Below, in pieces: positions 1 to 64,000 of a stretch of 64,000 nucleotides of DNA. Position 1 is the first letter of the stretch, and each line of letters opens with the position of its first letter. Source of the stretch: Thermoanaerobaculia bacterium (GTDB lineage Bacteria > Acidobacteriota > Thermoanaerobaculia > Multivoradales > JAHEKO01); assembly GCA_049664225.1 (NCBI GenBank), contig JBATEX010000114.1, positions 56,351 through 120,350 of the forward strand, given 5' to 3'. A program made the translations under genes and the position numbers. The notes under the pieces are model-generated. The model was given only the letters and a program-made list of their open reading frames with translations, did not search any database and had not been told where the DNA came from.

Positions 1-456
1 GTGCTGTACCTTCTTTGCCTTCCAGGACTCGATCTCCGAATGGCAGGTAGCGCATAGTTCGTTGGGCTGATCGAGGAGCATCCCACGAATATTGCCGCCA
101 TGAGGTTGATGACATTGGGTACATGCGCCTTCGGCGAACGGCTGATGAATGACTGTTCGCTGGGCTGCAAGGGTGGTGTTGGGGTGGCAGGAAGCGCAAA
201 GGACACCGGGCCTCTCCAGCAGCAACCCGGCAATTCGCGAGACGTGTGGATTGTGGCACGCGATGCAGTCGCCCTCCGTGATCGGCGGGTGAGGGAATTT
301 GCTGGCCATCGCTTCATCGAAATCGTGGCACTCGAGACAGACTCGACCGTCCTGCGCGCTGGCCAGCGAGGGAGAGGCCTCACTCCGATCGGGCCCGAGC
401 ACCAATGCGAACCACAACGCAGCTAGTAATCCGACGCAGCTGAGCAGCGTTTTCAC
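1..456 (-). CDS. multiheme cytochrome c, partial (3' part lies beyond window start)
   Basis: Reverse-strand reading from a GTG at 456-454 gives VKTLLSCVGLLAALWFALVLGP... (signal-peptide-like). It continues with CLECH, CIACHNPH, CASCH, CTQCHQPH and CATCH motifs to position 1 without a stop. The GTG overlaps the TGA stop of the upstream 26-haem gene (GTGA). This ORF is not in the track because it is incomplete. Confidence 0.6.
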   Translation of the reverse strand, partial: MKTLLSCVGLLAALWFALVLGPDRSEASPSLASAQDGRVCLECHDFDEAMASKFPHPPITEGDCIACHNPHVSRIAGLLLERPGVLCASCHPNTTLAAQRTVIHQPFAEGACTQCHQPHGGNIRGMLLDQPNELCATCHSEIESWKAKKVQH

Positions 457-2414
457 TGAGCACCTCCTGACGGCTCTGTCACCGCTTCGTGGCAAGCGGA
501 ACAGTCGCCGGCAGCAAACGGGTCGTGTTGCTGCGGCTGTAGTAGACCTGTCATCAGCGAAGCATGCGGGTCGTGGCAGGATGCACATTCGAGACCGTCG
601 CCTGAAAACCCAAGGTGGTCTGCGGTGAATCCCGTATCGCCGGTCTCGTGGCACTGCCCACAGGTAGCGCTCTCGCTGTCCAGTAGCAGGTTTCGCTCCG
701 CCGTTGCATGGGGACCATGGCAGCCGAGGCAGCCATCGGGCTCGCCGGCTGGTTGATGTACAGTCTCGGTAGCCAACCGTTCACCCAGATCCGAATGGCA
801 GGTGAAGCAAAGGGCAGGTATCGCAGCGCGAAGCAGAGGCTCCCTTTCACTTGCGTGTGGCTGGTGGCAGGCCGAGCATTCGTTGGCAGCGGGCGCATGC
901 AAGCTGCCGCCTTCCTCCGGCGCATCCGCTGTGTCGTGACAGGTGCGACACAGCCGCCCCGGCGACTCTGTAAGGAGGAACTCGACATCGGAGCCGTGGG
1001 GCAGATGGCAGGTTGCGCACTCACCCTCCTCGAAGGGGACATGTAACTGACGTTCTGTCGGCGAGGTTTCTGACGAATGACATTCGGAACACAAATCCTT
1101 GCCCTGTGCTAGCAGGAGTCCGGTGTTTCCACCGTGGGGCGTATGACACCCGGTGCATTCGCCGCGGGCTACAGGTTCGTGAAGAACTCGCAGACCGGCG
1201 CGGGCTCCGATGCCACCGTGACAGTCGCCACACAGATCATCCTGCCGAGCCACCAGAAGTCCCTCGCGACCGGAGCCATGCGGAGCATGGCAGAGGGTGC
1301 AGCTCTCTTCCAGAGGAGAGTGGCTGACTTCGACATCGCCCGCCGGATCACCATGGCAGTCAAGGCACAGTTGCCGCTCTGTTGTGCGCAACAGTGCGGG
1401 ATGGTTCGATTCGTGTCCGCTGTGGCAATTTGTGCACTGCTCCATCGCGGCGTGCGGATGGCTACCGGATCGGAACTGCTCGGCTTCGGTATGACAGGAA
1501 GTACAGAGCAGCAGCTCGCTGTTCGCGAGTAGAGGAGCGGTCGCTGAGGTGTGGGGCTGGTGACAATCCAGGCAGAGCCCACCGGCTGCCGGTCCATGCG
1601 TCGAGGTGGCGGAGCCGGTCGGAGGATCATGGCAATCCAGACAGATCTTGGCGTCGGGCAGATTCGCCAACTCACTGTCGTCCCGGTGGCAGGACGTACA
1701 GTCGAGATCTGGATGGACGGAGGCCAGCAGCAGTCCTTCCGAGGCCCCCGAATGAGGAGAGTGACAGCTGGTGCACTGACTGCCTGTGGGCTGCAGCCCT
1801 CCATGGGCGGCACGAAGCCCGTCGCCAGAGTCGTGACACTCGAAGCAGAGCGATGCTGCAGGCAACGCGAGTAGTTGCTCTTCGGTACTGCCGTGAATCG
1901 CGTGACAAGACAAACATCCGCCGTCCATCGCAGCGTGTTGCGCACTACCCTCGAAGCTGGAGCTCCCGTGGCAGGAGAGACACATCTCCTTCTCCGGCTG
2001 CTGAAGCAAACCGGCGTTGTCGGACCCATGAGGGTTGTGACAGGTGGAACAAGCTTCGATATTTGGATGTCGCACAGCGCTGTCGAGCCCCAGATCCTCA
2101 CTCGAGTGGCAATCCGAACAGAGCTCGAGCTCGTCGCTCTTGAGCCTCAATACACCCACGATTCCGTGTGGCTGATGGCAGGAGGTGCAATCTCCTCCGA
2201 TCATCGGTTCATGGGCGAAGGCGACCGGCTTGACGCTGTCGGCATGACAGTCGGCACAGGTTCCTCCCCGATCGAAGCGAGAGCCGCGCTTCAGCTGCGC
2301 CATCGCCGGAGCCGTTGCCATGAGACTCCAGAGCAGGACGACTGCTCCGGCCGTGGCCAGCCAGGGAAGCCCAGGACCCGAGCACTTGGTTGTCTTGGAG
2401 ATGAATCCAGTCAT
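453..2414 (-). CDS. 26-haem c-type cytochrome with periodic CxxCHxPH repeats
   Basis: I count 26 CxxCH motifs in the translation. The predicted signal peptide is MTGFISKTT...ATAPAMA|Q. I trimmed the start to the internal Met at 2414 because the track start at 2501 overlaps the upstream gene by 68 nt; the true start remains uncertain. Confidence 0.85.
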   Translation of the reverse strand: MTGFISKTTKCSGPGLPWLATAGAVVLLWSLMATAPAMAQLKRGSRFDRGGTCADCHADSVKPVAFAHEPMIGGDCTSCHQPHGIVGVLRLKSDELELCSDCHSSEDLGLDSAVRHPNIEACSTCHNPHGSDNAGLLQQPEKEMCLSCHGSSSFEGSAQHAAMDGGCLSCHAIHGSTEEQLLALPAASLCFECHDSGDGLRAAHGGLQPTGSQCTSCHSPHSGASEGLLLASVHPDLDCTSCHRDDSELANLPDAKICLDCHDPPTGSATSTHGPAAGGLCLDCHQPHTSATAPLLANSELLLCTSCHTEAEQFRSGSHPHAAMEQCTNCHSGHESNHPALLRTTERQLCLDCHGDPAGDVEVSHSPLEESCTLCHAPHGSGREGLLVARQDDLCGDCHGGIGARAGLRVLHEPVARGECTGCHTPHGGNTGLLLAQGKDLCSECHSSETSPTERQLHVPFEEGECATCHLPHGSDVEFLLTESPGRLCRTCHDTADAPEEGGSLHAPAANECSACHQPHASEREPLLRAAIPALCFTCHSDLGERLATETVHQPAGEPDGCLGCHGPHATAERNLLLDSESATCGQCHETGDTGFTADHLGFSGDGLECASCHDPHASLMTGLLQPQQHDPFAAGDCSACHEAVTEPSGGAQ

Positions 2415-2433
2415 GATCTCGACGCAAACCCTC

Positions 2434-4179
2434 TCAAGGTAAGCCGTGCGCCCCCGGCTCGTCGCCGGTGGCGCTTTCGGCATTGATCTGTAGCGATGCA
2501 ATGTGATCCTCGTAGAACCGGATGTCCGAGTTCTCCCGCAGCGTCATGAGAAGGCTATCCATGGTCTCGGCAAACTTGAGGGACTTGAGACGGTTTCGGA
2601 CGTTTCCCGACACCTCTTCGAATGAATAGTCGCCCTGTTCCTCGACCGCTGCAACTCGCAGAACCACGAAGTTGTCCTCCCACCCCTTGGGGCCGAGAAT
2701 CTCGCCTGCCTCCGTCACTCGCAGCTCGGAGGGACTGAAGGGCTCGATCGCTCGACCCGATTTGATCCACCCGCGATCGCCGCCACTGTCTTTGAACCGA
2801 TCGATAGAGCGCTGGCGGGCAATCCACGACATGTCGGCACCTTCGCGCAAGAGTTGGGCGACCTCTTCAGCCTCCTCCAGCGTGGTAGTGGTGACCTGGA
2901 AGATCCTCAGGTTCGGGGGCTTGCGAAACTCCGGGCGATGCGTTTCATAGTACTGCTCGGCCTCCTCTTGGGGAACCTCGAGGCTTGGCAAGATCACCTC
3001 GTCCAGGTATTTGCCGACCAGAAGTCGGGTCAGATTCGCCTGTTGAGCCCGCTCGACGTCTGGCGAATCACCATAGCCCATGGCCAGGGCCTCGACGAGG
3101 ATCACTTGCTCGGCGATGAGCTTATCGAGAACCAGAGGCTTGGTGAGAAGCGCTGCCTCTTCGTTTTGTACGTTGCGCCAGCGGTCGAGCAGAGCGGCCC
3201 CGAGGTCATCAGCACGAATCAAGCGGTCTTGGATTTGCACAAGGATCTGTTTGGGGTCCGGGACCACCGGCCATAGCCCCTCGCTGCCCCGGCGTTCACA
3301 CCCTATGGCGGCAATGGCCTCGTTGTCGATCTCTGGCTCATGCTTGGCGAGTAGCTCTGCCAGAAGTTCTGCCCTCAGGGTGTCCGCCTGGCGCAACTCG
3401 AGGATCCCCCGAATCCGATCCTCGACCGTTGGCAGGACTTGCGGATCAGCGGCAGCGAAGCTCTCGGCGCGGAACACCGTCCATCCCAGCTCGTTGAGAA
3501 GGGGAGCTGACAGGCTGCCTGGCTCCAGATCGAAGACGACTTCGGCGATCTCGGGAGGCAGGTTCCTGTAGGGGAAATTCTCTGCCAGTCCCCCTTGCCC
3601 TCTCAGGCCGTCGACCGAACGCTCCCTGGCGAGAGCCTCGAAATCTGCACCGGCACGGATCTCGTCGAGGAATCGGCCGGCCTCCTCTCGGGACTTCAAT
3701 GTTGCCATGTGAGCGGTGACTGTGCGGTAGTCCGACTCGAAGATCGTCTCGATCAGACTCTCGTCGATCTCGACTCGGCTCGTGATCGCCTCGTACTCGA
3801 GCCTCTCACGGGCCATGTCGTCGCGCAGTTTTTCGAGTCGCTTCGGAATGGGAGCTTCGCGATCCATCGCCAGGGCCGCGGCCTCGCCTGCGAGGAGAGC
3901 ATCCCCAACCAGCCTATTGCGGATGAGTGAGTCGACGTCGAAGTCGGGCCGCGAGGAAGCCTGAATCCGAGAGTGGAGATCGGAGAGTACCCTTTCCAGG
4001 TCCTCTACATAGACTGGCCAGTCGTTGACCATGGCCAATAAGTTCTTGTCGACAGCGACCTCTTTGGGGATTGCGCTCGAAGTCGGCTCTTCTGCCTGAG
4101 TCCCAGCCGGATGGGCGACGACTGCAAACCCAGCGATGAGGGCCAGTTGGATTGGTAGGGCCAGAAATCTGGTTGACAT
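2434..4179 (-). CDS. SurA/PpiD-like periplasmic chaperone with two PpiC (parvulin) PPIase domains
   Basis: Signal peptide MSTRFLALPIQLALIAGFAVVAHPA. There are two parvulin-like segments (...FEALARERSVDGLRGQGGLAENF... and ...MSWIARQRSIDRFKDSGGDRGWIKSG...). The ATG at 4177-4179 overlaps the TAA stop of the upstream gene (TAATG). Confidence 0.7.
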   Translation of the reverse strand: MSTRFLALPIQLALIAGFAVVAHPAGTQAEEPTSSAIPKEVAVDKNLLAMVNDWPVYVEDLERVLSDLHSRIQASSRPDFDVDSLIRNRLVGDALLAGEAAALAMDREAPIPKRLEKLRDDMARERLEYEAITSRVEIDESLIETIFESDYRTVTAHMATLKSREEAGRFLDEIRAGADFEALARERSVDGLRGQGGLAENFPYRNLPPEIAEVVFDLEPGSLSAPLLNELGWTVFRAESFAAADPQVLPTVEDRIRGILELRQADTLRAELLAELLAKHEPEIDNEAIAAIGCERRGSEGLWPVVPDPKQILVQIQDRLIRADDLGAALLDRWRNVQNEEAALLTKPLVLDKLIAEQVILVEALAMGYGDSPDVERAQQANLTRLLVGKYLDEVILPSLEVPQEEAEQYYETHRPEFRKPPNLRIFQVTTTTLEEAEEVAQLLREGADMSWIARQRSIDRFKDSGGDRGWIKSGRAIEPFSPSELRVTEAGEILGPKGWEDNFVVLRVAAVEEQGDYSFEEVSGNVRNRLKSLKFAETMDSLLMTLRENSDIRFYEDHIASLQINAESATGDEPGAHGLP

Positions 4180-5252
4180 TATCGTCCTACTCCTGTGAGT
4201 TCGAGAGATGGAGATTGATCGGCGAGATCGCTGGTCAGTCGAGCCAATAGCACCGTCAGCAGTTGGCCACGGGAGTATATGCGACGGCCCCGAAAGATCG
4301 TCTGCCGAAACCAGCCGTCACGCTCCAGTGCTCCGGTCCAGACAATTCTTCCGCTCTCGGCGTCGAGTCCTCGCAGAGCGACGGCTACAAAGGGTCTTGG
4401 TTCGGTGCCGGGACCTGCTTCATAGGCTTCGACCGATCCGGTGAGGATCAAGTTGACCTGGCACTCTTCTGCGATGGCGGTCCAGACCTCTCGGCTCAAC
4501 TCGCCCCACCTCCGAGCCCGGTGCTGCCGCAGAACCTCGGCAATTCGGTTTGGAGCCACGATGTCGACCCCGTTTTCTCGGAGCACGGAGTAGAGCGCTT
4601 GCGTGGCTGCGTCGGCGGTGGCAGACGCACGTCTCGCGCTGCTACTGCTCAGGGGTAGGACCGCTATCCTTCCGACAGCGGCCTGCCAATTCGCGCTTGA
4701 TGACGAAGATTCGAGAGGGCGGGGAGCCTCCTCGGCCGTGAGGTCGAGTTGGTCGACAAGATCCAGCAGCGCGAGGTCAGCGAGTCGATCGAGGTCCCAG
4801 ACCTCTCCGAGCCCGAGGAAGTGCAGTCCATCGATGCCGGTTGCGCTCTTGAATGCGCTGCGCGAGTCCTCCGGGGAATCTCCCCTTACCGCCAGAGCAG
4901 AGAGAGTGATGGTAGGTACAGGACGGCTGCGGGATTCATGGAGGGTCACTGAAACGAGCCAGTCGGCCTTCAGAGCTGCTGCTAGTCGAGCGAGGTTCTC
5001 GGCCCCGGCATCGTCAACCTGACGAATTCGGAGCTGGCGAAGAGTGTCGCGCACGTGATTGCGCTCGACCACGGGCCCGGTTCCGAGGAGAAGATTCTCC
5101 AGGTATGTCGCTATTCTCGCCGTCGTGACCGGGTCCGATGCGCGATCCCGCACCGAAATGATCGCCGAGGCCGGCAGCTGCCCTGAGGAGCTGGCCTCGG
5201 CAACGATAGGAAGCAGAACAAGAACGGCAACAAGGCTTGGGCGTAGGCGCAC
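4179..5252 (-). CDS. periplasmic protein with two tandem LpoB/TolB-N/CsgG-like alpha/beta domains
   Basis: Signal peptide MRLRPSLVAVLVLLPIVAEA. Two repeats carry the pattern (I/V)xV-P-L...A..L...L...G...V and ...LILTGSVEAYEAG...RPFVAVALRGLDAESGRIVWTG, which echoes the 204-aa lipoprotein next door. Confidence 0.5.
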   Translation of the reverse strand: MRLRPSLVAVLVLLPIVAEASSSGQLPASAIISVRDRASDPVTTARIATYLENLLLGTGPVVERNHVRDTLRQLRIRQVDDAGAENLARLAAALKADWLVSVTLHESRSRPVPTITLSALAVRGDSPEDSRSAFKSATGIDGLHFLGLGEVWDLDRLADLALLDLVDQLDLTAEEAPRPLESSSSSANWQAAVGRIAVLPLSSSSARRASATADAATQALYSVLRENGVDIVAPNRIAEVLRQHRARRWGELSREVWTAIAEECQVNLILTGSVEAYEAGPGTEPRPFVAVALRGLDAESGRIVWTGALERDGWFRQTIFRGRRIYSRGQLLTVLLARLTSDLADQSPSLELTGVGR

Positions 5253-5274
5253 GATTTCGAATCCTGGATCGTCG

Positions 5275-5889
5275 TCAATCGAGAAGAGTATCGAGCAGCT
5301 TTTGGATGCACCGGCGGGTCGTCTCGGCTAGAGGTTCGCCACCCGTGCCCAGCAGGCGAGCGCCGACCGTGCTCCCCTTCTCGGTGTGAGTGGCGGCCCA
5401 GACGATGGCTCCGGTATCGGTTTCGATCATCTGGGCGTCGAGGGTGACAACGGGTCGAAGGGCGGATCCGAATCGCATGACCTCGGATTGGGCGACCGTG
5501 CCAATCACAACCGCCTGTACCCCCAGAGCCTGACCGAGGCCCAGGGCTTCTTCGGAACTGGGTGCGGTCATCCTGCCGCTGCCCATCTTGCGCATCGCCG
5601 CCTGTACCTCGCCCGGCTCGACCACGTCCAGAGCGCCGCTGGCAAGGAGCTCGGTGATCAGCAGGCGCGTAGCCCGCTCGCCGGCCTGAGAATCGGAGCT
5701 CAAATTGGCGAAGGGAATCACCGCCACCCGCTGGACGTATGAGAAATCAAAGCCGGGGTTGGCGAATTGAGTGGTCGGAAGGCTGCTCGAGCAGGCGAGC
5801 AGCGCCATCAAGCCTGTCGAGGTCAGCAGGATGAGAGAGACCCGATTGAGAGTCGTGATTCGCGATTTGCCCATGAACTTGGCCCCCAT
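5275..5889 (-). CDS. lipoprotein of the LpoB/TolB-N/CsgG-like fold
   Basis: Lipobox ...GLMALLAC|SSS. It has the motifs VAVIPFANLSSD...ATRLLITELLASGALDVVEP...VVIGTV...VTLDAQMIETDTGAIVWAA, which parallel E. coli LpoB (LLVDSVNN...LQMQLMLVQTGEIIWSG) and CsgG core strands. Its start abuts the barrel's stop codon (TGAATG). Confidence 0.6.
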   Translation of the reverse strand: MGAKFMGKSRITTLNRVSLILLTSTGLMALLACSSSLPTTQFANPGFDFSYVQRVAVIPFANLSSDSQAGERATRLLITELLASGALDVVEPGEVQAAMRKMGSGRMTAPSSEEALGLGQALGVQAVVIGTVAQSEVMRFGSALRPVVTLDAQMIETDTGAIVWAATHTEKGSTVGARLLGTGGEPLAETTRRCIQKLLDTLLD

Positions 5890-7986
5890 TCAATAGAAGA
5901 AGATGCTGAAGCCGAACAGCAGACTGTTGGTTTGTGAGGTCAGATCACCCCTGAAAGTCACCTCGGATCGGTTCCATCTGCCGGTGAGCAGAACCCGCGG
6001 GTTCAACCGATAGTCAGCCCCAACGGATGCGCCCGACGTCTTTCGCTCCGAGTCGGTGCTGCTTTGGTTGTAGGAAACATTGACGCTCAACTTCGGTCCC
6101 GGAACGAAGAAGATACCGTACCGCTGGCCGGTCGACGTTTGTTCGTTGTCTCGGGACCAAGAGAATAGGCCATTGAGAAACAGGAACGACCCGGGGCTCC
6201 AGGTCGACCCGACCTTGAAGAACTGTCGCTCCAACAGGCTTTCTTGGAGTGGCGATTCGATGAGCGAGTAACCGAGTGCACCATCGAGAGTCCAACGCTG
6301 TGTCGGCCTCGACCTGAGATCCTCACGCCATGACCATGTATTGCGATCCTGATCTCCGGTCGGATCAGTGAGTTCGGAATAGGAGAGAGTGGAAGTCAAG
6401 TCGAGGTCGGGCAGCAAGGCGGTAAACACTCTGAGACGGATGGCGTCGACGGTCTGGAGCAACAGCTCCTTCTCGGCTTGGTCCCTCCGGCTTGCCGAAA
6501 GGACTGCGTCGAGCGTTGGCAGCGGCACCCATCGCAGTGCCGCATCGATCGTCTCGGTCGTGCGAAACAGACCCCCAGCCGTGCGATTCTCGGAGTCGCT
6601 GTAACGATAGCCGCCACTGAGCTCGAGATCCGAAGTCAATCGAACCCCGACGCTGCCCGACGCGTGACGTTCGTTGAAGTCGCGCCGCACAATGCCCGCC
6701 GTCACGGTCTCGTCGTTGCTGCCTCCGAGGTTGAACCTGGCTGTCACTCGGCGTGAGGGGCGCAAGCCGAGAGAAACATCCCCACGATAGAGTGTACTGT
6801 CTTGGGTGCTCTCTCCCGGCTCGATGTCGAGGTCTCTGAAAGCGGCAATCTCAGTCACCAGGACCACTGGAACCACGTTGGGTGAGATGTTGACGACCTT
6901 GAAGAAACGCTGGTTGGTCTCAGGAAAGCTGACTCTATAGAGCTGTCGACCAGCGTCGAATTCCGCCGACTCGCCCGCTACCCGCTCCCAGATCAGGTTG
7001 TCGGCGCTCTGAAACACCTGCCACAGCACGGCGGGGCCCGAAGGCCGATCGACCGAGACCTCGAGACGCGAGACAGGCAGAATCGCGCCGACGTCGATGC
7101 CGAGATTCCGAAAGGCGTTACCACCACCGATATCGATGATCGGAGGGGAGGGAGTAAAACGGTCGCCGTCGATGAGTCCAGGAGCGGGCTCGAGCTCGCC
7201 AACCTCCGGTGAAGTATCGATCGCGTAGAGGCCCTGAACCGCTGGAATCGGCTCGGCGAGGTCGTCATCTCCAGAGGTCCTCGACTGACTCTCGATGCGA
7301 CCCGCCGAGCCCGAGAAGCCCAGGCGGAGGCGCTCGTCGAAGAAGCCACGGCTTCCCGCCAGTCTCAATCGATGGACATCCTGGAGCGAGGCGAAGTCGG
7401 TAGATTCCTTCTCCAGGTCGTTGCGATTGAAGGAGTATCCCGCAGACCACCGTTTCCGCCTGTAGGTCGCATCGAAGAGGTAGGTGCGTTGGTGACCATC
7501 CCGGCCCAGGGCCGACACGTCGGCCTCGTTCTTGGAGTCGCGCGCCTGGCCCGAAAGAGTCAGCCCCCTCGTTGCGCGCCACGAGAAGCCGCCAAACAGC
7601 GCGTCAGACTGAAAGTCCTCGCTTTCGAAGGTTCCCTGAGACGTCCGCCGCTCAGCTCCCAGGTATGCGGACAAGGATGGCCTGTCATAGAGCAGCTGAA
7701 ATCGGGGATTCTGTCGGGTGCGGCTCGCCTCCGGTAGGCCGCTGAACTGGGAGGTGTAATCATAGTAGCGATAGCCGGCCTGCAATTTCAAGAAAGGCGC
7801 CAATTCCTCGGTCAGCCTCAGCGAGTACTTTTGCTCGAGGTTGTCACTGTCGGTCGCCAGGGTGTCGACGGATGTCCAGTAGACGATGGCGGTCGCGTTG
7901 AAGTCGAGGGCAAGAGCGAGTTGAGGCGAGGTCAAGAACGCAACGAGGGCGACTCGAGCCAACAGCTGTTGAAGGTCCAGGCGCAT
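5890..7986 (-). CDS. large outer-membrane beta-barrel protein (698 aa) with an internal soluble insert
   Basis: Signal peptide MRLDLQQLLARVALVAFLTSPQLALA. The body shows alternating hydrophobic/polar amphipathic strand patterns. The C-terminus ...LLFGFSIFFY ends in an aromatic residue, as in BAM-dependent OMPs. A polar/Pro-rich insert of about 150 aa (DDDLAEPIPAV...VTEIAAF) sits mid-protein. Confidence 0.7.
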   Translation of the reverse strand: MRLDLQQLLARVALVAFLTSPQLALALDFNATAIVYWTSVDTLATDSDNLEQKYSLRLTEELAPFLKLQAGYRYYDYTSQFSGLPEASRTRQNPRFQLLYDRPSLSAYLGAERRTSQGTFESEDFQSDALFGGFSWRATRGLTLSGQARDSKNEADVSALGRDGHQRTYLFDATYRRKRWSAGYSFNRNDLEKESTDFASLQDVHRLRLAGSRGFFDERLRLGFSGSAGRIESQSRTSGDDDLAEPIPAVQGLYAIDTSPEVGELEPAPGLIDGDRFTPSPPIIDIGGGNAFRNLGIDVGAILPVSRLEVSVDRPSGPAVLWQVFQSADNLIWERVAGESAEFDAGRQLYRVSFPETNQRFFKVVNISPNVVPVVLVTEIAAFRDLDIEPGESTQDSTLYRGDVSLGLRPSRRVTARFNLGGSNDETVTAGIVRRDFNERHASGSVGVRLTSDLELSGGYRYSDSENRTAGGLFRTTETIDAALRWVPLPTLDAVLSASRRDQAEKELLLQTVDAIRLRVFTALLPDLDLTSTLSYSELTDPTGDQDRNTWSWREDLRSRPTQRWTLDGALGYSLIESPLQESLLERQFFKVGSTWSPGSFLFLNGLFSWSRDNEQTSTGQRYGIFFVPGPKLSVNVSYNQSSTDSERKTSGASVGADYRLNPRVLLTGRWNRSEVTFRGDLTSQTNSLLFGFSIFFY

Positions 7987-8189
7987 TCTTCGGATTTCTG
8001 TGCTGGGCGACCTCGAGTCCGGAGCGATAGAGGGCAGGTGGAGCCTCGCCTACCGGTGGATGGTGTCACTCTGCACCGCAGCTGTCACCGGCTAAAAGGG
8101 TGGTGTCCCTGGGGGTCTGGGGTAGGTTGCGAACTACCCTTTTGATCAGGCCTACACCGCGCGGGCCACTCCGCACCGGCCGATACTAG

Positions 8190-8217
8190 AAAAATGCCCG
8201 GGGCCGAAGCCCCGGGC
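8190..8217 (-). terminator. Rho-independent terminator immediately downstream of the hexahaem cytochrome gene
   Basis: The minus-strand RNA would read GCCCGGGGC-UUCG-GCCCCGGGC followed by AUUUUUCUAG. That is a 9-bp GC stem with a UUCG tetraloop and a U-run, 30 nt after the stop at 8248. Confidence 0.7.
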
Positions 8218-8247
8218 ACGGATTCAATCAACCAGCTGGCTTGCGGG

Positions 8248-9381
8248 TTACGGAATAATCAGGCTATCGAAAATGTCCTGGCCGTGGCACTTGTTGCAGA
8301 GCGAACGCGTAACCAGGTCGGCCGGGTACGGATTCGGCAGTGGGTAGGTCCCGAAGGCGTCGCCGTCCTCTTCCAGAAAGGTCACGTTGAAGTCCCAGCG
8401 GCCGGAGTCGGCAGCCGAGGATGCGTGCGCGAAATGGCAGGTCACACAGGCGACCACGCTGGAATCCTGAGCACCGACGGTCGAGCCTATGTCGGTTTCA
8501 TCGAAGGTCGAATCTTCGAAGGGCACCTGCCATAGGTAGGCTGTGGCTGCGGTACCGCTGCCACAGGGCGGTGCAGTGGAGGCGACACAGTCGGTCGTTC
8601 CCATGTAGGCGTTGTACTGCTCCCAGACTTCTTCCATGGATTCGCCCGAGGGATGGATGTCGCGGCCTGAGCCCTGATGGAACAGGCCATGGCACGTCGA
8701 GCACCACGCGCTGTAGTTCAAGACGTAGACATTGTGCTCAGGATCGACCCGTGGGTCGTTGCTCAGTGACTGTCCATACGCTTCGATGGTCGCGGCGTAG
8801 GTGACCGACGAAACGCCGAGATCCACTTCCTGGTCTTGACGATAGAGGAGCCGGAAACTGTCGTTGCCGTGTGGGTCGTGGCAGCTCGAGCAGGCGATGT
8901 CGTTGTCTACGGTATTGCTGCTGCCGGGTGCCCAGTCGAGGGTCTGGTCGACATCGGTACCCTTGATATTCGACGCGATGTTGTGGCCAGCCGCGTCGCC
9001 AGGAATCGGAGCGCCACGTGTCGACTCGGCTAGATTGGCTTCGGTCAAGAAGCTGAAGTCACCAGCGTTTCCGAAGTCGACGGGGTCTGTCGCATCGGGA
9101 CTCCACACCGAGTAGCTCCTGCCTGTACGGCCATGGCAGCGCAGGCAAACGTCACTCCTGTTCGGAAAGAGAAGGAGGTCGTTGTAGCCTTCGCCAGGGA
9201 GTTTGTCTGGGTTGATCGGATTGCCGTTGGCATCCGCCTCGGTGCCGTTCATGGCAACACCGTTCTGGCTGTTGTGCATGGTGTGGCAACCGTTGCAGTG
9301 AGCGACACCACCGTCATGGAAAGCCATGACCGGGGTGGCGAGGATCACTGCGGCGGCCACCAGTAGCAGGGTTTTTTTCAT
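8248..9381 (-). CDS. secreted hexahaem c-type cytochrome, OmcS-like (candidate nanowire subunit)
   Basis: Start at the internal Met (MKKTLLLVAAAVILATPVMA|F) preceded by AAGGAG. There are six CxxCH motifs (CNGCH, CLRCH, CSSCH, CSTCH, CVTCH, CNKCH). The mature N-terminus FHDGGVAHCNGCHTMHN resembles Geobacter OmcS as I recall it (FHSGGVAECEGCHTMHN; Phe1 and His16). The C-terminus ...LCNKCHGQD is also similar. Confidence 0.75.
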   Translation of the reverse strand: MKKTLLLVAAAVILATPVMAFHDGGVAHCNGCHTMHNSQNGVAMNGTEADANGNPINPDKLPGEGYNDLLLFPNRSDVCLRCHGRTGRSYSVWSPDATDPVDFGNAGDFSFLTEANLAESTRGAPIPGDAAGHNIASNIKGTDVDQTLDWAPGSSNTVDNDIACSSCHDPHGNDSFRLLYRQDQEVDLGVSSVTYAATIEAYGQSLSNDPRVDPEHNVYVLNYSAWCSTCHGLFHQGSGRDIHPSGESMEEVWEQYNAYMGTTDCVASTAPPCGSGTAATAYLWQVPFEDSTFDETDIGSTVGAQDSSVVACVTCHFAHASSAADSGRWDFNVTFLEEDGDAFGTYPLPNPYPADLVTRSLCNKCHGQDIFDSLIIP

Positions 9382-9456
9382 TTGGCTTCTCCTTTGTTCA
9401 AAGTAACCGGAGTTCCGGTTGGTTTGCGTTTCTATTCTCCCTCGGCCCTCTATGTG

Positions 9457-9472
9457 AGCAAGGGGCATGCCA
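9457..9472 (-). promoter_or_regulatory. sigma-54 (-24/-12) promoter for the cytochrome/barrel operon
   Basis: The minus strand reads CTGGCATGCCCCTTGCT, i.e. TGGCAT-N5-TTGC against the consensus TGGCAC-N5-TTGC. It lies about 75 nt upstream of ATG 9381. An NtrC-family activator is encoded just upstream. Confidence 0.6.
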
Positions 9473-9656
9473 GGTCCCGAGGCTCGCTTGGTTGATTGAA
9501 ATGCGAGGATAAATAGCCATTCGTGCATGGGCGTAAAGCCTCTAATTGCTGAGGTTTACCATTCAAAGTGCTGGTGCTCTCGATGAAAACGGAGCGACCT
9601 TGGAGCATGCCCCGAGCCCTCACCACGATCATTAGAAGGCTTGTGGGGCGTTTGGG

Positions 9657-9674
9657 TGGGGAATATTCCCCACT
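9657..9674. promoter_or_regulatory. 18-bp perfect palindrome, candidate enhancer (UAS) for the sigma-54 activator
   Basis: GTGGGGAATATTCCCCAC lies about 200 bp upstream of the sigma-54 -12 element. Confidence 0.45.
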
Positions 9675-9802
9675 TTGGGAGAGCTTGTGCGGAATTTCAC
9701 AAGGTGTGCCGAGGAGATATAGCACTTCTTCGATGGGATCTGGAGAATCCGCCTGAAACGGCAGCTGGGTCGGTATCAGGACAACGACAGAGTTGTCAGG
9801 GG

Positions 9803-10198
9803 TCAAGTCTCGGGTGTCTCACTGCCCTTGACTTTGTACTCGTTGTAGCGCACCAGGCGCTCGAGCTGCTCCTTGAGATCGGAAGCGTGGTAGGGCTTCT
9901 CGATGAAGAAGCAGGAGTGATTCAGGGGGCCGAGGCCGGCCTCTTCGGGGCTGTGAAACACGCAAGATTCAAACAGTACCGGGATTTTCGGCGACCGACC
10001 CTGGCAGAGATCCTGGAACTCTCTCCAGGGAAGGCCGTCGGGGCCGATGTTGGCTATGACGGCCTCGGGCGGCCGTTTCTCGAGGGCCGAGAGAGCGTCG
10101 TCGAAGGTGGAGACCTCTTCGAGATCGACCTGGCCGTCGAGAATTCTCTTGATGATCGAGATCAACAAATGACTGCCGTCGAGGACTAGGAACCGCAT
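9803..10198 (-). CDS. stand-alone CheY-like receiver-domain protein (possibly atypical)
   Basis: I chose the second ATG, which is preceded by GGGAGGG: MRFLVLDGSHLLISIIKRIL...AVIANIGPDGLPW...IPVLFES...IEKPY. This is a receiver fold. By my manual alignment the usual phospho-Asp position appears to be Asn. The ORF-track N-terminal extension overlaps a repeat and was not used. Confidence 0.5.
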   Translation of the reverse strand: MRFLVLDGSHLLISIIKRILDGQVDLEEVSTFDDALSALEKRPPEAVIANIGPDGLPWREFQDLCQGRSPKIPVLFESCVFHSPEEAGLGPLNHSCFFIEKPYHASDLKEQLERLVRYNEYKVKGSETPET

Positions 10199-10286
10199 TT
10201 CGCGCCCTCCCATTTCATGCAGAACGGTCAATACAAGTGCAAGGAATGGGCCAGGTGTGACGCGAGGTCCAAGAGTCGGTGGGGAT

Positions 10287-10328
10287 CCCAGGGGGCTTTC
10301 CTCCCTCCCGGTGCAAGAACCCCCTGAG
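10287..10328. repeat. family B hairpin element (CCAGGGGG / CCCCCTGG stem with a conserved ~24-nt loop), copy 1 (divergent loop)
   Basis: CCCAGGGGGCTTTCCTCCCTCCCGGTGCAAGAACCCCCTGAG. Confidence 0.7.
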
Positions 10329-10480
10329 ATCCCCAACGACACCTGGACCAGATCCTCGTCGTCTGCGCAAGACCCGAGTACGGGAACCGGTGATGTTGCG
10401 CCGTGCACGCCCACCCACCCCGGCCGGCAGAGGCGCCACGGGCGGGGGCAAGCGCAGACCCGACGAAGAATGGTGGTCAT

Positions 10481-10506
10481 CCAGGACCCAGGACCCAGGC
10501 CCCAAG
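10481..10506. repeat. short tandem repeat (CCAGGAC) 3 times, same heptamer family as 14877
   Basis: CCAGGACCCAGGACCCAGGCCCCAAG, adjacent to the family-C fragment GGCGGGGGCAAGC at 10441-10454. Confidence 0.7.
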
Positions 10507-10518
10507 ACGGGTGGGGCG

Positions 10519-11880
<1,362 letters not shown>

Positions 11881-11887
11881 GGGCTAA

Positions 11888-13573
11888 TCAAGCGGGGTCG
11901 TTTCCCGGGAGCGCCGGTTCTGTGAGTTCTGACTCGTCAAGTGCATCGCTGTCTGATGTCGGTGCCGGCTCTTCACCCTCTTCCCCTGGAAGGATCAAGT
12001 AGAAGTTCGTTCCCTTGCCGACTTCGGAATCGACTTGCAGCGTACCACCGTGCTGCTCCACGAGGCTCCGAGCGATGGCCAGTCCGAGGCCTGTCCCTGA
12101 GAACTTGGTGGAGAAGAAGGGCTCGAATACACGCTTGAGCTGTTCGGGTGGGATGCCGGGGCCGTCGTCTTGCACCGCCAGCACGATGCCGCCGCCTTCT
12201 GGGAAGCCGCTAGCACGAACCGTGACGGCCCCACCGTCCTCCATGGCTTCGGCGGCGTTCTGGATGAGGTTGAGGAGCACCTGCCGAATCTTCGAGCCGT
12301 CGATCTGGGCCTCCAGGGGGCCTTCGGTTAGATCGAGCTCCAGGGCCACGTTCTGGCGTCGCAAACCGGGGGCCATGAGGATGCGGACGTCGTCCAACAG
12401 CTTGTTGAGATCGGTTTTCGCCAAGCGGGCCGGGCCGGGTCGTGCCGAGCCGAGCAGGCTGCGCAGCGTCCCATTGACCCGCTTCAGCTCGCTCAGCATC
12501 TCGTCGTACAGCTCTTTGTTGGAGTCGCTTACCGATGGTTCTTCCCGCAAGATCTCCAGTGCACCCTGAATTCCGGCCAGGGGATTCTTGATTTCATGGG
12601 CAAGACCGGCCGCCAGGCTGCCGAGGCTCGCCAGCTGGTCAGTGTGGGCCAGTTTGGTAGCTACCTCCGCTTGCCGGCGACGCTGCCGCTGCAGGAACTG
12701 CTGGAGGGAGCGCTGGAGCTCCGCCGAATGGGGGTCGAGGACCAGCCGGTGGGCTCCGGAGGCCGGTCCCTCGCCCGACTCGGCGGCGGCCAGTTCCTCT
12801 TCGAATTTGCTGGAGAAACGTTGCACGGATCGCCTAACCAGGGCGTTGATGCCGCCCAGGGCCGCTGCCCAGGCCAGCAGGAGGAGTCCGACATTACGCC
12901 GCGAGTGCTTTCGGACCGTTTGGAGAGCGTTGGTGACGTCCATGCTCATGGAGGCGACGGCAAGCGTTTCACCAGCGGAGTGGCAGCGCACGCACTGCTC
13001 CGTGGAAATCACTTTGCTAATACCCCGCACCCTTTCGCGATCTCCCTCTGCACTGAGCCACACCTCCTGCAAGCGTGGGCTGGGAATGAACTCCTGCACG
13101 ACCTCGAGCTCTGGGACCGTGATTCCGGTGGCGGCTCCAATTGTCCTTCCGTCAGGAAACATCAGTTTGAGATTCATGCCCTGGTGGCCGGCCAGAACCG
13201 CCTCGAACATGTGGCGGACACCGCCGCCACGGGTGTGTGCAACGGCGATCTGGTTGAGTTCTCGAGTCGCGATATTCAGTCTTCCTTCGGCTGTTTCGCG
13301 AGCCAGGCCCACGACTTCCATCTCCGTGATGCGGACCGTCGCGAAGTAGAGAATCCAAAAGGCGAACAGGTGCAGGGGCAGAGTGATCAGCCAGAAGCGC
13401 CCACGGCGAGCCATGAAAGCGCGGAACCGGGCCCGCCTACCGGGCCTGCTCAGGACCTCCACAGGTCCATCGGAAGAGTCGATCTCGGGGAGTTCCCCGT
13501 TGGTCTCTTCGCTGCCGGCAACGCCAGGCTCGATCGCTCCTTCGATGGGTCCCTCGGATTCCTGCGATGTCAT
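11888..13573 (-). CDS. sensor histidine kinase with a periplasmic CxxCH (haem-c) sensor domain
   Basis: TM1 FWLITLPLHLFAFWILYFATV. A periplasmic segment of about 170 aa contains CVRCH (nt ~12980-12994). TM2 VGLLLLAWAAALGGINALV. H-box LAHEIKNPLAGIQ. HATPase motif GTGLGLAIARSLVEQHGGTL. The start is ambiguous (M at 13573 or 13414). Confidence 0.85.
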   Translation of the reverse strand: MTSQESEGPIEGAIEPGVAGSEETNGELPEIDSSDGPVEVLSRPGRRARFRAFMARRGRFWLITLPLHLFAFWILYFATVRITEMEVVGLARETAEGRLNIATRELNQIAVAHTRGGGVRHMFEAVLAGHQGMNLKLMFPDGRTIGAATGITVPELEVVQEFIPSPRLQEVWLSAEGDRERVRGISKVISTEQCVRCHSAGETLAVASMSMDVTNALQTVRKHSRRNVGLLLLAWAAALGGINALVRRSVQRFSSKFEEELAAAESGEGPASGAHRLVLDPHSAELQRSLQQFLQRQRRRQAEVATKLAHTDQLASLGSLAAGLAHEIKNPLAGIQGALEILREEPSVSDSNKELYDEMLSELKRVNGTLRSLLGSARPGPARLAKTDLNKLLDDVRILMAPGLRRQNVALELDLTEGPLEAQIDGSKIRQVLLNLIQNAAEAMEDGGAVTVRASGFPEGGGIVLAVQDDGPGIPPEQLKRVFEPFFSTKFSGTGLGLAIARSLVEQHGGTLQVDSEVGKGTNFYLILPGEEGEEPAPTSDSDALDESELTEPALPGNDPA

Positions 13574-13604
13574 TCGGCTCGGGTGACCTCGGCTTGAATT
13601 CCGG

Positions 13605-14423
13605 CTAGGTGGTCTTATTGCCCCTGAGCGCCATGAAGACCAGGAGAATGCCCACGCCGATGACAATCAGGCCTGGAACCAGCCAGGGAGACACTCCCTC
13701 GGATGGAGGTGGTCCGGCCTGGCTTGCAGCTCCACTGGTAGGCACTGACGCAGGAGACTGGAAGGTCTGAGCTGGTGTCTGTGGAACAGCCGATTGCATG
13801 GCGTTCGCAGTGAGCATCGGGGAACTCTTCGTGTAGTCGATTTCGATCGCGAAGGTCTGGTCGACGGCTGCCGGGCCGAGGTCTCCGCGTTGATAGATGA
13901 GGCCGTCGTTGGCCAGGGCGGGTGCGCTGCTAGCGGGCTGCACCACGAAACCGGTAGCGCCGATCGGTTGCATGACCTCGAACAGGACGCGATCTGCTGC
14001 CAAGCCCCCAGGCCATTCGAAGTGGTAGTGGCGGTTCTCGTTGCCCAAATCGAGGGGTATGTAGTACTCGAGGCGAATCTCGGGAGCGTCGGTCGAGATG
14101 TAGACCGTGCTCATAGGGTCGCCGGCTTCCAGCATGGACTGGGCGACAAGCAGATCGCCCCCTGGGAACCTCTTTGCCACGGCGCTCGGACTCCCTGCCG
14201 CGGCTGGAATCGGCAACGGTACCGAGGTCGGAAGTGGGGTGTCTGGCGAGAGAAAGCCCCGAAGCATCACGAGCACCGAAGGCTGGTCGTACTCCGGCCA
14301 GATGGAGATCTCCAGGCGCTCGAGGCGCGGCGTGGCCGGTGCAGGCGCTTCCTGGGCGGAAGCAATGCCTGCCGAGGTCAAGAGTAGGACAAGGAAGGCG
14401 AGAGTCGTTGGCCTGGTCTTCAT
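13605..14423 (-). CDS. secreted protein with a C-terminal membrane anchor, function unknown
   Basis: Internal-Met start with signal peptide MKTRPTTLAFLVLLLTSAGIASA|Q. C-terminal helix WLVPGLIVIGVGILLVFMAL. It sits immediately upstream of, and overlaps, the kinase gene. Confidence 0.45.
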   Translation of the reverse strand: MKTRPTTLAFLVLLLTSAGIASAQEAPAPATPRLERLEISIWPEYDQPSVLVMLRGFLSPDTPLPTSVPLPIPAAAGSPSAVAKRFPGGDLLVAQSMLEAGDPMSTVYISTDAPEIRLEYYIPLDLGNENRHYHFEWPGGLAADRVLFEVMQPIGATGFVVQPASSAPALANDGLIYQRGDLGPAAVDQTFAIEIDYTKSSPMLTANAMQSAVPQTPAQTFQSPASVPTSGAASQAGPPPSEGVSPWLVPGLIVIGVGILLVFMALRGNKTT

Positions 14424-14509
14424 CGCTTGTGCAATCTCCGCCCGGCCGGCAGGGGCGCCGGCCGCGTCAATCATAGTGTGAATCATGGATAACGATGCCG
14501 GTCGTTTCA

Positions 14510-14640
14510 GGCGGGCGGGGGCAAGGCCCGCCCCTACACTGTGAGTCGTAAGTTGTACCTCACCCTTTCACTACAACCTGATGTAGGGGCGCCCCTTGCG
14601 GGCGCCCGAGGGAGGGGGGCACCCTCCCCTACGTATCCCT
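14510..14640. repeat. family C-related hairpin elements (partial copy and variant copy)
   Basis: GGCGGGCGGGGGCAAGGCCCGCCCCTACACTG at 14510-14545. GTAGGGGCGCCCCTTGCGGGCGCCCGAGGGAGGGGGGCACCCTCCCCTAC at 14583-14632. A further fragment GGGCGGGGGCAAGCCCCGCCCCTACA lies at 14839-14864. Confidence 0.6.
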
Positions 14641-14823
14641 TCGCGCGATTCTAGCGACCAACAGGCCCACGAACCAAGCGACAGTTAGCCATACGAACAT
14701 CCATTCCAGAACGTGGCTGGGCTCATCTCCTGTCGTGATGTCATCCAGAGCCGCATAGCAGAGGACCAGAAGGGCGATGGAGATCGTGATGGTGAGGAAC
14801 CGTTTCATAGACACCGCCAACAA
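14629..14823 (-). CDS. small two-TM membrane protein (hypothetical)
   Basis: The 64-aa ORF has two hydrophobic helices and is flanked on both sides by family-C structured repeats. Coding status is uncertain. Confidence 0.3.
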   Translation of the reverse strand: MLAVSMKRFLTITISIALLVLCYAALDDITTGDEPSHVLEWMFVWLTVAWFVGLLVARIARRDT

Positions 14824-14876
14824 CGATGCATCACCAAGGGCGGGGGCAAGCCCCGCCCCTACATTCGATGATGTTT

Positions 14877-14960
14877 ACCCAGGACCCAGGACCCAGGACC
14901 CAGGACCCGGGACCCAAGCCCCTGCGCCCCTAAGCCCTTGAGCCCCTACGCCCTGCTTCT
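14877..14960. repeat. short tandem repeat array: (ACCCAGG) about 6 times, then CCCCTNNG octamer variants
   Basis: ACCCAGGACCCAGGACCCAGGACCCAGGACCCGGGACCCAAG, then CCCCTGCGCCCCTAAGCCCTTGAGCCCCTACGCCCTG. Confidence 0.8.
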
Positions 14961-15957
14961 AGAGCTCCGCTTTCCAGGACTTGAGGATGTCCATGTAGTT
15001 GGCGCGCTCGTAGGCGCCGGGGTCGGGGCTGCGGCTGAGGTTCATCGAGCCCTTGGCCTGGGCCAGGGAGTCGTAGTCGTGGTCGATGAGCCACTGGGCC
15101 AGCTCGCGGCGCACGATGCGAAGGTAGTCGGGGCCGTGCTTGAGCAGGGCCGAGACCATCTGCACGGCGTCGGCACCGGTCATGATGGCTTTGACCGCGT
15201 CGATCTCGCCATGCACGCCGCCGCTGACCGCGAAGGAGCAGTCCAACTGCCCCGAGAGGATCGCCAGCCAGCGCAGTCGAAGGAGCAGTGCCGATGAGGT
15301 GGAAAGGACCAGGGTCCTCTGGACCTCCAGCTCTTCGACGTCGATGTCCGCCTGGTAGAAGCGGTTGAAAAGCACCAGGCCATCCGCCCCGGCATCCACC
15401 AGGCGCTTGCCGAAGTTGGCGAGCGAGGTGTAGTAGGCGGAGAGCTTGACCGCCACCGGGATCGAGATCTGTTGCTTGACCTCGGCGACGATCTCGACGA
15501 AGCGCTGCTCGAGCTCGGCACCGCTCTCGTTCGGGTCCGTGGCCAGGTGGTAGACGTTCAATTCCAGGGCGTTGGCGCCAGTCTCCTCGATGAGGCCGGC
15601 GTACTCCAGCCAGCGGCCCTTGGTGGTGCCGTTGAGGGAGCCGATGACGGGGACCTTGACGGCCTCCACGACCCTCCGCAACTTGTTCAGGTACTCGTCG
15701 GGGCCATAGGGTAGCGAGTCGGGCTCTGGAAAGTACGACAGCGCTTCGGCGAAGGAGTTGGCCGGATCTTCCGTCAGGCGGGAAGCGGCGATCTCCTCGT
15801 GCGCGATCTGCTCTTCGAAGAGCGAGTTCATGCAGATGGCGGCGGCGCCGGCGTCCTCCAGCTGCTTCACGGTGTCCAGATCGTCCACCATGGGGGAGGC
15901 CCCGGGCATGAAGGGGTGGGGCAGGTCAAAACCTAGGTATCGAGTCGACAGGTCCAT
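14959..15957 (-). CDS. dihydroorotate dehydrogenase-like (PyrD/DHPD family) TIM-barrel flavoprotein
   Basis: N-terminus ...LGFDLPHPFMPGASPMVDD... resembles the PyrD-class motif. It also has ...IPVAVKLSAYY...GADGLVLFNRF. Confidence 0.55.
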   Translation of the reverse strand: MDLSTRYLGFDLPHPFMPGASPMVDDLDTVKQLEDAGAAAICMNSLFEEQIAHEEIAASRLTEDPANSFAEALSYFPEPDSLPYGPDEYLNKLRRVVEAVKVPVIGSLNGTTKGRWLEYAGLIEETGANALELNVYHLATDPNESGAELEQRFVEIVAEVKQQISIPVAVKLSAYYTSLANFGKRLVDAGADGLVLFNRFYQADIDVEELEVQRTLVLSTSSALLLRLRWLAILSGQLDCSFAVSGGVHGEIDAVKAIMTGADAVQMVSALLKHGPDYLRIVRRELAQWLIDHDYDSLAQAKGSMNLSRSPDPGAYERANYMDILKSWKAEL

Positions 15958-15969
15958 GGCTGCTCTCTC

Positions 15970-19557
<3,588 letters not shown>

Positions 19558-19825
19558 GATGAGTCGTTCCTTGTCGAAAAGCGCGGGTCGCGAGTCTTGT
19601 GGGCGTAGAGGCGTAGGGGCTTGGGGGCATCGGGCCCCGCCTTGCGATTGCCAGGCTAGCAGTAGGCACAGGGGCAGCCTACACCCAGGTGGGTGGACCC
19701 GGGGGCGAGAATGCCCCACCCTCAAGGGTGGGTGTGAGGCTACCCTTCTGCCTCTGGCACTGCTGCGGGGTCAGAGCAATGATTGGATGGGGTATTCTCT
19801 TGGCAGCACCAAAAGGGGAACCAAA

Positions 19826-21151
19826 ATGCGCAAGAAACGCGATCCGCTACCGCCGAAATACGAGGGAATGCACCCCGAAAGCCTGATGATGAGCTACGGC
19901 TACGTGCCGGCCTGGTCGGAAGGCTCGGTCAAGCCGCCCATCTTCCAGACCTCGACGTTCGCCTTCCAGAGCGCCGAGGAAGGAAAGGAGTTCTTCCAGT
20001 GGGCCTATGGCCTCAAGGAGAAGGACCCCGACAAACCGATGGGGTTGATCTACAGCCGCCTCAACAACCCCGATCTGGAGATTCTCGAGGAGCGCCTCAA
20101 GCTGTGGGACGAGGCGGAAGCCAGCGCCGTATTTTCGTCAGGCATGTCGGCGATCTCGACCTCGCTGTTAGCGCTCGTGCCGATCGGCGAAGCGGTGGTC
20201 TTCTCGCGACCGGTGTATGGCGGCACCGATCTGCTGCTGGAGACGATCCTGCCCGAGCGGGGCATCGTGACCAGGGAGTTCAGGGCCCGCTCCGAACCCG
20301 AGGTCGTCGACGCCATTTGTCAGGAGCTCGAGGAGGCGGGAACTCCCGCCAAAGTGATCTTCATCGAGACGCCGGCGAACCCGACGATGTGCATGACCGA
20401 CATCGGAGGGATGGCTGAAGTGGCTCATCGCCACGGAGCGCTCTGCCTGGTGGACAACACCTTCATGGGGCCGCTCTATCAGAAGCCTCTCAAGCACGGC
20501 GCGGACCTGGTGCTGTACTCGGCGACCAAGTACCTGGGAGGACACAGCGACCTGGTGGCCGGTGTCGCCTTGGGCTCGTGTGAGCTGGTCGAGCGTGTCA
20601 AACTTTATCGCACGATCCTCGGCACCATGTTGGAGCCCTTCTCGGCCTGGCTACTCATGCGCTCGCTCGAAACGGCGAAGCTGCGCATCACCTGCGCGCG
20701 CAAGAACGCGGAGAAGATCGCGGCCTGGCTCGCGAAGCACCCGCGGATCGAAAAGGTCCACTTTCCGGGCATGCCGGACACCCCGCGCCAGAAGGAGATC
20801 TACGAAAAGCAGTGCACCGGCCCTGGTGGCATGGTGGCTTTTGAGCTCCAGGATGCCGGAGAGAAGGAGGCGTTTCGATTCCTCAACAACATCAAGCTGG
20901 CCAAGCTGGCGGTGAGCCTGGGTGGCACCGAGTCGCTGGTCGAGCATCCGGCCACGATGACTCACGCCGATGTGCCGGTGGAGGAGCAAGAGGCGATCGG
21001 CATCACGCCGGCGTTGGTGCGGCTGTCGGTGGGTATCGAGCATCCGGACGACCTCATCCAGTGCCTGTCCTACGCCCTCGATCAGATCGACGTCGAAGAG
21101 GACGATGAAACCGAGGTGGCGGTCATGAATCTCGAAGAGGAATCGAGCTAG
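19826..21151 (+). CDS. PLP-dependent Cys/Met-metabolism enzyme (methionine gamma-lyase / cystathionine gamma-synthase family)
   Basis: YSRLNNPDLEILEERL... and the PLP-lysine region SATKYLGGHSDLVAGV. Start MRKKRDPLPP at 19826 (the track start at 19523 is an upstream extension). Confidence 0.85.
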   Translation: MRKKRDPLPPKYEGMHPESLMMSYGYVPAWSEGSVKPPIFQTSTFAFQSAEEGKEFFQWAYGLKEKDPDKPMGLIYSRLNNPDLEILEERLKLWDEAEASAVFSSGMSAISTSLLALVPIGEAVVFSRPVYGGTDLLLETILPERGIVTREFRARSEPEVVDAICQELEEAGTPAKVIFIETPANPTMCMTDIGGMAEVAHRHGALCLVDNTFMGPLYQKPLKHGADLVLYSATKYLGGHSDLVAGVALGSCELVERVKLYRTILGTMLEPFSAWLLMRSLETAKLRITCARKNAEKIAAWLAKHPRIEKVHFPGMPDTPRQKEIYEKQCTGPGGMVAFELQDAGEKEAFRFLNNIKLAKLAVSLGGTESLVEHPATMTHADVPVEEQEAIGITPALVRLSVGIEHPDDLIQCLSYALDQIDVEEDDETEVAVMNLEEESS

Positions 21152-21177
21152 CGGACAGAGAGGAGGAGACGAGGAAG

Positions 21178-22092
21178 ATGCAGGTAAAGACCGTTCTCTG
21201 CCCGGTGGACTTCAGTCCGATCTCACTGCGGAACCTGCGCATGGCGGTGGAGGTCTGCAAGCGGGTCGGGGCTCGCCTGGTGATTCATCACAATCTCGAC
21301 GTGCGGCCTCCGGGATTCCTGTCGGTGGCGTGGATGTGGTCGGAAGATCACGAGGCTGGAGAGGAAGAGAAGGCGGCGCAGGTGCCGGCTCAGCTCCAGG
21401 AGCTTTTCAATCTGATTCCCAAGGGCGTGGAGTACGAGGCCAAGATCACCCGGGGACCGTTGGAGGAGACATTGCTTTTCGTTGCGCGCGGATTGCCGGC
21501 GGATCTCATCGTCATGGGGAGCCACGGCAAGAGCGGCTCGGAGCACGATTCCCTGACCGAGAAGATCATCATCAATGCTCCCTGCTCGGTGCTGACCATC
21601 GGCGAGAGCTATGTCCCAGAGGCGGTCTTCGATGCCGAGGACAACGCTCCGGCCGACGAGTTGATCATGCTCGTGCCCGTGGACTTCACGCCTCAGGGGC
21701 TCGGGGTCTTGGGTGCCGCTATCGATCTCGCGAACGATATGCCTCACCGCATCGAGGTCCTGCACGTTGTCCCACAGACCGGAACCGGGGACGCGGCGCA
21801 CGAGGAGCGGGAGGTGGAGGCTGCCCGACAGCGCCTGCAGCGCCTGATCCCAGACTCCCTGGCTGGCCAGGTGGCGGTCCAGGTGAAGATCGGCGGCCCC
21901 GCCGAGACGGTCCTGGCGATGGCCAAGGAGCTCGATGCCCTGTGCGTCATCATGGGGGCCCACGGCAAGGGGATGGTGAAGCGATTTCTCTTCGGCACCA
22001 CGACCATGACCATTCTGCATGGCGCCGGTTGCCCGGTGTGGTTCGTGCCGCAGGCCTTGACGAGGAAGCTACCGGGAGTCGCCGGTAGCTAG
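21178..22092 (+). CDS. universal stress protein, tandem UspA domains
   Basis: Two USP-like halves (VLCPVDFSP..., LIVMGSHGKSGSE..., second half MLVPVDFTP...VIMGAHGKG). Confidence 0.85.
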   Translation: MQVKTVLCPVDFSPISLRNLRMAVEVCKRVGARLVIHHNLDVRPPGFLSVAWMWSEDHEAGEEEKAAQVPAQLQELFNLIPKGVEYEAKITRGPLEETLLFVARGLPADLIVMGSHGKSGSEHDSLTEKIIINAPCSVLTIGESYVPEAVFDAEDNAPADELIMLVPVDFTPQGLGVLGAAIDLANDMPHRIEVLHVVPQTGTGDAAHEEREVEAARQRLQRLIPDSLAGQVAVQVKIGGPAETVLAMAKELDALCVIMGAHGKGMVKRFLFGTTTMTILHGAGCPVWFVPQALTRKLPGVAGS

Positions 22093-22129
22093 CGGGGAGG
22101 CAGACCGACAGGCGGAGAGGGGGTAGCGG

Positions 22130-22450
22130 ATGGATTGGCAAGAGGCGAAGGAGGCGACTCTCCACCAGTGGCGGGAGCTGAGATCCTCGGTCGACAGACT
22201 GGACGAGGTCCATCTGCTCAAGGAGATCAACGCGGTCAACGAGCTGTGCGAAAAGGCCAAGCAGCAGGCCCACGGCGAGATGAACCGTTGCAACTACTGC
22301 ATCGCGTTTCATCAGTTTGGTGGTTGTATGGGTGTCAGTCTCCAGATGAGCGAGTGTGCCGTCGACGGTGACAAAGAGAGGCTCAAAGAGCTGATGGACG
22401 GGTTCATCGGTCAGCTCGAGAGCCTGGAGCCGACGGACGCCACAGCTTGA
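22130..22450 (+). CDS. small Cys-containing hypothetical protein
   Basis: 106-aa ORF with CNYC...C...C. Confidence 0.35.
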   Translation: MDWQEAKEATLHQWRELRSSVDRLDEVHLLKEINAVNELCEKAKQQAHGEMNRCNYCIAFHQFGGCMGVSLQMSECAVDGDKERLKELMDGFIGQLESLEPTDATA

Positions 22451-22511
22451 AGCGGCCGGCGCCTCTGCCGGCCGTTCTTCTCGAGAATCGCCTCTGCTAG
22501 GGTCGCGTGGG

Positions 22512-24059
22512 ATGGCCATGTCTGGGGTTGATGGCTCGCGGGTTCCTCATTGGGTCTCATGGATCCTTCTGCTCGGGGTCGCTCTCGGTCTGCGGGTCTG
22601 GGGGTTGCAGGACGATCCGAACGGGTTCTGGACCGACGAAGCGGCCAACGGTTACTTTTCATATTGCCTTCTTGAAACAGGTCGTGGGCCTTCGGGCGAG
22701 CTCCTACCGCTCTTCTCGCAGTCCCTGGGAGACGCAAATGAGTCCCTCTACCGCTTTCTGACGGTGCCGAGCCTGGCGCTCTTCGGGCTGACGGCCTTCG
22801 CCGTGCGACTGCCAGCGGCCCTTGCCGGCATGCTGACGGTGTGGAGTTTGCAGCGGGTCACGAGTGCCTGGTTCGGCCGGGTCGCGGGCTGGTCTGCGGC
22901 CTGGCTGCTGGCGCTAAGCCCCTGGCACCTGCAATTCAGTCGGGCCGCATTTCGCACCATTCTGCTGCCGCTGCTCGTCTGTCTGGGCTTGCAGGCATTC
23001 CAGCAGGGCATCGGTGCCAGGCCGCGACGCCTCCTACTGAGTGGTTTCCTGTTCGGGCTCGGGCTCTATTCCTACTCGGCGGGCAGGGTCTTCGTGCCGC
23101 TCCTGGTCGGGAGTCTGTGTCTACTCTTCTGGCGCGAGCTTCTTCGACGGCGTCGTGACGCGATCGGTTTCGTCCTCATCTTCGTCGCGATCCTGCTTGT
23201 GCTGCTGCCATTCTGGGTCTCGTCTTCAGGCCTGGCTCGGGCCGAATCGGTGCGGGTGGAGACCTGGGGTCAGGGTGTCCTCAATTACCTCTCCTACTTC
23301 GACCCGGCTTTCCTGTTCTTTGAGGGTGACGACCTTCTGAGACACAGTTTGAGGGGCTTCGGGCAGTTGCACCGCATGGAGATGCTGACACTGCTCCTGG
23401 GCTTCACGGTCATGGCGAGCGAGAGAAGACGGTCACACTGGGTCTTGCTGGCGTGGCTGCTGGCCTATCCGCTGGCCGCAGCAGTTGCGGTCGAACCTCA
23501 CCATGCCTTGCGATCGCTCATCGGGGCACCAATCTTCGCCATCATCTCGGGGGTCGGTCTCGGAGCGCTCTACCAGCAGGTCGGCAAGCCGAGGGTGCGA
23601 CAGGTTGTGATCGGAATGTTCTCGGCGGCGCTCCTCGTGTCGGCTGGGCTCTGGGTGATGGCCTATTTCGGCAGCTATCGAGTGTATGGCGCCCCAGCCT
23701 GGAAGTATGGCTTCGAGGAGGCGCTTACCGTGGCTGGTGAGTCGTCAGCTCCCTGCCTGGTGATGAGCAACGAGTTGATGGCGCCACACCTCTTCTATCT
23801 CTTCTACCGCCAGGTCGACCCAGAGGTGTACCGCGTCTCGCCGTGGTCGGCGGCGCCCGACATCAAGATCGAGAGCTACACCCTGGGGAACTTCCACGTT
23901 CTGTCCGTCGAGTCGGCACTGGTCCGGCACTCAGAATGCGCCTTTATCACCGAAGCCTGGGAGCGCCCGGTCGCCACCGACGGCCACACGGTGCACTATC
24001 CGGATGGGACCGCTGCTTTGCAGGTGTTCCAGGTCTCGCCTGCGCTACGCGCGCCGTGA
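22512..24059 (+). CDS. GT-C fold membrane glycosyltransferase (ArnT/PMT, GT39/GT83-like)
   Basis: Polytopic protein with a DE motif in the first periplasmic loop (FWTDEAANGYFSY), as in ArnT/PMT families. Confidence 0.55.
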   Translation: MAMSGVDGSRVPHWVSWILLLGVALGLRVWGLQDDPNGFWTDEAANGYFSYCLLETGRGPSGELLPLFSQSLGDANESLYRFLTVPSLALFGLTAFAVRLPAALAGMLTVWSLQRVTSAWFGRVAGWSAAWLLALSPWHLQFSRAAFRTILLPLLVCLGLQAFQQGIGARPRRLLLSGFLFGLGLYSYSAGRVFVPLLVGSLCLLFWRELLRRRRDAIGFVLIFVAILLVLLPFWVSSSGLARAESVRVETWGQGVLNYLSYFDPAFLFFEGDDLLRHSLRGFGQLHRMEMLTLLLGFTVMASERRRSHWVLLAWLLAYPLAAAVAVEPHHALRSLIGAPIFAIISGVGLGALYQQVGKPRVRQVVIGMFSAALLVSAGLWVMAYFGSYRVYGAPAWKYGFEEALTVAGESSAPCLVMSNELMAPHLFYLFYRQVDPEVYRVSPWSAAPDIKIESYTLGNFHVLSVESALVRHSECAFITEAWERPVATDGHTVHYPDGTAALQVFQVSPALRAP

Positions 24060-24123
24060 GGTCTTGGGTCCTGAGACCTCGGCAAATGCTCATGATCTTG
24101 TGAGGTCAGCCCCGGGGGTAGGA

Positions 24124-24167
24124 CCCCCGGGGGCTATCCTCCCTTCCGCTGCAAGAACCCCCTGGGA
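24124..24167. repeat. family B hairpin element, copy 2
   Basis: CCCCCGGGGGCTATCCTCCCTTCCGCTGCAAGAACCCCCTGGG. The loop is identical to copies 3 and 4. Confidence 0.75.
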
Positions 24168-24254
24168 TCCTACCCCCCGAACCGACCTCTTGGACGTACC
24201 CAGAGAGCTCCATCCCTTCAGCTGGAATAATCCTCTGTTGGTCCCCACGGACGG

Positions 24255-24392
24255 GCCTCAACGAGATCGTGGTCCCTCAGTGCCTCAAGCCCTCGAAGAC
24301 CGGTCGGCGAAGTCGCCGAGCGGCTCAACCCCCAAGCCCTCAAAGGTCGGCCCGGAGGAACGACGGACGATTCAACCCCCTGCGCTGGGATC
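24255..24392. repeat. REP/BIME-like dispersed repeat family A (CCTCAACCCCCAAGCCCTCAAAG... units with GC hairpins)
   Basis: The 50-mer AGACCGGTCGGCGAAGTCGCCGAGCGGCTCAACCCCCAAGCCCTCAAAG at 24296-24345 recurs at 36056-36105 with one mismatch. Confidence 0.75.
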
Positions 24393-24405
24393 GGCCGTAG
24401 GGCGA

Positions 24406-24825
24406 TCATTTGACAAGCAGGACGGGGCAGCGGGCGAGAACGGCGACCTGGTGGCTGATGGAGGTCCAGGTCTTTTCGGGTCGTTCCGGGTCCAGCTGAC
24501 GGGACGAAAGGACGATGAGGTCCGTGCCATGCTGGTCGGCATAGCCGACGATCTCCCGGGCTCGATTCCCGTAGGTGATCTGCTGGTCTACGGTCCTGCC
24601 AGTCACGGTCAGGGGAGCCGCCAGGTCGACCATGGCCTTGCGCGCCTTCTCTTCGAGTCGCTGGTAGAACTCCTTCATGTCCTCGAACTCGGCATCTGCG
24701 ATCGCCTCGATCACGTGGAGGAGGGTCACGCTGCCGTCTTCGCTGGCGGCGAGCTGCGAAGCCACTTCGATGGCAGCTCGGTTGGAGTCGGTCAGATCCA
24801 CTGGAACCAGGATTTTGGTGAACAT
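24406..24825 (-). CDS. universal stress protein (single UspA domain)
   Basis: MFTKILVPVDLTDSNRAA...GTDLIVLSSRQ...ARCPVLLVK. Confidence 0.85.
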   Translation of the reverse strand: MFTKILVPVDLTDSNRAAIEVASQLAASEDGSVTLLHVIEAIADAEFEDMKEFYQRLEEKARKAMVDLAAPLTVTGRTVDQQITYGNRAREIVGYADQHGTDLIVLSSRQLDPERPEKTWTSISHQVAVLARCPVLLVK

Positions 24826-24848
24826 GGCAAAGCTCCCGACAGGCTTCC

Positions 24849-25325
24849 TCAGGCGTTCTGGAGATCGGCGAAGTCCTGCGTCTCGAGGTCGAAGGTCTTG
24901 GCGAATCCGGCAACCAGCCGGGCCGACTCGATACGCAGTTGGTAGAGGGTGAAGTCCGCGAGCTGGAAGGTGATCTGGCTCTTTGGAAACTTCTCGAGGT
25001 AGGCGTGCTGGCCGGCAGCGTAAGCGGGCTCTTCGCGGGACAGTGGGCGGACGGTTCCTTCGAGGGTGATTCGGCCCAGCTGTGCGGGATTCTTGTCAGG
25101 CGAGGAGTCGAGCTCGTGGATCAATAGAGCGAAGGGAGCGTCGGCTTGGAGGCCCGCCGAATGCCGAGCCATGCTCGAGGCGTGGATTAGGGCCGCGGAG
25201 CCATCCTCGGTCAGCGCGAAAGGCACCATGCTGGCGAACGGTCTGCCCTCCACCAGTACCGCGAGGCTGGCGACCCTCTGCCCGGTGAGAAGGTGCTTCA
25301 ACAGGTCACGTTCTTCTTGTTCCAT
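24849..25325 (-). CDS. pyridoxamine 5'-phosphate oxidase-like FMN-binding protein (general stress protein 26 family)
   Basis: Start MEQEERDLLKHLLTGQRVASLAVL.... This fits the split-barrel PNPOx-like pattern. Confidence 0.55.
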   Translation of the reverse strand: MEQEERDLLKHLLTGQRVASLAVLVEGRPFASMVPFALTEDGSAALIHASSMARHSAGLQADAPFALLIHELDSSPDKNPAQLGRITLEGTVRPLSREEPAYAAGQHAYLEKFPKSQITFQLADFTLYQLRIESARLVAGFAKTFDLETQDFADLQNA

Positions 25326-25388
25326 AGTGCTGCCTTTCCTTGTTTTGATACCAACGGGAGGGGGCAAGCGCCGCACCACCGCATCGAT

Positions 25389-25412
25389 ATCGTCACTCCC
25401 CTAAGCCCCTAA
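25389..25412. repeat. short tandem repeat (CCCCTAAG) 3 times
   Basis: CCCCTAAGCCCCTAAGCCCCTAA. Preceded by the family-C-like fragment GGAGGGGGCAAGCGCCGC. Confidence 0.7.
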
Positions 25413-25416
25413 GCCC

Positions 25417-25983
25417 CTAATCATGGTTGTACTTCAGAGGCGTGCTCTCATGGAGCCCTTCAGCCTTCTTGGTCTCGTAGTCGAAAGTGTAGTCGGGGAT
25501 CGGCACCTGTTCGTTGTGGCACTGGGTACAGACCGCCTCGTCTACGGGGTGAACCAGACCGACACCGACTAGGTCCGCCCGTTTGTATTCCTTGTTCTTG
25601 AGCGTCATGTAGCCGTCCTGGGTGTATCCGGCCCCGGCTCCATGACACATCTCGCAACCGACGCCGGCCAGATCGGGAGTGGCTTCGATGCTGGTGAAGC
25701 CGCCCTCTTTGCCGAGACCGGTCACATGGCAACGGACACAGGCCTCATCAGTGGTGTAATCCACTTCGGGATCGAGTCCGAGCTCGGCCTTGCGTTCCAC
25801 GTCTACCCCCGGCTTGAGTGTCTCGAAGGCGTTGGCCATCTTGGTCTCGGACCAGGACTTCCATTGCTTGATGTGGCACTTCTTGCAGTTCTTGGTGCCG
25901 ATGTAGGAATGCTCGCCATTTGCGGCTGACGCCAGCAAAAGAGCTGGGATGAACAGCAGCGAAAGAACTATTGCCTTCTTCAT
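25417..25983 (-). CDS. periplasmic tetrahaem cytochrome c
   Basis: Signal peptide MKKAIVLSLLFIPALLLASA. Four CxxCH motifs (CKKCH, CVRCH, CEMCH, CTQCH). Confidence 0.85.
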   Translation of the reverse strand: MKKAIVLSLLFIPALLLASAANGEHSYIGTKNCKKCHIKQWKSWSETKMANAFETLKPGVDVERKAELGLDPEVDYTTDEACVRCHVTGLGKEGGFTSIEATPDLAGVGCEMCHGAGAGYTQDGYMTLKNKEYKRADLVGVGLVHPVDEAVCTQCHNEQVPIPDYTFDYETKKAEGLHESTPLKYNHD

Positions 25984-26210
25984 AGGCTCATCTCCTTTTC
26001 TTCAGAACGATCGCGTTCCAAGAGTTCCGCGGCGCGGCATTGTCATCATATCGAATTGCCGGCGCCAGGACCTACCCGTTCAGGTGGTGGGCCCTGGGCC
26101 ACGAAAGCGATAGTCTAGGTGCGGCAGAGGGCCGGGTCAGCGCCAACCTTGGTCGAGCTCTCCGATGTTTCTTTGTATCCTCGTTGGGACCTGAGAAGAA
26201 AGGAGACAGG

Positions 26211-27572
26211 ATGGACTATCCGATCTGGGATATTGCTATAGGCGGCGGTGTCCTGATGGGCATCGTCGCGATCACCCACGTCATCGTCTCGCACTTCGCT
26301 ATCGGCGGCGGATTGCTGATCGCCGTTACCGAGACTCTGGCGGTGCGGCGGAACGACTCCGAGATGCGGGATCTAGCCAAGCGCTCGTCGCTGGTCCTCA
26401 TCCTGTTCTCGACCGTTTTCGGTGCCATCTCCGGGGTGGGGATCTGGGTAGTGGCCGGCTTGATCTCGCCGGCGGCGATCTCCGCTCTCATCCGCAATTT
26501 CGTCTGGGGATGGGCGATCGAGTGGGTGTTCTTCATCGTCGAAATCGTGGCGGCGCTGGTCTACTTTGCCACCTGGAACAAGATCTCGAAGCGGGCGCAC
26601 GTGATGGTGATCTGGATCTACTTCATCGCGGCCTATCTCTCGCTGGTGATCATCAACGGCATCGTCACCTTCATGCTGACTCCCGGCAAGTGGCTCCAGA
26701 CCGGGGCCTTTTGGGATGGTTTCTTCAACCCGACCTATTTCCCGAGCTTGTTGCTGAGGACGGGCATCGCCATCCTGATGGCTGTCGCCTTCATGGTTTG
26801 GCCGGCGAGAAAAGCCTCGGCTGAGGCCCTGCCGAGATTGAATCGGTATCTGGGTCTATGGGCTGTCGTGGGAGCACTGATCTCCTATGCCGGCTACCGG
26901 TGGTGGGAATCGGCCCTGCCGGAATCGACGCGAGACCTCTTCCTCGGAGACGGGGCGTTGCTCGATGGCCTGGCTTTCACCCGTCACGAGGTGATGTGGT
27001 CGGTCGCACTTTTCTTGGTGCTGTCGATTATCTTCCTGTTGGCTCTGCCGAAAATGGCCAAGGTCATTCCGCTCCTGTTGATCACGATCGCGGCCTTCTC
27101 GTTCTTCGGCAGCTACGAGCGACTCCGCGAGGGAACTCGCAAGCCATTCATCATCCACGACTACATGTTCTCCAACGGTGTCCTGGTCGATGAAATCGGG
27201 GAGCTCAACGAGAACGGGATGCTCTCCAAGGCGCGGTGGGCGGCCCGAGTGCCGGCGACGAACTCGGTGGAGATGGGCCGACAGGTCTTCGATGCCCAGT
27301 GCCGAAGCTGTCATACGATCGATGGCTATCTCTCCATCCGGGAGCTGGCCCCCGAAGATCCGGACATGACGTACAGCATTCTGTACGCCCTCTACGACCA
27401 GGGCGAGATGTTCACCGCGCTGGAACCGGGTGAGGCGGTGGCCATGGGGGATCTGAACTACCCGTTCATGCCGCCCTTCGTGGGTACCGAAGAGGAGATG
27501 GAAGCTCTGGTCGATTTCATCGCCTCGCTCACGACGCCAGACGGTGAAGCGGCGGCCAAAGGAGGTGTCTGA
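26211..27572 (+). CDS. cytochrome bd-like (CydA-family) membrane protein fused to a C-terminal monohaem cytochrome c domain
   Basis: Start after AAAGGAG. The first helix is ...THVIVSHFAIGGG, a CydA-like His-x-x-x-LTLG-type pattern. A helix with buried Glu (GWAIEWVFFIVEIV) follows. The C-terminal soluble domain carries CRSCH. Confidence 0.45.
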   Translation: MDYPIWDIAIGGGVLMGIVAITHVIVSHFAIGGGLLIAVTETLAVRRNDSEMRDLAKRSSLVLILFSTVFGAISGVGIWVVAGLISPAAISALIRNFVWGWAIEWVFFIVEIVAALVYFATWNKISKRAHVMVIWIYFIAAYLSLVIINGIVTFMLTPGKWLQTGAFWDGFFNPTYFPSLLLRTGIAILMAVAFMVWPARKASAEALPRLNRYLGLWAVVGALISYAGYRWWESALPESTRDLFLGDGALLDGLAFTRHEVMWSVALFLVLSIIFLLALPKMAKVIPLLLITIAAFSFFGSYERLREGTRKPFIIHDYMFSNGVLVDEIGELNENGMLSKARWAARVPATNSVEMGRQVFDAQCRSCHTIDGYLSIRELAPEDPDMTYSILYALYDQGEMFTALEPGEAVAMGDLNYPFMPPFVGTEEEMEALVDFIASLTTPDGEAAAKGGV

Positions 27573-28690
27573 TGGGTAACGAGCTGATTCCTGCTTTGGA
27601 CGCATTTCCGATTCCGGGACCGGTGTGGCTCTTTCACTTCCTGCTGGTTTTTACGTTCATCCTGCACATGCTGTTCATGAACCTGACGCTGGGCGGCACC
27701 ATCCTGGCCGCGTTGAGCCAGTTGTTCTCGAGGGGTAAGGCAGATGACTACAGGGCTGTAATGGCGATGCGACTGATGGGCATCAACACCTACGGCATCT
27801 CGCTGACGATCACCTCCGGCATAGCGCCGCTGTTGTTCGTACAGGTGCTCTACCAGCAATACTTCTACACTGCCACGATCATGATTGCGTGGACCTGGTT
27901 GATGTCCCTGGTGTTCCTGATGGTCGGCTACTACGCGGCCTATCTCTACAAGTTCAGGGGGACGCCGACGAAGGGTTCCGGTGGCACCGCGTGGCTGTGG
28001 CTCTCCGCGATCATGTTCTTCATCATCGCGATGGTGCATGTGGCGGTCAACCTCATTCACTCTCAGCCGGACAAGTGGGCGGCGCTGGCCGACAACCCGC
28101 TAGCGATTTTGGGTGATGCTGCGTTCTGGCCCCGACTCTTCCATTTCGTTTTCGCAGGATTGGGCTTCAGTGGGGTGGTCGTAGCGTGGTGGGCAGCGCG
28201 CCAGGCCGGCAAGGGCGTCGAGGTCGAGCTCAACACCAGGATCGCGAGCTACGCTTGGAAGTGGGCGCTGTGGACCACGCTGCTGCAGATTGCCGATGGG
28301 TTCCTGCTGGTCATGGTGCTGCCGCGACCGGTGCTGCTCGGCTTCATGCGGGGCGGCATGGCGACCATGCTGCCGTTCACCCTGGGCATTCTTCTTGCCC
28401 TCGGGCTGTTGGTGATGTTGGCCAAGGTGTCGAACCCGGTGGAGAAGTTCTCGACGGTCAACGGCACCCTGATGGGGATGATCGCCACGATCGCGATCAT
28501 GTCCATCACCCGGCACCAGATTCGGGCGATCTATCTCGAACCGGTGACTGCCCGATTCCGTTTGGAGACGGCGCCGCAGTGGGGCAACTTCACTTTATTC
28601 GCCCTGCTGCTCGTAGCGGGTCTCTACACCGTGTACTACATGGTCAGGGAGGTCCTCGAGAGTCGTGCAGCCGGGCAAGACGCCGCCTGA
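27572..28690 (+). CDS. second CydA-like membrane protein (cydA' paralog)
   Basis: The first helix WLFHFLLVFTFILHMLFMNLTLGG is close to E. coli CydA MYHFLFVPLTLG. The ATG overlaps the upstream stop. Confidence 0.45.
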   Translation: MGNELIPALDAFPIPGPVWLFHFLLVFTFILHMLFMNLTLGGTILAALSQLFSRGKADDYRAVMAMRLMGINTYGISLTITSGIAPLLFVQVLYQQYFYTATIMIAWTWLMSLVFLMVGYYAAYLYKFRGTPTKGSGGTAWLWLSAIMFFIIAMVHVAVNLIHSQPDKWAALADNPLAILGDAAFWPRLFHFVFAGLGFSGVVVAWWAARQAGKGVEVELNTRIASYAWKWALWTTLLQIADGFLLVMVLPRPVLLGFMRGGMATMLPFTLGILLALGLLVMLAKVSNPVEKFSTVNGTLMGMIATIAIMSITRHQIRAIYLEPVTARFRLETAPQWGNFTLFALLLVAGLYTVYYMVREVLESRAAGQDAA

Positions 28691-28940
28691 TGGCTCTTGC
28701 GTTCGAAAACGATCTGATGCGGAGCGGGCCCCTGGCTCGCTCCGTATTTTGTTTGTCGGCACGAAACACGACCCACCTGTTGGGATAGGCACCCAGTCCG
28801 CCCCAAGAGATATGGGAGATTGGTGGGAACGGGCGTATAAAAGGGCTCGAGGGTCGGGGTTCGGAGCTTGGTCCTAGCGAGACCAAGGCAGGGAAGAGTT
28901 CCGAAATACTTCACTTGCGCTGCTTGGAGGGGGGTTTGTC

Positions 28941-30845
28941 GTGGGATCCAGGATTCTCCGATTCATGCTGGTCGCCTCCCTTGGTGGGGGCGCGGCCTTT
29001 CTCGTATCGCCGGCACCATCAGCAGGCGCCGATGCGCCGATGTGCCTCGACTGTCACGACACCGATGTCGATGCGTTCGCTGAATCCGTTCACGGCTTCG
29101 CGGAGTGTCTCGACTGCCACGTGGGTGCCGACTCGGAAGACCACCCGGAAGTTGGCACGAAGGCCGACTGCACAGGCTGTCATGAAGGGGAGGTGGAACA
29201 GCACCATCTCAGTGTGCATGGTCGGATGGAGGCCTCCGGTCGACTTCCCGGCAATGGTGGCTGCGGCAGCTGTCACGGCGACATTCATACTCTTCTACTG
29301 CACGAAGATCCGGCGTCGGCGACCAATCCGCTTAGCATTGCCGGCACCTGTGGTAGCTGTCACTCCGATCCTGATCTGGCAGCCGATCTCGGAATCCGCC
29401 TCGTGCAGCCGATCGAGGCGTACAGCGAGAGCGTGCATTCGCGAGCCGTCCAGCGGGGTGTCAAGGCGGCCACTTGCTCCGAGTGCCATGGGACTCACGA
29501 CATCCAACCGGCTGCGAGGGTGGATTCAAGAGTCCATGCCGACAAAATCCCCCAGACCTGCGGCAAATGCCATGGCTCGGTGACCGCGGTTTTCAACGAG
29601 AGCGTCCATGGCCGGGCCGTGGCGCACGGCCTGGAGGATGCTCCGACCTGCACCGACTGCCATGGCGAGCACCGCATTTTGGAACCCAAGCGCGGTGACT
29701 CCACCGTCTATCCGACCAACCTGCCGAAGATGACCTGCGGCCGCTGCCACGGTGATCTGGCGCTGTCCGACAAGTTCGGGATGGAGGAGGACAAGGTCCC
29801 GGCGTACGAAGACAGTTACCACGGCCTGGCTTCCCGCTCCGGAAACGTCGTTGTGGCCAACTGCGCTTCGTGCCACGGCGTGCATGACATCCTGCCTTCG
29901 ACTGACGAGAAGTCGCATACCTTCCCGGATAATCTGGATGAGACCTGCGGCCAATGCCATCCGGGCGCCGGCGAGCGGTTCGCCATCGGCGCAGTGCATG
30001 TGCTGCCGGATGAGCCAGAGCACGCGGCCGTCTACTGGGTCCGCAAGATCTACCTCTGGCTGATCTTTCTCACGATTGGCGGGATGCTGCTGCACAACGC
30101 TCTCGACTTCTACCGGAAGCTCCGGCATCCGTTGCCTCGGCCCTCGGAGCAGGTGGAGGATGCGGTCGAGCGAATGTCGGTGGCGGGTCGCATCACTCAC
30201 GGCCTGTTGGCGGTGAGCTTTATCATCCTGGTCCACACCGGATTCGCACTCAAGTACCCCGAAGCGTGGTGGGCCTGCCCGTTGCCCTTCTTGAAGGGAT
30301 TCTGTGAGCTGCGAGGCTTGATCCACCGCATCGCTGCGGTGGTGATGATTCTCGCTTCGGTGATGCATGTCATCCACTTGATGGTCGATCGCAGGGCCAG
30401 GACCCTGATGAAGGGCATGATTCCCCAGCTCAGCGATCTGCGCGACCTGAAGGGCAAGTTCGACTATTTCCTCGGGCGCACCAAACATCCTCCGAAAGCA
30501 GAGTGGTTCAGCTACCCGGAGAAGATGGAGTATGGAGGGGTCCTGTGGGGCACGTTTGTAATGGCGGTGACAGGAGTGCTCCTCTGGTTCGAGAGCATCA
30601 CGCTCCGGTTCCTACCGAGTTGGACCCTGGATGTGGCGACCACGGTCCACTTCTACGAGGCGATTTTGGCGACTCTCTCAATTGCCATCTGGCACTTCTA
30701 CCACGTGATTTTCGACCCAGCAGTCTATCCAGTGGATACTGCTTTCCTGACCGGCGAGTCGCCACCGATTAGGAACCTCGAGCGCAATCCACCGAAGCTG
30801 CCTGAAGACAAGGATCACCCCCACGCCCCGGCGCATCCAGCGTAG
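28941..30845 (+). CDS. CbcL-like fusion: 11-haem cytochrome c N-domain plus a dihaem cytochrome b (FdnI/HydC-like) membrane domain
   Basis: GTG start after GGAGGGGGG, then a signal peptide. I count 11 CxxCH motifs. The C-terminal half has 4-5 TM helices with conserved His (LHNALDFY, ITHGLLAV, VMHVIHLM, WHFYHVIF). Confidence 0.8.
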   Translation: MGSRILRFMLVASLGGGAAFLVSPAPSAGADAPMCLDCHDTDVDAFAESVHGFAECLDCHVGADSEDHPEVGTKADCTGCHEGEVEQHHLSVHGRMEASGRLPGNGGCGSCHGDIHTLLLHEDPASATNPLSIAGTCGSCHSDPDLAADLGIRLVQPIEAYSESVHSRAVQRGVKAATCSECHGTHDIQPAARVDSRVHADKIPQTCGKCHGSVTAVFNESVHGRAVAHGLEDAPTCTDCHGEHRILEPKRGDSTVYPTNLPKMTCGRCHGDLALSDKFGMEEDKVPAYEDSYHGLASRSGNVVVANCASCHGVHDILPSTDEKSHTFPDNLDETCGQCHPGAGERFAIGAVHVLPDEPEHAAVYWVRKIYLWLIFLTIGGMLLHNALDFYRKLRHPLPRPSEQVEDAVERMSVAGRITHGLLAVSFIILVHTGFALKYPEAWWACPLPFLKGFCELRGLIHRIAAVVMILASVMHVIHLMVDRRARTLMKGMIPQLSDLRDLKGKFDYFLGRTKHPPKAEWFSYPEKMEYGGVLWGTFVMAVTGVLLWFESITLRFLPSWTLDVATTVHFYEAILATLSIAIWHFYHVIFDPAVYPVDTAFLTGESPPIRNLERNPPKLPEDKDHPHAPAHPA

Positions 30846-30916
30846 AGGGTTGAGGCAGCCGGGCGTACCTTCGGCTGGTCTCTGGGGCTTGAGTCCTGGG
30901 TCCTGAGATTGTGAGT
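30846..30916. repeat. family A repeat unit (minus orientation)
   Basis: GGGTTGAGGCAGCCGGGCGTACCTTCGGCTGG...GGGGCTTGAG shares the GGGCTTGGGGGTTGAGGC(A/G)GCCGGC core. Confidence 0.6.
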
Positions 30917-30950
30917 CAGCCGGCAGGCTTGCCGGCTGCCCTACCTTTTT
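30917..30950 (+). terminator. candidate intrinsic terminator after the CbcL-like gene
   Basis: CAGCCGGCA-GGCTT-GCCGGCTG hairpin followed by CCCTACCTTTTTGG. The U-run is displaced 7 nt from the stem. Confidence 0.35.
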
Positions 30951-31048
30951 GGATAGCTCGGAGTCCCCACCCAAAGGACAGCTCTCGGAGGGCCGCAGTG
31001 CTGTAGTCTTCTCGGGTCACCGGACCGACCGGGGAGGAGGAGTGATCC

Positions 31049-31516
31049 ATGGCCGAGGAATCGACTCGCGACGACCTGCCGGAGCTGAGCCCGGGGAGGC
31101 GGAAGTTCCTGCAGTGGCTGACCGGAGGATTCCTCTCCCTATGGGGTGTCGGGTTCCTTTGGGTCATCACCTCGTTTCTGAAGCCTCCACAATCCAAGAG
31201 CAGCATCGCGGAGAGGGTGATCAAGGTGGGGCCACTGGACGATCTGCCTGTTGGTCAGGCCCGCCTGGTCAGAAGGGGTCGAGAACCGATCTGGGTGATC
31301 CGGCCCGACGAGGAGAATCTCGTGGCCCTGGCCGGTGTCTGCACACACATGCACTGCGTGCTCGACTGGGACCCCAAGCAGCGATCGCTCGACTGCCCCT
31401 GCCATGAAGGGGCCTTCGACCTCAATGGCAACGTGCTCAAAGGGCCACCGCCGCAGTCCTTGCGCCGCTACCGTGTCGAGACCCGTCTCGGCGAGATCCA
31501 CCTTCACGTTTCTTGA
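31049..31516 (+). CDS. Rieske [2Fe-2S] subunit of a bc-type complex (Tat signal)
   Basis: RRKFLQWLTGG twin-arginine motif. Rieske boxes CTHMHC and CPCHEG. RBS GGAGGAGG. Confidence 0.9.
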   Translation: MAEESTRDDLPELSPGRRKFLQWLTGGFLSLWGVGFLWVITSFLKPPQSKSSIAERVIKVGPLDDLPVGQARLVRRGREPIWVIRPDEENLVALAGVCTHMHCVLDWDPKQRSLDCPCHEGAFDLNGNVLKGPPPQSLRRYRVETRLGEIHLHVS

Positions 31517-32652
31517 GGAGCTGGACGATGAAACAAGAAAAGTCTGGCGCCCTGGACTGGTTCTCTCGCCGTTTGAACCTGACCGAGATTTTCTCGCTCT
31601 TGACGAGCTATGGAGTTTTCCATGCCGAGCTGGACAGTCGCAAGAACATCCGCGAAGCCATCGCGGAGGCGAAGGCCCAGCCCATGCCTTCCTACGACCA
31701 GTGGCCGAGAGTCCTCGGGCTCCTCGCTGTGGTCCTGCTGCTCATCGAGATCGTGACCGGCTCGCTGCTGGCGTTCTACTATCTGCCGACACCGCAGACC
31801 GCGAGGGCCAGCGTTGCCACGATCCTGCGCGACGTGGACTTCGGCCGCTTCGTGCATCAGATTCACTTCTGGGGTGCGCAGCTCCTGATCGCTGTCCTGA
31901 TTGTCAGGGTCGTGCGCTTTTTGATGAGGGGGGTCTACCGCAAGCCGCGCGAGCTCATGTGGATCTTCGGCGTGCTCCTGCTCCTGGTCTGCTTTCACTC
32001 CGACCTGACCGGCAAGGCGCTGCCGATGACCGGTACCGCGTATTGGTCATCGGTGCGGGCTCTCGAGCTGGTGGGCAGCATCCCCATCTACGGTTCCGTA
32101 ATGCTCTTCCTGCTTGGAGGTGGGGAAACGGTGATTACCGAGCTCACCCTGATCCGCTTCTATCTGCTGCACGTCGCGCTATTGCCGTTCGCCGCCATTA
32201 CCCTCATCTACCTGCACTTCTCCGGCGTCAGGAGGCTGGGCCAGACGGAGACCGGGAGCCATGAGACGCCGACTCGCGGCGGGCCGGTGATTCGAATTCA
32301 TCTGCTGAATCAGGCGATTCTGTTCACCATCCTGCTCGGAATTCTCGTCAGTTTGGCAGTTTTGGTTCCCTTTCCGCTCGGCGACGCGGCCGATCCCTAC
32401 CTAACCGTGCCGGGTGTGGGTCCGCCGTGGTATCTGCTCGCGCCCTTTGGCTTCATGGAGCTGACGGCTCCGTTCTTGCCGACCTGGATCGGCGGGACCA
32501 TCCTCTTTTTCACCTTCACGGCTTTCGTGCTGCTGCCTTTCCTTCCTGGATTCCGCGAGGGCGCGAGGAGCCGGGGCCTGAGCTGGGTCATCGTTGCCGC
32601 CCTGCTCGCGGTTTGGATCTTCCTGACGATCTATGGAGCGAGGGTCGCATGA
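31513..32652 (+). CDS. cytochrome b subunit of the bc-type complex
   Basis: ...FVHQIHFWGAQLLIAVLIVRVVRFLMRGVYRKPRELMWIFGVLLLL... His-containing helices typical of cytochrome b/b6. The ATGA overlaps the Rieske stop. Confidence 0.9.
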   Translation: MRSWTMKQEKSGALDWFSRRLNLTEIFSLLTSYGVFHAELDSRKNIREAIAEAKAQPMPSYDQWPRVLGLLAVVLLLIEIVTGSLLAFYYLPTPQTARASVATILRDVDFGRFVHQIHFWGAQLLIAVLIVRVVRFLMRGVYRKPRELMWIFGVLLLLVCFHSDLTGKALPMTGTAYWSSVRALELVGSIPIYGSVMLFLLGGGETVITELTLIRFYLLHVALLPFAAITLIYLHFSGVRRLGQTETGSHETPTRGGPVIRIHLLNQAILFTILLGILVSLAVLVPFPLGDAADPYLTVPGVGPPWYLLAPFGFMELTAPFLPTWIGGTILFFTFTAFVLLPFLPGFREGARSRGLSWVIVAALLAVWIFLTIYGARVA

Positions 32653-33875
32653 GACCACCAAGACGAGCGCAGCTGACCGACGGGTTGATCGCCGGGCTGA
32701 TTGGGGCGCTATGGACCCTGGCGTCCGTTCCGGTGTCCGCCCAGGAGATGTGTGGGACCTGCCACCCCGAGAATCGTGTGAGCTTCGAGCAGAGCATCCA
32801 TCACCTTGAGAACGTGAGCTGCAGCGACTGTCATGGGGGAGACCCGGCAGCCCGCGAAGTGAAGGCAGCCCATCAGCGTGACTTTCGCAGTCTGTCCGAT
32901 CGGCTCGAGGTGCCGCAGATGTGTGCATCGTGCCACGCCGACCTGGATCAGATGCGGGCCTATAATCTGCCTGTCGACCAGTACGCGGTCTACCTGACGT
33001 CCCAGCACGGCAAAGCCCTGGTCGCGGGTGAGACCAGGGCGGCGATCTGCACCGACTGTCACGGCGGGCACGATATTCGGCGCCCCCGCGATCCATCTAG
33101 CTCGGTCCACCCGAGACACATTCCAGAGACGTGCGGTCAATGCCACGGAAATGAAGCCCTGATGCAGGAGTTCGGGCTGGACCCCAACGTGGTGACGGAC
33201 TACCGCTCCAGCATTCATGGTCGTATGTTGCTCGAGGAAGGTTCCCTGGCGGCGCCCAACTGCACGAGTTGTCACGGGGTCCACGGCGCCACGCCACCGG
33301 GTGTCGGAGACATCGACAAGGTCTGCGGAGCCTGTCACGAGCAGACGAGACGGGCCTTTCTGGAGGGTCCTCATTACGAGGGGATGACAGCCGCGAGTGT
33401 TGCCGAATGCGCCTCGTGCCATTCGAATCATGCCATCCAGCAGTTCGGCATCGAGCGAGTCGAGTCACTCTGCGCCGAGTGTCACGGTGAGGGCTCCGAT
33501 CAAGCCGTCCTAGGTCACAAGATCCATGCCCTGATCGACTCGGCCGGCGAGGAGGTTGCCGCAGCCGAGGCGTTGGTGCGCCGGGCCGACCAGGCCGCGC
33601 TCGAGGTGGAGGATCCGTTGAGCCGGGTGGAGGAGGCCAAGACCTATCTGACCGAAGCCTTGCCGGCCGTGCATTCGGTTTCCCTGGAGCCAGTCGAGCA
33701 GCTGACCCGTCGTGCCCAGTCCATCGCCGAAGAGGTCGAGCACGAGCTCTACTCGAAGCTGGACCGACGAGTCGCCAAGATCGGCCTGGTGCTTTTCTGG
33801 TTCTACCTGCTCATGACGATCGCGGTGCTGGTCATCTTCAGGCGCCGGCTGCGGTCCGAGACGGAGGCTTCATGA
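32650..33875 (+). CDS. membrane-anchored 9-haem cytochrome c subunit
   Basis: Start MRPPRRAQLTDGLIAGLIGALWTLASVPVSA. I count nine CxxCH motifs. C-terminal TM helix IGLVLFWFYLLMTIAVLVIF. The start overlaps the cytochrome b stop. Confidence 0.85.
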
Positions 33876-35566
33876 AACTAGGGCGCTTCACGGTTGCCGG
33901 CTACGCCATCGGCCTGATCTTGGGGATCGGCATCGTCGCCACTTATGGGGCGATGCATATGAGCTCGACGCCGAGCTTCTGCGGCAGCTGCCACGTCATG
34001 TCTCCCTACTACGAGTCATGGGCCGAGTCTTCCCACGCCAACATCAACTGCGTGGATTGCCACATTTCCCCCGGCATCACTCAGGAGCTGCGCAAGAAGT
34101 ACGAGGCGATGGCCATGGTGGCCCGCTACTTCACCGGCACCTACGGCACCAATCCGTGGGCAGAAGTCGACGATTCGGCCTGTCTGGAGTGTCACGAGCG
34201 ACGCCTGCTCATGGGGCGGGAGGTTTTTGGCGATGTCCTATTCGACCACGGACCTCATCTGAGCGAGCTGAGGCGGGGCAAGCGTCTGAAGTGCACGTCC
34301 TGTCACTCACAGATCGTGCAAGGGTCTCACATGACGGTCACCGCCACGACCTGCACGCTCTGCCACTTCAAGGGGCAGCAGCCCGGTGAAGGGACGGCTC
34401 GCTGCACGCTCTGTCACCAGGTGCCTGATCGGGTGCTCTCGGCAGGAGGGTTGGACTTCGACCACGGTGACGTCGCTCGCTTCGGCATGGAGTGCAATAC
34501 CTGCCACACCCCCCCCGATCCCAACGCCGGCCGCGTCCCCAAGGAACGATGCCTGACCTGCCACAACGAGCCGAGCCGACTGGCCGAGTACGAGAAGGGC
34601 GACCAGTTGCACCAGACCCACGTTACGGATCACAAGGTGGAGTGCACTCATTGCCACCTGGAAATCGAGCATGTGGCGCCACGACATCTGGAGGCGGCGC
34701 AGAGCGAATGTGGCTCCTGCCATGGTGGGGGTCACTCACCGCAGCGCGACCTCTACGCCGGTCTGGGCGGCAAGGGAGTCGATCCTCGCCCGGACGTGAT
34801 GTACCTGGCCGGTGTGCGCTGCGAGGGCTGCCACCTGGATCACGGGAGCGGCGAGACGGCCCTCGCCGGCGAGATCTCCTGCATGAGCTGTCACGGCCCC
34901 AAGTATCGCCAGATCTTTGAGAACTGGCAGGCCACGATTGCCGAAAGAGCCTCCGGCATGCGGCGACAAATAGACAGCACCGCCCGGCTGCTCGGTTCTG
35001 AACCGCCGGCAGCTTTCGAGAATGCTGTCATGAACCTCGAGCTGGTGGAGCGGGGCAAGGGAATCCACAATGTGCCTTACAGCGTTGCGGTGCTCGAGGC
35101 CGCGCACGGACAGATCAACCGGGCGCGCGCCGAGGAAGGCTACGCCAAGCTGTCGACGCCGTGGCCCACCGCACCCTACGCATCGGATTGCCTGGAGTGC
35201 CACGCTGGGGTTGAAGCGTTGCAGGTGAGTGTCTTCGGTGGAGGCTTTGCTCATGAGCCGCATGTAGTGGGACAGGGGCTCGATTGCCAGGAGTGTCACT
35301 CCACACACGAAGAGAGAGACACCCAGGGTATGGGGCCGCTGAAGATCCAGTCCTCGTCATGCAACAGCTGTCACCACAGCGATCCCGCGCGCGATTGCGC
35401 GACGTGTCACGGTAACGTAATGGAGCGTGCCTTGAGCACCGACCTGGGCGACTTCGAGCACGCCTTCCATGTCGGTGACCTGGAGATCGGCTGCACCGAT
35501 TGCCACGGCGAAGCCCCGAATTTGCAGGCCTCACCCGACTTGGAAGTCTGCTCTGACTGCCACTGA
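33872..35566 (+). CDS. NapC/NirT-family N-terminal module extended to an ~18-haem cytochrome c
   Basis: N-terminal TM helix plus CGSCHVMSPYYESWAESSHANINCVDCH, the NapC/NirT/NrfH hallmark. I count 18 CxxCH motifs in total. The start overlaps the upstream stop. Confidence 0.8.
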   Translation: MKLGRFTVAGYAIGLILGIGIVATYGAMHMSSTPSFCGSCHVMSPYYESWAESSHANINCVDCHISPGITQELRKKYEAMAMVARYFTGTYGTNPWAEVDDSACLECHERRLLMGREVFGDVLFDHGPHLSELRRGKRLKCTSCHSQIVQGSHMTVTATTCTLCHFKGQQPGEGTARCTLCHQVPDRVLSAGGLDFDHGDVARFGMECNTCHTPPDPNAGRVPKERCLTCHNEPSRLAEYEKGDQLHQTHVTDHKVECTHCHLEIEHVAPRHLEAAQSECGSCHGGGHSPQRDLYAGLGGKGVDPRPDVMYLAGVRCEGCHLDHGSGETALAGEISCMSCHGPKYRQIFENWQATIAERASGMRRQIDSTARLLGSEPPAAFENAVMNLELVERGKGIHNVPYSVAVLEAAHGQINRARAEEGYAKLSTPWPTAPYASDCLECHAGVEALQVSVFGGGFAHEPHVVGQGLDCQECHSTHEERDTQGMGPLKIQSSSCNSCHHSDPARDCATCHGNVMERALSTDLGDFEHAFHVGDLEIGCTDCHGEAPNLQASPDLEVCSDCH

Positions 35567-36158
35567 AGGCCTGACGGCCTTCAGCTTGGCAGTCGGGTTG
35601 ACGCGGCCGGGCGTTCCTTCGGCCGGCCTTTGAGGGCTTGGGGGTTGAGGCAGCCGGCGGGTTCGCCGGCTGATCTTTGGGGCTTGGGGGTTGAATCGTC
35701 CGTCGCTGGCTCCGGCCGACCTTTAAGGGCTTGGGGTCTTGAGGTCCTGGCACCCCTAGGCCCTCAAGCCCTTACACCCCTAAGCCCTTACGCGCCTATT
35801 GCCTTCAACGGTGCTAAGAGGTTCGTTCGGGTGGCTCGACTGTGGGGCGCCTCGTCGAGCGCATGGCAAGAGCCGAGGAAGTACTCGGGAGATCCGGCGC
35901 GAAGACGTGACGAGGTGGCGGCCGACACCGTCCGCCTGCGGACCCCCCGGACGGACCTCCAATCAGATCATGGTCACCAGCACAGGGCCCAGGACCTCAA
36001 AGATCGGCCGGAAGCAGCGCCCGGCCGCCTCAACTTTCATTGCCACACTGCCCCAAAGACCGGTCGGCGAAGTCGCCGAGCGCCTCAACCCCCAAGCCCT
36101 CAAAGATCAACCGGTGCAGCGCGCCGGTTGCCTCACCCCCCAGGGTGGGTGGGCGTGA
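35567..36158. repeat. composite family A element filling a convergent intergenic region (minus-orientation units, then plus-orientation units)
   Basis: 35620-35740 has ...TTTGAGGGCTTGGGGGTTGAGGCAGCCGGCGGGTTCGCCGGCTGATCTTTGGGGCTTGGGGGTTGAATCG.... 36000-36110 has reverse-orientation units. About 60 nt at 35690-35745 are nearly identical to 43240-43300. Confidence 0.75.
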
Positions 36159-39131
36159 TTACTTGTAGCCGAAGAGCATGGTGTAGATGATCAAGAAGAT
36201 CAGCGCCAGACCGATGAACAGCGCGGTGAATCCGAACACCTTGACCGGCTTCTCCAGGTAGGAGGGGATGGGCTCCACGATGTGCTCTTCCAGCGTGCCA
36301 TCTTCGACCAATCGCTCGTACTCGCCCGGCTTGTCGTACTTGAGCTCGTCGACGGTCATGCGCCCCGTGAAGATCACCGGATCCATTGGGAACTTGTCCG
36401 GCCGGAAGTGGGTGTTGAAGAAGTGGATGGTGAAGATGAAACCGGTAGCGAGGAGCGCCTCGTCACTGTGAATGATCGTGGCGACGTTCACGGACCAGCC
36501 TGGCAGGATACGGGTGAAGAACTCTGGGAACCAGAGCAGCAATCCGGTGCCGCCAATGATGATGATGCCCCAGAGCACGGCGAAGTAGTCGAACTTCTCC
36601 CAGTAGGTATAGCGGCCATACTGCGGTCTCGGACCGATCCCGAAGAACCACTTGATGGACTGGACGAACTCCTTGGCATCTCGGGTTGTGAAGAGAATCG
36701 AGGTCGGCCCCGTGACGACCTCCTTCCAGGACATGCCCTTGGTCTTCTTGTCGTGGAGGACGTACCAGAGATGGAGGAGAAAGACGACGAAGAGGAGCAC
36801 AGCTCCCATGCGGTGCAGTACGCCTGTCACGCCGAAGCCGCCGAGCAGGCGAGCCAGGCCCTGCGCCCAGCTCATGTAGGAGAACTTCAGCGCCATGCCC
36901 GTGAGCGACAGGGTGAAGAAGCTGACCAGCATGGTGAAGTGCAGGTGCCGATTGAAGCGCGTGAACCTGCGGAACAACGGCTTGTGATCGGGTTCGGCCA
37001 ATGCCCTGTGCGCCCTCCACTCGTCGCGGGACAGATACAGCCGCACCAACCAGGCGAGCGTGTGGAGCATGGCGAAGGTCAGCGTGCCGACCAGCAGGAT
37101 GGTCATGAACCAGAAGGACCAGAAAAGCCATGGGTAACGGTCGGGATCGTGGTGCGTGGCGTGGGTCAGGTAACCTGCGAAGCGCCTGTTGGACCCTGCG
37201 TGGCACTCGCCGCAAGTTTCCACCACGTGGTTGCGACCCAGGGCCGAATCGGGATTCGAAGTCGGCAGGATGTTGTGGGTTCCGTGACAGTCGTAGCACT
37301 TGGCGGCACCGGCCGATCCGAGGCGAGAGACCTTGCCGTGGAAGGTATCGAAGAAGGTCCCGGCTTCCTCCTCGTGGCACTTGCCACACTGATCCATCAT
37401 GGTGAAACGGAAGTCATTCAGATCGTGGCGCGAGATGGTGTGGGCGGTATGGCAGGAGATGCAGGTCGGGCGCTCGCGTCCTTCCTCCAGCTCTTCACCG
37501 TCTTCCTGAGGCCAGTGAATGCTAGTCCTGAAGGTCTCGGCGATGCCATGGTGGCACTGGGCGCAGGTCTCGGCCACGTTGTCGTGATGGATGGTAGAGC
37601 GCTCGTCGTCGGGAGGCAGCTCACGATGGGGACTGTGACAGTCACTGCAAGTTGCCGTGACCAGAAGTCCGCTTTGCAATAGGCCCCTGCCGTGGATGCT
37701 GTCTACATAGCTGTCGACAATGCTGTCGAGCTCGGTTTCGATCCGGACCTCGGCCTGGCCGCCTTCCCGATGGCACTGAGCGCACAAAGCGGGAACGTTG
37801 CTGGGGAAGGTCGGCGAGGTGGGTACGGTCATCTTCTGGATGTCGTGCTGACCATGGCAGTCCAGACAGTAGGGAGCGTCGGGGTCACCCTGCGCGTGGA
37901 GGGTGCCGTGCAGTCCAAGCTCATAGTCGGCCACCGGTTCGGCGTGGCAGATGCTGCAGTCGACCTTGGACTCGATCGTCTCGCAGGCTCGTTCCCGTGA
38001 TGTGGTGACCTCGGTGTGGCACTGAGCGCAGGCAACCGTGGCGTGCGCCGTAGTGCTGAAGCGGTCTTCATCGACGGTCAGCGAGATCGTCTCCCCGTTC
38101 CGTTCCATCGTCAGATCGGGCTTGCGATGGCAGGTCAGACAGTCCTCGTTGGCCATGCCAGCCGGATAGAACACGCGACGGATCCTGTGAGGTGAGTGGC
38201 AGTCGACACAGGCCGGGATCTTGTGGGGCTCCTCTTCCCAGAGACGGCCCTCGATCACTTTCTGGTGAACTCTCTCGATCTGCCCATGGCATTGCGTGCA
38301 GGTGCTGGCGATGTTGTCCCGGTGAATGCTCGAGGCCGGGTCGGTGTGGGGCAAGATGTCGTGCGCTGTGTGGCAGGAGGTGCAGACCGCTGTGACCGTC
38401 AGGCCCTGCTGGAACAGGCCCTCGCCATGAATACTCATGGAGTAGTGCTCGAGGATTCGCTCCTGGTGGATCTCATGGGTCTGCGTGACCTCCGTGCCCT
38501 CCTGGTGGCACTTGCCGCACAGCATCGGGATATTCACCACGGAGATCGGGGAAGTCTCGTCGGACGACGGTCGGATGTCGTGGCTGCCGTGACAGTCGCC
38601 GCAGAGCGGTGCCAACTCGTCGCCCCGCGCCGCCGCCTGACCGTGCAGGCTGCGTTGCTGCTCGGTTACCTGGCGACGGTGACAGCTGGCGCAGTTGGGT
38701 ATCTTTTCGGAGACGAAGCCGATGTCGTGTTTGCCATGGCAGTCACCGCAGTCGGGGGCCCATTGGCTGTCGGTGGCTCGAAGTCGGCCATGGCTCCCTG
38801 TCTCTATTTCGGAGACCGGACCGTCGTGGCACATACCGCAGTCCACCGGTTCGGGCTCGATCTCGTCGTCATGAAAGCCGTCGCCGGCCAGGTCGGCATG
38901 GCAGTCGACACAGGTCATGTCGCCATGGACCGAGGAACCGTAGGCCGACTCGTCTACGAAAACCGAGATCTCTTCACCATTACGGCTGCCTGTCAGGTCG
39001 GTGTCCGAATGGCACCCCAGGCAGTCCTCGGCCTCCTGGGCTACTGCCGGAGCCAGACAGGCGATCAGTCCCAGTCCTAGCGACAGGAAGAGGACGCGGT
39101 GAACGAGTCGGGAGCGAGTTGGGCCAGACAT
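36159..39131 (-). CDS. CbcL-like fusion: ~21-haem cytochrome c plus a dihaem cytochrome b membrane domain
   Basis: Signal peptide MSGPTRSRLVHRVLFLSLGLGLIACLAPAVAQ. I count 21 CxxCH motifs. The C-terminal ~330 aa have FdnI/HydC-like helices with His (AMLHTLAWL, NRHLHFTML, VTGVLHRMGA, HLWYVLH, IIHSDEALL, TIHFFNTHF). Confidence 0.8.
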   Translation of the reverse strand: MSGPTRSRLVHRVLFLSLGLGLIACLAPAVAQEAEDCLGCHSDTDLTGSRNGEEISVFVDESAYGSSVHGDMTCVDCHADLAGDGFHDDEIEPEPVDCGMCHDGPVSEIETGSHGRLRATDSQWAPDCGDCHGKHDIGFVSEKIPNCASCHRRQVTEQQRSLHGQAAARGDELAPLCGDCHGSHDIRPSSDETSPISVVNIPMLCGKCHQEGTEVTQTHEIHQERILEHYSMSIHGEGLFQQGLTVTAVCTSCHTAHDILPHTDPASSIHRDNIASTCTQCHGQIERVHQKVIEGRLWEEEPHKIPACVDCHSPHRIRRVFYPAGMANEDCLTCHRKPDLTMERNGETISLTVDEDRFSTTAHATVACAQCHTEVTTSRERACETIESKVDCSICHAEPVADYELGLHGTLHAQGDPDAPYCLDCHGQHDIQKMTVPTSPTFPSNVPALCAQCHREGGQAEVRIETELDSIVDSYVDSIHGRGLLQSGLLVTATCSDCHSPHRELPPDDERSTIHHDNVAETCAQCHHGIAETFRTSIHWPQEDGEELEEGRERPTCISCHTAHTISRHDLNDFRFTMMDQCGKCHEEEAGTFFDTFHGKVSRLGSAGAAKCYDCHGTHNILPTSNPDSALGRNHVVETCGECHAGSNRRFAGYLTHATHHDPDRYPWLFWSFWFMTILLVGTLTFAMLHTLAWLVRLYLSRDEWRAHRALAEPDHKPLFRRFTRFNRHLHFTMLVSFFTLSLTGMALKFSYMSWAQGLARLLGGFGVTGVLHRMGAVLLFVVFLLHLWYVLHDKKTKGMSWKEVVTGPTSILFTTRDAKEFVQSIKWFFGIGPRPQYGRYTYWEKFDYFAVLWGIIIIGGTGLLLWFPEFFTRILPGWSVNVATIIHSDEALLATGFIFTIHFFNTHFRPDKFPMDPVIFTGRMTVDELKYDKPGEYERLVEDGTLEEHIVEPIPSYLEKPVKVFGFTALFIGLALIFLIIYTMLFGYK

Positions 39132-39366
39132 GGAGGTTCTCCTGCGGAGTGGTTCCTAGGTCTAGTGCCAGGGGAACGTGAGGCAGTTACCAGCTCGACT
39201 TCTCGGTTACCCCCCCTGGGTACCTTCCTCAAGTAGAAGCATGGCTTCCGGCGGCTCCCGTTGCCACAACCGGAAGGGTAGGTCAATGCCTCCAAAGGGA
39301 GAGTAGATGGGCCACCCCATGAGGTAGGCAACCGGCTTGGGTCTGAGGGTCTCGAAAGGGGGAGAT

Positions 39367-39406
39367 CCCAGGGGGCTATCCTCCCTTCCGCTGCAAGAAC
39401 CCCCTG
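39367..39406. repeat. family B hairpin element, copy 3
   Basis: CCCAGGGGGCTATCCTCCCTTCCGCTGCAAGAACCCCCTGAA. Confidence 0.75.
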
Positions 39407-39607
39407 AACCCCTCTAGTCGAACCCTTCATTGCTCACCGGGACTGTATTCCCGTCTCTTGCAAGAACCCGCCAAGGCCCCACTGCCCAGAGATCAGGCGG
39501 AAGGAACGCCTGGACGCCTCAACTTCTCCCGTCGGGTATATTCTGGGGCGACACCGAACCAGGGCCTGCAAAGTGCAGTAGACGACTCCGGACTCGAGCC
39601 AACCTTG

Positions 39608-41725
39608 ATGCTGTTCCTCGGACTCATGGCAGCTGTTGTGGCCTTTGCGGGTAGCGGCCTGGTCGTCTTCATCTTCGTGTCCGAGCGTCTCGCGGGGCGG
39701 GCCATTGCCGTTCGGATCACGACCGCCGTCTGTGCGCTGCTCTGGCTCGCCTTCCTGATCTTCCAGATCCTGGGCCTCCTGGGTGCGTTTCGCCTACCGG
39801 TGGTTGTCCTGCTCTGCCTGGTGCTTCCAGTGCTGGTCCTGGTGCGTTTTCGAGGGAGGGCCGCAGTGGCTCTGCGCGTTGCCGGAGAGGACCTGAAGAA
39901 CGAGCTGGAAGCGATCGGTGCCGGTCTGAAGAGAGAGCCTCTGGTGGCCGCGGGGGTCGGAGTCGTGGCGCTTCACTTGACGGTGAGACTGGCTCGCGTC
40001 ATTGCCACGCCCACCTTCGGCTGGGACGACTTCACCTACCATCTTTTTCGGGCCGGCCGATGGGTGCAGACGGGCGGTGTGGGTCTGGAGCCCGCGCCCG
40101 ACGCCTGGACCTACTACGAGTTCTTCCCGTGGGGAGGAGACGCCGTTTGGACCTGGGCCCTGATCTGGCGGGCAGGTGACGTGCTCGTGCCGATCCTGGC
40201 CATCGGGATCTGGCTGGCGATTCTGGTGGCTTCGTTCGCTCTCACTCGGGCGCTCGGTCAAGGGCCAGTTACCGGACTGGTGGTCGGATTGGCGATCGCT
40301 ACCTTGCCGAGTCAGCTGACGCAGCTCAACACTGCATACGTGGACAACGGCGTCCTCCTCATGGCCTTGATCGCGAGTCTGTGCGTCGTCGACATGGAGC
40401 GGGGCGAAGATCGAAACTGGAGCTGTCTCCTGCTCGGGGCGAGTTGTGGATTGGGTGTAGCCGTCAAGCTCACCTTCTTACCCGTAGCGGCTGCGGGGGC
40501 ATTGCTGACAATCTGGTGGGCTTGGCAGCGGCGCCGGCCAGGTTGCCTCGGGGCCTTTCTCGTCGGGTCGGCGATTGTGCTGCCGAACTGGATCTTCAAC
40601 ATCGTCCACAGGGGCTCGCCCTTCTATCCGTTCAGGGTCGTGGAGTCGCTGCCCTACAACCAGGCTCTCGAGAATCTGCTGTCCGGAGCTCCGGCGAAGG
40701 ACCTGGGCACGGCGCTGGGAGCGGCTCTGAAGGCCCTGCTGATCAACGTTCGGGATGTGGATCCCTTTTTGAATGTCGGCTGGCTGGGCCTCTGCCTCCT
40801 GATCTTGGGGCTGGTGGGTGGTTGGCGCAGATCGAAGGAGATTGGCAGTCCACTCTTTCTGGGCTGGGCGCTGGTCACCGCGGTTTCGGTAGCGGCACCG
40901 GCGCTGGTTGGCAAGGGGGTTCTGCTGCTGGCCCAATGGCTCAATGTGCTCGGTCGATTCTGGGTGCCAGGGTTCGCGGCTCTCTTCGCCTTGGCAGGCT
41001 ATGCGGGAAAACGCCTCGTCCGCTGGACGGTGCTGCCCATTCTGCTGATCGAGCTCTTCGCCTATGCACCTCGCAAGTGGCCCGCGCCGATTCCTGGTTC
41101 CACTCTGCGAGTCTGGCTAGTCGGGTTACTACTGCTTCTTGGTGTCTGGCAGCTCTGTCGTCGGCGGGTCTCGAGCTGGAAGAGAGCGGTGGCTACGGTG
41201 CTGATGGTGACCTTGGCCCTAGTGCTGTCTACGGCGATCCGCGAGGTGACCCGGTACGACTGCTACCGGCTCTTCGCCAACTGGGAGCTGGACGACTTTC
41301 ATCACAACAACTACATTCGTGGTTGGCCGCTGTGGAAGGAGTTGGATGAAAGAGAAGCTCGCACGATCGCTGCAACGGCAGGATTCGGGGGTGGTATTGG
41401 CCATAACTGGTTTCGCTATCCGTTGCTAGGCTCATCGCTGCAGCGGGAAGTCCTCTATATCCCCATCACGACCGATGGCGGGTTGATCAGCTACGAGGAC
41501 TCGGCAGGGGTTGCGGCTGCAGCGGATCGGCGGGCCTGGTTGGGCCGCCTCTTGGACCGGGACGTGGACCACGTGGCGGCGCTGGGTCCTAGAAGCATCG
41601 AGCACGCCTGGGTCGAGGAGTTACCGGAGTTGTTTGCTGTCGAGCTGGAGTCGAAAGGGGGCAGCTGGATTCTTGCCCGAGTCGATCGCAGCTCGCTCGA
41701 GGCGCACCTGAACGCAACGCGATGA
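39608..41725 (+). CDS. large polytopic membrane protein, probable GT-C fold glycosyltransferase
   Basis: About 12 or more TM helices. Acidic DD loop motif (TFGWDDFTYHLF) near the N-terminus. It is followed directly by a polyprenyl-phosphate-sugar synthase-like GT2 gene. The start is placed at the internal Met of the track ORF. Confidence 0.45.
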   Translation: MLFLGLMAAVVAFAGSGLVVFIFVSERLAGRAIAVRITTAVCALLWLAFLIFQILGLLGAFRLPVVVLLCLVLPVLVLVRFRGRAAVALRVAGEDLKNELEAIGAGLKREPLVAAGVGVVALHLTVRLARVIATPTFGWDDFTYHLFRAGRWVQTGGVGLEPAPDAWTYYEFFPWGGDAVWTWALIWRAGDVLVPILAIGIWLAILVASFALTRALGQGPVTGLVVGLAIATLPSQLTQLNTAYVDNGVLLMALIASLCVVDMERGEDRNWSCLLLGASCGLGVAVKLTFLPVAAAGALLTIWWAWQRRRPGCLGAFLVGSAIVLPNWIFNIVHRGSPFYPFRVVESLPYNQALENLLSGAPAKDLGTALGAALKALLINVRDVDPFLNVGWLGLCLLILGLVGGWRRSKEIGSPLFLGWALVTAVSVAAPALVGKGVLLLAQWLNVLGRFWVPGFAALFALAGYAGKRLVRWTVLPILLIELFAYAPRKWPAPIPGSTLRVWLVGLLLLLGVWQLCRRRVSSWKRAVATVLMVTLALVLSTAIREVTRYDCYRLFANWELDDFHHNNYIRGWPLWKELDEREARTIAATAGFGGGIGHNWFRYPLLGSSLQREVLYIPITTDGGLISYEDSAGVAAAADRRAWLGRLLDRDVDHVAALGPRSIEHAWVEELPELFAVELESKGGSWILARVDRSSLEAHLNATR

Positions 41726-41737
41726 GGTGAGGAACGA

Positions 41738-43195
41738 ATGAGCGCAGAGACAACCATGAAGTCGGTTGGCGGCGAAGGCGGGCTCCGCCTGAGTGCCATC
41801 GTTCCTGTCTTCAACGAGCGCTATCTCGTCCTGGAGATGCTCCGAAGATTGCTCGCAGTCTCGATTCCCGGTATTCGTGAGCTCGAGGTCATCATCGTCG
41901 ACGATGCTTCCACCGACGGCAGCGCAGAGATCGTCGACGCGGTGGCTGCCGAGCACCCCGACCGGGTGCGGGTCTTCCATCACGATGTGAACCAGGGCAA
42001 AGGGGCCGCCGTGCGCACCGGCATCGAGGCCGCGACAGGGGATCTCATCGTCTTCCAGGATGCCGATCTCGAATACGACCCGCAAGATCTCGCCAAGCTG
42101 GTAGCACCGTTTCTCGAGGACGGGGCCGATGCGGTATACGGGTCGCGCTTTCTGAGCGCCGACCGTCGTCGGGTCCTTTACTTCAGGCACACACTGGGCA
42201 ATCGGCTGATCACCTTCATGAGCAATTGGGCGACTGACCTGAACCTGACCGATGTCGAGACCTGCTACAAGATGATACGGGGCCCCCTACTGAAGTCGAT
42301 TCCGATCCGTTCCAACGACTTTCGGTTGGAGATCGAGCTCACCTCCAAGCTCGCGAAGCGAAACTGTCGCATCTTCGAGGTTCCCATCAGCTACAGCGGA
42401 CGCACCTATCAGGAAGGCAAGAAGATCGGTTGGAAGGACGGCCTCAAGGCGTTGCTGGCCATTTTTCACTTCTGGATGGTCGACGACCTCTACAAGCAGG
42501 ACGAGTACGGCGGCATGATCCTGCATGCCCTTGAGAGGGCACAGCGTTTCAACGGCTGGATGGCCGACGCCGTGCGCCCGATGCTGGGCTCGCGAGTTCT
42601 GGAGATCGGAGCCGGAATTGGCAATCTGACCTCGCTTCTCGTGCCGAGGGATCGGTATCTCGCCAGCGACATAAATCCCGCCTACTTGGCCTACTTGGAG
42701 AATCTGAGCGTCGGTAAACCCTACCTGGAGGTGGCACTGCTGGACCTCGAGAAAGACGTGGGCTTCGAGACTGTCGGCGGCCGGTTCGATACGGTGATCT
42801 GCCTCAACGTCCTGGAGCATGTCAAGGATCCGGTTGCGGCTTTGCAGCGCATGCGCGAAGCCCTGCAGCCTGGAGGGCGGCTGGTGCTGTATGTACCCGT
42901 TGGCCCGTGGCTCTACTCGAGCCTCGACGAGGCCCTGGGCCACCGCTGCCGATACTCCGCCGAGAGCCTGAAGTCCGAGCTCGAGATTGTCGGCCTGCAG
43001 GTGGAGGAGACCCGGCCCTTCAACCGGGTCTCGGTGCCAGCCTGGTGGTTCAACGGCAAGGTGTTGCGTCGGCGATCCTTCAGCCGCATCCAACTCAAGT
43101 TGTTCGATCTGATGGTTCCGGTCCTGCGCCGCCTGGATCGCTTTCTCCCGTGGCCGAGCCTGGGTCTCATCGCGGTCGCAAAGCGACCGCGATGA
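41738..43195 (+). CDS. fusion of a GT2 polyprenyl-phosphate glycosyltransferase (DPM1/ArnC/GtrB-like) and a class I SAM methyltransferase
   Basis: LSAIVPVFNERYL...IIVDDASTDGS...DADLEYDP are GT2 motifs. The C-terminal half has VLEIGAGIGNLT...VICLNVLEHVKDP...GGRLVLYVP (MTase motifs I to post-I/III). Confidence 0.8.
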   Translation: MSAETTMKSVGGEGGLRLSAIVPVFNERYLVLEMLRRLLAVSIPGIRELEVIIVDDASTDGSAEIVDAVAAEHPDRVRVFHHDVNQGKGAAVRTGIEAATGDLIVFQDADLEYDPQDLAKLVAPFLEDGADAVYGSRFLSADRRRVLYFRHTLGNRLITFMSNWATDLNLTDVETCYKMIRGPLLKSIPIRSNDFRLEIELTSKLAKRNCRIFEVPISYSGRTYQEGKKIGWKDGLKALLAIFHFWMVDDLYKQDEYGGMILHALERAQRFNGWMADAVRPMLGSRVLEIGAGIGNLTSLLVPRDRYLASDINPAYLAYLENLSVGKPYLEVALLDLEKDVGFETVGGRFDTVICLNVLEHVKDPVAALQRMREALQPGGRLVLYVPVGPWLYSSLDEALGHRCRYSAESLKSELEIVGLQVEETRPFNRVSVPAWWFNGKVLRRRSFSRIQLKLFDLMVPVLRRLDRFLPWPSLGLIAVAKRPR

Positions 43196-43549
43196 GGGTT
43201 GAGGCAGCCGTCGCTGGCTCCGGCTGATCTTTGGGGCTTGGGGGTTGAATCGTCCGTCACTGGCTCCGGCCGACCTTTAAGGGCTTGGGGGGTGAGGGGG
43301 CGGCCCGCGCTTCGCCGGACTGATCTTTGGGGCAGTGAGGGAGACCTCGTACGCGGCCTTGCACCCCTAGGCCCTTACGTACCTAAGCCCTTTTTGCCCT
43401 TCCTGCTGCCCTCAACGGTGCCAGGACCTCAAGACCCCAAGCCCTCAAAGGCCGGTCGGACGTACGTCCGAGCGCTTCAACCCCTAAGCCCTCAAAGACC
43501 GACCGGAGGGTACGACCGGTCGCCTCAACCCCCGAAGCCCAGGCCGACG
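43196..43549. repeat. composite family A element at the second convergent junction
   Basis: Same architecture as 35567-36158, with minus-orientation units at 43196-43310 and plus-orientation units at 43430-43545. The inner segment shares GCACCCCTAGGCCCT and CTTCAACGGTGC with 35770-35830. Confidence 0.75.
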
Positions 43550-45277
43550 CTAGTCTGCCCGGGCTGAGATCTGTCGGATCTTGAAGGCCAGCCCGATCAA
43601 CACCAGCACGATGACGGCCAGGGAGACCAGCAGGCCCTTGCGTCGGAATGCCAGCTCGTCCATGGCTTCGATCCCGGCGGCGAAGGCAGCCTCCGCGTGC
43701 TCCATGCCTCGGGCATGGGTCTCCATGAACTCACTGTCCTCGTCCACCGCGAACCCGTGCACCAGGACCTCGAGCCCGATCTGTGCGTCGACCGCCTGGT
43801 CGATCTCGGCCAGTGCATGGCGCGTCTCGACGCCGCCGCGGCGAGCTCGGAGCAGGACCCGCTCCGCGCCGGCAGTCAGGGAGGTCAGCTCCCGCATCCG
43901 ATTCTGGATCGCGCCGGATACCCTCAGGCCCTTCGATTCGTCGACCAGGAGAGGTTCCGAGGCATGGCAGGTGTCGCAGCGGATCACGTGTCCCTCGGTC
44001 AGCTCGCCGGTCACCGGATCCTCATAGGTGAAGACGGTCTTGCCCAGGCGGAACTTGGTGAAGAGCCGCTCGAACTCCAGACGAAGCACCAAATCACCCC
44101 CCTCTGAAGTTGCCAGAGTGTGATTGGGCAGCGTCAGCGCCTGGTCGATCAGCCAATTGAATAGCGCTTGGCCTTCGAGGCCCTGCGCCTCGGCTTCGGC
44201 CATAAGGGCATCCCGGGTCTCGATATGGCTTTGGCGAATGGCTTCTGGCTCCTTCAGATACCCCGCCACCTGCTCGTTGGCGCCGTGACAGAACTCGCAG
44301 GGAGTTGGCGGAGGAGGTGAGAGCATGCCCACAGACGGTCGCACGATTCCATGATTGCCGTGACAGGCGGAGCATTCACCCAGGCTGGTCATCCTCACCG
44401 AGGCTTGCGGCTCGGGGTCTTCGTGACAGCCCGCACAGCCATCGGGGCCGGCCTCCGCCATGAACTCATTGTGTAGCTCGAACGCGGCCAGCTTGGGGCT
44501 GGCGCGGAACATCTCGGCCTCGCGCCCGTGGCACTGACCGCAGACGAAGGTCACCGAGTCGAGACCAGGTGGAGCCGCGCCATGGTTGCCGTGGCAGTCG
44601 TTGCAGGTCGGGGCTGAGAGATCCTCCTTGACCAGGAGATTTGCGGCATGGACGCTCTGTCTCCAGCGGGCGTACTGATCGATCGGCAGCGGTTGTCCGT
44701 TGGGCAGCTGGTAACCACTCATGCGCTCCGGATCACCGTGGCAGTCGCGGCATGTTTCGGCCACCTGCGTCGGGTAGACCAGAGAGTCGGGATTGCCGGC
44801 CGCCAGGATGCCGTGAACGCCATGGCAATCGACGCAGGTGGCGACGTTGAGATCCCCGTCCCGGAGCGCTATGCCGTGATGGCTGGTCCAGTACTCGCGC
44901 TCCTGGTCGACCCGAGCGTCGGGCTTGAAGCGCCTCATGTAGGTGGGGTCCGAATGACAGCGACCGCAAAAGCCCGGAATGGCATCTCGCTCGGGTGTCC
45001 CGACATAGGGGTTCTCGCCCCAACCCTCATCCATCGCCGCCATCATGTCGTCGGCGCCTGCTGGGTCGGGATTGCCGCCATGGCAGTCGTGGCAGGAGAG
45101 ACCTGCGGCTGCATGGGCTCCACCGCTGAAGTCCTCCATCATTTGCAGGCTCTCGGCCTCGAAGAGATCGGCGTCGGCGTGACAAGTCTCACAGGAGGTG
45201 GGGCCCTGGCCGAGCACGGGCGCCGCGGCGATCGCCAGCATGGCGAGGGCCAGCGTCAGAAGAGCCGATCGCTTCAT
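43550..45277 (-). CDS. membrane-anchored 11-haem cytochrome c subunit of the second bc-type complex
   Basis: Start [23 protein letters not shown] (the ATGA overlaps the cytochrome b stop). I count 11 CxxCH motifs. C-terminal TM helix [17 protein letters not shown]. Confidence 0.85.
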
Positions 45278-46464
45278 GACTTCCTCCCTTCTATCTGGCC
45301 CTCGACCGGGCCCGCATCGTGGCGCGTTGCCAGACCGAGTAGGAGCATCAGCGCACCAGTGCCGACCACGATGAACAGGGGTGTCAGCGATCGGTACCCC
45401 CAGGCTGTCATGCCCACGATGTACACCAGGGCGAGAATTCCGATGAACGTGAAGGCTGGGCTGCGCCCCGTCCTGTTGACCTTCCCATCCAGGAAGGGAA
45501 CGAGCATCATGAGCAGCCCACCGAGACTGAACAGCAGGATCGGAATCGCCTCGTACTCGATGCCGGCGATCTCCCCTCCAGGGACCAGCTTGAGGGTCTC
45601 GAACATGAACATGAAATACCACTCTGGCCGGATGTCTTTGAAGGCGGGCGCAAAGGGGTCGGCTTTCTCTCCAAGCTCCCATGGCAACAGAGCGGCGATA
45701 GCGGCGAGGACTCCTAGAGCCAGAATCCAGCCCCAGAGATCGCGCATGGCGAAGTCGGGGAAGAACTTCATGGGGCGCTTGCCGTCGGCTTCCTCCTGCT
45801 GCTTCGGCGGCACGCTCATCCCCTGGATCTGAACCAGCATCAGGTGAATCCCGAGCAGCACCGTCGTAATTGCGGGCAGGATCGCCACGTGCCAGCCGTA
45901 GAAGCGCGACAGGGTCCCACCGGTGACCCGGTCACCACCACGCAGGAACCGAAGCGCCCACTCTCCGACGATCGGCACCGCGCCGGCGATATCGGTTCCG
46001 ACCTTGGTGGCGAAAAATGCCAGTTGATTCCACGGTAGCAAGTAGCCCGAAAAGCCGAAGGCCATGGCGAGGAAAAGCAGTAGGCAGCCGGTGACCCACG
46101 TCATCTCACGAGGCTTGCGGTAGGACTTCGTGAAGTAGACGGTGGCCAGATGGACGAAGGCGAAGAAGACCATCAGGTTGGCCGACCACGAGTGGAGCGA
46201 ACGGATCAGCCAACCGAAAGGCACCACGGTCATGATGAACTCCACCGACTCGAAGGCCTCCTCCGCCGATGGTCGGTAGTAGAGCATCAGCATGATTCCG
46301 GTCACCACCTGGATGACGAAAAAGAACATGGTCATGCCGCCCAGGTAATAGAAGACCGAGAGTCGGTGTGCCGGCACCGTCTTGTGTGCGGCGAACTCCT
46401 GGGCCTCGGCCACCGGCAGGCGGTCGTCGAACCAGGCGCGGACGTTTCGAGCGAGATTTTTCAT
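45274..46464 (-). CDS. cytochrome b (b6 plus subunit IV-like, long form) of the second bc-type complex
   Basis: ...[56 protein letters not shown]... are classic cytochrome b motifs. Confidence 0.9.
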
Positions 46465-46467
46465 GGC

Positions 46468-46938
46468 TCAGGCTCGCGAGACGACGATGGTTTGGGGTTG
46501 ACCCGAGCCCTTGAAGACCAGGTCCACTTTGAAGGGCTCCAGCGGCTTGGGCGGCGGACCGGCGACGACTTGTCCGTGGAGGTTGTACTCACCGTTGTGA
46601 CAGTTGCACCAGATTCGCTGCTTGTCCTTCTGAAATTCGACAATGCAGTCGAGGTGCGTGCAGGTCCCCGCGAAGGCCCGGTACTCGGTCTCGGAGAGGC
46701 GCACCAGAATGACCGGATCGGCACCGAATCGCACGATCTTGAAGCCCTTCTCGAGGAGCTCTGCATCGTTCGTGGGGCCGGCCTCCACCTGATTGGTGCT
46801 CGCCTCGGGAACTTCGGGTGGGCTGACGAACCGGAGAACTGGATAGAGGACTGCGACAGTCAGAGCGCCTGCCGCCGTGCCGAGGAACCAGTTCAGGAAC
46901 CGTCGGCGCGAATTGTCGGAAGGAGTTGTCTCGGTCAT
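46468..46938 (-). CDS. Rieske [2Fe-2S] subunit (Tat signal) of the second bc-type complex
   Basis: RRRFLNWFLGTAAGA. Rieske boxes CTHLDC and CNCHNG. Confidence 0.9.
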   Translation of the reverse strand: MTETTPSDNSRRRFLNWFLGTAAGALTVAVLYPVLRFVSPPEVPEASTNQVEAGPTNDAELLEKGFKIVRFGADPVILVRLSETEYRAFAGTCTHLDCIVEFQKDKQRIWCNCHNGEYNLHGQVVAGPPPKPLEPFKVDLVFKGSGQPQTIVVSRA

Positions 46939-47091
46939 GGATCCCTCTCGAGTAGACTCCGGGAGGCCACCAGCGACGGGACACCAACCGGAGAAATCAA
47001 ACCATGAAGCGTTAGTCTATCCGACTCCTGTCGCACTGCGTTAACGCTTCGTACCCCTCGAAATGGCGTCGCTTTGGGAGTAAGGTAGAGG

Positions 47092-47598
47092 GTGAACTGG
47101 AGGAGCGTCGGAATGCCGAAGTCACTCACTGCCCAGGACATCATGAATCCAGAAGTCATGACGGTGACCAACGAGATGACGGTCAAGGAGCTGGCTGGCT
47201 TTTTGACCGACCAGGAGATCTCGGGGGCACCCGTGGAGGACGAGAACGGTGCCCTGATCGGTGTGGTTTCGGTGACCGATATCGTGCGTGCAGCGTCATC
47301 TGGTGGAGACCGACTGATGAACGGTCATGACCGCGAAGCGCATTTCTACACCCGTGGCTGGGAGGGGAAGCTCAGCGCCGATGAGTTGGAGACGCTCCAT
47401 CTGGAAGACGACGAACTGAAGGTTGGGGAGATCATGACGCCTTCGGTCTTCGCCGTCGAAGCCGAGGCGCCGATCAACACCGTGGCCCAGAGCATGATGG
47501 ATTCCCATCTTCATCGCCTGCTGGTGGTCCGAGAGGGTAAGGTCGTCGGGATCGTCAGCACCTCGGACCTGCTCTCGCTGTTGGCGGAGATCGACTAG
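47092..47598 (+). CDS. CBS-domain pair protein
   Basis: Two CBS motifs (IMNPEVMTVTNEMTV..., GEIMTPSVFAVEAEAPI...). The start may be the internal Met at 47113. Confidence 0.75.
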   Translation: MNWRSVGMPKSLTAQDIMNPEVMTVTNEMTVKELAGFLTDQEISGAPVEDENGALIGVVSVTDIVRAASSGGDRLMNGHDREAHFYTRGWEGKLSADELETLHLEDDELKVGEIMTPSVFAVEAEAPINTVAQSMMDSHLHRLLVVREGKVVGIVSTSDLLSLLAEID

Positions 47599-47615
47599 GA
47601 ACTGGAGGAAGTCGC

Positions 47616-48020
47616 ATGCACCCTCAGAAGGTCGCTTTTTCCATCGTTACGGATTTGAGCTACGAGGAGGCGGTACGGCGCTGCAAAGTTGCCCTGGCCG
47701 AGGAGGGCTTCGGAGTTCTCACCGAGATCGATGTCCAGGCGACATTCAAGAAGAAGCTGGACGTCGATCGCCCGCCCTACATCATCCTCGGGGCCTGCCA
47801 TCCGCCGTCGGCATACAAGGCTCTCACCGCCGCGCCGGAGGTCGGCGTGCTGTTGCCGTGCAACGTGACGGTTTCGGTCGAGGAGGGGCAGACGGTGGTG
47901 CGAGCCATGAACCCGGGTGTAGCCCTGGGAGTGCTGCAAGCCGAAGGCCTCGCCGAGGTCGCAGAGGACGTGGGAGAGGCCTTGCGGCGAGCCGTCCAGG
48001 CGGTCGCGAGCACTGTTTGA
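47616..48020 (+). CDS. DUF302 family protein
   Basis: FSIVTDLSYEEAVRRCKVALAEEGFGVLTEIDVQATFKKKL...ILGACHP, the typical DUF302 pattern. The stop lies inside a 9-bp-stem hairpin. Confidence 0.65.
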   Translation: MHPQKVAFSIVTDLSYEEAVRRCKVALAEEGFGVLTEIDVQATFKKKLDVDRPPYIILGACHPPSAYKALTAAPEVGVLLPCNVTVSVEEGQTVVRAMNPGVALGVLQAEGLAEVAEDVGEALRRAVQAVASTV

Positions 48021-48039
48021 CCCTGGTGGGACAAACAGT

Positions 48040-48215
48040 GCGGGTTGAGGCGGCCGGCATACCTTCGGCCGATCCTTGAGGGCTTGGGGGTTGAGGAGCC
48101 CGTCATACCTCCGGCCTGCCTTTGGGCAGTCAGGCAATCTCCGCCTGAACAAGGAAGCCCTTCTGTTACCCAGGACGCTACTACCTTACCCCCCTAAGCC
48201 CCTACACCCCTAGGC
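48040..48215. repeat. family A repeat units (minus orientation) plus a CCCCTAAG-type tail
   Basis: GGGTTGAGGCGGCCGGCATACCTTCGGCCGATCCTTGAGGGCTTGGGGGTTGAGG.... Confidence 0.65.
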
Positions 48216-48218
48216 CCT

Positions 48219-49142
48219 CTAGATCAGGCTCTTGCCGAAGCTCTTTACCGTGAACACAGGACAGGGTGCGAGCCGCACTACCTGTTCGGCTGTGCTGCCT
48301 ACCAACAGACGCTCCAGACCGGTGAGACCGTGGGTGGCGATCACCACCATGTCGGAGCCACGGTCCTCGGCGAACCTGGCAATCTCGCTCGCCGGTCTTC
48401 CGGTGGCGACGAACCTCTCAGCGGGTACCTCGGGCCCGGGGGTTTCGGCCAGCAGCTCGTCCAGGGCCTCTTCGGCTTTCTCACGCAAGGCCTCAAGCTG
48501 CTCGACGGGTGAGAGGCTGCTACCGGGTGTGTAGAAGTAGGGGTAGGCTGGCTCTTCGATGGTGTGAAGGACCTGCAGACCAGCGCCGTAGAGAGCGGCC
48601 AGCTCTTTGGCGAAGGAGAGAGCCTCCTTGGAATAAGGAGAGAAGTCTACGGGGACGAGGATCTTCGCCAAGGCCTCGATGGTTTCTGGTGTCTCTGTCT
48701 GGCGCAACGTGAGCACGGGGCAGCTCGCGTGGCGGACGACTTCCTCGGCTACGCTGCCGAGAAACAGGCGGGCCGGGCCCCGCCGACCATGGGTACCCAT
48801 GACGACCAGGTCGATGTCGTGCTCCTGAATATAGTCCAGGATCACCTCGCCAGCCGAAAAGCCCCTGACCCTCGCTTCTTGAAGGCTGAACGTCTTGGAT
48901 TCGTTCTGCCGTACGAGCTCCGCCATCTCGGAGTCGGCGATCTCGAAGAGCCGGTTGAGAATGTCGGATGGCTCCGGGAAGTGCTGATCCGGATCTCGAG
49001 GGTCACTCTCGTGGAGGATGATGGCGTGCAGCATGTGCAGCTCCGCCTCGAACTGCTCAGCCAGAAACAAGGCGTGCATCAGCGCTTGCCTTGCGGTGTC
49101 AGAGAAGTCGGTGGGGTACAGGATGCGACGGATCCGCATCAT
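48219..49142 (-). CDS. universal stress protein, tandem UspA domains
   Basis: ILYPTDFSDTARQAL...LVVMGTHGRRG and ILVPVDFSPYSKEAL...MVVIATHGLTG. Confidence 0.85.
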   Translation of the reverse strand: MMRIRRILYPTDFSDTARQALMHALFLAEQFEAELHMLHAIILHESDPRDPDQHFPEPSDILNRLFEIADSEMAELVRQNESKTFSLQEARVRGFSAGEVILDYIQEHDIDLVVMGTHGRRGPARLFLGSVAEEVVRHASCPVLTLRQTETPETIEALAKILVPVDFSPYSKEALSFAKELAALYGAGLQVLHTIEEPAYPYFYTPGSSLSPVEQLEALREKAEEALDELLAETPGPEVPAERFVATGRPASEIARFAEDRGSDMVVIATHGLTGLERLLVGSTAEQVVRLAPCPVFTVKSFGKSLI

Positions 49143-49175
49143 GAGAGGGCCCTCCTTTCAAGTCCCTGTCGAGAT

Positions 49176-49835
49176 TCACTCTTGCTCGGGCGGGGAATCC
49201 ACCAAGCGTGTGCGAAGAGCATAGGCGACGACCTGAGCACGGTTGTGGAGGTGGAGCTTGTCGAGAATGTTGCGCACGTGGAACTTCACGGTGTTCTCAC
49301 TGACCCCCAGGTGCTTAGCCAGTCGCCGATTCGAGGTCGTGCCCTGTACCATCAGCTCCAGGACCTCGCGTTCTCGATCGGTGAGCGCATCTGGATCGTA
49401 CTCCTCTTTGGTCGGCTTCTTTGGGCGCGCAAACTCGTCCAGCAGCTTGCGGGCCACGGCCGGCGTCAATGCCGGCTCGCCGCGCTCGACGCCTTCCAGC
49501 AGCTTGAAGAACTGTTCAGACTCGAGGTCCTTCAGGAGATAGCCTTTGGCGCCAGACTTGATCGCCTCGAAGAGGTTGTTGTCCTCGTCGGAGGCCGTTA
49601 GGACAACGACCTTGACATCGGGTAGCTCGGTGGCGATGCGCTTTGTGGCTTCCAGACCGTCCATCTCCGGCATGGTCAGGTCCATGAGCACGACGTCGGG
49701 TTTGCTCTCCCAGGACAGATCGATGGCCTCCTGACCGTTCTTGGCTTCGCCGACCACCTCGATGTCCTGCGACTCGAGGAGGCTGCGGAGGCTGTCTCGA
49801 AAGAGAGCGTGATCGTCGGCGATTAGAATTCGCAT
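49176..49835 (-). CDS. NarL/LuxR-family response regulator (DosR-like)
   Basis: Receiver MRILIADDHALFRDSL...VVLMDLTMPEMDG...KP. LuxR HTH REREVLELMVQGTTSNRRLAKHLGVSENTVKFHVRNILDKL. Confidence 0.9.
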   Translation of the reverse strand: MRILIADDHALFRDSLRSLLESQDIEVVGEAKNGQEAIDLSWESKPDVVLMDLTMPEMDGLEATKRIATELPDVKVVVLTASDEDNNLFEAIKSGAKGYLLKDLESEQFFKLLEGVERGEPALTPAVARKLLDEFARPKKPTKEEYDPDALTDREREVLELMVQGTTSNRRLAKHLGVSENTVKFHVRNILDKLHLHNRAQVVAYALRTRLVDSPPEQE

Positions 49836-49846
49836 GAGTGTCTACC

Positions 49847-51223
49847 TCAAAAACTGATGGTTGCAACTGGTACTCGTATCTTAACGCGAGTGCCACTGCC
49901 GGGCGAGGTCTCCAGATCGAGGGTGCCGCCGATGCTCTCGGTGCGCTCGCGCATGATCGCCAGGCCGAAGCGGGGGAAGGCTTCCCGCGGGCGATTCGAA
50001 GGGTCGAAGCCCTTGCCATCGTCTTCGACTGAGGCGAACAGTCGATTGTCTTCCTGGTGGATCTTGACATTGACTAGGGTAGCTCCGGAGTGCTTGCGCG
50101 CGTTGGAGAGTGCTTCCTGGAGAATCCTCAGCAGCTGAAGCTCGACGGATGCCGATACCTGGATGTCGCCCTCGATCTCCAACGAGCCGGTGATTCCGCT
50201 CTGCATCTCCCACCGTTCCATGTAGTCCTGCAGTGCCTCGCCGAGGGGTTGGTCGGGCCCCACCCTAGTGCGCAAGGCCATGATGCCCTCACGGGCGTCG
50301 GTATAGACCTCTCGTGCGGCCGACGCCAACTGTTCCAGCTGATCCGAAGCTTGTTCCGGCTTGTTCTTGTCCAGGTAGGCCTTGACCACCTGGGCCTTGG
50401 TGTTGACGTAGGCTAGGATCTGGGCCATCCCGTCGTGAATCTCCCGGGCGATCCTGACGCGCTCCTCGGCGACGGCGAGGGTTCGCAGCCGCTGGTTGAG
50501 GTGCGCGTTGTCGATTGCGATCGCCGCGGCCGTGGCGAAACGGACCAGGGTCTCTTCGTCTTCGAGCGCGAACTCGAGGGCGGTGATCTTCTCGGCAACG
50601 TACAGGTTGCCCCGGAAAGGCCCTTTGCAGATGATCGGTATTGCCAGCAGGGAGTGCATATCGGGGTGGTTCGGCGGAAAGCCCACAGACCGTGGGTCGC
50701 GCGTCACATCCGGCAAGCGGATCCGCTGACCTTGGCGCAGCACGACTCCCAACAGACCTCGTCCTTCGGGCGGGGCTCCGATGCGTTCCTTGTCCTCCTC
50801 GGGCATTCCGGAGGTCATGAACTCCTTCATGAGTCCCTTGTCGTCATAGACGGCGATGGCGCCGTACTTCGCCTCGAGCAGCTGACTCGCCTGGTCGACG
50901 ACCTTCTGGAGGACGGTGCCTAGAGACACCTCCCCATAGATGTCCAGAGCAGCCCAGTGGAGTGCCAGAAGCTCGCGGTTCTGCCTCTCCAGTCGCATCT
51001 GTAGCCGGGAAACCAGATTGAACACGACGCCGAAGAAGAAGACGGCCCCGACCAGGATCACGAGATCCATCATCAGTCGTCCCGACCAGGTATCCAGGAA
51101 CGACCTCAGGTTGTAGCGGGCGAACTCGACAAAGACGAAAAGGACCAGCAGCGTGACCAGAAAGGCCCACTTGAGCCTGAGCAGGCCTACGGAACCGGTC
51201 TGGTCTGGAGTTTGTTGCAACAA
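49847..51223 (-). CDS. membrane sensor histidine kinase with a GAF domain and HisKA_3 (NarX/DevS-like)
   Basis: Two N-terminal TM helices. GAF-like segment. H-box [12 protein letters not shown] (HisKA_3). HATPase motif. Confidence 0.85.
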
Positions 51224-51414
51224 GGCTGGCGTTCCCGTTCAGCAGACTCCCGCCGGCGCCGGCCGAGTGGCCATACCAGTCGGAACGATCTTCGAGCGGC
51301 GCGAACAAAACCCTCAAAAGGTGGGCGCAAGAACAACGTGCGCCACCTTGGGCGCTTGTGATTCTATTCGATCGGGGGGGGGAGCTGAGCGGCGGTAGGA
51401 CCGAGGACCGCTAC

Positions 51415-51636
51415 TCAGTCGGTACGAGTCTGCTTCTTGGTCCCGAAACCGAAAAGCGTGTAGAACGGGCACCAACCCAGAATGCCGGTAACCAGCGGCA
51501 CGAATCCGAAGATCCTGAAAGCGGCGCCGAAGATCCCTTCACCCAGCACGAGCCAGCCCAGCAGCAGCATTCCTGCCCCGAGCAAGATGCGGAGAATTCG
51601 GTCCCAACTGGCTTCGTTTCTGAATTCGGTTGCCAA
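51415..51636 (-). CDS. DUF2892 (YgaP-like) small membrane protein, probable TTG start
   Basis: ...[56 protein letters not shown] matches DUF2892 (DRxxRxxxG ... GxCPxYxLxG). There is no in-frame ATG near the domain. A TTG at 51636 is preceded by AGGA. The 144-aa track ORF is probably over-extended. Confidence 0.4.
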
Positions 51637-52011
51637 GGCCTTGATCCTGTCTCTTGTCCGCGGCCGGAATTCGAACGTCGACCCGTTGTGCTGCGAGACC
51701 CGCCGACGAATGAACCCCGGGAGGTGCTGGACGATTGGAGAACTCACCTGGACCTCTCCTTGGACTCTTTGGTCTCTTTCGGGGCCGGTCCACAACCGGC
51801 TTTCGTTGGCCCAAGCATGGCGCCAGACGGCGCCGAGCGCCACTGCCATCTGGGTAGTTGTGGGTCACTGATGAGGTGGCAAGAACACCCTATGTATGGG
51901 TGGTGTTGGCGCCGCCGAGCACCACCCCGGCGGGTAGTTGGCTCCCAGGCCCTCGCCCCCTGGAACCTCTGCCGGATTCTCCTCCGCACCACTGCTAGAC
52001 TTCCTCCCGCT

Positions 52012-55000
52012 ATGCCGAAGCGAACAGACATAGATTCGATTCTCATCGTGGGCTCCGGCCCCATTGTCATTGGCCAGGCCTGCGAGTTCGACTACTCCGG
52101 GACTCAGGCTTGTCGAGTCCTGAGGCGGGAGGGGTACCGGGTGATCCTGGTCAATTCCAACCCCGCCACGATCATGACGGATCCCGAGTTCTCCGATGCC
52201 ACCTACGTCGAGCCCCTGGTCCCGGAGATCGTCGAGAAGATCATCCAGAAGGAGCGCCCCGACTCCATCCTCCCGACCGTCGGCGGGCAAACGGGTATCA
52301 ATCTGACGCTGGCGCTGCACGAGGCGGGAGTCCTGGAGCGCTATGGGGTCGAGCTTTTGGGAGCCGGCATCGACGCCCTGCGGCTAGGCGAGGACAGGCA
52401 GCTGTTCAAGGAGGCCATGCAGGAGGTGGGGCTCGAGGTGCCCGCGAGCGGCTTCGCCGGCAGCGAAACAGAGGCCCGCGAGATCGCTTCGCGGATCGGC
52501 TTCCCGCTGATCATTCGGCCGAGCTTCACCCTCGGTGGGGAGGGTGGTGGCACGGTCTACAACCGCGACGAGCTGGACGACATGGTGGCGACGGCCCTGG
52601 ATGCCAGCCCGACGAGGCGGGTGTTGCTCGAGCAGTCGGTGCTGGGCTGGAAGGAGTTCGAGCTGGAGGTGATTCGGGACCGGGTCGACAATTCGATCGT
52701 CATCTGCTCGGTCGAGAACGTGGACGCGATGGGGGTCCACACTGGAGATTCCATCACCGTGGCGCCGCAGCAGACACTCTCGGACCGCGAGTACCAGGCA
52801 ATGCGCAACGACGCCTTCACAGTCATTCGGCGGGTGGGTGTCGCCACGGGTGGGTCGAACATCCAGTTCGCCGTCGATCCGGAGACCGGCCAGAGGGTGG
52901 TCATCGAGATGAACCCCCGAGTCTCCAGGAGCTCGGCGCTGGCCTCCAAGGCGACGGGCTTTCCGATCGCCAAGATCGCAGCGTTGCTGGCCGTGGACTA
53001 CACCCTGGACGAGATCCCCAACGACATCACGGGAGAGACTTACGCAGCCTTCGAGCCGTCCCTGGACTACACGGTTGTGAAGATCCCGCGCTGGGCCTTC
53101 GAGAAGTTCCCACAGACGGCTCCGGAGCTCGGTACCTCGATGAAATCGGTCGGCGAGGTAATGGCGATCGGCACGACGTTTCGGGAAGCTCTGATGAAGG
53201 GACTGGCCTCTCTGGAGCTGGATGGAACGATCGCGGCCCGCGAGCAACGGATGTCGGATCCCGTGCGTCTTCGCCGGCGCCTCGCCACCCCGAACTGGGA
53301 ACGGCTGTTCGCCGTGTTTGCAGCACTGCGACAGGGATGGACCGTAGAGGAAGTCGCCAGGACCTCGCACATCGACCCCTGGTTTCTGCGAGAAATCCAG
53401 AGAATCGTGGAGATGGAGACTGAGCTGGCCTGCTGGGATCTCGTCTCGCTGCCGGACGAGGTGTTGCGGGAGGCCAAGGTGTGTGGTCTGACCGATGCGA
53501 GAATCGCCAGCCTGGTCCAGGCGACGGAAGCGCTAATCAAGAACCGCTCGGTCGAGTCGGGCATCGAGCGAACCTTCAAGAGGGTGGACACCTGCGCCGC
53601 CGAGTTCCCGGCCCTGACGCCGTATCTCTATTCGACCTTCGGAGTGGAAGACGAGTCCGATGTGGACGAGCGGCCCAAGGTCATGATCCTGGGCTCCGGA
53701 CCGAATCGGATCGGCCAGGGAATCGAATTCGACTACTGCTGTGTGCATGCCGCCTACGGGTTGGCTGAGGCCGGCTTCGAGACCATCATGGTCAACTGCA
53801 ACCCGGAAACAGTGTCGACGGACTACGACACCTCCGATCGCCTCTACTTCGAGCCGCTGACCCTGGAGCATGTGCTGGCCGTCTTCGAGAAGGAGAAGCC
53901 CCTGGGAGTCGTCGTGCAGCTCGGCGGCCAGACGCCCTTGAAGCTCGCTCGCGGTCTGGAAGAAGCGGGTGTGCCGATCTGGGGAACGCCTCCCGAGGCC
54001 ATCGACTTGGCCGAGGACCGCAAGCGCTTCGGAGCGCTGTTGGATGCCGAAGGGATCCGCCAGCCGGAAAACGGCACCGCCATGTCGGTGGAGGAGGGGA
54101 TCCAGGTCGCTAGCAAGATCGGTTTTCCGGTGCTGGTACGACCGAGCTACGTTCTGGGTGGTCGGGCCATGGCCATCTGCTATGACGAGTCCACCTTGGA
54201 ACGGTATGTGCGGGATGCCGCCGAAGTCTCTCCGGGCCAGCCCATTCTGCTGGATCGCTTCCTGGACGATGCTATCGAGTTGGATCTGGATCTGTTGGCC
54301 GATGGCGAGTCCGCCGTCGTGGCAGGCATCCTCCAGCACATCGAGGAAGCCGGGATCCACTCGGGCGATTCGGCCGCCGTCCTGCCCCCTCAGATTGTCG
54401 GAAACGAGGATCTGGACCAGATGCGGGAGATCGCCAAACGACTGGCTTTGCGACTCGGCGTGGTGGGCCTGATGAACGTGCAGTTCGCGATCCACCAGGG
54501 CCAGATCTACGTCATCGAGGTCAACCCGCGGGCGTCGCGGACGGTGCCGTTCATCGCCAAGGCGGTCGGTGTCCCATTGGTCAAGCTGGCCGCCAAGGTG
54601 ATGGCGGGTCAGAGCCTGACCGATTTGGGGTTCACGACCGAGCCTGCGGTGCCGGGGATCTTCGTCAAGGCCCCGGTTTTTCCCTTTCGGAGATTCACCG
54701 GCGTCGATCCGGTCCTGGGTCCCGAAATGAAGTCCACCGGCGAGGTGATGGGCAGCAGTCCTCATTTCGGCAATGCCTTCGCCAAGTCCTGGGTGGCGGC
54801 GGGCCACAAGCTACCGTTGGAAGGCACGGCGTTCGTCTCGGTCCATGACACCGACAAGGAGGCCCTGTTGCCTGTTGCCAGCAAGCTCGCCGAGGTCGGC
54901 TTCGAGCTGACAGCGACTGCCGGGACCGCGGCCTTCCTGACCGCCCAGGGCCTGAAGGTCCGTCGAATCAACAAAGTGCACGAAGGCCGGCCCCACGTCG

Positions 55001-55221
55001 TCGACCATCTGATCAATCGGGATATCGATCTGGTGGTCAACACGCCATTGGGGCGCGAGTCCCACGAGGACGATGCCTCGATTCGTCAGACGGCTCTCAA
55101 GTACGACATTCCTTGCATTACCACGCTCTCGGGAGCCATGGCAGCAGTGGAAGGGATCGCCGCCTGGAAGGCCCAGGACCTCGACGTCGCCTCACTGCAA
55201 GAGCTGCACAGAGGGTTGTAG
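52012..55221 (+). CDS. carB: carbamoyl-phosphate synthase large subunit
   Basis: [34 protein letters not shown].... There are two ATP-grasp halves, and the second starts [25 protein letters not shown]. The track start at 51358 is a spurious upstream extension. Confidence 0.95.
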
Positions 55222-55223
55222 GG

Positions 55224-55368
55224 GCCTAGGGGGCTAGGCGGCTAGGGCTTGAGCCTCTGTTCCCCCAAGCCCTCAAAGACTGGCCGGAAGCAATGCCCGG
55301 CCACTTCACCCCCCACTGCCCCAAGGATCGGCAGGGAGGTACGACCGGACGCCTCAACTCAGAGGCGC
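55224..55368. repeat. family A repeat units (plus orientation)
   Basis: ...CCCCCAAGCCCTCAAAGACTGGCCGGAAGCAATGCCCGGCCA...GACGCCTCAACTC. The GACGCCTCAAC motif also occurs at 39516. Confidence 0.65.
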
Positions 55369-55419
55369 TCCGGTTTCTGAGAGAATGGCTCCTCGAATCG
55401 GATTCCAAGGAGCGCCGAC

Positions 55420-56817
55420 ATGACCAAGACTCGGACCGAACGAGACAGCCTCGGCGAGGTGCAGGTACCCGCCTCGGCCTACTACGGAGCCCAGACCCAG
55501 AGGGCGCTCGAGAACTTCCCTGTCAGTGGCCTGCGCTTCCCCCGGCGCTTCATTGGTGCGTTGGGGATGATCAAGGGCGAAGCCGCGGCCGTCAACGCAG
55601 AGCTGGGGGCAATCGACACCGACCTGGCCGCCCCAATCGGCCAGGCTGCCAACGAGGTGGCCGCCGGCAAACTCGACGACCAGTTCCCCTTGGATATTTT
55701 CCAGACCGGCTCGGGGACCTCCACGAACATGAACGCGAACGAGGTCATTGCGAACCGCGCCATCGAGATCCTCGGTGGAAAGATGGGCAGCAAGACGCCG
55801 GTGCACCCCAACGACGACGTGAATGCCGGCCAGTCCTCGAACGACGTCATTCCGACCGCCATTCATGTCGCGGCCTATGGCGCGCTGACCAAAGATCTGA
55901 TGCCGGCCCTGAGGCATCTGGAAGAGGCTCTGGATAGCAAGGCGCGCGAGTTCGACGCCATCGTCAAGATCGGTCGAACCCATCTCCAGGATGCGGTGCC
56001 GATTCGATTGGGCCAGGAGTTCTCGGGCTACGCCAAGCAAATTGACAATGGCATTGCGCGCCTCGTCGCGGTCCAACCCCGCCTGGCGGAGCTGGCACTC
56101 GGGGGAACGGCCGTGGGCACCGGCCTCAACGCCCACCCAGAGTTCGCAGTCGGAGTCATCGACCGCCTCGCCGTGCGCACCAGGCATCCCTTTGTGCCGG
56201 CGCCGAACAAGTTCGAGGCCATGGCGGCCAAAGACGCTGCCGTGGAGTGCTCCGGAGCGCTGAAGACCATCGCCGTCTCGCTGACCAAGATCGCCAATGA
56301 CATTCGTTGGCTCGGCTCCGGCCCGCGATGCGGCATCGGCGAGATCACACTGCCCAGCCTCCAACCAGGCAGCTCGATCATGCCGGGCAAGGTGAATCCG
56401 GTGATTCCGGAGTCGGTCCTGATGGTGGCCGCCCAGGTTCTCGGCAACGACGTGACGATCAGTGCCGGAGGGATGTCCGGCAACTTCGAGCTCAACGTGA
56501 TGATGCCGGTCATCGCCTACAACCTCCTGCAATCGGTGGAGATCCTCGCCAACAGCTCTCGACTGCTGGCCGACCTTTGTGTCAGCGGGCTGCAGGCCAA
56601 CGCTCAACGGTGTGAAGCCCTGGTGGAGGAGTCCCTCGCCATGGTGACGGCTCTGGCGCCGGTGATCGGTTACGACCGGGCGGCCGAGATCGCCAAGGAA
56701 GCGTTTGCCACGGGCCGCACGGTGCGTGAGCTCTGTTCGGAGAAGGGGGTTCTACCGCCGGAGGAACTGGAGCGGGTTCTCGATGCCAGAGCCCAGACCG
56801 AGGGCGGAGCAGGCTGA
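55420..56817 (+). CDS. fumC: class II fumarate hydratase (fumarase C; aspartase not excluded)
   Basis: Fumarase/aspartase signature GSSIMPGKVNP. SGTSTNMNANEVIANRA and SSNDVIPTA are closer to FumC than AspA. Confidence 0.8.
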   Translation: MTKTRTERDSLGEVQVPASAYYGAQTQRALENFPVSGLRFPRRFIGALGMIKGEAAAVNAELGAIDTDLAAPIGQAANEVAAGKLDDQFPLDIFQTGSGTSTNMNANEVIANRAIEILGGKMGSKTPVHPNDDVNAGQSSNDVIPTAIHVAAYGALTKDLMPALRHLEEALDSKAREFDAIVKIGRTHLQDAVPIRLGQEFSGYAKQIDNGIARLVAVQPRLAELALGGTAVGTGLNAHPEFAVGVIDRLAVRTRHPFVPAPNKFEAMAAKDAAVECSGALKTIAVSLTKIANDIRWLGSGPRCGIGEITLPSLQPGSSIMPGKVNPVIPESVLMVAAQVLGNDVTISAGGMSGNFELNVMMPVIAYNLLQSVEILANSSRLLADLCVSGLQANAQRCEALVEESLAMVTALAPVIGYDRAAEIAKEAFATGRTVRELCSEKGVLPPEELERVLDARAQTEGGAG

Positions 56818-56832
56818 GCACAGTTCCTGAGA

Positions 56833-57906
56833 ATGTCAGAAGTCAAAGCGGATCGACGGGTCCTGCACTGCGACATGGACTGCTTCTATGCCGCCGTGCA
56901 CATGCGGGACGACCCGACTCTCGCCGGCAAGCCGGTTGTTATCGGAGGTAGCCCGGAAGGGAGGGGGGTGGTGGCCGCTGCGAGCTACGAAGCGCGCCGA
57001 TTCGGAATTCGCTCGGCGCTGCCCGCCGCTCGCGCTGTCCGGCTGTGCCCCCAGGCGATCTTCATCCGGCCGGACTTCAATCGATATCGGGAAGAGTCGC
57101 AGTATATTGTCGAGATCTTCCGCGACTTCACGCCGGTGGTTCAGAAGGTCTCGATCGACGAGGCGTACCTCGATGTCACCGATCAACTGGAGCCCCGGGG
57201 TAGTGCCACGGCGGTAGCAAAAGAGATCAAGCGCCGCGTTAGAGAGGAACGGGGATTGACGGTCAGCGTGGGTGTCGGCCCGAACCGCCTGGTAGCCAAG
57301 ATCGCCTCCGACTTCGACAAGCCGGATGGCCTGACGGTGGTCAAACCGGCCCGTGTTCAGGCGTTTCTGGACGTTCTGTCAGTGAGGACGCTCCCTGGCG
57401 TGGGTCCGGCCTCGGAGCGTCGGCTCCTACGATCGGGGATCGAGACCATCGCCGACTTGCGGGCGGTTCCCAGGGATCGCCTCGAGACGCTGTTCGGGAA
57501 GCACGGCCAGTGGCTCTACAACTGCGCGCGGGGCATCGACGAGCGTCCGGTCCGAACCCACCGGGAACGCAAGAGCCTCAGCTGCGAGCGAACGTACGCC
57601 AAGGACCTGCAGCGTCTCGAGGAAATGGACCAGGAGCTCGAACGCATGGCCGAGCGGGTAGGCCGCGGGCTGAAGAAACGCGAGCTGTCTGCCCAGACCG
57701 TGACGATCAAGGTTCGGTACGGCGATTTCACGACGTTGACGCGATCGTACACCTTGCCAAGCCCGACGTCAGACGAACAGGTGATGGCGACCTGGGCGTA
57801 CCGGCTCTTGCGAAAGACGGAGGCCGGGCGGCGCAGCGTCCGCCTCCTGGGCCTCGGTGCCGGAAACCTCGTCCACGGAGAAATGTCCCAGCTGGAGCTG
57901 TTCTGA
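56833..57906 (+). CDS. dinB: DNA polymerase IV
   Basis: RRVLHCDMDCFYAAVHMRDDPTLAGKPVVIGG...RGVVAAASYEARRFGIRSA, the Y-family polymerase N-terminus. Confidence 0.9.
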   Translation: MSEVKADRRVLHCDMDCFYAAVHMRDDPTLAGKPVVIGGSPEGRGVVAAASYEARRFGIRSALPAARAVRLCPQAIFIRPDFNRYREESQYIVEIFRDFTPVVQKVSIDEAYLDVTDQLEPRGSATAVAKEIKRRVREERGLTVSVGVGPNRLVAKIASDFDKPDGLTVVKPARVQAFLDVLSVRTLPGVGPASERRLLRSGIETIADLRAVPRDRLETLFGKHGQWLYNCARGIDERPVRTHRERKSLSCERTYAKDLQRLEEMDQELERMAERVGRGLKKRELSAQTVTIKVRYGDFTTLTRSYTLPSPTSDEQVMATWAYRLLRKTEAGRRSVRLLGLGAGNLVHGEMSQLELF

Positions 57907-57934
57907 CCTCAGATGGGTGAGGGTCCGTCGCGGG

Positions 57935-57985
57935 ACCCCCCAGGGGGCTATCCTCCCTTCCGCTGCAAGAAGCCCCTGGGGGTCC
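57935..57985. repeat. family B hairpin element, copy 4 (extended stem)
   Basis: GGGACCCCCCAGGGGGCTATCCTCCCTTCCGCTGCAAGAAGCCCCTGGGGGTCCCC, 30 nt after the dinB stop. Confidence 0.75.
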
Positions 57986-58117
57986 CCACGACGAACCCAG
58001 GGACCAGCCTCGGCACGAAGCTGAGTGCTTTGCAGGCATAGCAAGATATCGAGCTACACTTGAGTCGCGGGCGTGCAACTCGACAATGCCCAACAGCGGC
58101 CTATCGAGGAGAATCGA

Positions 58118-58564
58118 ATGACCACCTACAAGAAATCCGACGCCGCCGTTGCCGCCCTGACTCCGGAGCAGTTTCGTGTGACCCAGCAGAGCGGCACCGA
58201 GCACCCAGGCACCGGCGAGTATCTTGCCAATTTCGAGCCGGGCATCTATGTGGATGTCGTGTCGGGCGAACCCCTGTTCGCGTCGTCAGACAAGTTCGAA
58301 TCGGGTTGCGGCTGGCCGAGTTTTGCCAAACCGATCGAGCCGGCTCGTGTCAACGAGCTCAAGGACCGCAGCCATGGCATGGTGCGAACCGAAGTCCGCT
58401 CGGTGCACGGCGACAACCACCTGGGGCACGTGTTTCCGGACGGCCCCAGCGATCGCGGTGGTTTACGCTACTGCATCAATTCTGCCTCCCTGCGATTCAT
58501 CCATCGCGATGACATGGAAGCAGAGGGCTATAGCGAGTACCTGGATCAAGTGGAGGACAACTAA
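58118..58564 (+). CDS. msrB: peptide-methionine (R)-S-oxide reductase
   Basis: ...GHVFPDGP...[11 protein letters not shown], the MsrB active-site region. Start at the internal Met. Confidence 0.9.
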
Positions 58565-59070
58565 TGGCACAGGAACGCGCTGTTCTGGCGGGCGGCTGCT
58601 TCTGGGGCATGCAAGATCTGATTCGAAAACTGCCGGGGATCGAGGTCACCCGAGTGGGCTTCACCGGCGGCGATGTCCCCAACGCCACCTACCGCAACCA
58701 CGGCACGCATGCCGAGGGAATCGAGATTCTGTTCGACCCGGACAGGATTTCGTATCGCCGCATCCTGGAGTTCTTCTTCCAGATCCACGACCCCACAACC
58801 ATCAACCGGCAGGGCAATGACTCGGGACTGTCCTATCGGTCGGCGATCTACTATGTCGACGAGGTGCAAAGACAAGTCGCCCTCGACACCATTGCCGATG
58901 TAGAAGCCTCGGGACTATGGCCGGGCAAGGTGGTAACAGAGCTCGAGTCTGAAGGTGATTTCTGGGAGGCGGAGCCCGAGCATCAGGACTATCTCGAGCG
59001 CTATCCCACCGGCTACACCTGCCACTACCCGCGACCGGAATGGGTACTACCACGGCGTGAAGTTGAGTAA
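58564..59070 (+). CDS. msrA: peptide-methionine (S)-S-oxide reductase
   Basis: [14 protein letters not shown] (GCFWG active site). Start adjacent to the msrB stop. Confidence 0.9.
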
Positions 59071-59399
59071 GCGGGCCGAATTAGAAGTTGTTCTGCCAAT
59101 GGTTGACGGCGGAAACGGAGAGATAGCAAATCGCTCGTTCATTGAGCCGGTCAGAATAGGATGGAACGGATGAGAGTGTCCCGCATCACGAGGGCCGTCA
59201 ATTGGTGTTACGCCTTCGGAAAGATTGCCTTGATCAGACCGTCGACGAGACCTGGTCGTTCGAGCCGCGATACACCCAAGTAGAGGTGCGCGGTATCGAC
59301 CCGGATTTCGACAGCACCCGCCGGCTCATCGAGTTTACGCTCAAGACCGCCGTCCGGATCCCGGACTTGCTCAAGAGTAGATAGCCGTGCGAACGAAGG

Positions 59400-59774
59400 C
59401 TAACCGGATCGCCAGCGGTCAATGTCCCGGCGGTCGCGCTTGGTTGGGCGGCCGGCACCCTTTTCGCGCTGCACCGGCCTGCCGCGCAGGATTCGCTGAA
59501 TAGGATCCAGAGTTGGCTTGGGCGGACTCAGATCCTCGAAGACCCGCGTTGCTTCGGCCTTCGGCAAGGGGCGGTCGCGTAGCTCTTTGACCACGAGGAC
59601 TCGAGTCCAGTCTCGAATCTCGATCTCCACCTGGTCATCCAGCGCCAGATTGCGGTGCGGCTTGACCACCTGGCCGTTGACCCGGACCCGCCCGAGGTTG
59701 CAGGCACGCGTCGCCTGAGTCCGGGTTTTGAACACCCGTGCCACCTGGAGCCACTTGTCCAACCGCACGGCCAT
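59400..59774 (-). CDS. hslR: ribosome-associated heat-shock protein Hsp15 (S4 RNA-binding domain)
   Basis: MAVRLDKWLQVARVFKTRTQATRACNLGRVRVNGQVVKP, an S4-domain Hsp15-like start. Confidence 0.8.
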   Translation of the reverse strand: MAVRLDKWLQVARVFKTRTQATRACNLGRVRVNGQVVKPHRNLALDDQVEIEIRDWTRVLVVKELRDRPLPKAEATRVFEDLSPPKPTLDPIQRILRGRPVQREKGAGRPTKRDRRDIDRWRSG

Positions 59775-59875
59775 GCCCAGAGTCTAGCCTGACTCGTCCC
59801 CAAGCCCTCACTGCCACAAAGTGCCTGCCGCTAGAGGCGGCGGCCGCTTCAATCCTCACTGCCTCACTGCCAGGA

Positions 59876-59927
59876 AGTAGGGGAGGGCCTTGCGCCCTCC
59901 CGCGGGCGGGGGCAAGCCCGCCCCTAC
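59876..59927. repeat. family C structured element (two GC hairpins enclosed by GTAGGGG...CCCCTAC), upstream copy flanking the GT2 gene
   Basis: GTAGGGGAGGGCCTTGCGCCCTCCCGCGGGCGGGGGCAAGCCCGCCCCTACA. Confidence 0.75.
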
Positions 59928-59976
59928 AAGCACCCGATGGCCTCAGGCACCGATACGAGCGGAGGACTAGATCGAC

Positions 59977-60780
59977 ATGATGTGGTCGGCAGCACACTTC
60001 AAAGGCCATCGTCCGGCATACCATGTTGGGGTGCAAGAGCACCAACAGTGCAGATTCTCCCTGGTCATCCCCGCCTACAACGAGGAAGGGTACCTTCCAC
60101 GTCTGCTCGACACCGTCGACATAGCTCGGTCCACATACCGAGGAGGGAGTAACTCGATCGAGGTCATCGTGGCGGACAACGGGTCCACCGACGCCACCGG
60201 GGAGATTGCCAAGCAACGGGGATGCGTCGTCGCGCAGGTCACCAACCGCCGAATCGCCTCGGTCAGGAATGGCGGTGCGGCGGTGGCGAAAGGCGATGTC
60301 CTGGCCTTCGTGGATGCGGATATGAGGATCCACCCCGAGACGTTCAACGCTATTGAAGACAGTCTGGCCACCGGCACGGTGGTGGCGGGTGCAACCGGGG
60401 TGCGTTTGGAGAGGTGGTCGGTGGGAATCGCCGCGACATATGCCGTGATGGTCCCCTGGGTATGGGTTTTGAAGATGGACACCGGAGTGGTTTTCTGCTT
60501 GTCTGAGGACTTCGCTGCCATCGGAGGCTATGACGAACGACGCTACTTCGGGGAGGACGTTCAGCTGCTGGTCGATCTCAGACGACTCGGGCGCGACAGG
60601 GGCCAACGGTTGGCCCGGGTTCGCTCCGCCAAGGCTCTGGGCTCGATGCGCAAGTTCGACCACTACGGGGACTGGCACTATTTTACGATGATCTTCGGGC
60701 TCGTCCCGGCCCTGTTTCGACCTCCAGAGACAATCGACGACAGGATCCGTGAATACTGGTACGGAGATGGGAATCGGTGA
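59977..60780 (+). CDS. GT2 family glycosyltransferase
   Basis: FSLVIPAYNEEGYL...IVADNGSTDAT...FVDADM. Flanked by family-C direct repeats. Confidence 0.7.
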   Translation: MMWSAAHFKGHRPAYHVGVQEHQQCRFSLVIPAYNEEGYLPRLLDTVDIARSTYRGGSNSIEVIVADNGSTDATGEIAKQRGCVVAQVTNRRIASVRNGGAAVAKGDVLAFVDADMRIHPETFNAIEDSLATGTVVAGATGVRLERWSVGIAATYAVMVPWVWVLKMDTGVVFCLSEDFAAIGGYDERRYFGEDVQLLVDLRRLGRDRGQRLARVRSAKALGSMRKFDHYGDWHYFTMIFGLVPALFRPPETIDDRIREYWYGDGNR

Positions 60781-60820
60781 CGCAGTGAAACAATTGCAGG
60801 CGCTGCTTCGTCGACGCATG

Positions 60821-60871
60821 TAGTGGAGGGCCTTGCGCCCTCCCGCGGGCGGGGGCAAGCCCCGCCTCTAC
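60821..60871. repeat. family C structured element, downstream copy flanking the GT2 gene (direct repeat of 59876-59927)
   Basis: GTAGTGGAGGGCCTTGCGCCCTCCCGCGGGCGGGGGCAAGCCCCGCCTCTACA, about 47/51 nt identical to the upstream copy. Confidence 0.75.
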
Positions 60872-60874
60872 AAT

Positions 60875-60976
60875 CCTCACTGCCTCACTGCCTCACTGCC
60901 TCACTGCCTCGCCACCCGGTGCCCCTACGCCCCTACGCCCCTACGCCCCTAAGCCCTTAAGCCCCTAAGCCGCTAC
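60875..60976. repeat. tandem octamer arrays: (CCTCACTG) 4 times, then (CCCCTACG) 3 times and CCCCTAAG/CCCTTAAG variants
   Basis: CCTCACTGCCTCACTGCCTCACTGCCTCACTGCCTCGCC ... CCCCTACGCCCCTACGCCCCTACGCCCCTAAGCCCTTAAGCCCCTAAGCCGCTACG. Two CCTCACTG copies also sit at 59851-59873, upstream of the other family-C copy. Confidence 0.8.
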
Positions 60977-61028
60977 GTCCTCGAGCCTACGGCTACCCGG
61001 CCGGGGGCGAGCCAGTTACAATTCGCCC

Positions 61029-62660
61029 ATGCTCCGCTCCCAGAAACGCATGCTGGCGCTGGTGGGGTCCCTGATTCTGTTATTGGTGATCTGCGCACTG
61101 CTCTACATGGTGGGAATGAGCCGCCTCGAGGGCGAGACGCGGGGCTTCTGGAGAAGTCTCGAGTTCGTCGCCGAGACCCTTTCCACAACGGGGTACGGTG
61201 CCGATGAGACCTGGTCCAGCCCGGTCATGGTCGTCTTCGTGGTGTTGCTCCAGTTTCTGGGCGTCTTCCTCATCTTCATGATCTTCCCGGTCTATCTCAT
61301 TCCCTATCTGGAGGAGCGCTTCGAAGTCCGACTTCCCAAGGAGGCCGGGAACCTGAGTGATCATGTCGTGATCTACAGGTTCGGTCCCGCGGTGTCGACT
61401 CTGGTCGATCAGCTCGAACAAGCCTCGATTCCAACAGTCATTGTCGAAGAGGACGAGACCACTGCTCGACGCCTGATCGAAGATGGTCATAAGGTCGTGT
61501 CGGGCAGTCTGGAGGATGGGGTCCTCAACCGGATCTGCCTTGACAAGGCGAAGACCCTGATCGCCAACAGCACCGACGACGAAGACGCGGCGGTAATCCT
61601 GGCCGCTCGGCAGTCCGGCTTTGACGGCGAAGCCCTGGCGCTCGTCGAGGATCCATTTCACCGGAAACCGATCATGCTGGCCGGTGCCACGGCGACTTAC
61701 ACTCCCCGTCACGTTCTGGGTGCCGCCCTGGCGGCTCGAGCCAGTCAGCGCGTCAGCCCTACTCTCGCCGATGCGCAGCAGGTGGGCCCCAGGCTGAAGG
61801 TCAGCGAGGTGAGGATCCCCAGAGGCAGCAGTCTGGCTGGTCAAACGCTCGCTGAAGCGGGTCTCGGGCAGCGGACCGGCATATCCGTGATCGGGCAATG
61901 GGTTGGCGGCCGTCTGGTGGCCCCCCCGACGGCTGAAATGCGGTTAGAGCCCGACGGAATCTTGGTTCTGGTGGGCAGTCCCACGAGCATTCACAGGTTC
62001 GAGGAGCTTTGCGACGAAGCCAAGCCGCTGCGCCGCCACGGCCCGATCGTGGTCGCCGGCTTCGGTGAGGTCGGTGGCAAAGTAGTCGAGCTGTTGACCG
62101 ATGTCGGTGAGGAAGTGATCGTCATCGACCGGGAGGAGCGCGAGGGAGTGAAAGTGGTTGGGGATGTCCTCGACCCGAGGGTCCTGGAACAGGCGGGGGT
62201 CGGCTCGGCGAAAGCCGTGGTCTTGGCCGTCGACACCGATAGCGCCACGATGTTCGCCACGGTCATCGTCAAGGATCTGGCGCCTCACGTGCCGGTGATT
62301 GCGAGGGTCAACCGCGCCGAGAACGTGGAGCGAATCCACCGGGCCGGCGCCGACTTCTCGCTCTCGATCAGTCAGGTCTCCGGACAGATCCTGGCTCGGC
62401 GACTGCTCGGTGAAGAAGCGGTTTCCGTCGACCCGCAGCTCAAGGTGCTGAAAGTCGGGGCCCAGGGTCTGGCCGGCGACCATCCGGCGCGATTGGAGAT
62501 CCGCCAGAAGACCGGCTGTTCGGTGGTAGCGGTCGAACGGGGTGACGCCTTGGTAATGGAATTCGGTTCCGACTTTCGCTTCCAGCCCGAGGACGTCATC
62601 TACGTCTGCGGCAGCAGCGATGCGACCCGGTCCTTCCTCAAGGCCTTTCCTCAGAGCTAG
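61029..62660 (+). CDS. two-TM K+ channel with tandem RCK (TrkA-N/TrkA-C) domains, MthK/Kch-like
   Basis: TM1, pore helix and selectivity-filter-like TLSTTGYGAD, then TM2. Two Rossmann TrkA-N regions (HVVIYRFGPAVSTLV..., PIVVAGFGEVGGKVVELL...) each followed by a TrkA-C-like segment. Confidence 0.8.
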   Translation: MLRSQKRMLALVGSLILLLVICALLYMVGMSRLEGETRGFWRSLEFVAETLSTTGYGADETWSSPVMVVFVVLLQFLGVFLIFMIFPVYLIPYLEERFEVRLPKEAGNLSDHVVIYRFGPAVSTLVDQLEQASIPTVIVEEDETTARRLIEDGHKVVSGSLEDGVLNRICLDKAKTLIANSTDDEDAAVILAARQSGFDGEALALVEDPFHRKPIMLAGATATYTPRHVLGAALAARASQRVSPTLADAQQVGPRLKVSEVRIPRGSSLAGQTLAEAGLGQRTGISVIGQWVGGRLVAPPTAEMRLEPDGILVLVGSPTSIHRFEELCDEAKPLRRHGPIVVAGFGEVGGKVVELLTDVGEEVIVIDREEREGVKVVGDVLDPRVLEQAGVGSAKAVVLAVDTDSATMFATVIVKDLAPHVPVIARVNRAENVERIHRAGADFSLSISQVSGQILARRLLGEEAVSVDPQLKVLKVGAQGLAGDHPARLEIRQKTGCSVVAVERGDALVMEFGSDFRFQPEDVIYVCGSSDATRSFLKAFPQS

Positions 62661-62675
62661 GCTGGCCGACCGGGC

Positions 62676-62984
62676 TCAGCCGGGCGAGCGGAGCCTCTCG
62701 ATGTCTCGATCGCGCCTCTCCTCTACACGGCGCCTGTCTTCTGCGTACTCCTCCTCGACCTTGACCCTTTCTGAAAGGTCTGCGGCTCCCTTGAGGCTGT
62801 CGTGAAAGAGAATCTCGAGCTCGGCGAGCTTGGCTTCGCTCTGATTGCGAAGCTCGGCGATCTGGTCTCGAACCTCGGGGCTCAGGCCCTCGTCACGCGG
62901 CCTCTCTATGCCCTGCTCCTCGAGTCTCTCGAGGGCCAGGTCGTAGGCCGACTTCATGCCGGTTGTCTTGTCGTCCCGTGCCAC
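62676..62984 (-). CDS. small charged, probably coiled-coil hypothetical protein
   Basis: 102-aa Glu/Arg-rich ORF with no recognisable motif. Confidence 0.3.
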   Translation of the reverse strand: MARDDKTTGMKSAYDLALERLEEQGIERPRDEGLSPEVRDQIAELRNQSEAKLAELEILFHDSLKGAADLSERVKVEEEYAEDRRRVEERRDRDIERLRSPG

Positions 62985-63137
62985 GTGGTGAGCCTATCAC
63001 CGGGGCGAGGCCCTTCACCCGAATCGAGCGATTTGCTATAAATTCGCAGTTAAGGGGGCGGGTCGTTCCTGGCTTGCTGCCGAATTCGCTCTATTTGAAT
63101 GTGAGTTTCAACCCTCGTTGGAGGAGGCTACGTAAGA

Positions 63138-64000
63138 ATGATTGATGCGCAAGGCCTGACTCGGCGGTACGGTGAGTTCACCGCCGTCGACGGGATTTCG
63201 TTCACCGTGGACGAGGGCGAGATCGTGGGCATGCTGGGCCCCAACGGCGCCGGCAAGACAACGACTCTGCGAATGATTACCGGCTTTCTGCCCCCGACCG
63301 ATGGTCACCTGACGGTTGGCGGCAGGGATCTGTTCAGCGACCCGGTGGCGGCGCGACGGGAGGTGGGATACCTGCCTGAGAATGTCGCCTTGTACCCGGA
63401 GATGAGGGTTGCGGAATACCTGCGCTACCGGGCGATGTTGGAGGGCCTTCCCCGCGCCAAGGCCAGGCCGAGGATTTCCGAGACCGTGAAGAGTTGCTTT
63501 CTCGAAGAGGTGGAGAATCAGATCATCGGCACCCTTTCCAAAGGCTACCGCCAGCGGGTTGGGCTGGCGGCTGCCATCCTCCATCATCCAAGCGTTCTGG
63601 TCTTGGACGAGCCGACCGTCGGTCTCGACCCCAAGCAGATCATCGCCATTCGGGAGTTGATTCGCGAGCTGGGACACAGGCAGACCCTGCTGCTGTCGAG
63701 CCATATCCTGCCGGAGGTCGAGCTGCTCTGCGATCGGGTGATCATCATCGACCGAGGGCGGATCGTCGCCGAGGGCTCGCCTCGGGATTTGCAGGAGAGC
63801 TGGGTCGGGAACACCATTCTCAGGGTAGAGCTGAAGGACGATCCTGGGGAGGCGCCGGAGGTGCTCGCAGCTATTCCGGGAGTCGTCGACCTCGCGGGTG
63901 GAGACACCGGGTGCTACCGACTCGAGTGCTCCACCAGCACAGATCCGCGGCAATCGGTCTTCGAAGCAGCCAAAGAAAGAGGCTGGGTACTGCTGGAGCT
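63138..64000 (+). CDS. ABC transporter ATP-binding protein (ABC-2 type), partial at window end
   Basis: RBS GAGGAGG then ATG 63138. MIDAQGLTRRYGEFTAVDGISFTVDEGEIVGMLGPNGAGKTTTLRMI (Walker A) and LSKGYRQRVGLAAAIL...LVLDEPTVGLDP (signature and Walker B). There is no stop before 64000. The antisense track ORF 63108..63953 is rejected. Confidence 0.85.
   Translation, partial: MIDAQGLTRRYGEFTAVDGISFTVDEGEIVGMLGPNGAGKTTTLRMITGFLPPTDGHLTVGGRDLFSDPVAARREVGYLPENVALYPEMRVAEYLRYRAMLEGLPRAKARPRISETVKSCFLEEVENQIIGTLSKGYRQRVGLAAAILHHPSVLVLDEPTVGLDPKQIIAIRELIRELGHRQTLLLSSHILPEVELLCDRVIIIDRGRIVAEGSPRDLQESWVGNTILRVELKDDPGEAPEVLAAIPGVVDLAGGDTGCYRLECSTSTDPRQSVFEAAKERGWVLLE

Follow-up and report, generated by a model that had tools for sequence, protein, structure and literature searches.

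Within a stretch of 64,000 nucleotides from a Thermoanaerobaculia bacterium (hereafter the window), some 18 kb encode two multihaem c-type cytochromes fused to haem-b membrane domains and two Rieske/cytochrome b operons, raising the question of whether these genes represent two parallel sets of quinol oxidoreductases, as a preliminary description had it, or a single respiratory assembly of unlike parts, and of where electrons leaving (or entering) the quinone pool through them would travel.

Nine genes in one conserved island

Open reading frames and haem-binding motifs were recomputed, and domains were called with Pfam at the gathering threshold (GA) and with NCBIfam at its curated cutoffs. 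The features, grouped as modules A to D, are:

28941-30845, plus strand: A, CbcL-type fusion, 634 aa, 11 CxxCH motifs
31049-31516, plus strand: B1, Rieske [2Fe-2S] subunit, anchored by an N-terminal transmembrane (TM) helix (PF00355)
31513-32652, plus strand: B2, atypical cytochrome b of b6-like type with a fused subunit-IV-like part, 379 aa, about 7 TM helices
32649-33875, plus strand: B3, 9-haem c-type cytochrome, 9 CxxCH, signal peptide, C-terminal TM anchor
33872-35566, plus strand: B4, 18-haem c-type cytochrome with a NapC/NirT/NrfH-type module, 18 CxxCH, N-terminal TM helix
36159-39131, minus strand: C, CbcL-type fusion, 990 aa, 21 CxxCH
46938-46468, minus strand: D1, Rieske [2Fe-2S] subunit, TM anchor of PetC type (PF00355, TM_PetC)
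46464-45274, minus strand: D2, b6-like cytochrome b of canonical type with fused subunit IV, 396 aa
45277-43550, minus strand: D3, 11-haem c-type cytochrome, 11 CxxCH, signal peptide, C-terminal TM anchor
28716-28748, plus strand: terminator-like hairpin with a stem of 15 bp and then a T-rich tail

The CxxCH counts of the preliminary description (11, 21, 9, 18 and 11) were exactly reproduced on recounting, and its concern that one copy might be a frameshifted pseudogene finds no footing in the reading frames, all nine of which are free of frameshifts and internal stops. All haem motifs of the nine genes are of the plain CxxCH form. Their number is constant among orthologues (A, 11 in 9 loci; C, 21 in 6 loci; B3, 9 in 16 loci; B4, 18 in 14 loci; D3, 11 in 2 loci, L010 and L011), so the pattern is not a chance clustering of motifs. 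Every NCBIfam match of these genes falls under its curated cutoff, and no equivalog-level assignment is therefore made. Module C, for which no strand had been given, lies on the minus strand; homologues suggest that the true start of B2 is the ATG at 31528, yielding 374 aa, while B3 starts at 32649 and D3 at 45277, each overlapping the stop of, and translationally coupled to, the preceding cytochrome b gene. The hairpin stands between A and an upstream CydA-like gene pair, and none comparable was found in the gap between A and B1 (30845-31049).

The window as a whole holds 111 CxxCH motifs, and also encodes a weakly MtrB/PioB-like beta-barrel protein together with 6- and 26-haem proteins. A porin-cytochrome-like cluster is located at 453-9528 of the window, the island has as neighbours a tetrahaem protein resembling c554 and a CydA-like cytochrome c fusion, and PFOR, fumarase and ordinary heterotroph-type genes are encoded elsewhere in the window.

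The 'two sets' first proposed are better described as one conserved island with the order A, B1-B4, C, D. Identity between paralogues is approximately 30% (C/A, 30%; B1/D1, 30%; B3/D3, 35%), whereas each copy is 55-99% identical across the class, with fixed haem counts, among 17 Thermoanaerobaculia species genomes; this pattern argues for an old conserved island and against recent duplication, in agreement with the divergence initially suspected. The genes B1-B4 form an invariant unit in 20/20 loci, with four genes and 9 + 18 haems kept even at 41-46% identity; A is adjacent to this unit in approximately 12 loci and C in approximately 9, while in L010 and L011, where D2 has orthologues of 77-79% identity, D is the immediate neighbour of C. 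The B unit adjoins a canonical Rieske/cytochrome b operon in L066, a distant locus, and lies approximately 2.3 kb from one in L067. The window is 94.6% nucleotide-identical to, and colinear with, a Thermoanaerobaculia MAG contig. On comparative sequence grounds, the 18-kb region is part of an old respiratory gene island conserved across Thermoanaerobaculia.

Two CbcL-type fusions and two Rieske/cytochrome b complexes

The CbcL-type architecture previously put forward for both A and C, a secreted multihaem c domain with a C-terminal FdnI-like b domain, holds on closer comparison. Module A consists of a signal peptide, an 11-haem periplasmic c domain and 5 TM helices, namely an additional helix (TM0) and then a four-helix FdnI-like dihaem-b domain (Ni_hydr_CYTB, PF01292, 53.7 bits, above the GA of 30.1; TIGR01583, E 1e-12). 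Module C consists of a signal peptide, a 21-haem periplasmic c domain and 6 TM helices with an FdnI-like dihaem-b core; PF01292 reaches only 22.7 bits, under the GA of 30.1, and TIGR01583 an E of 4.9e-9; across 595 aa, C and A share 30% identity (E 2e-66). In an AF2 model of C residues 656-990 (pLDDT 83.5), the membrane domain matched a single PDB chain significantly, FdnI 1kqf_C, at E 1.7e-4 and a target-normalised TM-score of 0.76. The TM counts derive from a simple hydropathy scan, in which the C helix bearing His888 and His903 fell under the threshold and was assigned by inspection; published forms of the family include 4 and 5 helices.

All four haem-b His ligands of FdnI are kept in both fusions. 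In A, the residues aligned with FdnI His18, His57, His155 and His169 are His420, His462, His570 and His585, each present without exception in 119/119 homologues, with His385 (TM0) and His476 (TM2) likewise invariant or almost so; in C, His690, 731, 773, 787, 888 and 903 are invariant in all 119 homologues compared. The CbcL His pattern of Joshi et al. (2021) is thereby reproduced in A (His385, His420, His462, then His570, His585) and in C (His690, His731, His773, then His888, His903). More than 7,992 homologues of A were found, with 11 haems in 113 of 118 full-length sequences, and the C family comprises at least 4,668 matches, mostly with 19 or 21 haems; the haem counts and lengths of A and C fit within the range of 3-23 haems and 416-1034 aa published for the CbcL/MtrH/MtoC family (Zhong & Shi 2018). 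Judged by architecture and His pattern, with GSU0274 compared by its published description, A and C are classed as CbcL/MtrH/MtoC-type fusions.

Both Rieske/cytochrome b operons reported earlier, with multihaem cytochromes in place of c1, were recovered (B, 9 + 18 haems; D, 11 haems), although the conservation of the four haem-ligating His residues, anticipated for all b-type domains, holds for A, C and D2 and fails for B2. Within D, the Rieske protein D1 (PF00355, E 4.7e-13; TM_PetC, E 3e-9) has the cluster-binding boxes CTHLDC and CNCHNGEY; D2 (Cytochrome_B, PF00033, E 1.8e-52; cytochrome b6 model NF002990, 236.8 bits against a cutoff of 325) reads H-H-T-H-H, retaining all four His ligands, with the Qo motif PEWY; and D3 is anchored by a TM helix at residues 549-567. 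These features identify D as a predicted canonical b6-like Rieske/cytochrome b complex with an 11-haem c subunit.

Module B departs from this pattern in its cytochrome b. B1 (PF00355, E 2.4e-15; boxes CTHMHC and CPCHEGAF) lies directly upstream of B2 in every locus extending far enough. In a gap-free HMMER alignment of B2 (PF00033, E 1.8e-36) with cytochrome b6 (7r0w_I), Arg132 occupies the position of the helix-B His ligand of haem bH/bn, a ligand usually regarded as invariant and a position held by His in approximately 45 other cytochromes b. The four canonical ligand positions plus Arg135 read H-R-R-H-H in 20/20 B2 family loci, with R132 present in 120, H118 and H220 in all, and H235 in 117 of 121 family members. 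The Qo motif is PPWY (approximately 118/121), lacking the usual Glu, and two haem-packing glycines are absent; Asp164, next to His162, replaces the p-side helix-C glycine, with Asp or Glu at this position in 121/121. Since His235 and Arg135 are mostly kept, haem bH may still bind in a five-coordinate state. Of the two partner cytochromes, B3 sits in the gene position of cytochrome c1/f, its TM helix spanning residues 378-396 after trimming, and B4 (TM helix at residues 6-24) matches NapC/NirT (PF03264, 46.6 bits, above the GA of 24.1) and NrfH (TIGR03153, E 5e-16, its 59 bits not reaching the equivalog cutoff of 134), its first haem motif CGSCHVM conforming to the pattern CG[ST]CH[VY]M (the CxxCHxM form) found in 16/16 loci. 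Module B is apparently an undescribed Rieske/cytochrome b variant, predicted to be without normal haem bH ligation.

Proposed role and alternative readings

The favoured reading, to which a probability of approximately 0.7 is assigned, is that of a conserved island with four quinone-to-multihaem modules, of which B is divergent, feeding or draining a multihaem network. The four would be independent inner-membrane modules, each joining a quinone-binding haem-b membrane part to periplasmic multihaem c-type cytochromes. In A and C, the FdnI-like dihaem-b bundle would exchange electrons with menaquinol/menaquinone, and electrons would cross the membrane to the 11-haem (A) or 21-haem (C) periplasmic chain. 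Module D would be able to run a proton-motive Q cycle, delivering electrons to its anchored 11-haem cytochrome. Module B, with the Rieske cluster and haem bL kept, the normal bis-His ligation of haem bH absent, Pro in place of the Qo Glu, and two anchored cytochromes (9-haem and NrfH-type 18-haem), would most likely oxidise quinol without a canonical Q cycle. The modules would differ in the energy conserved and in operating potential, and would feed (or, reversed, drain) a periplasmic and outer-membrane multihaem network, for example the cluster at 453-9528, serving extracellular or periplasmic electron acceptors; potential tuning and an extracellular destination are both plausible.

The opposite direction of flow, in which the modules work mainly in electron uptake, from Fe(II), reduced humics or a syntrophic partner via the multihaem chains to the quinone pool, with B operating 'uphill', is considered unlikely. 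FdnI itself is a quinone reductase, and the bc1 complex of A. ferrooxidans runs in reverse. In the survey by Kao & Hunte (2014), the PPWY motif seen in B2 is documented as a rare Qo variant, otherwise known from that A. ferrooxidans complex, and a related APWY clade contains a G. metallireducens complex with a proposed reversed Q cycle; CbcL/MtrH/MtoC homologues, moreover, occur in Fe(III) reducers and Fe(II) oxidisers alike, with no sequence feature that tells direction (Zhong & Shi 2018). A reversed Q cycle would, however, need haem bH, the normal ligation of which is missing from B2, and the window offers no pointer to chemolithoautotrophy, its PFOR, fumarase and heterotroph-type genes being found instead. 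Uptake is also disfavoured by the physiology of Thermoanaerobaculum aquaticum, to our knowledge the only cultured relative, which lives as an anaerobic heterotroph and reduces Fe(III) and Mn(IV).

Somewhat less probable again is respiration of soluble periplasmic acceptors (nitrite, other N-oxides, or sulfur and selenium oxyanions) in place of extracellular electron transfer, with the long multihaem subunits serving as periplasmic wires or catalytic reductases. In its favour stand the NrfH/NapC-type module of B4, of a kind characteristic of nitrite and nitrate respiration, and the best match of B2 among the NCBIfam cytochrome b models, ExtP, which is named for a selenite/tellurite-reduction operon. 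Anammox bacteria possess Rieske/cytochrome b complexes with multihaem partners, and the c554-like protein and CydA-like fusion beside the island point the same way. Across the 20 loci, however, neither the island nor its immediate flanks contained a catalytic subunit (NrfA, HAO-type CxxCK haem or molybdoenzyme), and both the uniformly plain CxxCH motifs and the porin-cytochrome-like cluster of the window weigh against this reading.

That B2 is a decaying or non-functional paralogue of D2, and the second complex a relic, as the missing haem ligand, Qo Glu and glycines might suggest, is very improbable and contradicted by the conservation data, namely intact B reading frames, orthologues 55-99% identical in 17 species genomes, the essentially invariant R132, H118, H220 and acidic residue 164, and a four-gene unit with 9 + 18 haems maintained at 41-46% identity, a pattern indicating purifying selection on a changed function, with Arg132 a conserved clade trait and not a product of gene decay.

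Comparison with known systems

The preferred assembly of four quinone-to-multihaem modules has counterparts of varying closeness. The Geobacter Cbc3/4/5 complexes, offered as comparators in the preliminary description, resemble it, as does Cbc6, in that electrons leave the quinone pool through a membrane-bound cytochrome of b type paired with multihaem c-type cytochromes of the periplasm. As analogues, however, Cbc3/4/5 are poor, since a Rieske subunit is nowhere mentioned in the Geobacter Cbc literature retrieved. CbcB is of hydrogenase type and not PetB type, and against the ExtP model (NF040969, PetB-like cytochrome b), which we take to represent the Geobacter Cbc6 cytochrome b, B2 (155.5 bits) and D2 (222.8 bits) both score under the cutoff of 290 bits.

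Other counterparts concern individual parts. Fusions A and C share with CbcL (GSU0274, Cbc1) and MtrH/MtoC an N-terminal periplasmic multihaem c domain joined to a C-terminal FdnI/HydC-like b domain, but have 11 and 21 haems where CbcL has 9; the hydropathy scan gives A 5 TM helices and not 6, both families have a sixth TM His that is invariant or almost so (His476 in A, His787 in C), and their genes are linked to Rieske/cytochrome b operons, a linkage unreported for Geobacter. With E. coli FdnI (formate dehydrogenase-N gamma, 1kqf chain C) they share the four-helix dihaem-b fold, all four ligands aligning at 16% identity; they differ in an additional TM helix before the bundle (and in C another after it), in a spacing of +15 against +14 for the His pair of the last ligand helix, and in fusion to a multihaem c domain where FdnI docks to an Fe-S subunit. 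The N-terminus of B4, one TM helix followed by a NapC/NirT-type module with CxxCHxM as first motif, recalls NrfH, NapC and CymA; those proteins, however, have 4-5 haems against 18, and B4 stands fourth in a Rieske/cytochrome b operon, with no terminal reductase as neighbour.

A partial parallel to B2 is provided by Pyrobaculum cytochrome b, itself part of a Rieske/cytochrome b system, in which, according to Kao & Hunte (2014), one haem bH His ligand is systematically absent, read there as loss of haem bH; the Pyrobaculum proteins are archaeal, lack the helix-D His and have no multihaem partners, whereas B2 lacks the helix-B His. In that survey, all other sequences without any of the four His were dropped, a filter by which the bacterial B2 clade would be excluded.

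In layout, D and, in outline, B correspond to the b6-type Rieske/cytochrome b complexes with multihaem c (the 'green clade' as well as groups A1/A2 in Baymann et al. 2012; anammox and Firmicute-type complexes). Common to all are the Rieske protein, the b6-like cytochrome b, in which the helix-D His spacing is +15 and a subunit-IV part is fused, and the replacement of c1 by an anchored c-type cytochrome. Genomes with two or more such complexes have already been described, in Acidobacteria as in other phyla. In contrast to those complexes, neither D2 nor B2 has a Cys for haem ci, and B combines the loss of the helix-B haem bH ligand with the possession of an NrfH-type 18-haem subunit.

Gene content and conservation of the cytochrome island

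The island holds four intact membrane modules, in which a haem-b quinone-interacting part is combined with periplasmic multihaem cytochromes: two of CbcL type (A and C, fusions of a multihaem c domain to a dihaem b domain), one canonical Rieske/cytochrome b complex (D, genes D1–D3) and one such complex without normal haem bH ligation (B, genes B1–B4). The haem counts of the preliminary description (11, 21, 9, 18 and 11 CxxCH) were reproduced exactly by ORF listing and motif recount, including those of the multihaem c subunits that it had assigned to both complexes (9-haem B3 and 18-haem B4; 11-haem D3). None of the nine genes is frameshifted, and the sole correction to the gene list places C on the minus strand, so that it converges on B4.

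Multihaem genes of the four modules
28941-30845, plus strand: A, 634 aa, 11 CxxCH
32649-33875, plus strand: B3, 9 CxxCH
33872-35566, plus strand: B4, NrfH-type, 18 CxxCH
36159-39131, minus strand: C, 990 aa, 21 CxxCH
45277-43550, minus strand: D3, 11 CxxCH

The genes B1–B4 are tightly packed, and the starts of B3 and D3 overlap the stop codon of the cytochrome b gene just before each. Searches of Pfam and NCBIfam identified Rieske domains in B1 and D1, cytochrome b/b6 domains in B2 and D2, a NapC/NirT/NrfH module at the N-terminus of B4, and a prokaryotic cytochrome b domain of FdnI/HydC type (PF01292) in A and, weakly and under the gathering threshold, in C; every NCBIfam match of the window genes scored under its curated cutoff, and no gene here is therefore an ‘equivalog’ of a named protein. 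A sigma-70 promoter scan returned chance-level results only and no sigma-54 -24/-12 motif above chance lies near the cytochrome genes, hence operon boundaries are drawn only from gene spacing and one terminator-like hairpin.

Between 26634 and 42863 the window is colinear, at 94.6% nucleotide identity, with a contig from the MAG ‘Thermoanaerobaculia bacterium FCS_M_Acidobacteriota_05’. The B2 family occurs in 17 species-representative genomes, all from Thermoanaerobaculia, unclassified Acidobacteriota or unclassified bacteria, with the next-best cytochromes b outside it at most 41% identical. Across its loci B1-B2-B3-B4 is an invariant unit, directly preceded by an A-type gene in ∼12 loci and adjoined by a C-type gene in ∼9; the D operon begins straight after C in L010 and L011, and haem counts are constant (11, 21, 9, 18, 11). 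Given this linkage, the constant counts and ∼30% identity between paralogues, the two paralogous sets first proposed are real and old, but they form one conserved, jointly maintained island; the same identity rules out recent duplication, in keeping with the divergence initially suggested. In the public loci of two close relatives C is split and B3-B4 fused (L001, 14767-18012 and 11122-13860) or B4 is split (L004, 6905-8853), breaks that are most likely assembly frameshifts of those records; the window copies of C, B3 and B4 are intact.

Upstream of A, a gene pair at 26040-28690 (plus strand) encodes a CydA-like membrane protein, which matches PF01654 weakly and only over its N-terminal part and ends in a mono-haem cytochrome c domain, and, translationally coupled to it, a 372-aa protein of ∼8 TM helices that matches no Pfam family. 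A strong hairpin resembling a terminator (28716-28748) lies between this pair and A. The pair is kept upstream of A in L001, L004, L005, L006 and L009; a divergent c554-like tetrahaem gene accompanies it in the window (25417-25983, minus strand) and was seen also in L001 and L005. Between C and the D operon, 39458-43195 (plus strand) holds two genes of glycosyltransferase type, for a PMT-like 755-aa membrane protein and a GT2-methyltransferase fusion, also present in L001 and L004 and absent in L010 and L011, where D abuts C.

CbcL-type fusion proteins

The CbcL-type architecture originally claimed for A and C is borne out by their domains, their His ligands and published descriptions of CbcL, MtrH and MtoC. 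The two proteins are 30% identical over 595 residues, and a hydropathy scan gives, after the signal peptide and haem-c domain, five TM helices for A against six for C. In an alignment of 118 A homologues, seven C-type sequences (C and six orthologues) and the gamma subunit of E. coli formate dehydrogenase-N (FdnI, the sequence used reproducing the published ligand numbering), FdnI His18, His57, His155 and His169 align with invariant His420, His462, His570 and His585 of A and His731, His773, His888 and His903 of C, the C positions being confirmed on 119 C-family sequences and in a joint A/C alignment; all four expected ligands are thus present in both fusions.

Two further conserved His residues lie toward the cytoplasmic side. 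At the first, in an extra first helix, every C-family sequence and 117 of 119 A-family sequences have His, the remaining two being gapped; the second, in the third helix and 14 residues past the periplasmic-side (bP) ligand, does not vary in either family (119 sequences each). The pair might serve as ligands of a third haem b or make up the quinone site; five candidate His have been counted in published work on CbcL.

Codons of the additional conserved histidines
30093-30095, plus strand: A His385
30366-30368, plus strand: A His476
37062-37064, minus strand: C His690 (equivalent to A His385)
36771-36773, minus strand: C His787 (equivalent to A His476)

A phmmer search of the A membrane domain against PDB sequences gave nothing meaningful, and the link to FdnI was instead drawn from Pfam/TIGRFAM, the FdnI sequence alignment and a fold search, in which an AlphaFold2 model of C residues 656-990 (mean pLDDT 83.5) matched one PDB structure significantly, FdnI (1kqf chain C; E 1.7e-4, target-normalised TM-score 0.76). 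Homologues of CbcL/MtrH/MtoC are described from 15 phyla, range from 416 to 1034 residues and carry 3-23 haem motifs (Zhong & Shi 2018), and metagenomes yield at least 7,992 matches to A and 4,668 to C. Fusions of C type with 19 to 21 haems in MAGs of Woeseiaceae and other Gammaproteobacteria are 60-63% identical to C (P0447, P0450, P0500); such identity across phyla suggests that the C-type gene has moved between them by horizontal transfer.

A cytochrome b without a haem bH ligand

All four haem-ligating His had been expected in every b domain. Complex D conforms: D1 retains both Rieske cluster boxes, D2 (396 aa, b6-like) has four of four ligands, a helix D spacing of +15 and PEWY, and D3 is an 11-haem cytochrome with a C-terminal anchor. 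The expectation fails in B2, where a gap-free HMMER alignment to cytochrome b6 (7r0w_I) puts Arg132 at the second helix-B His position, a ligand of haem bH/bn. Of 121 sequences, B2 and 120 database relatives (≥51% identity), 120 carry Arg here and one carries Gln; the pattern across the four canonical ligand positions plus Arg135 is H-R-R-H-H in all 20 related loci; and when 1.84 billion representatives were searched exhaustively with a profile, the 16 Arg-bearing sequences formed the top-scoring group among the best 150. From these three sources, Arg132 is no error of the window sequence. The second position is His in ∼45 other cytochromes b from the scan that gave the 20 loci and in the D2 orthologues.

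Helix-D His235 is retained in 117 of 121 close-family members, and the helix-D bH His is also lost in four of the 16 Arg-bearing sequences. The close B2 family carries PPWY as its Qo motif and Leu at the second n-side glycine of helix A. In canonical cytochromes b, a glycine of helix C packs against haem bL; the p-side glycine position of this helix (164) is always Asp or Glu in the B2 family, with a near-invariant His162 just before (His162-Ser163-Asp164 in B2, 31996-32004), a pair that may stand in for the missing PEWY glutamate. No substitute fourth His for haem bH was found on the cytoplasmic side of the B1, B3 and B4 TM anchors in a search modelled on CbcA/CbcB and NiFe hydrogenases, the only anchor His being B4 His29 at the periplasmic end, and no conserved Cys for a covalent haem ci occurs in B2 or D2.

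Two Arg-clade members at 41-46% identity to B2 retain the Rieske protein, Arg-type cytochrome b, 9-haem and NapC-like cytochrome, and this Arg-type unit lies immediately beside (L066) or ∼2.3 kb from (L067) a Rieske/cytochrome b operon of canonical type, with four His and PEWY. The survey of Kao & Hunte (2014) treats the four His as invariable, sequences without any one of them having been removed, notes Pyrobaculum as the only systematic exception, and records PPWY in the A. ferrooxidans bc1 complex. A non-exhaustive literature search found no description of an Arg-type bacterial cytochrome b clade.

Roles of the modules and comparison with known systems

The four modules would connect the menaquinone pool to a periplasmic and outer-membrane haem network and would differ in energy conservation: D should be able to run a Q cycle, A and C, by analogy with CbcL, would conserve little energy, and in B a Q cycle is probably absent. 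Nine ORFs of the window carry 111 CxxCH motifs, and the minus-strand genes at 1-9528 look like a porin-cytochrome outer-membrane conduit cluster.

Minus-strand cluster at the start of the window
Window edge, within 1-9528, minus strand: start of another multihaem protein
453-2501, minus strand: 26-CxxCH cytochrome
2434-4179, minus strand: SurA-like PPIase
4179-5252, minus strand: protein without known identity
5275-5889, minus strand: CsgG/LpoB-like lipoprotein
5890-7986, minus strand: 698-aa beta-barrel, weak MtrB/PioB and porin matches
8248-9528, minus strand: 6-haem protein

Regulatory and stress genes also surround the island (10519-13666, minus; 21178-22092, plus; 48219-49142, minus; 49176-51223, minus), encoding a histidine kinase and its partner sigma-54 activator, two proteins with tandem Usp domains, and a GAF/HisKA_3 kinase that has a small gene next to it.

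The motif total and the cluster at 453-9528 lend contextual support to a possible extracellular role; the modules may also run in reverse, taking up electrons, or the island may serve to respire soluble acceptors in the periplasm. That the B paralogue is decaying, with B2 a pseudogene, is rejected, as it is contradicted by the conservation of the B family.

More speculatively, B1-B4 could have abandoned the Q cycle and become an electron-bifurcating device that is driven by quinol and supplies two separate multihaem chains, a reading to which we give roughly one chance in eight. Haem bH would be absent or five-coordinate in B2; the low-potential Qo electron would leave haem bL periplasmically through the anchored NrfH-type B4, while the high-potential electron would reach the 9-haem subunit by way of the Rieske cluster; and protons would be accepted by His162 with Asp/Glu164 in place of the PEWY glutamate. 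Repeated siting near a canonical complex would then mean that the two share the work, one as an energy-conserving and the other as a low-potential exit.

To our knowledge, quinone-pool electron exits at different redox potentials in anaerobes are understood almost only from Geobacter and Shewanella. Thermoanaerobaculia are a widespread sediment and soil lineage, whose fixed toolkit here places two CbcL-type enzymes alongside two Rieske/cytochrome b complexes, a natural system in which to ask whether parallel exits differ in energy conservation. Textbooks assume all four haem-ligating His of cytochrome b to be indispensable; the B-type protein is a test case for this rule, sequences breaking it having been removed before analysis by one large comparative survey, and, if active, the complex would show what a Rieske/Qo site can do without normal haem bH. 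The overall finding is comparative genomics of an ordinary kind; what merits experiment is the conserved cytochrome b with a haem bH ligand missing, together with the NrfH-type partner and the nearness to a canonical complex.

The Geobacter Cbc3/4/5 complexes, earlier put forward as analogues of the Rieske complexes, offer a weak comparison, made by description, since no Rieske protein is mentioned in the Cbc literature searched, CbcB is of hydrogenase type, and B2 and D2 both score under the ExtP cutoff. Published descriptions of CbcL (Joshi et al. 2021; Antunes et al. 2022) fit A and C, a likeness likewise judged by description. A and C are new CbcL-type proteins of already known kinds, D is a conventional Rieske/cytochrome b complex, also of a known kind, and B, judged from its sequences, appears to be a variant of such complexes undescribed so far.
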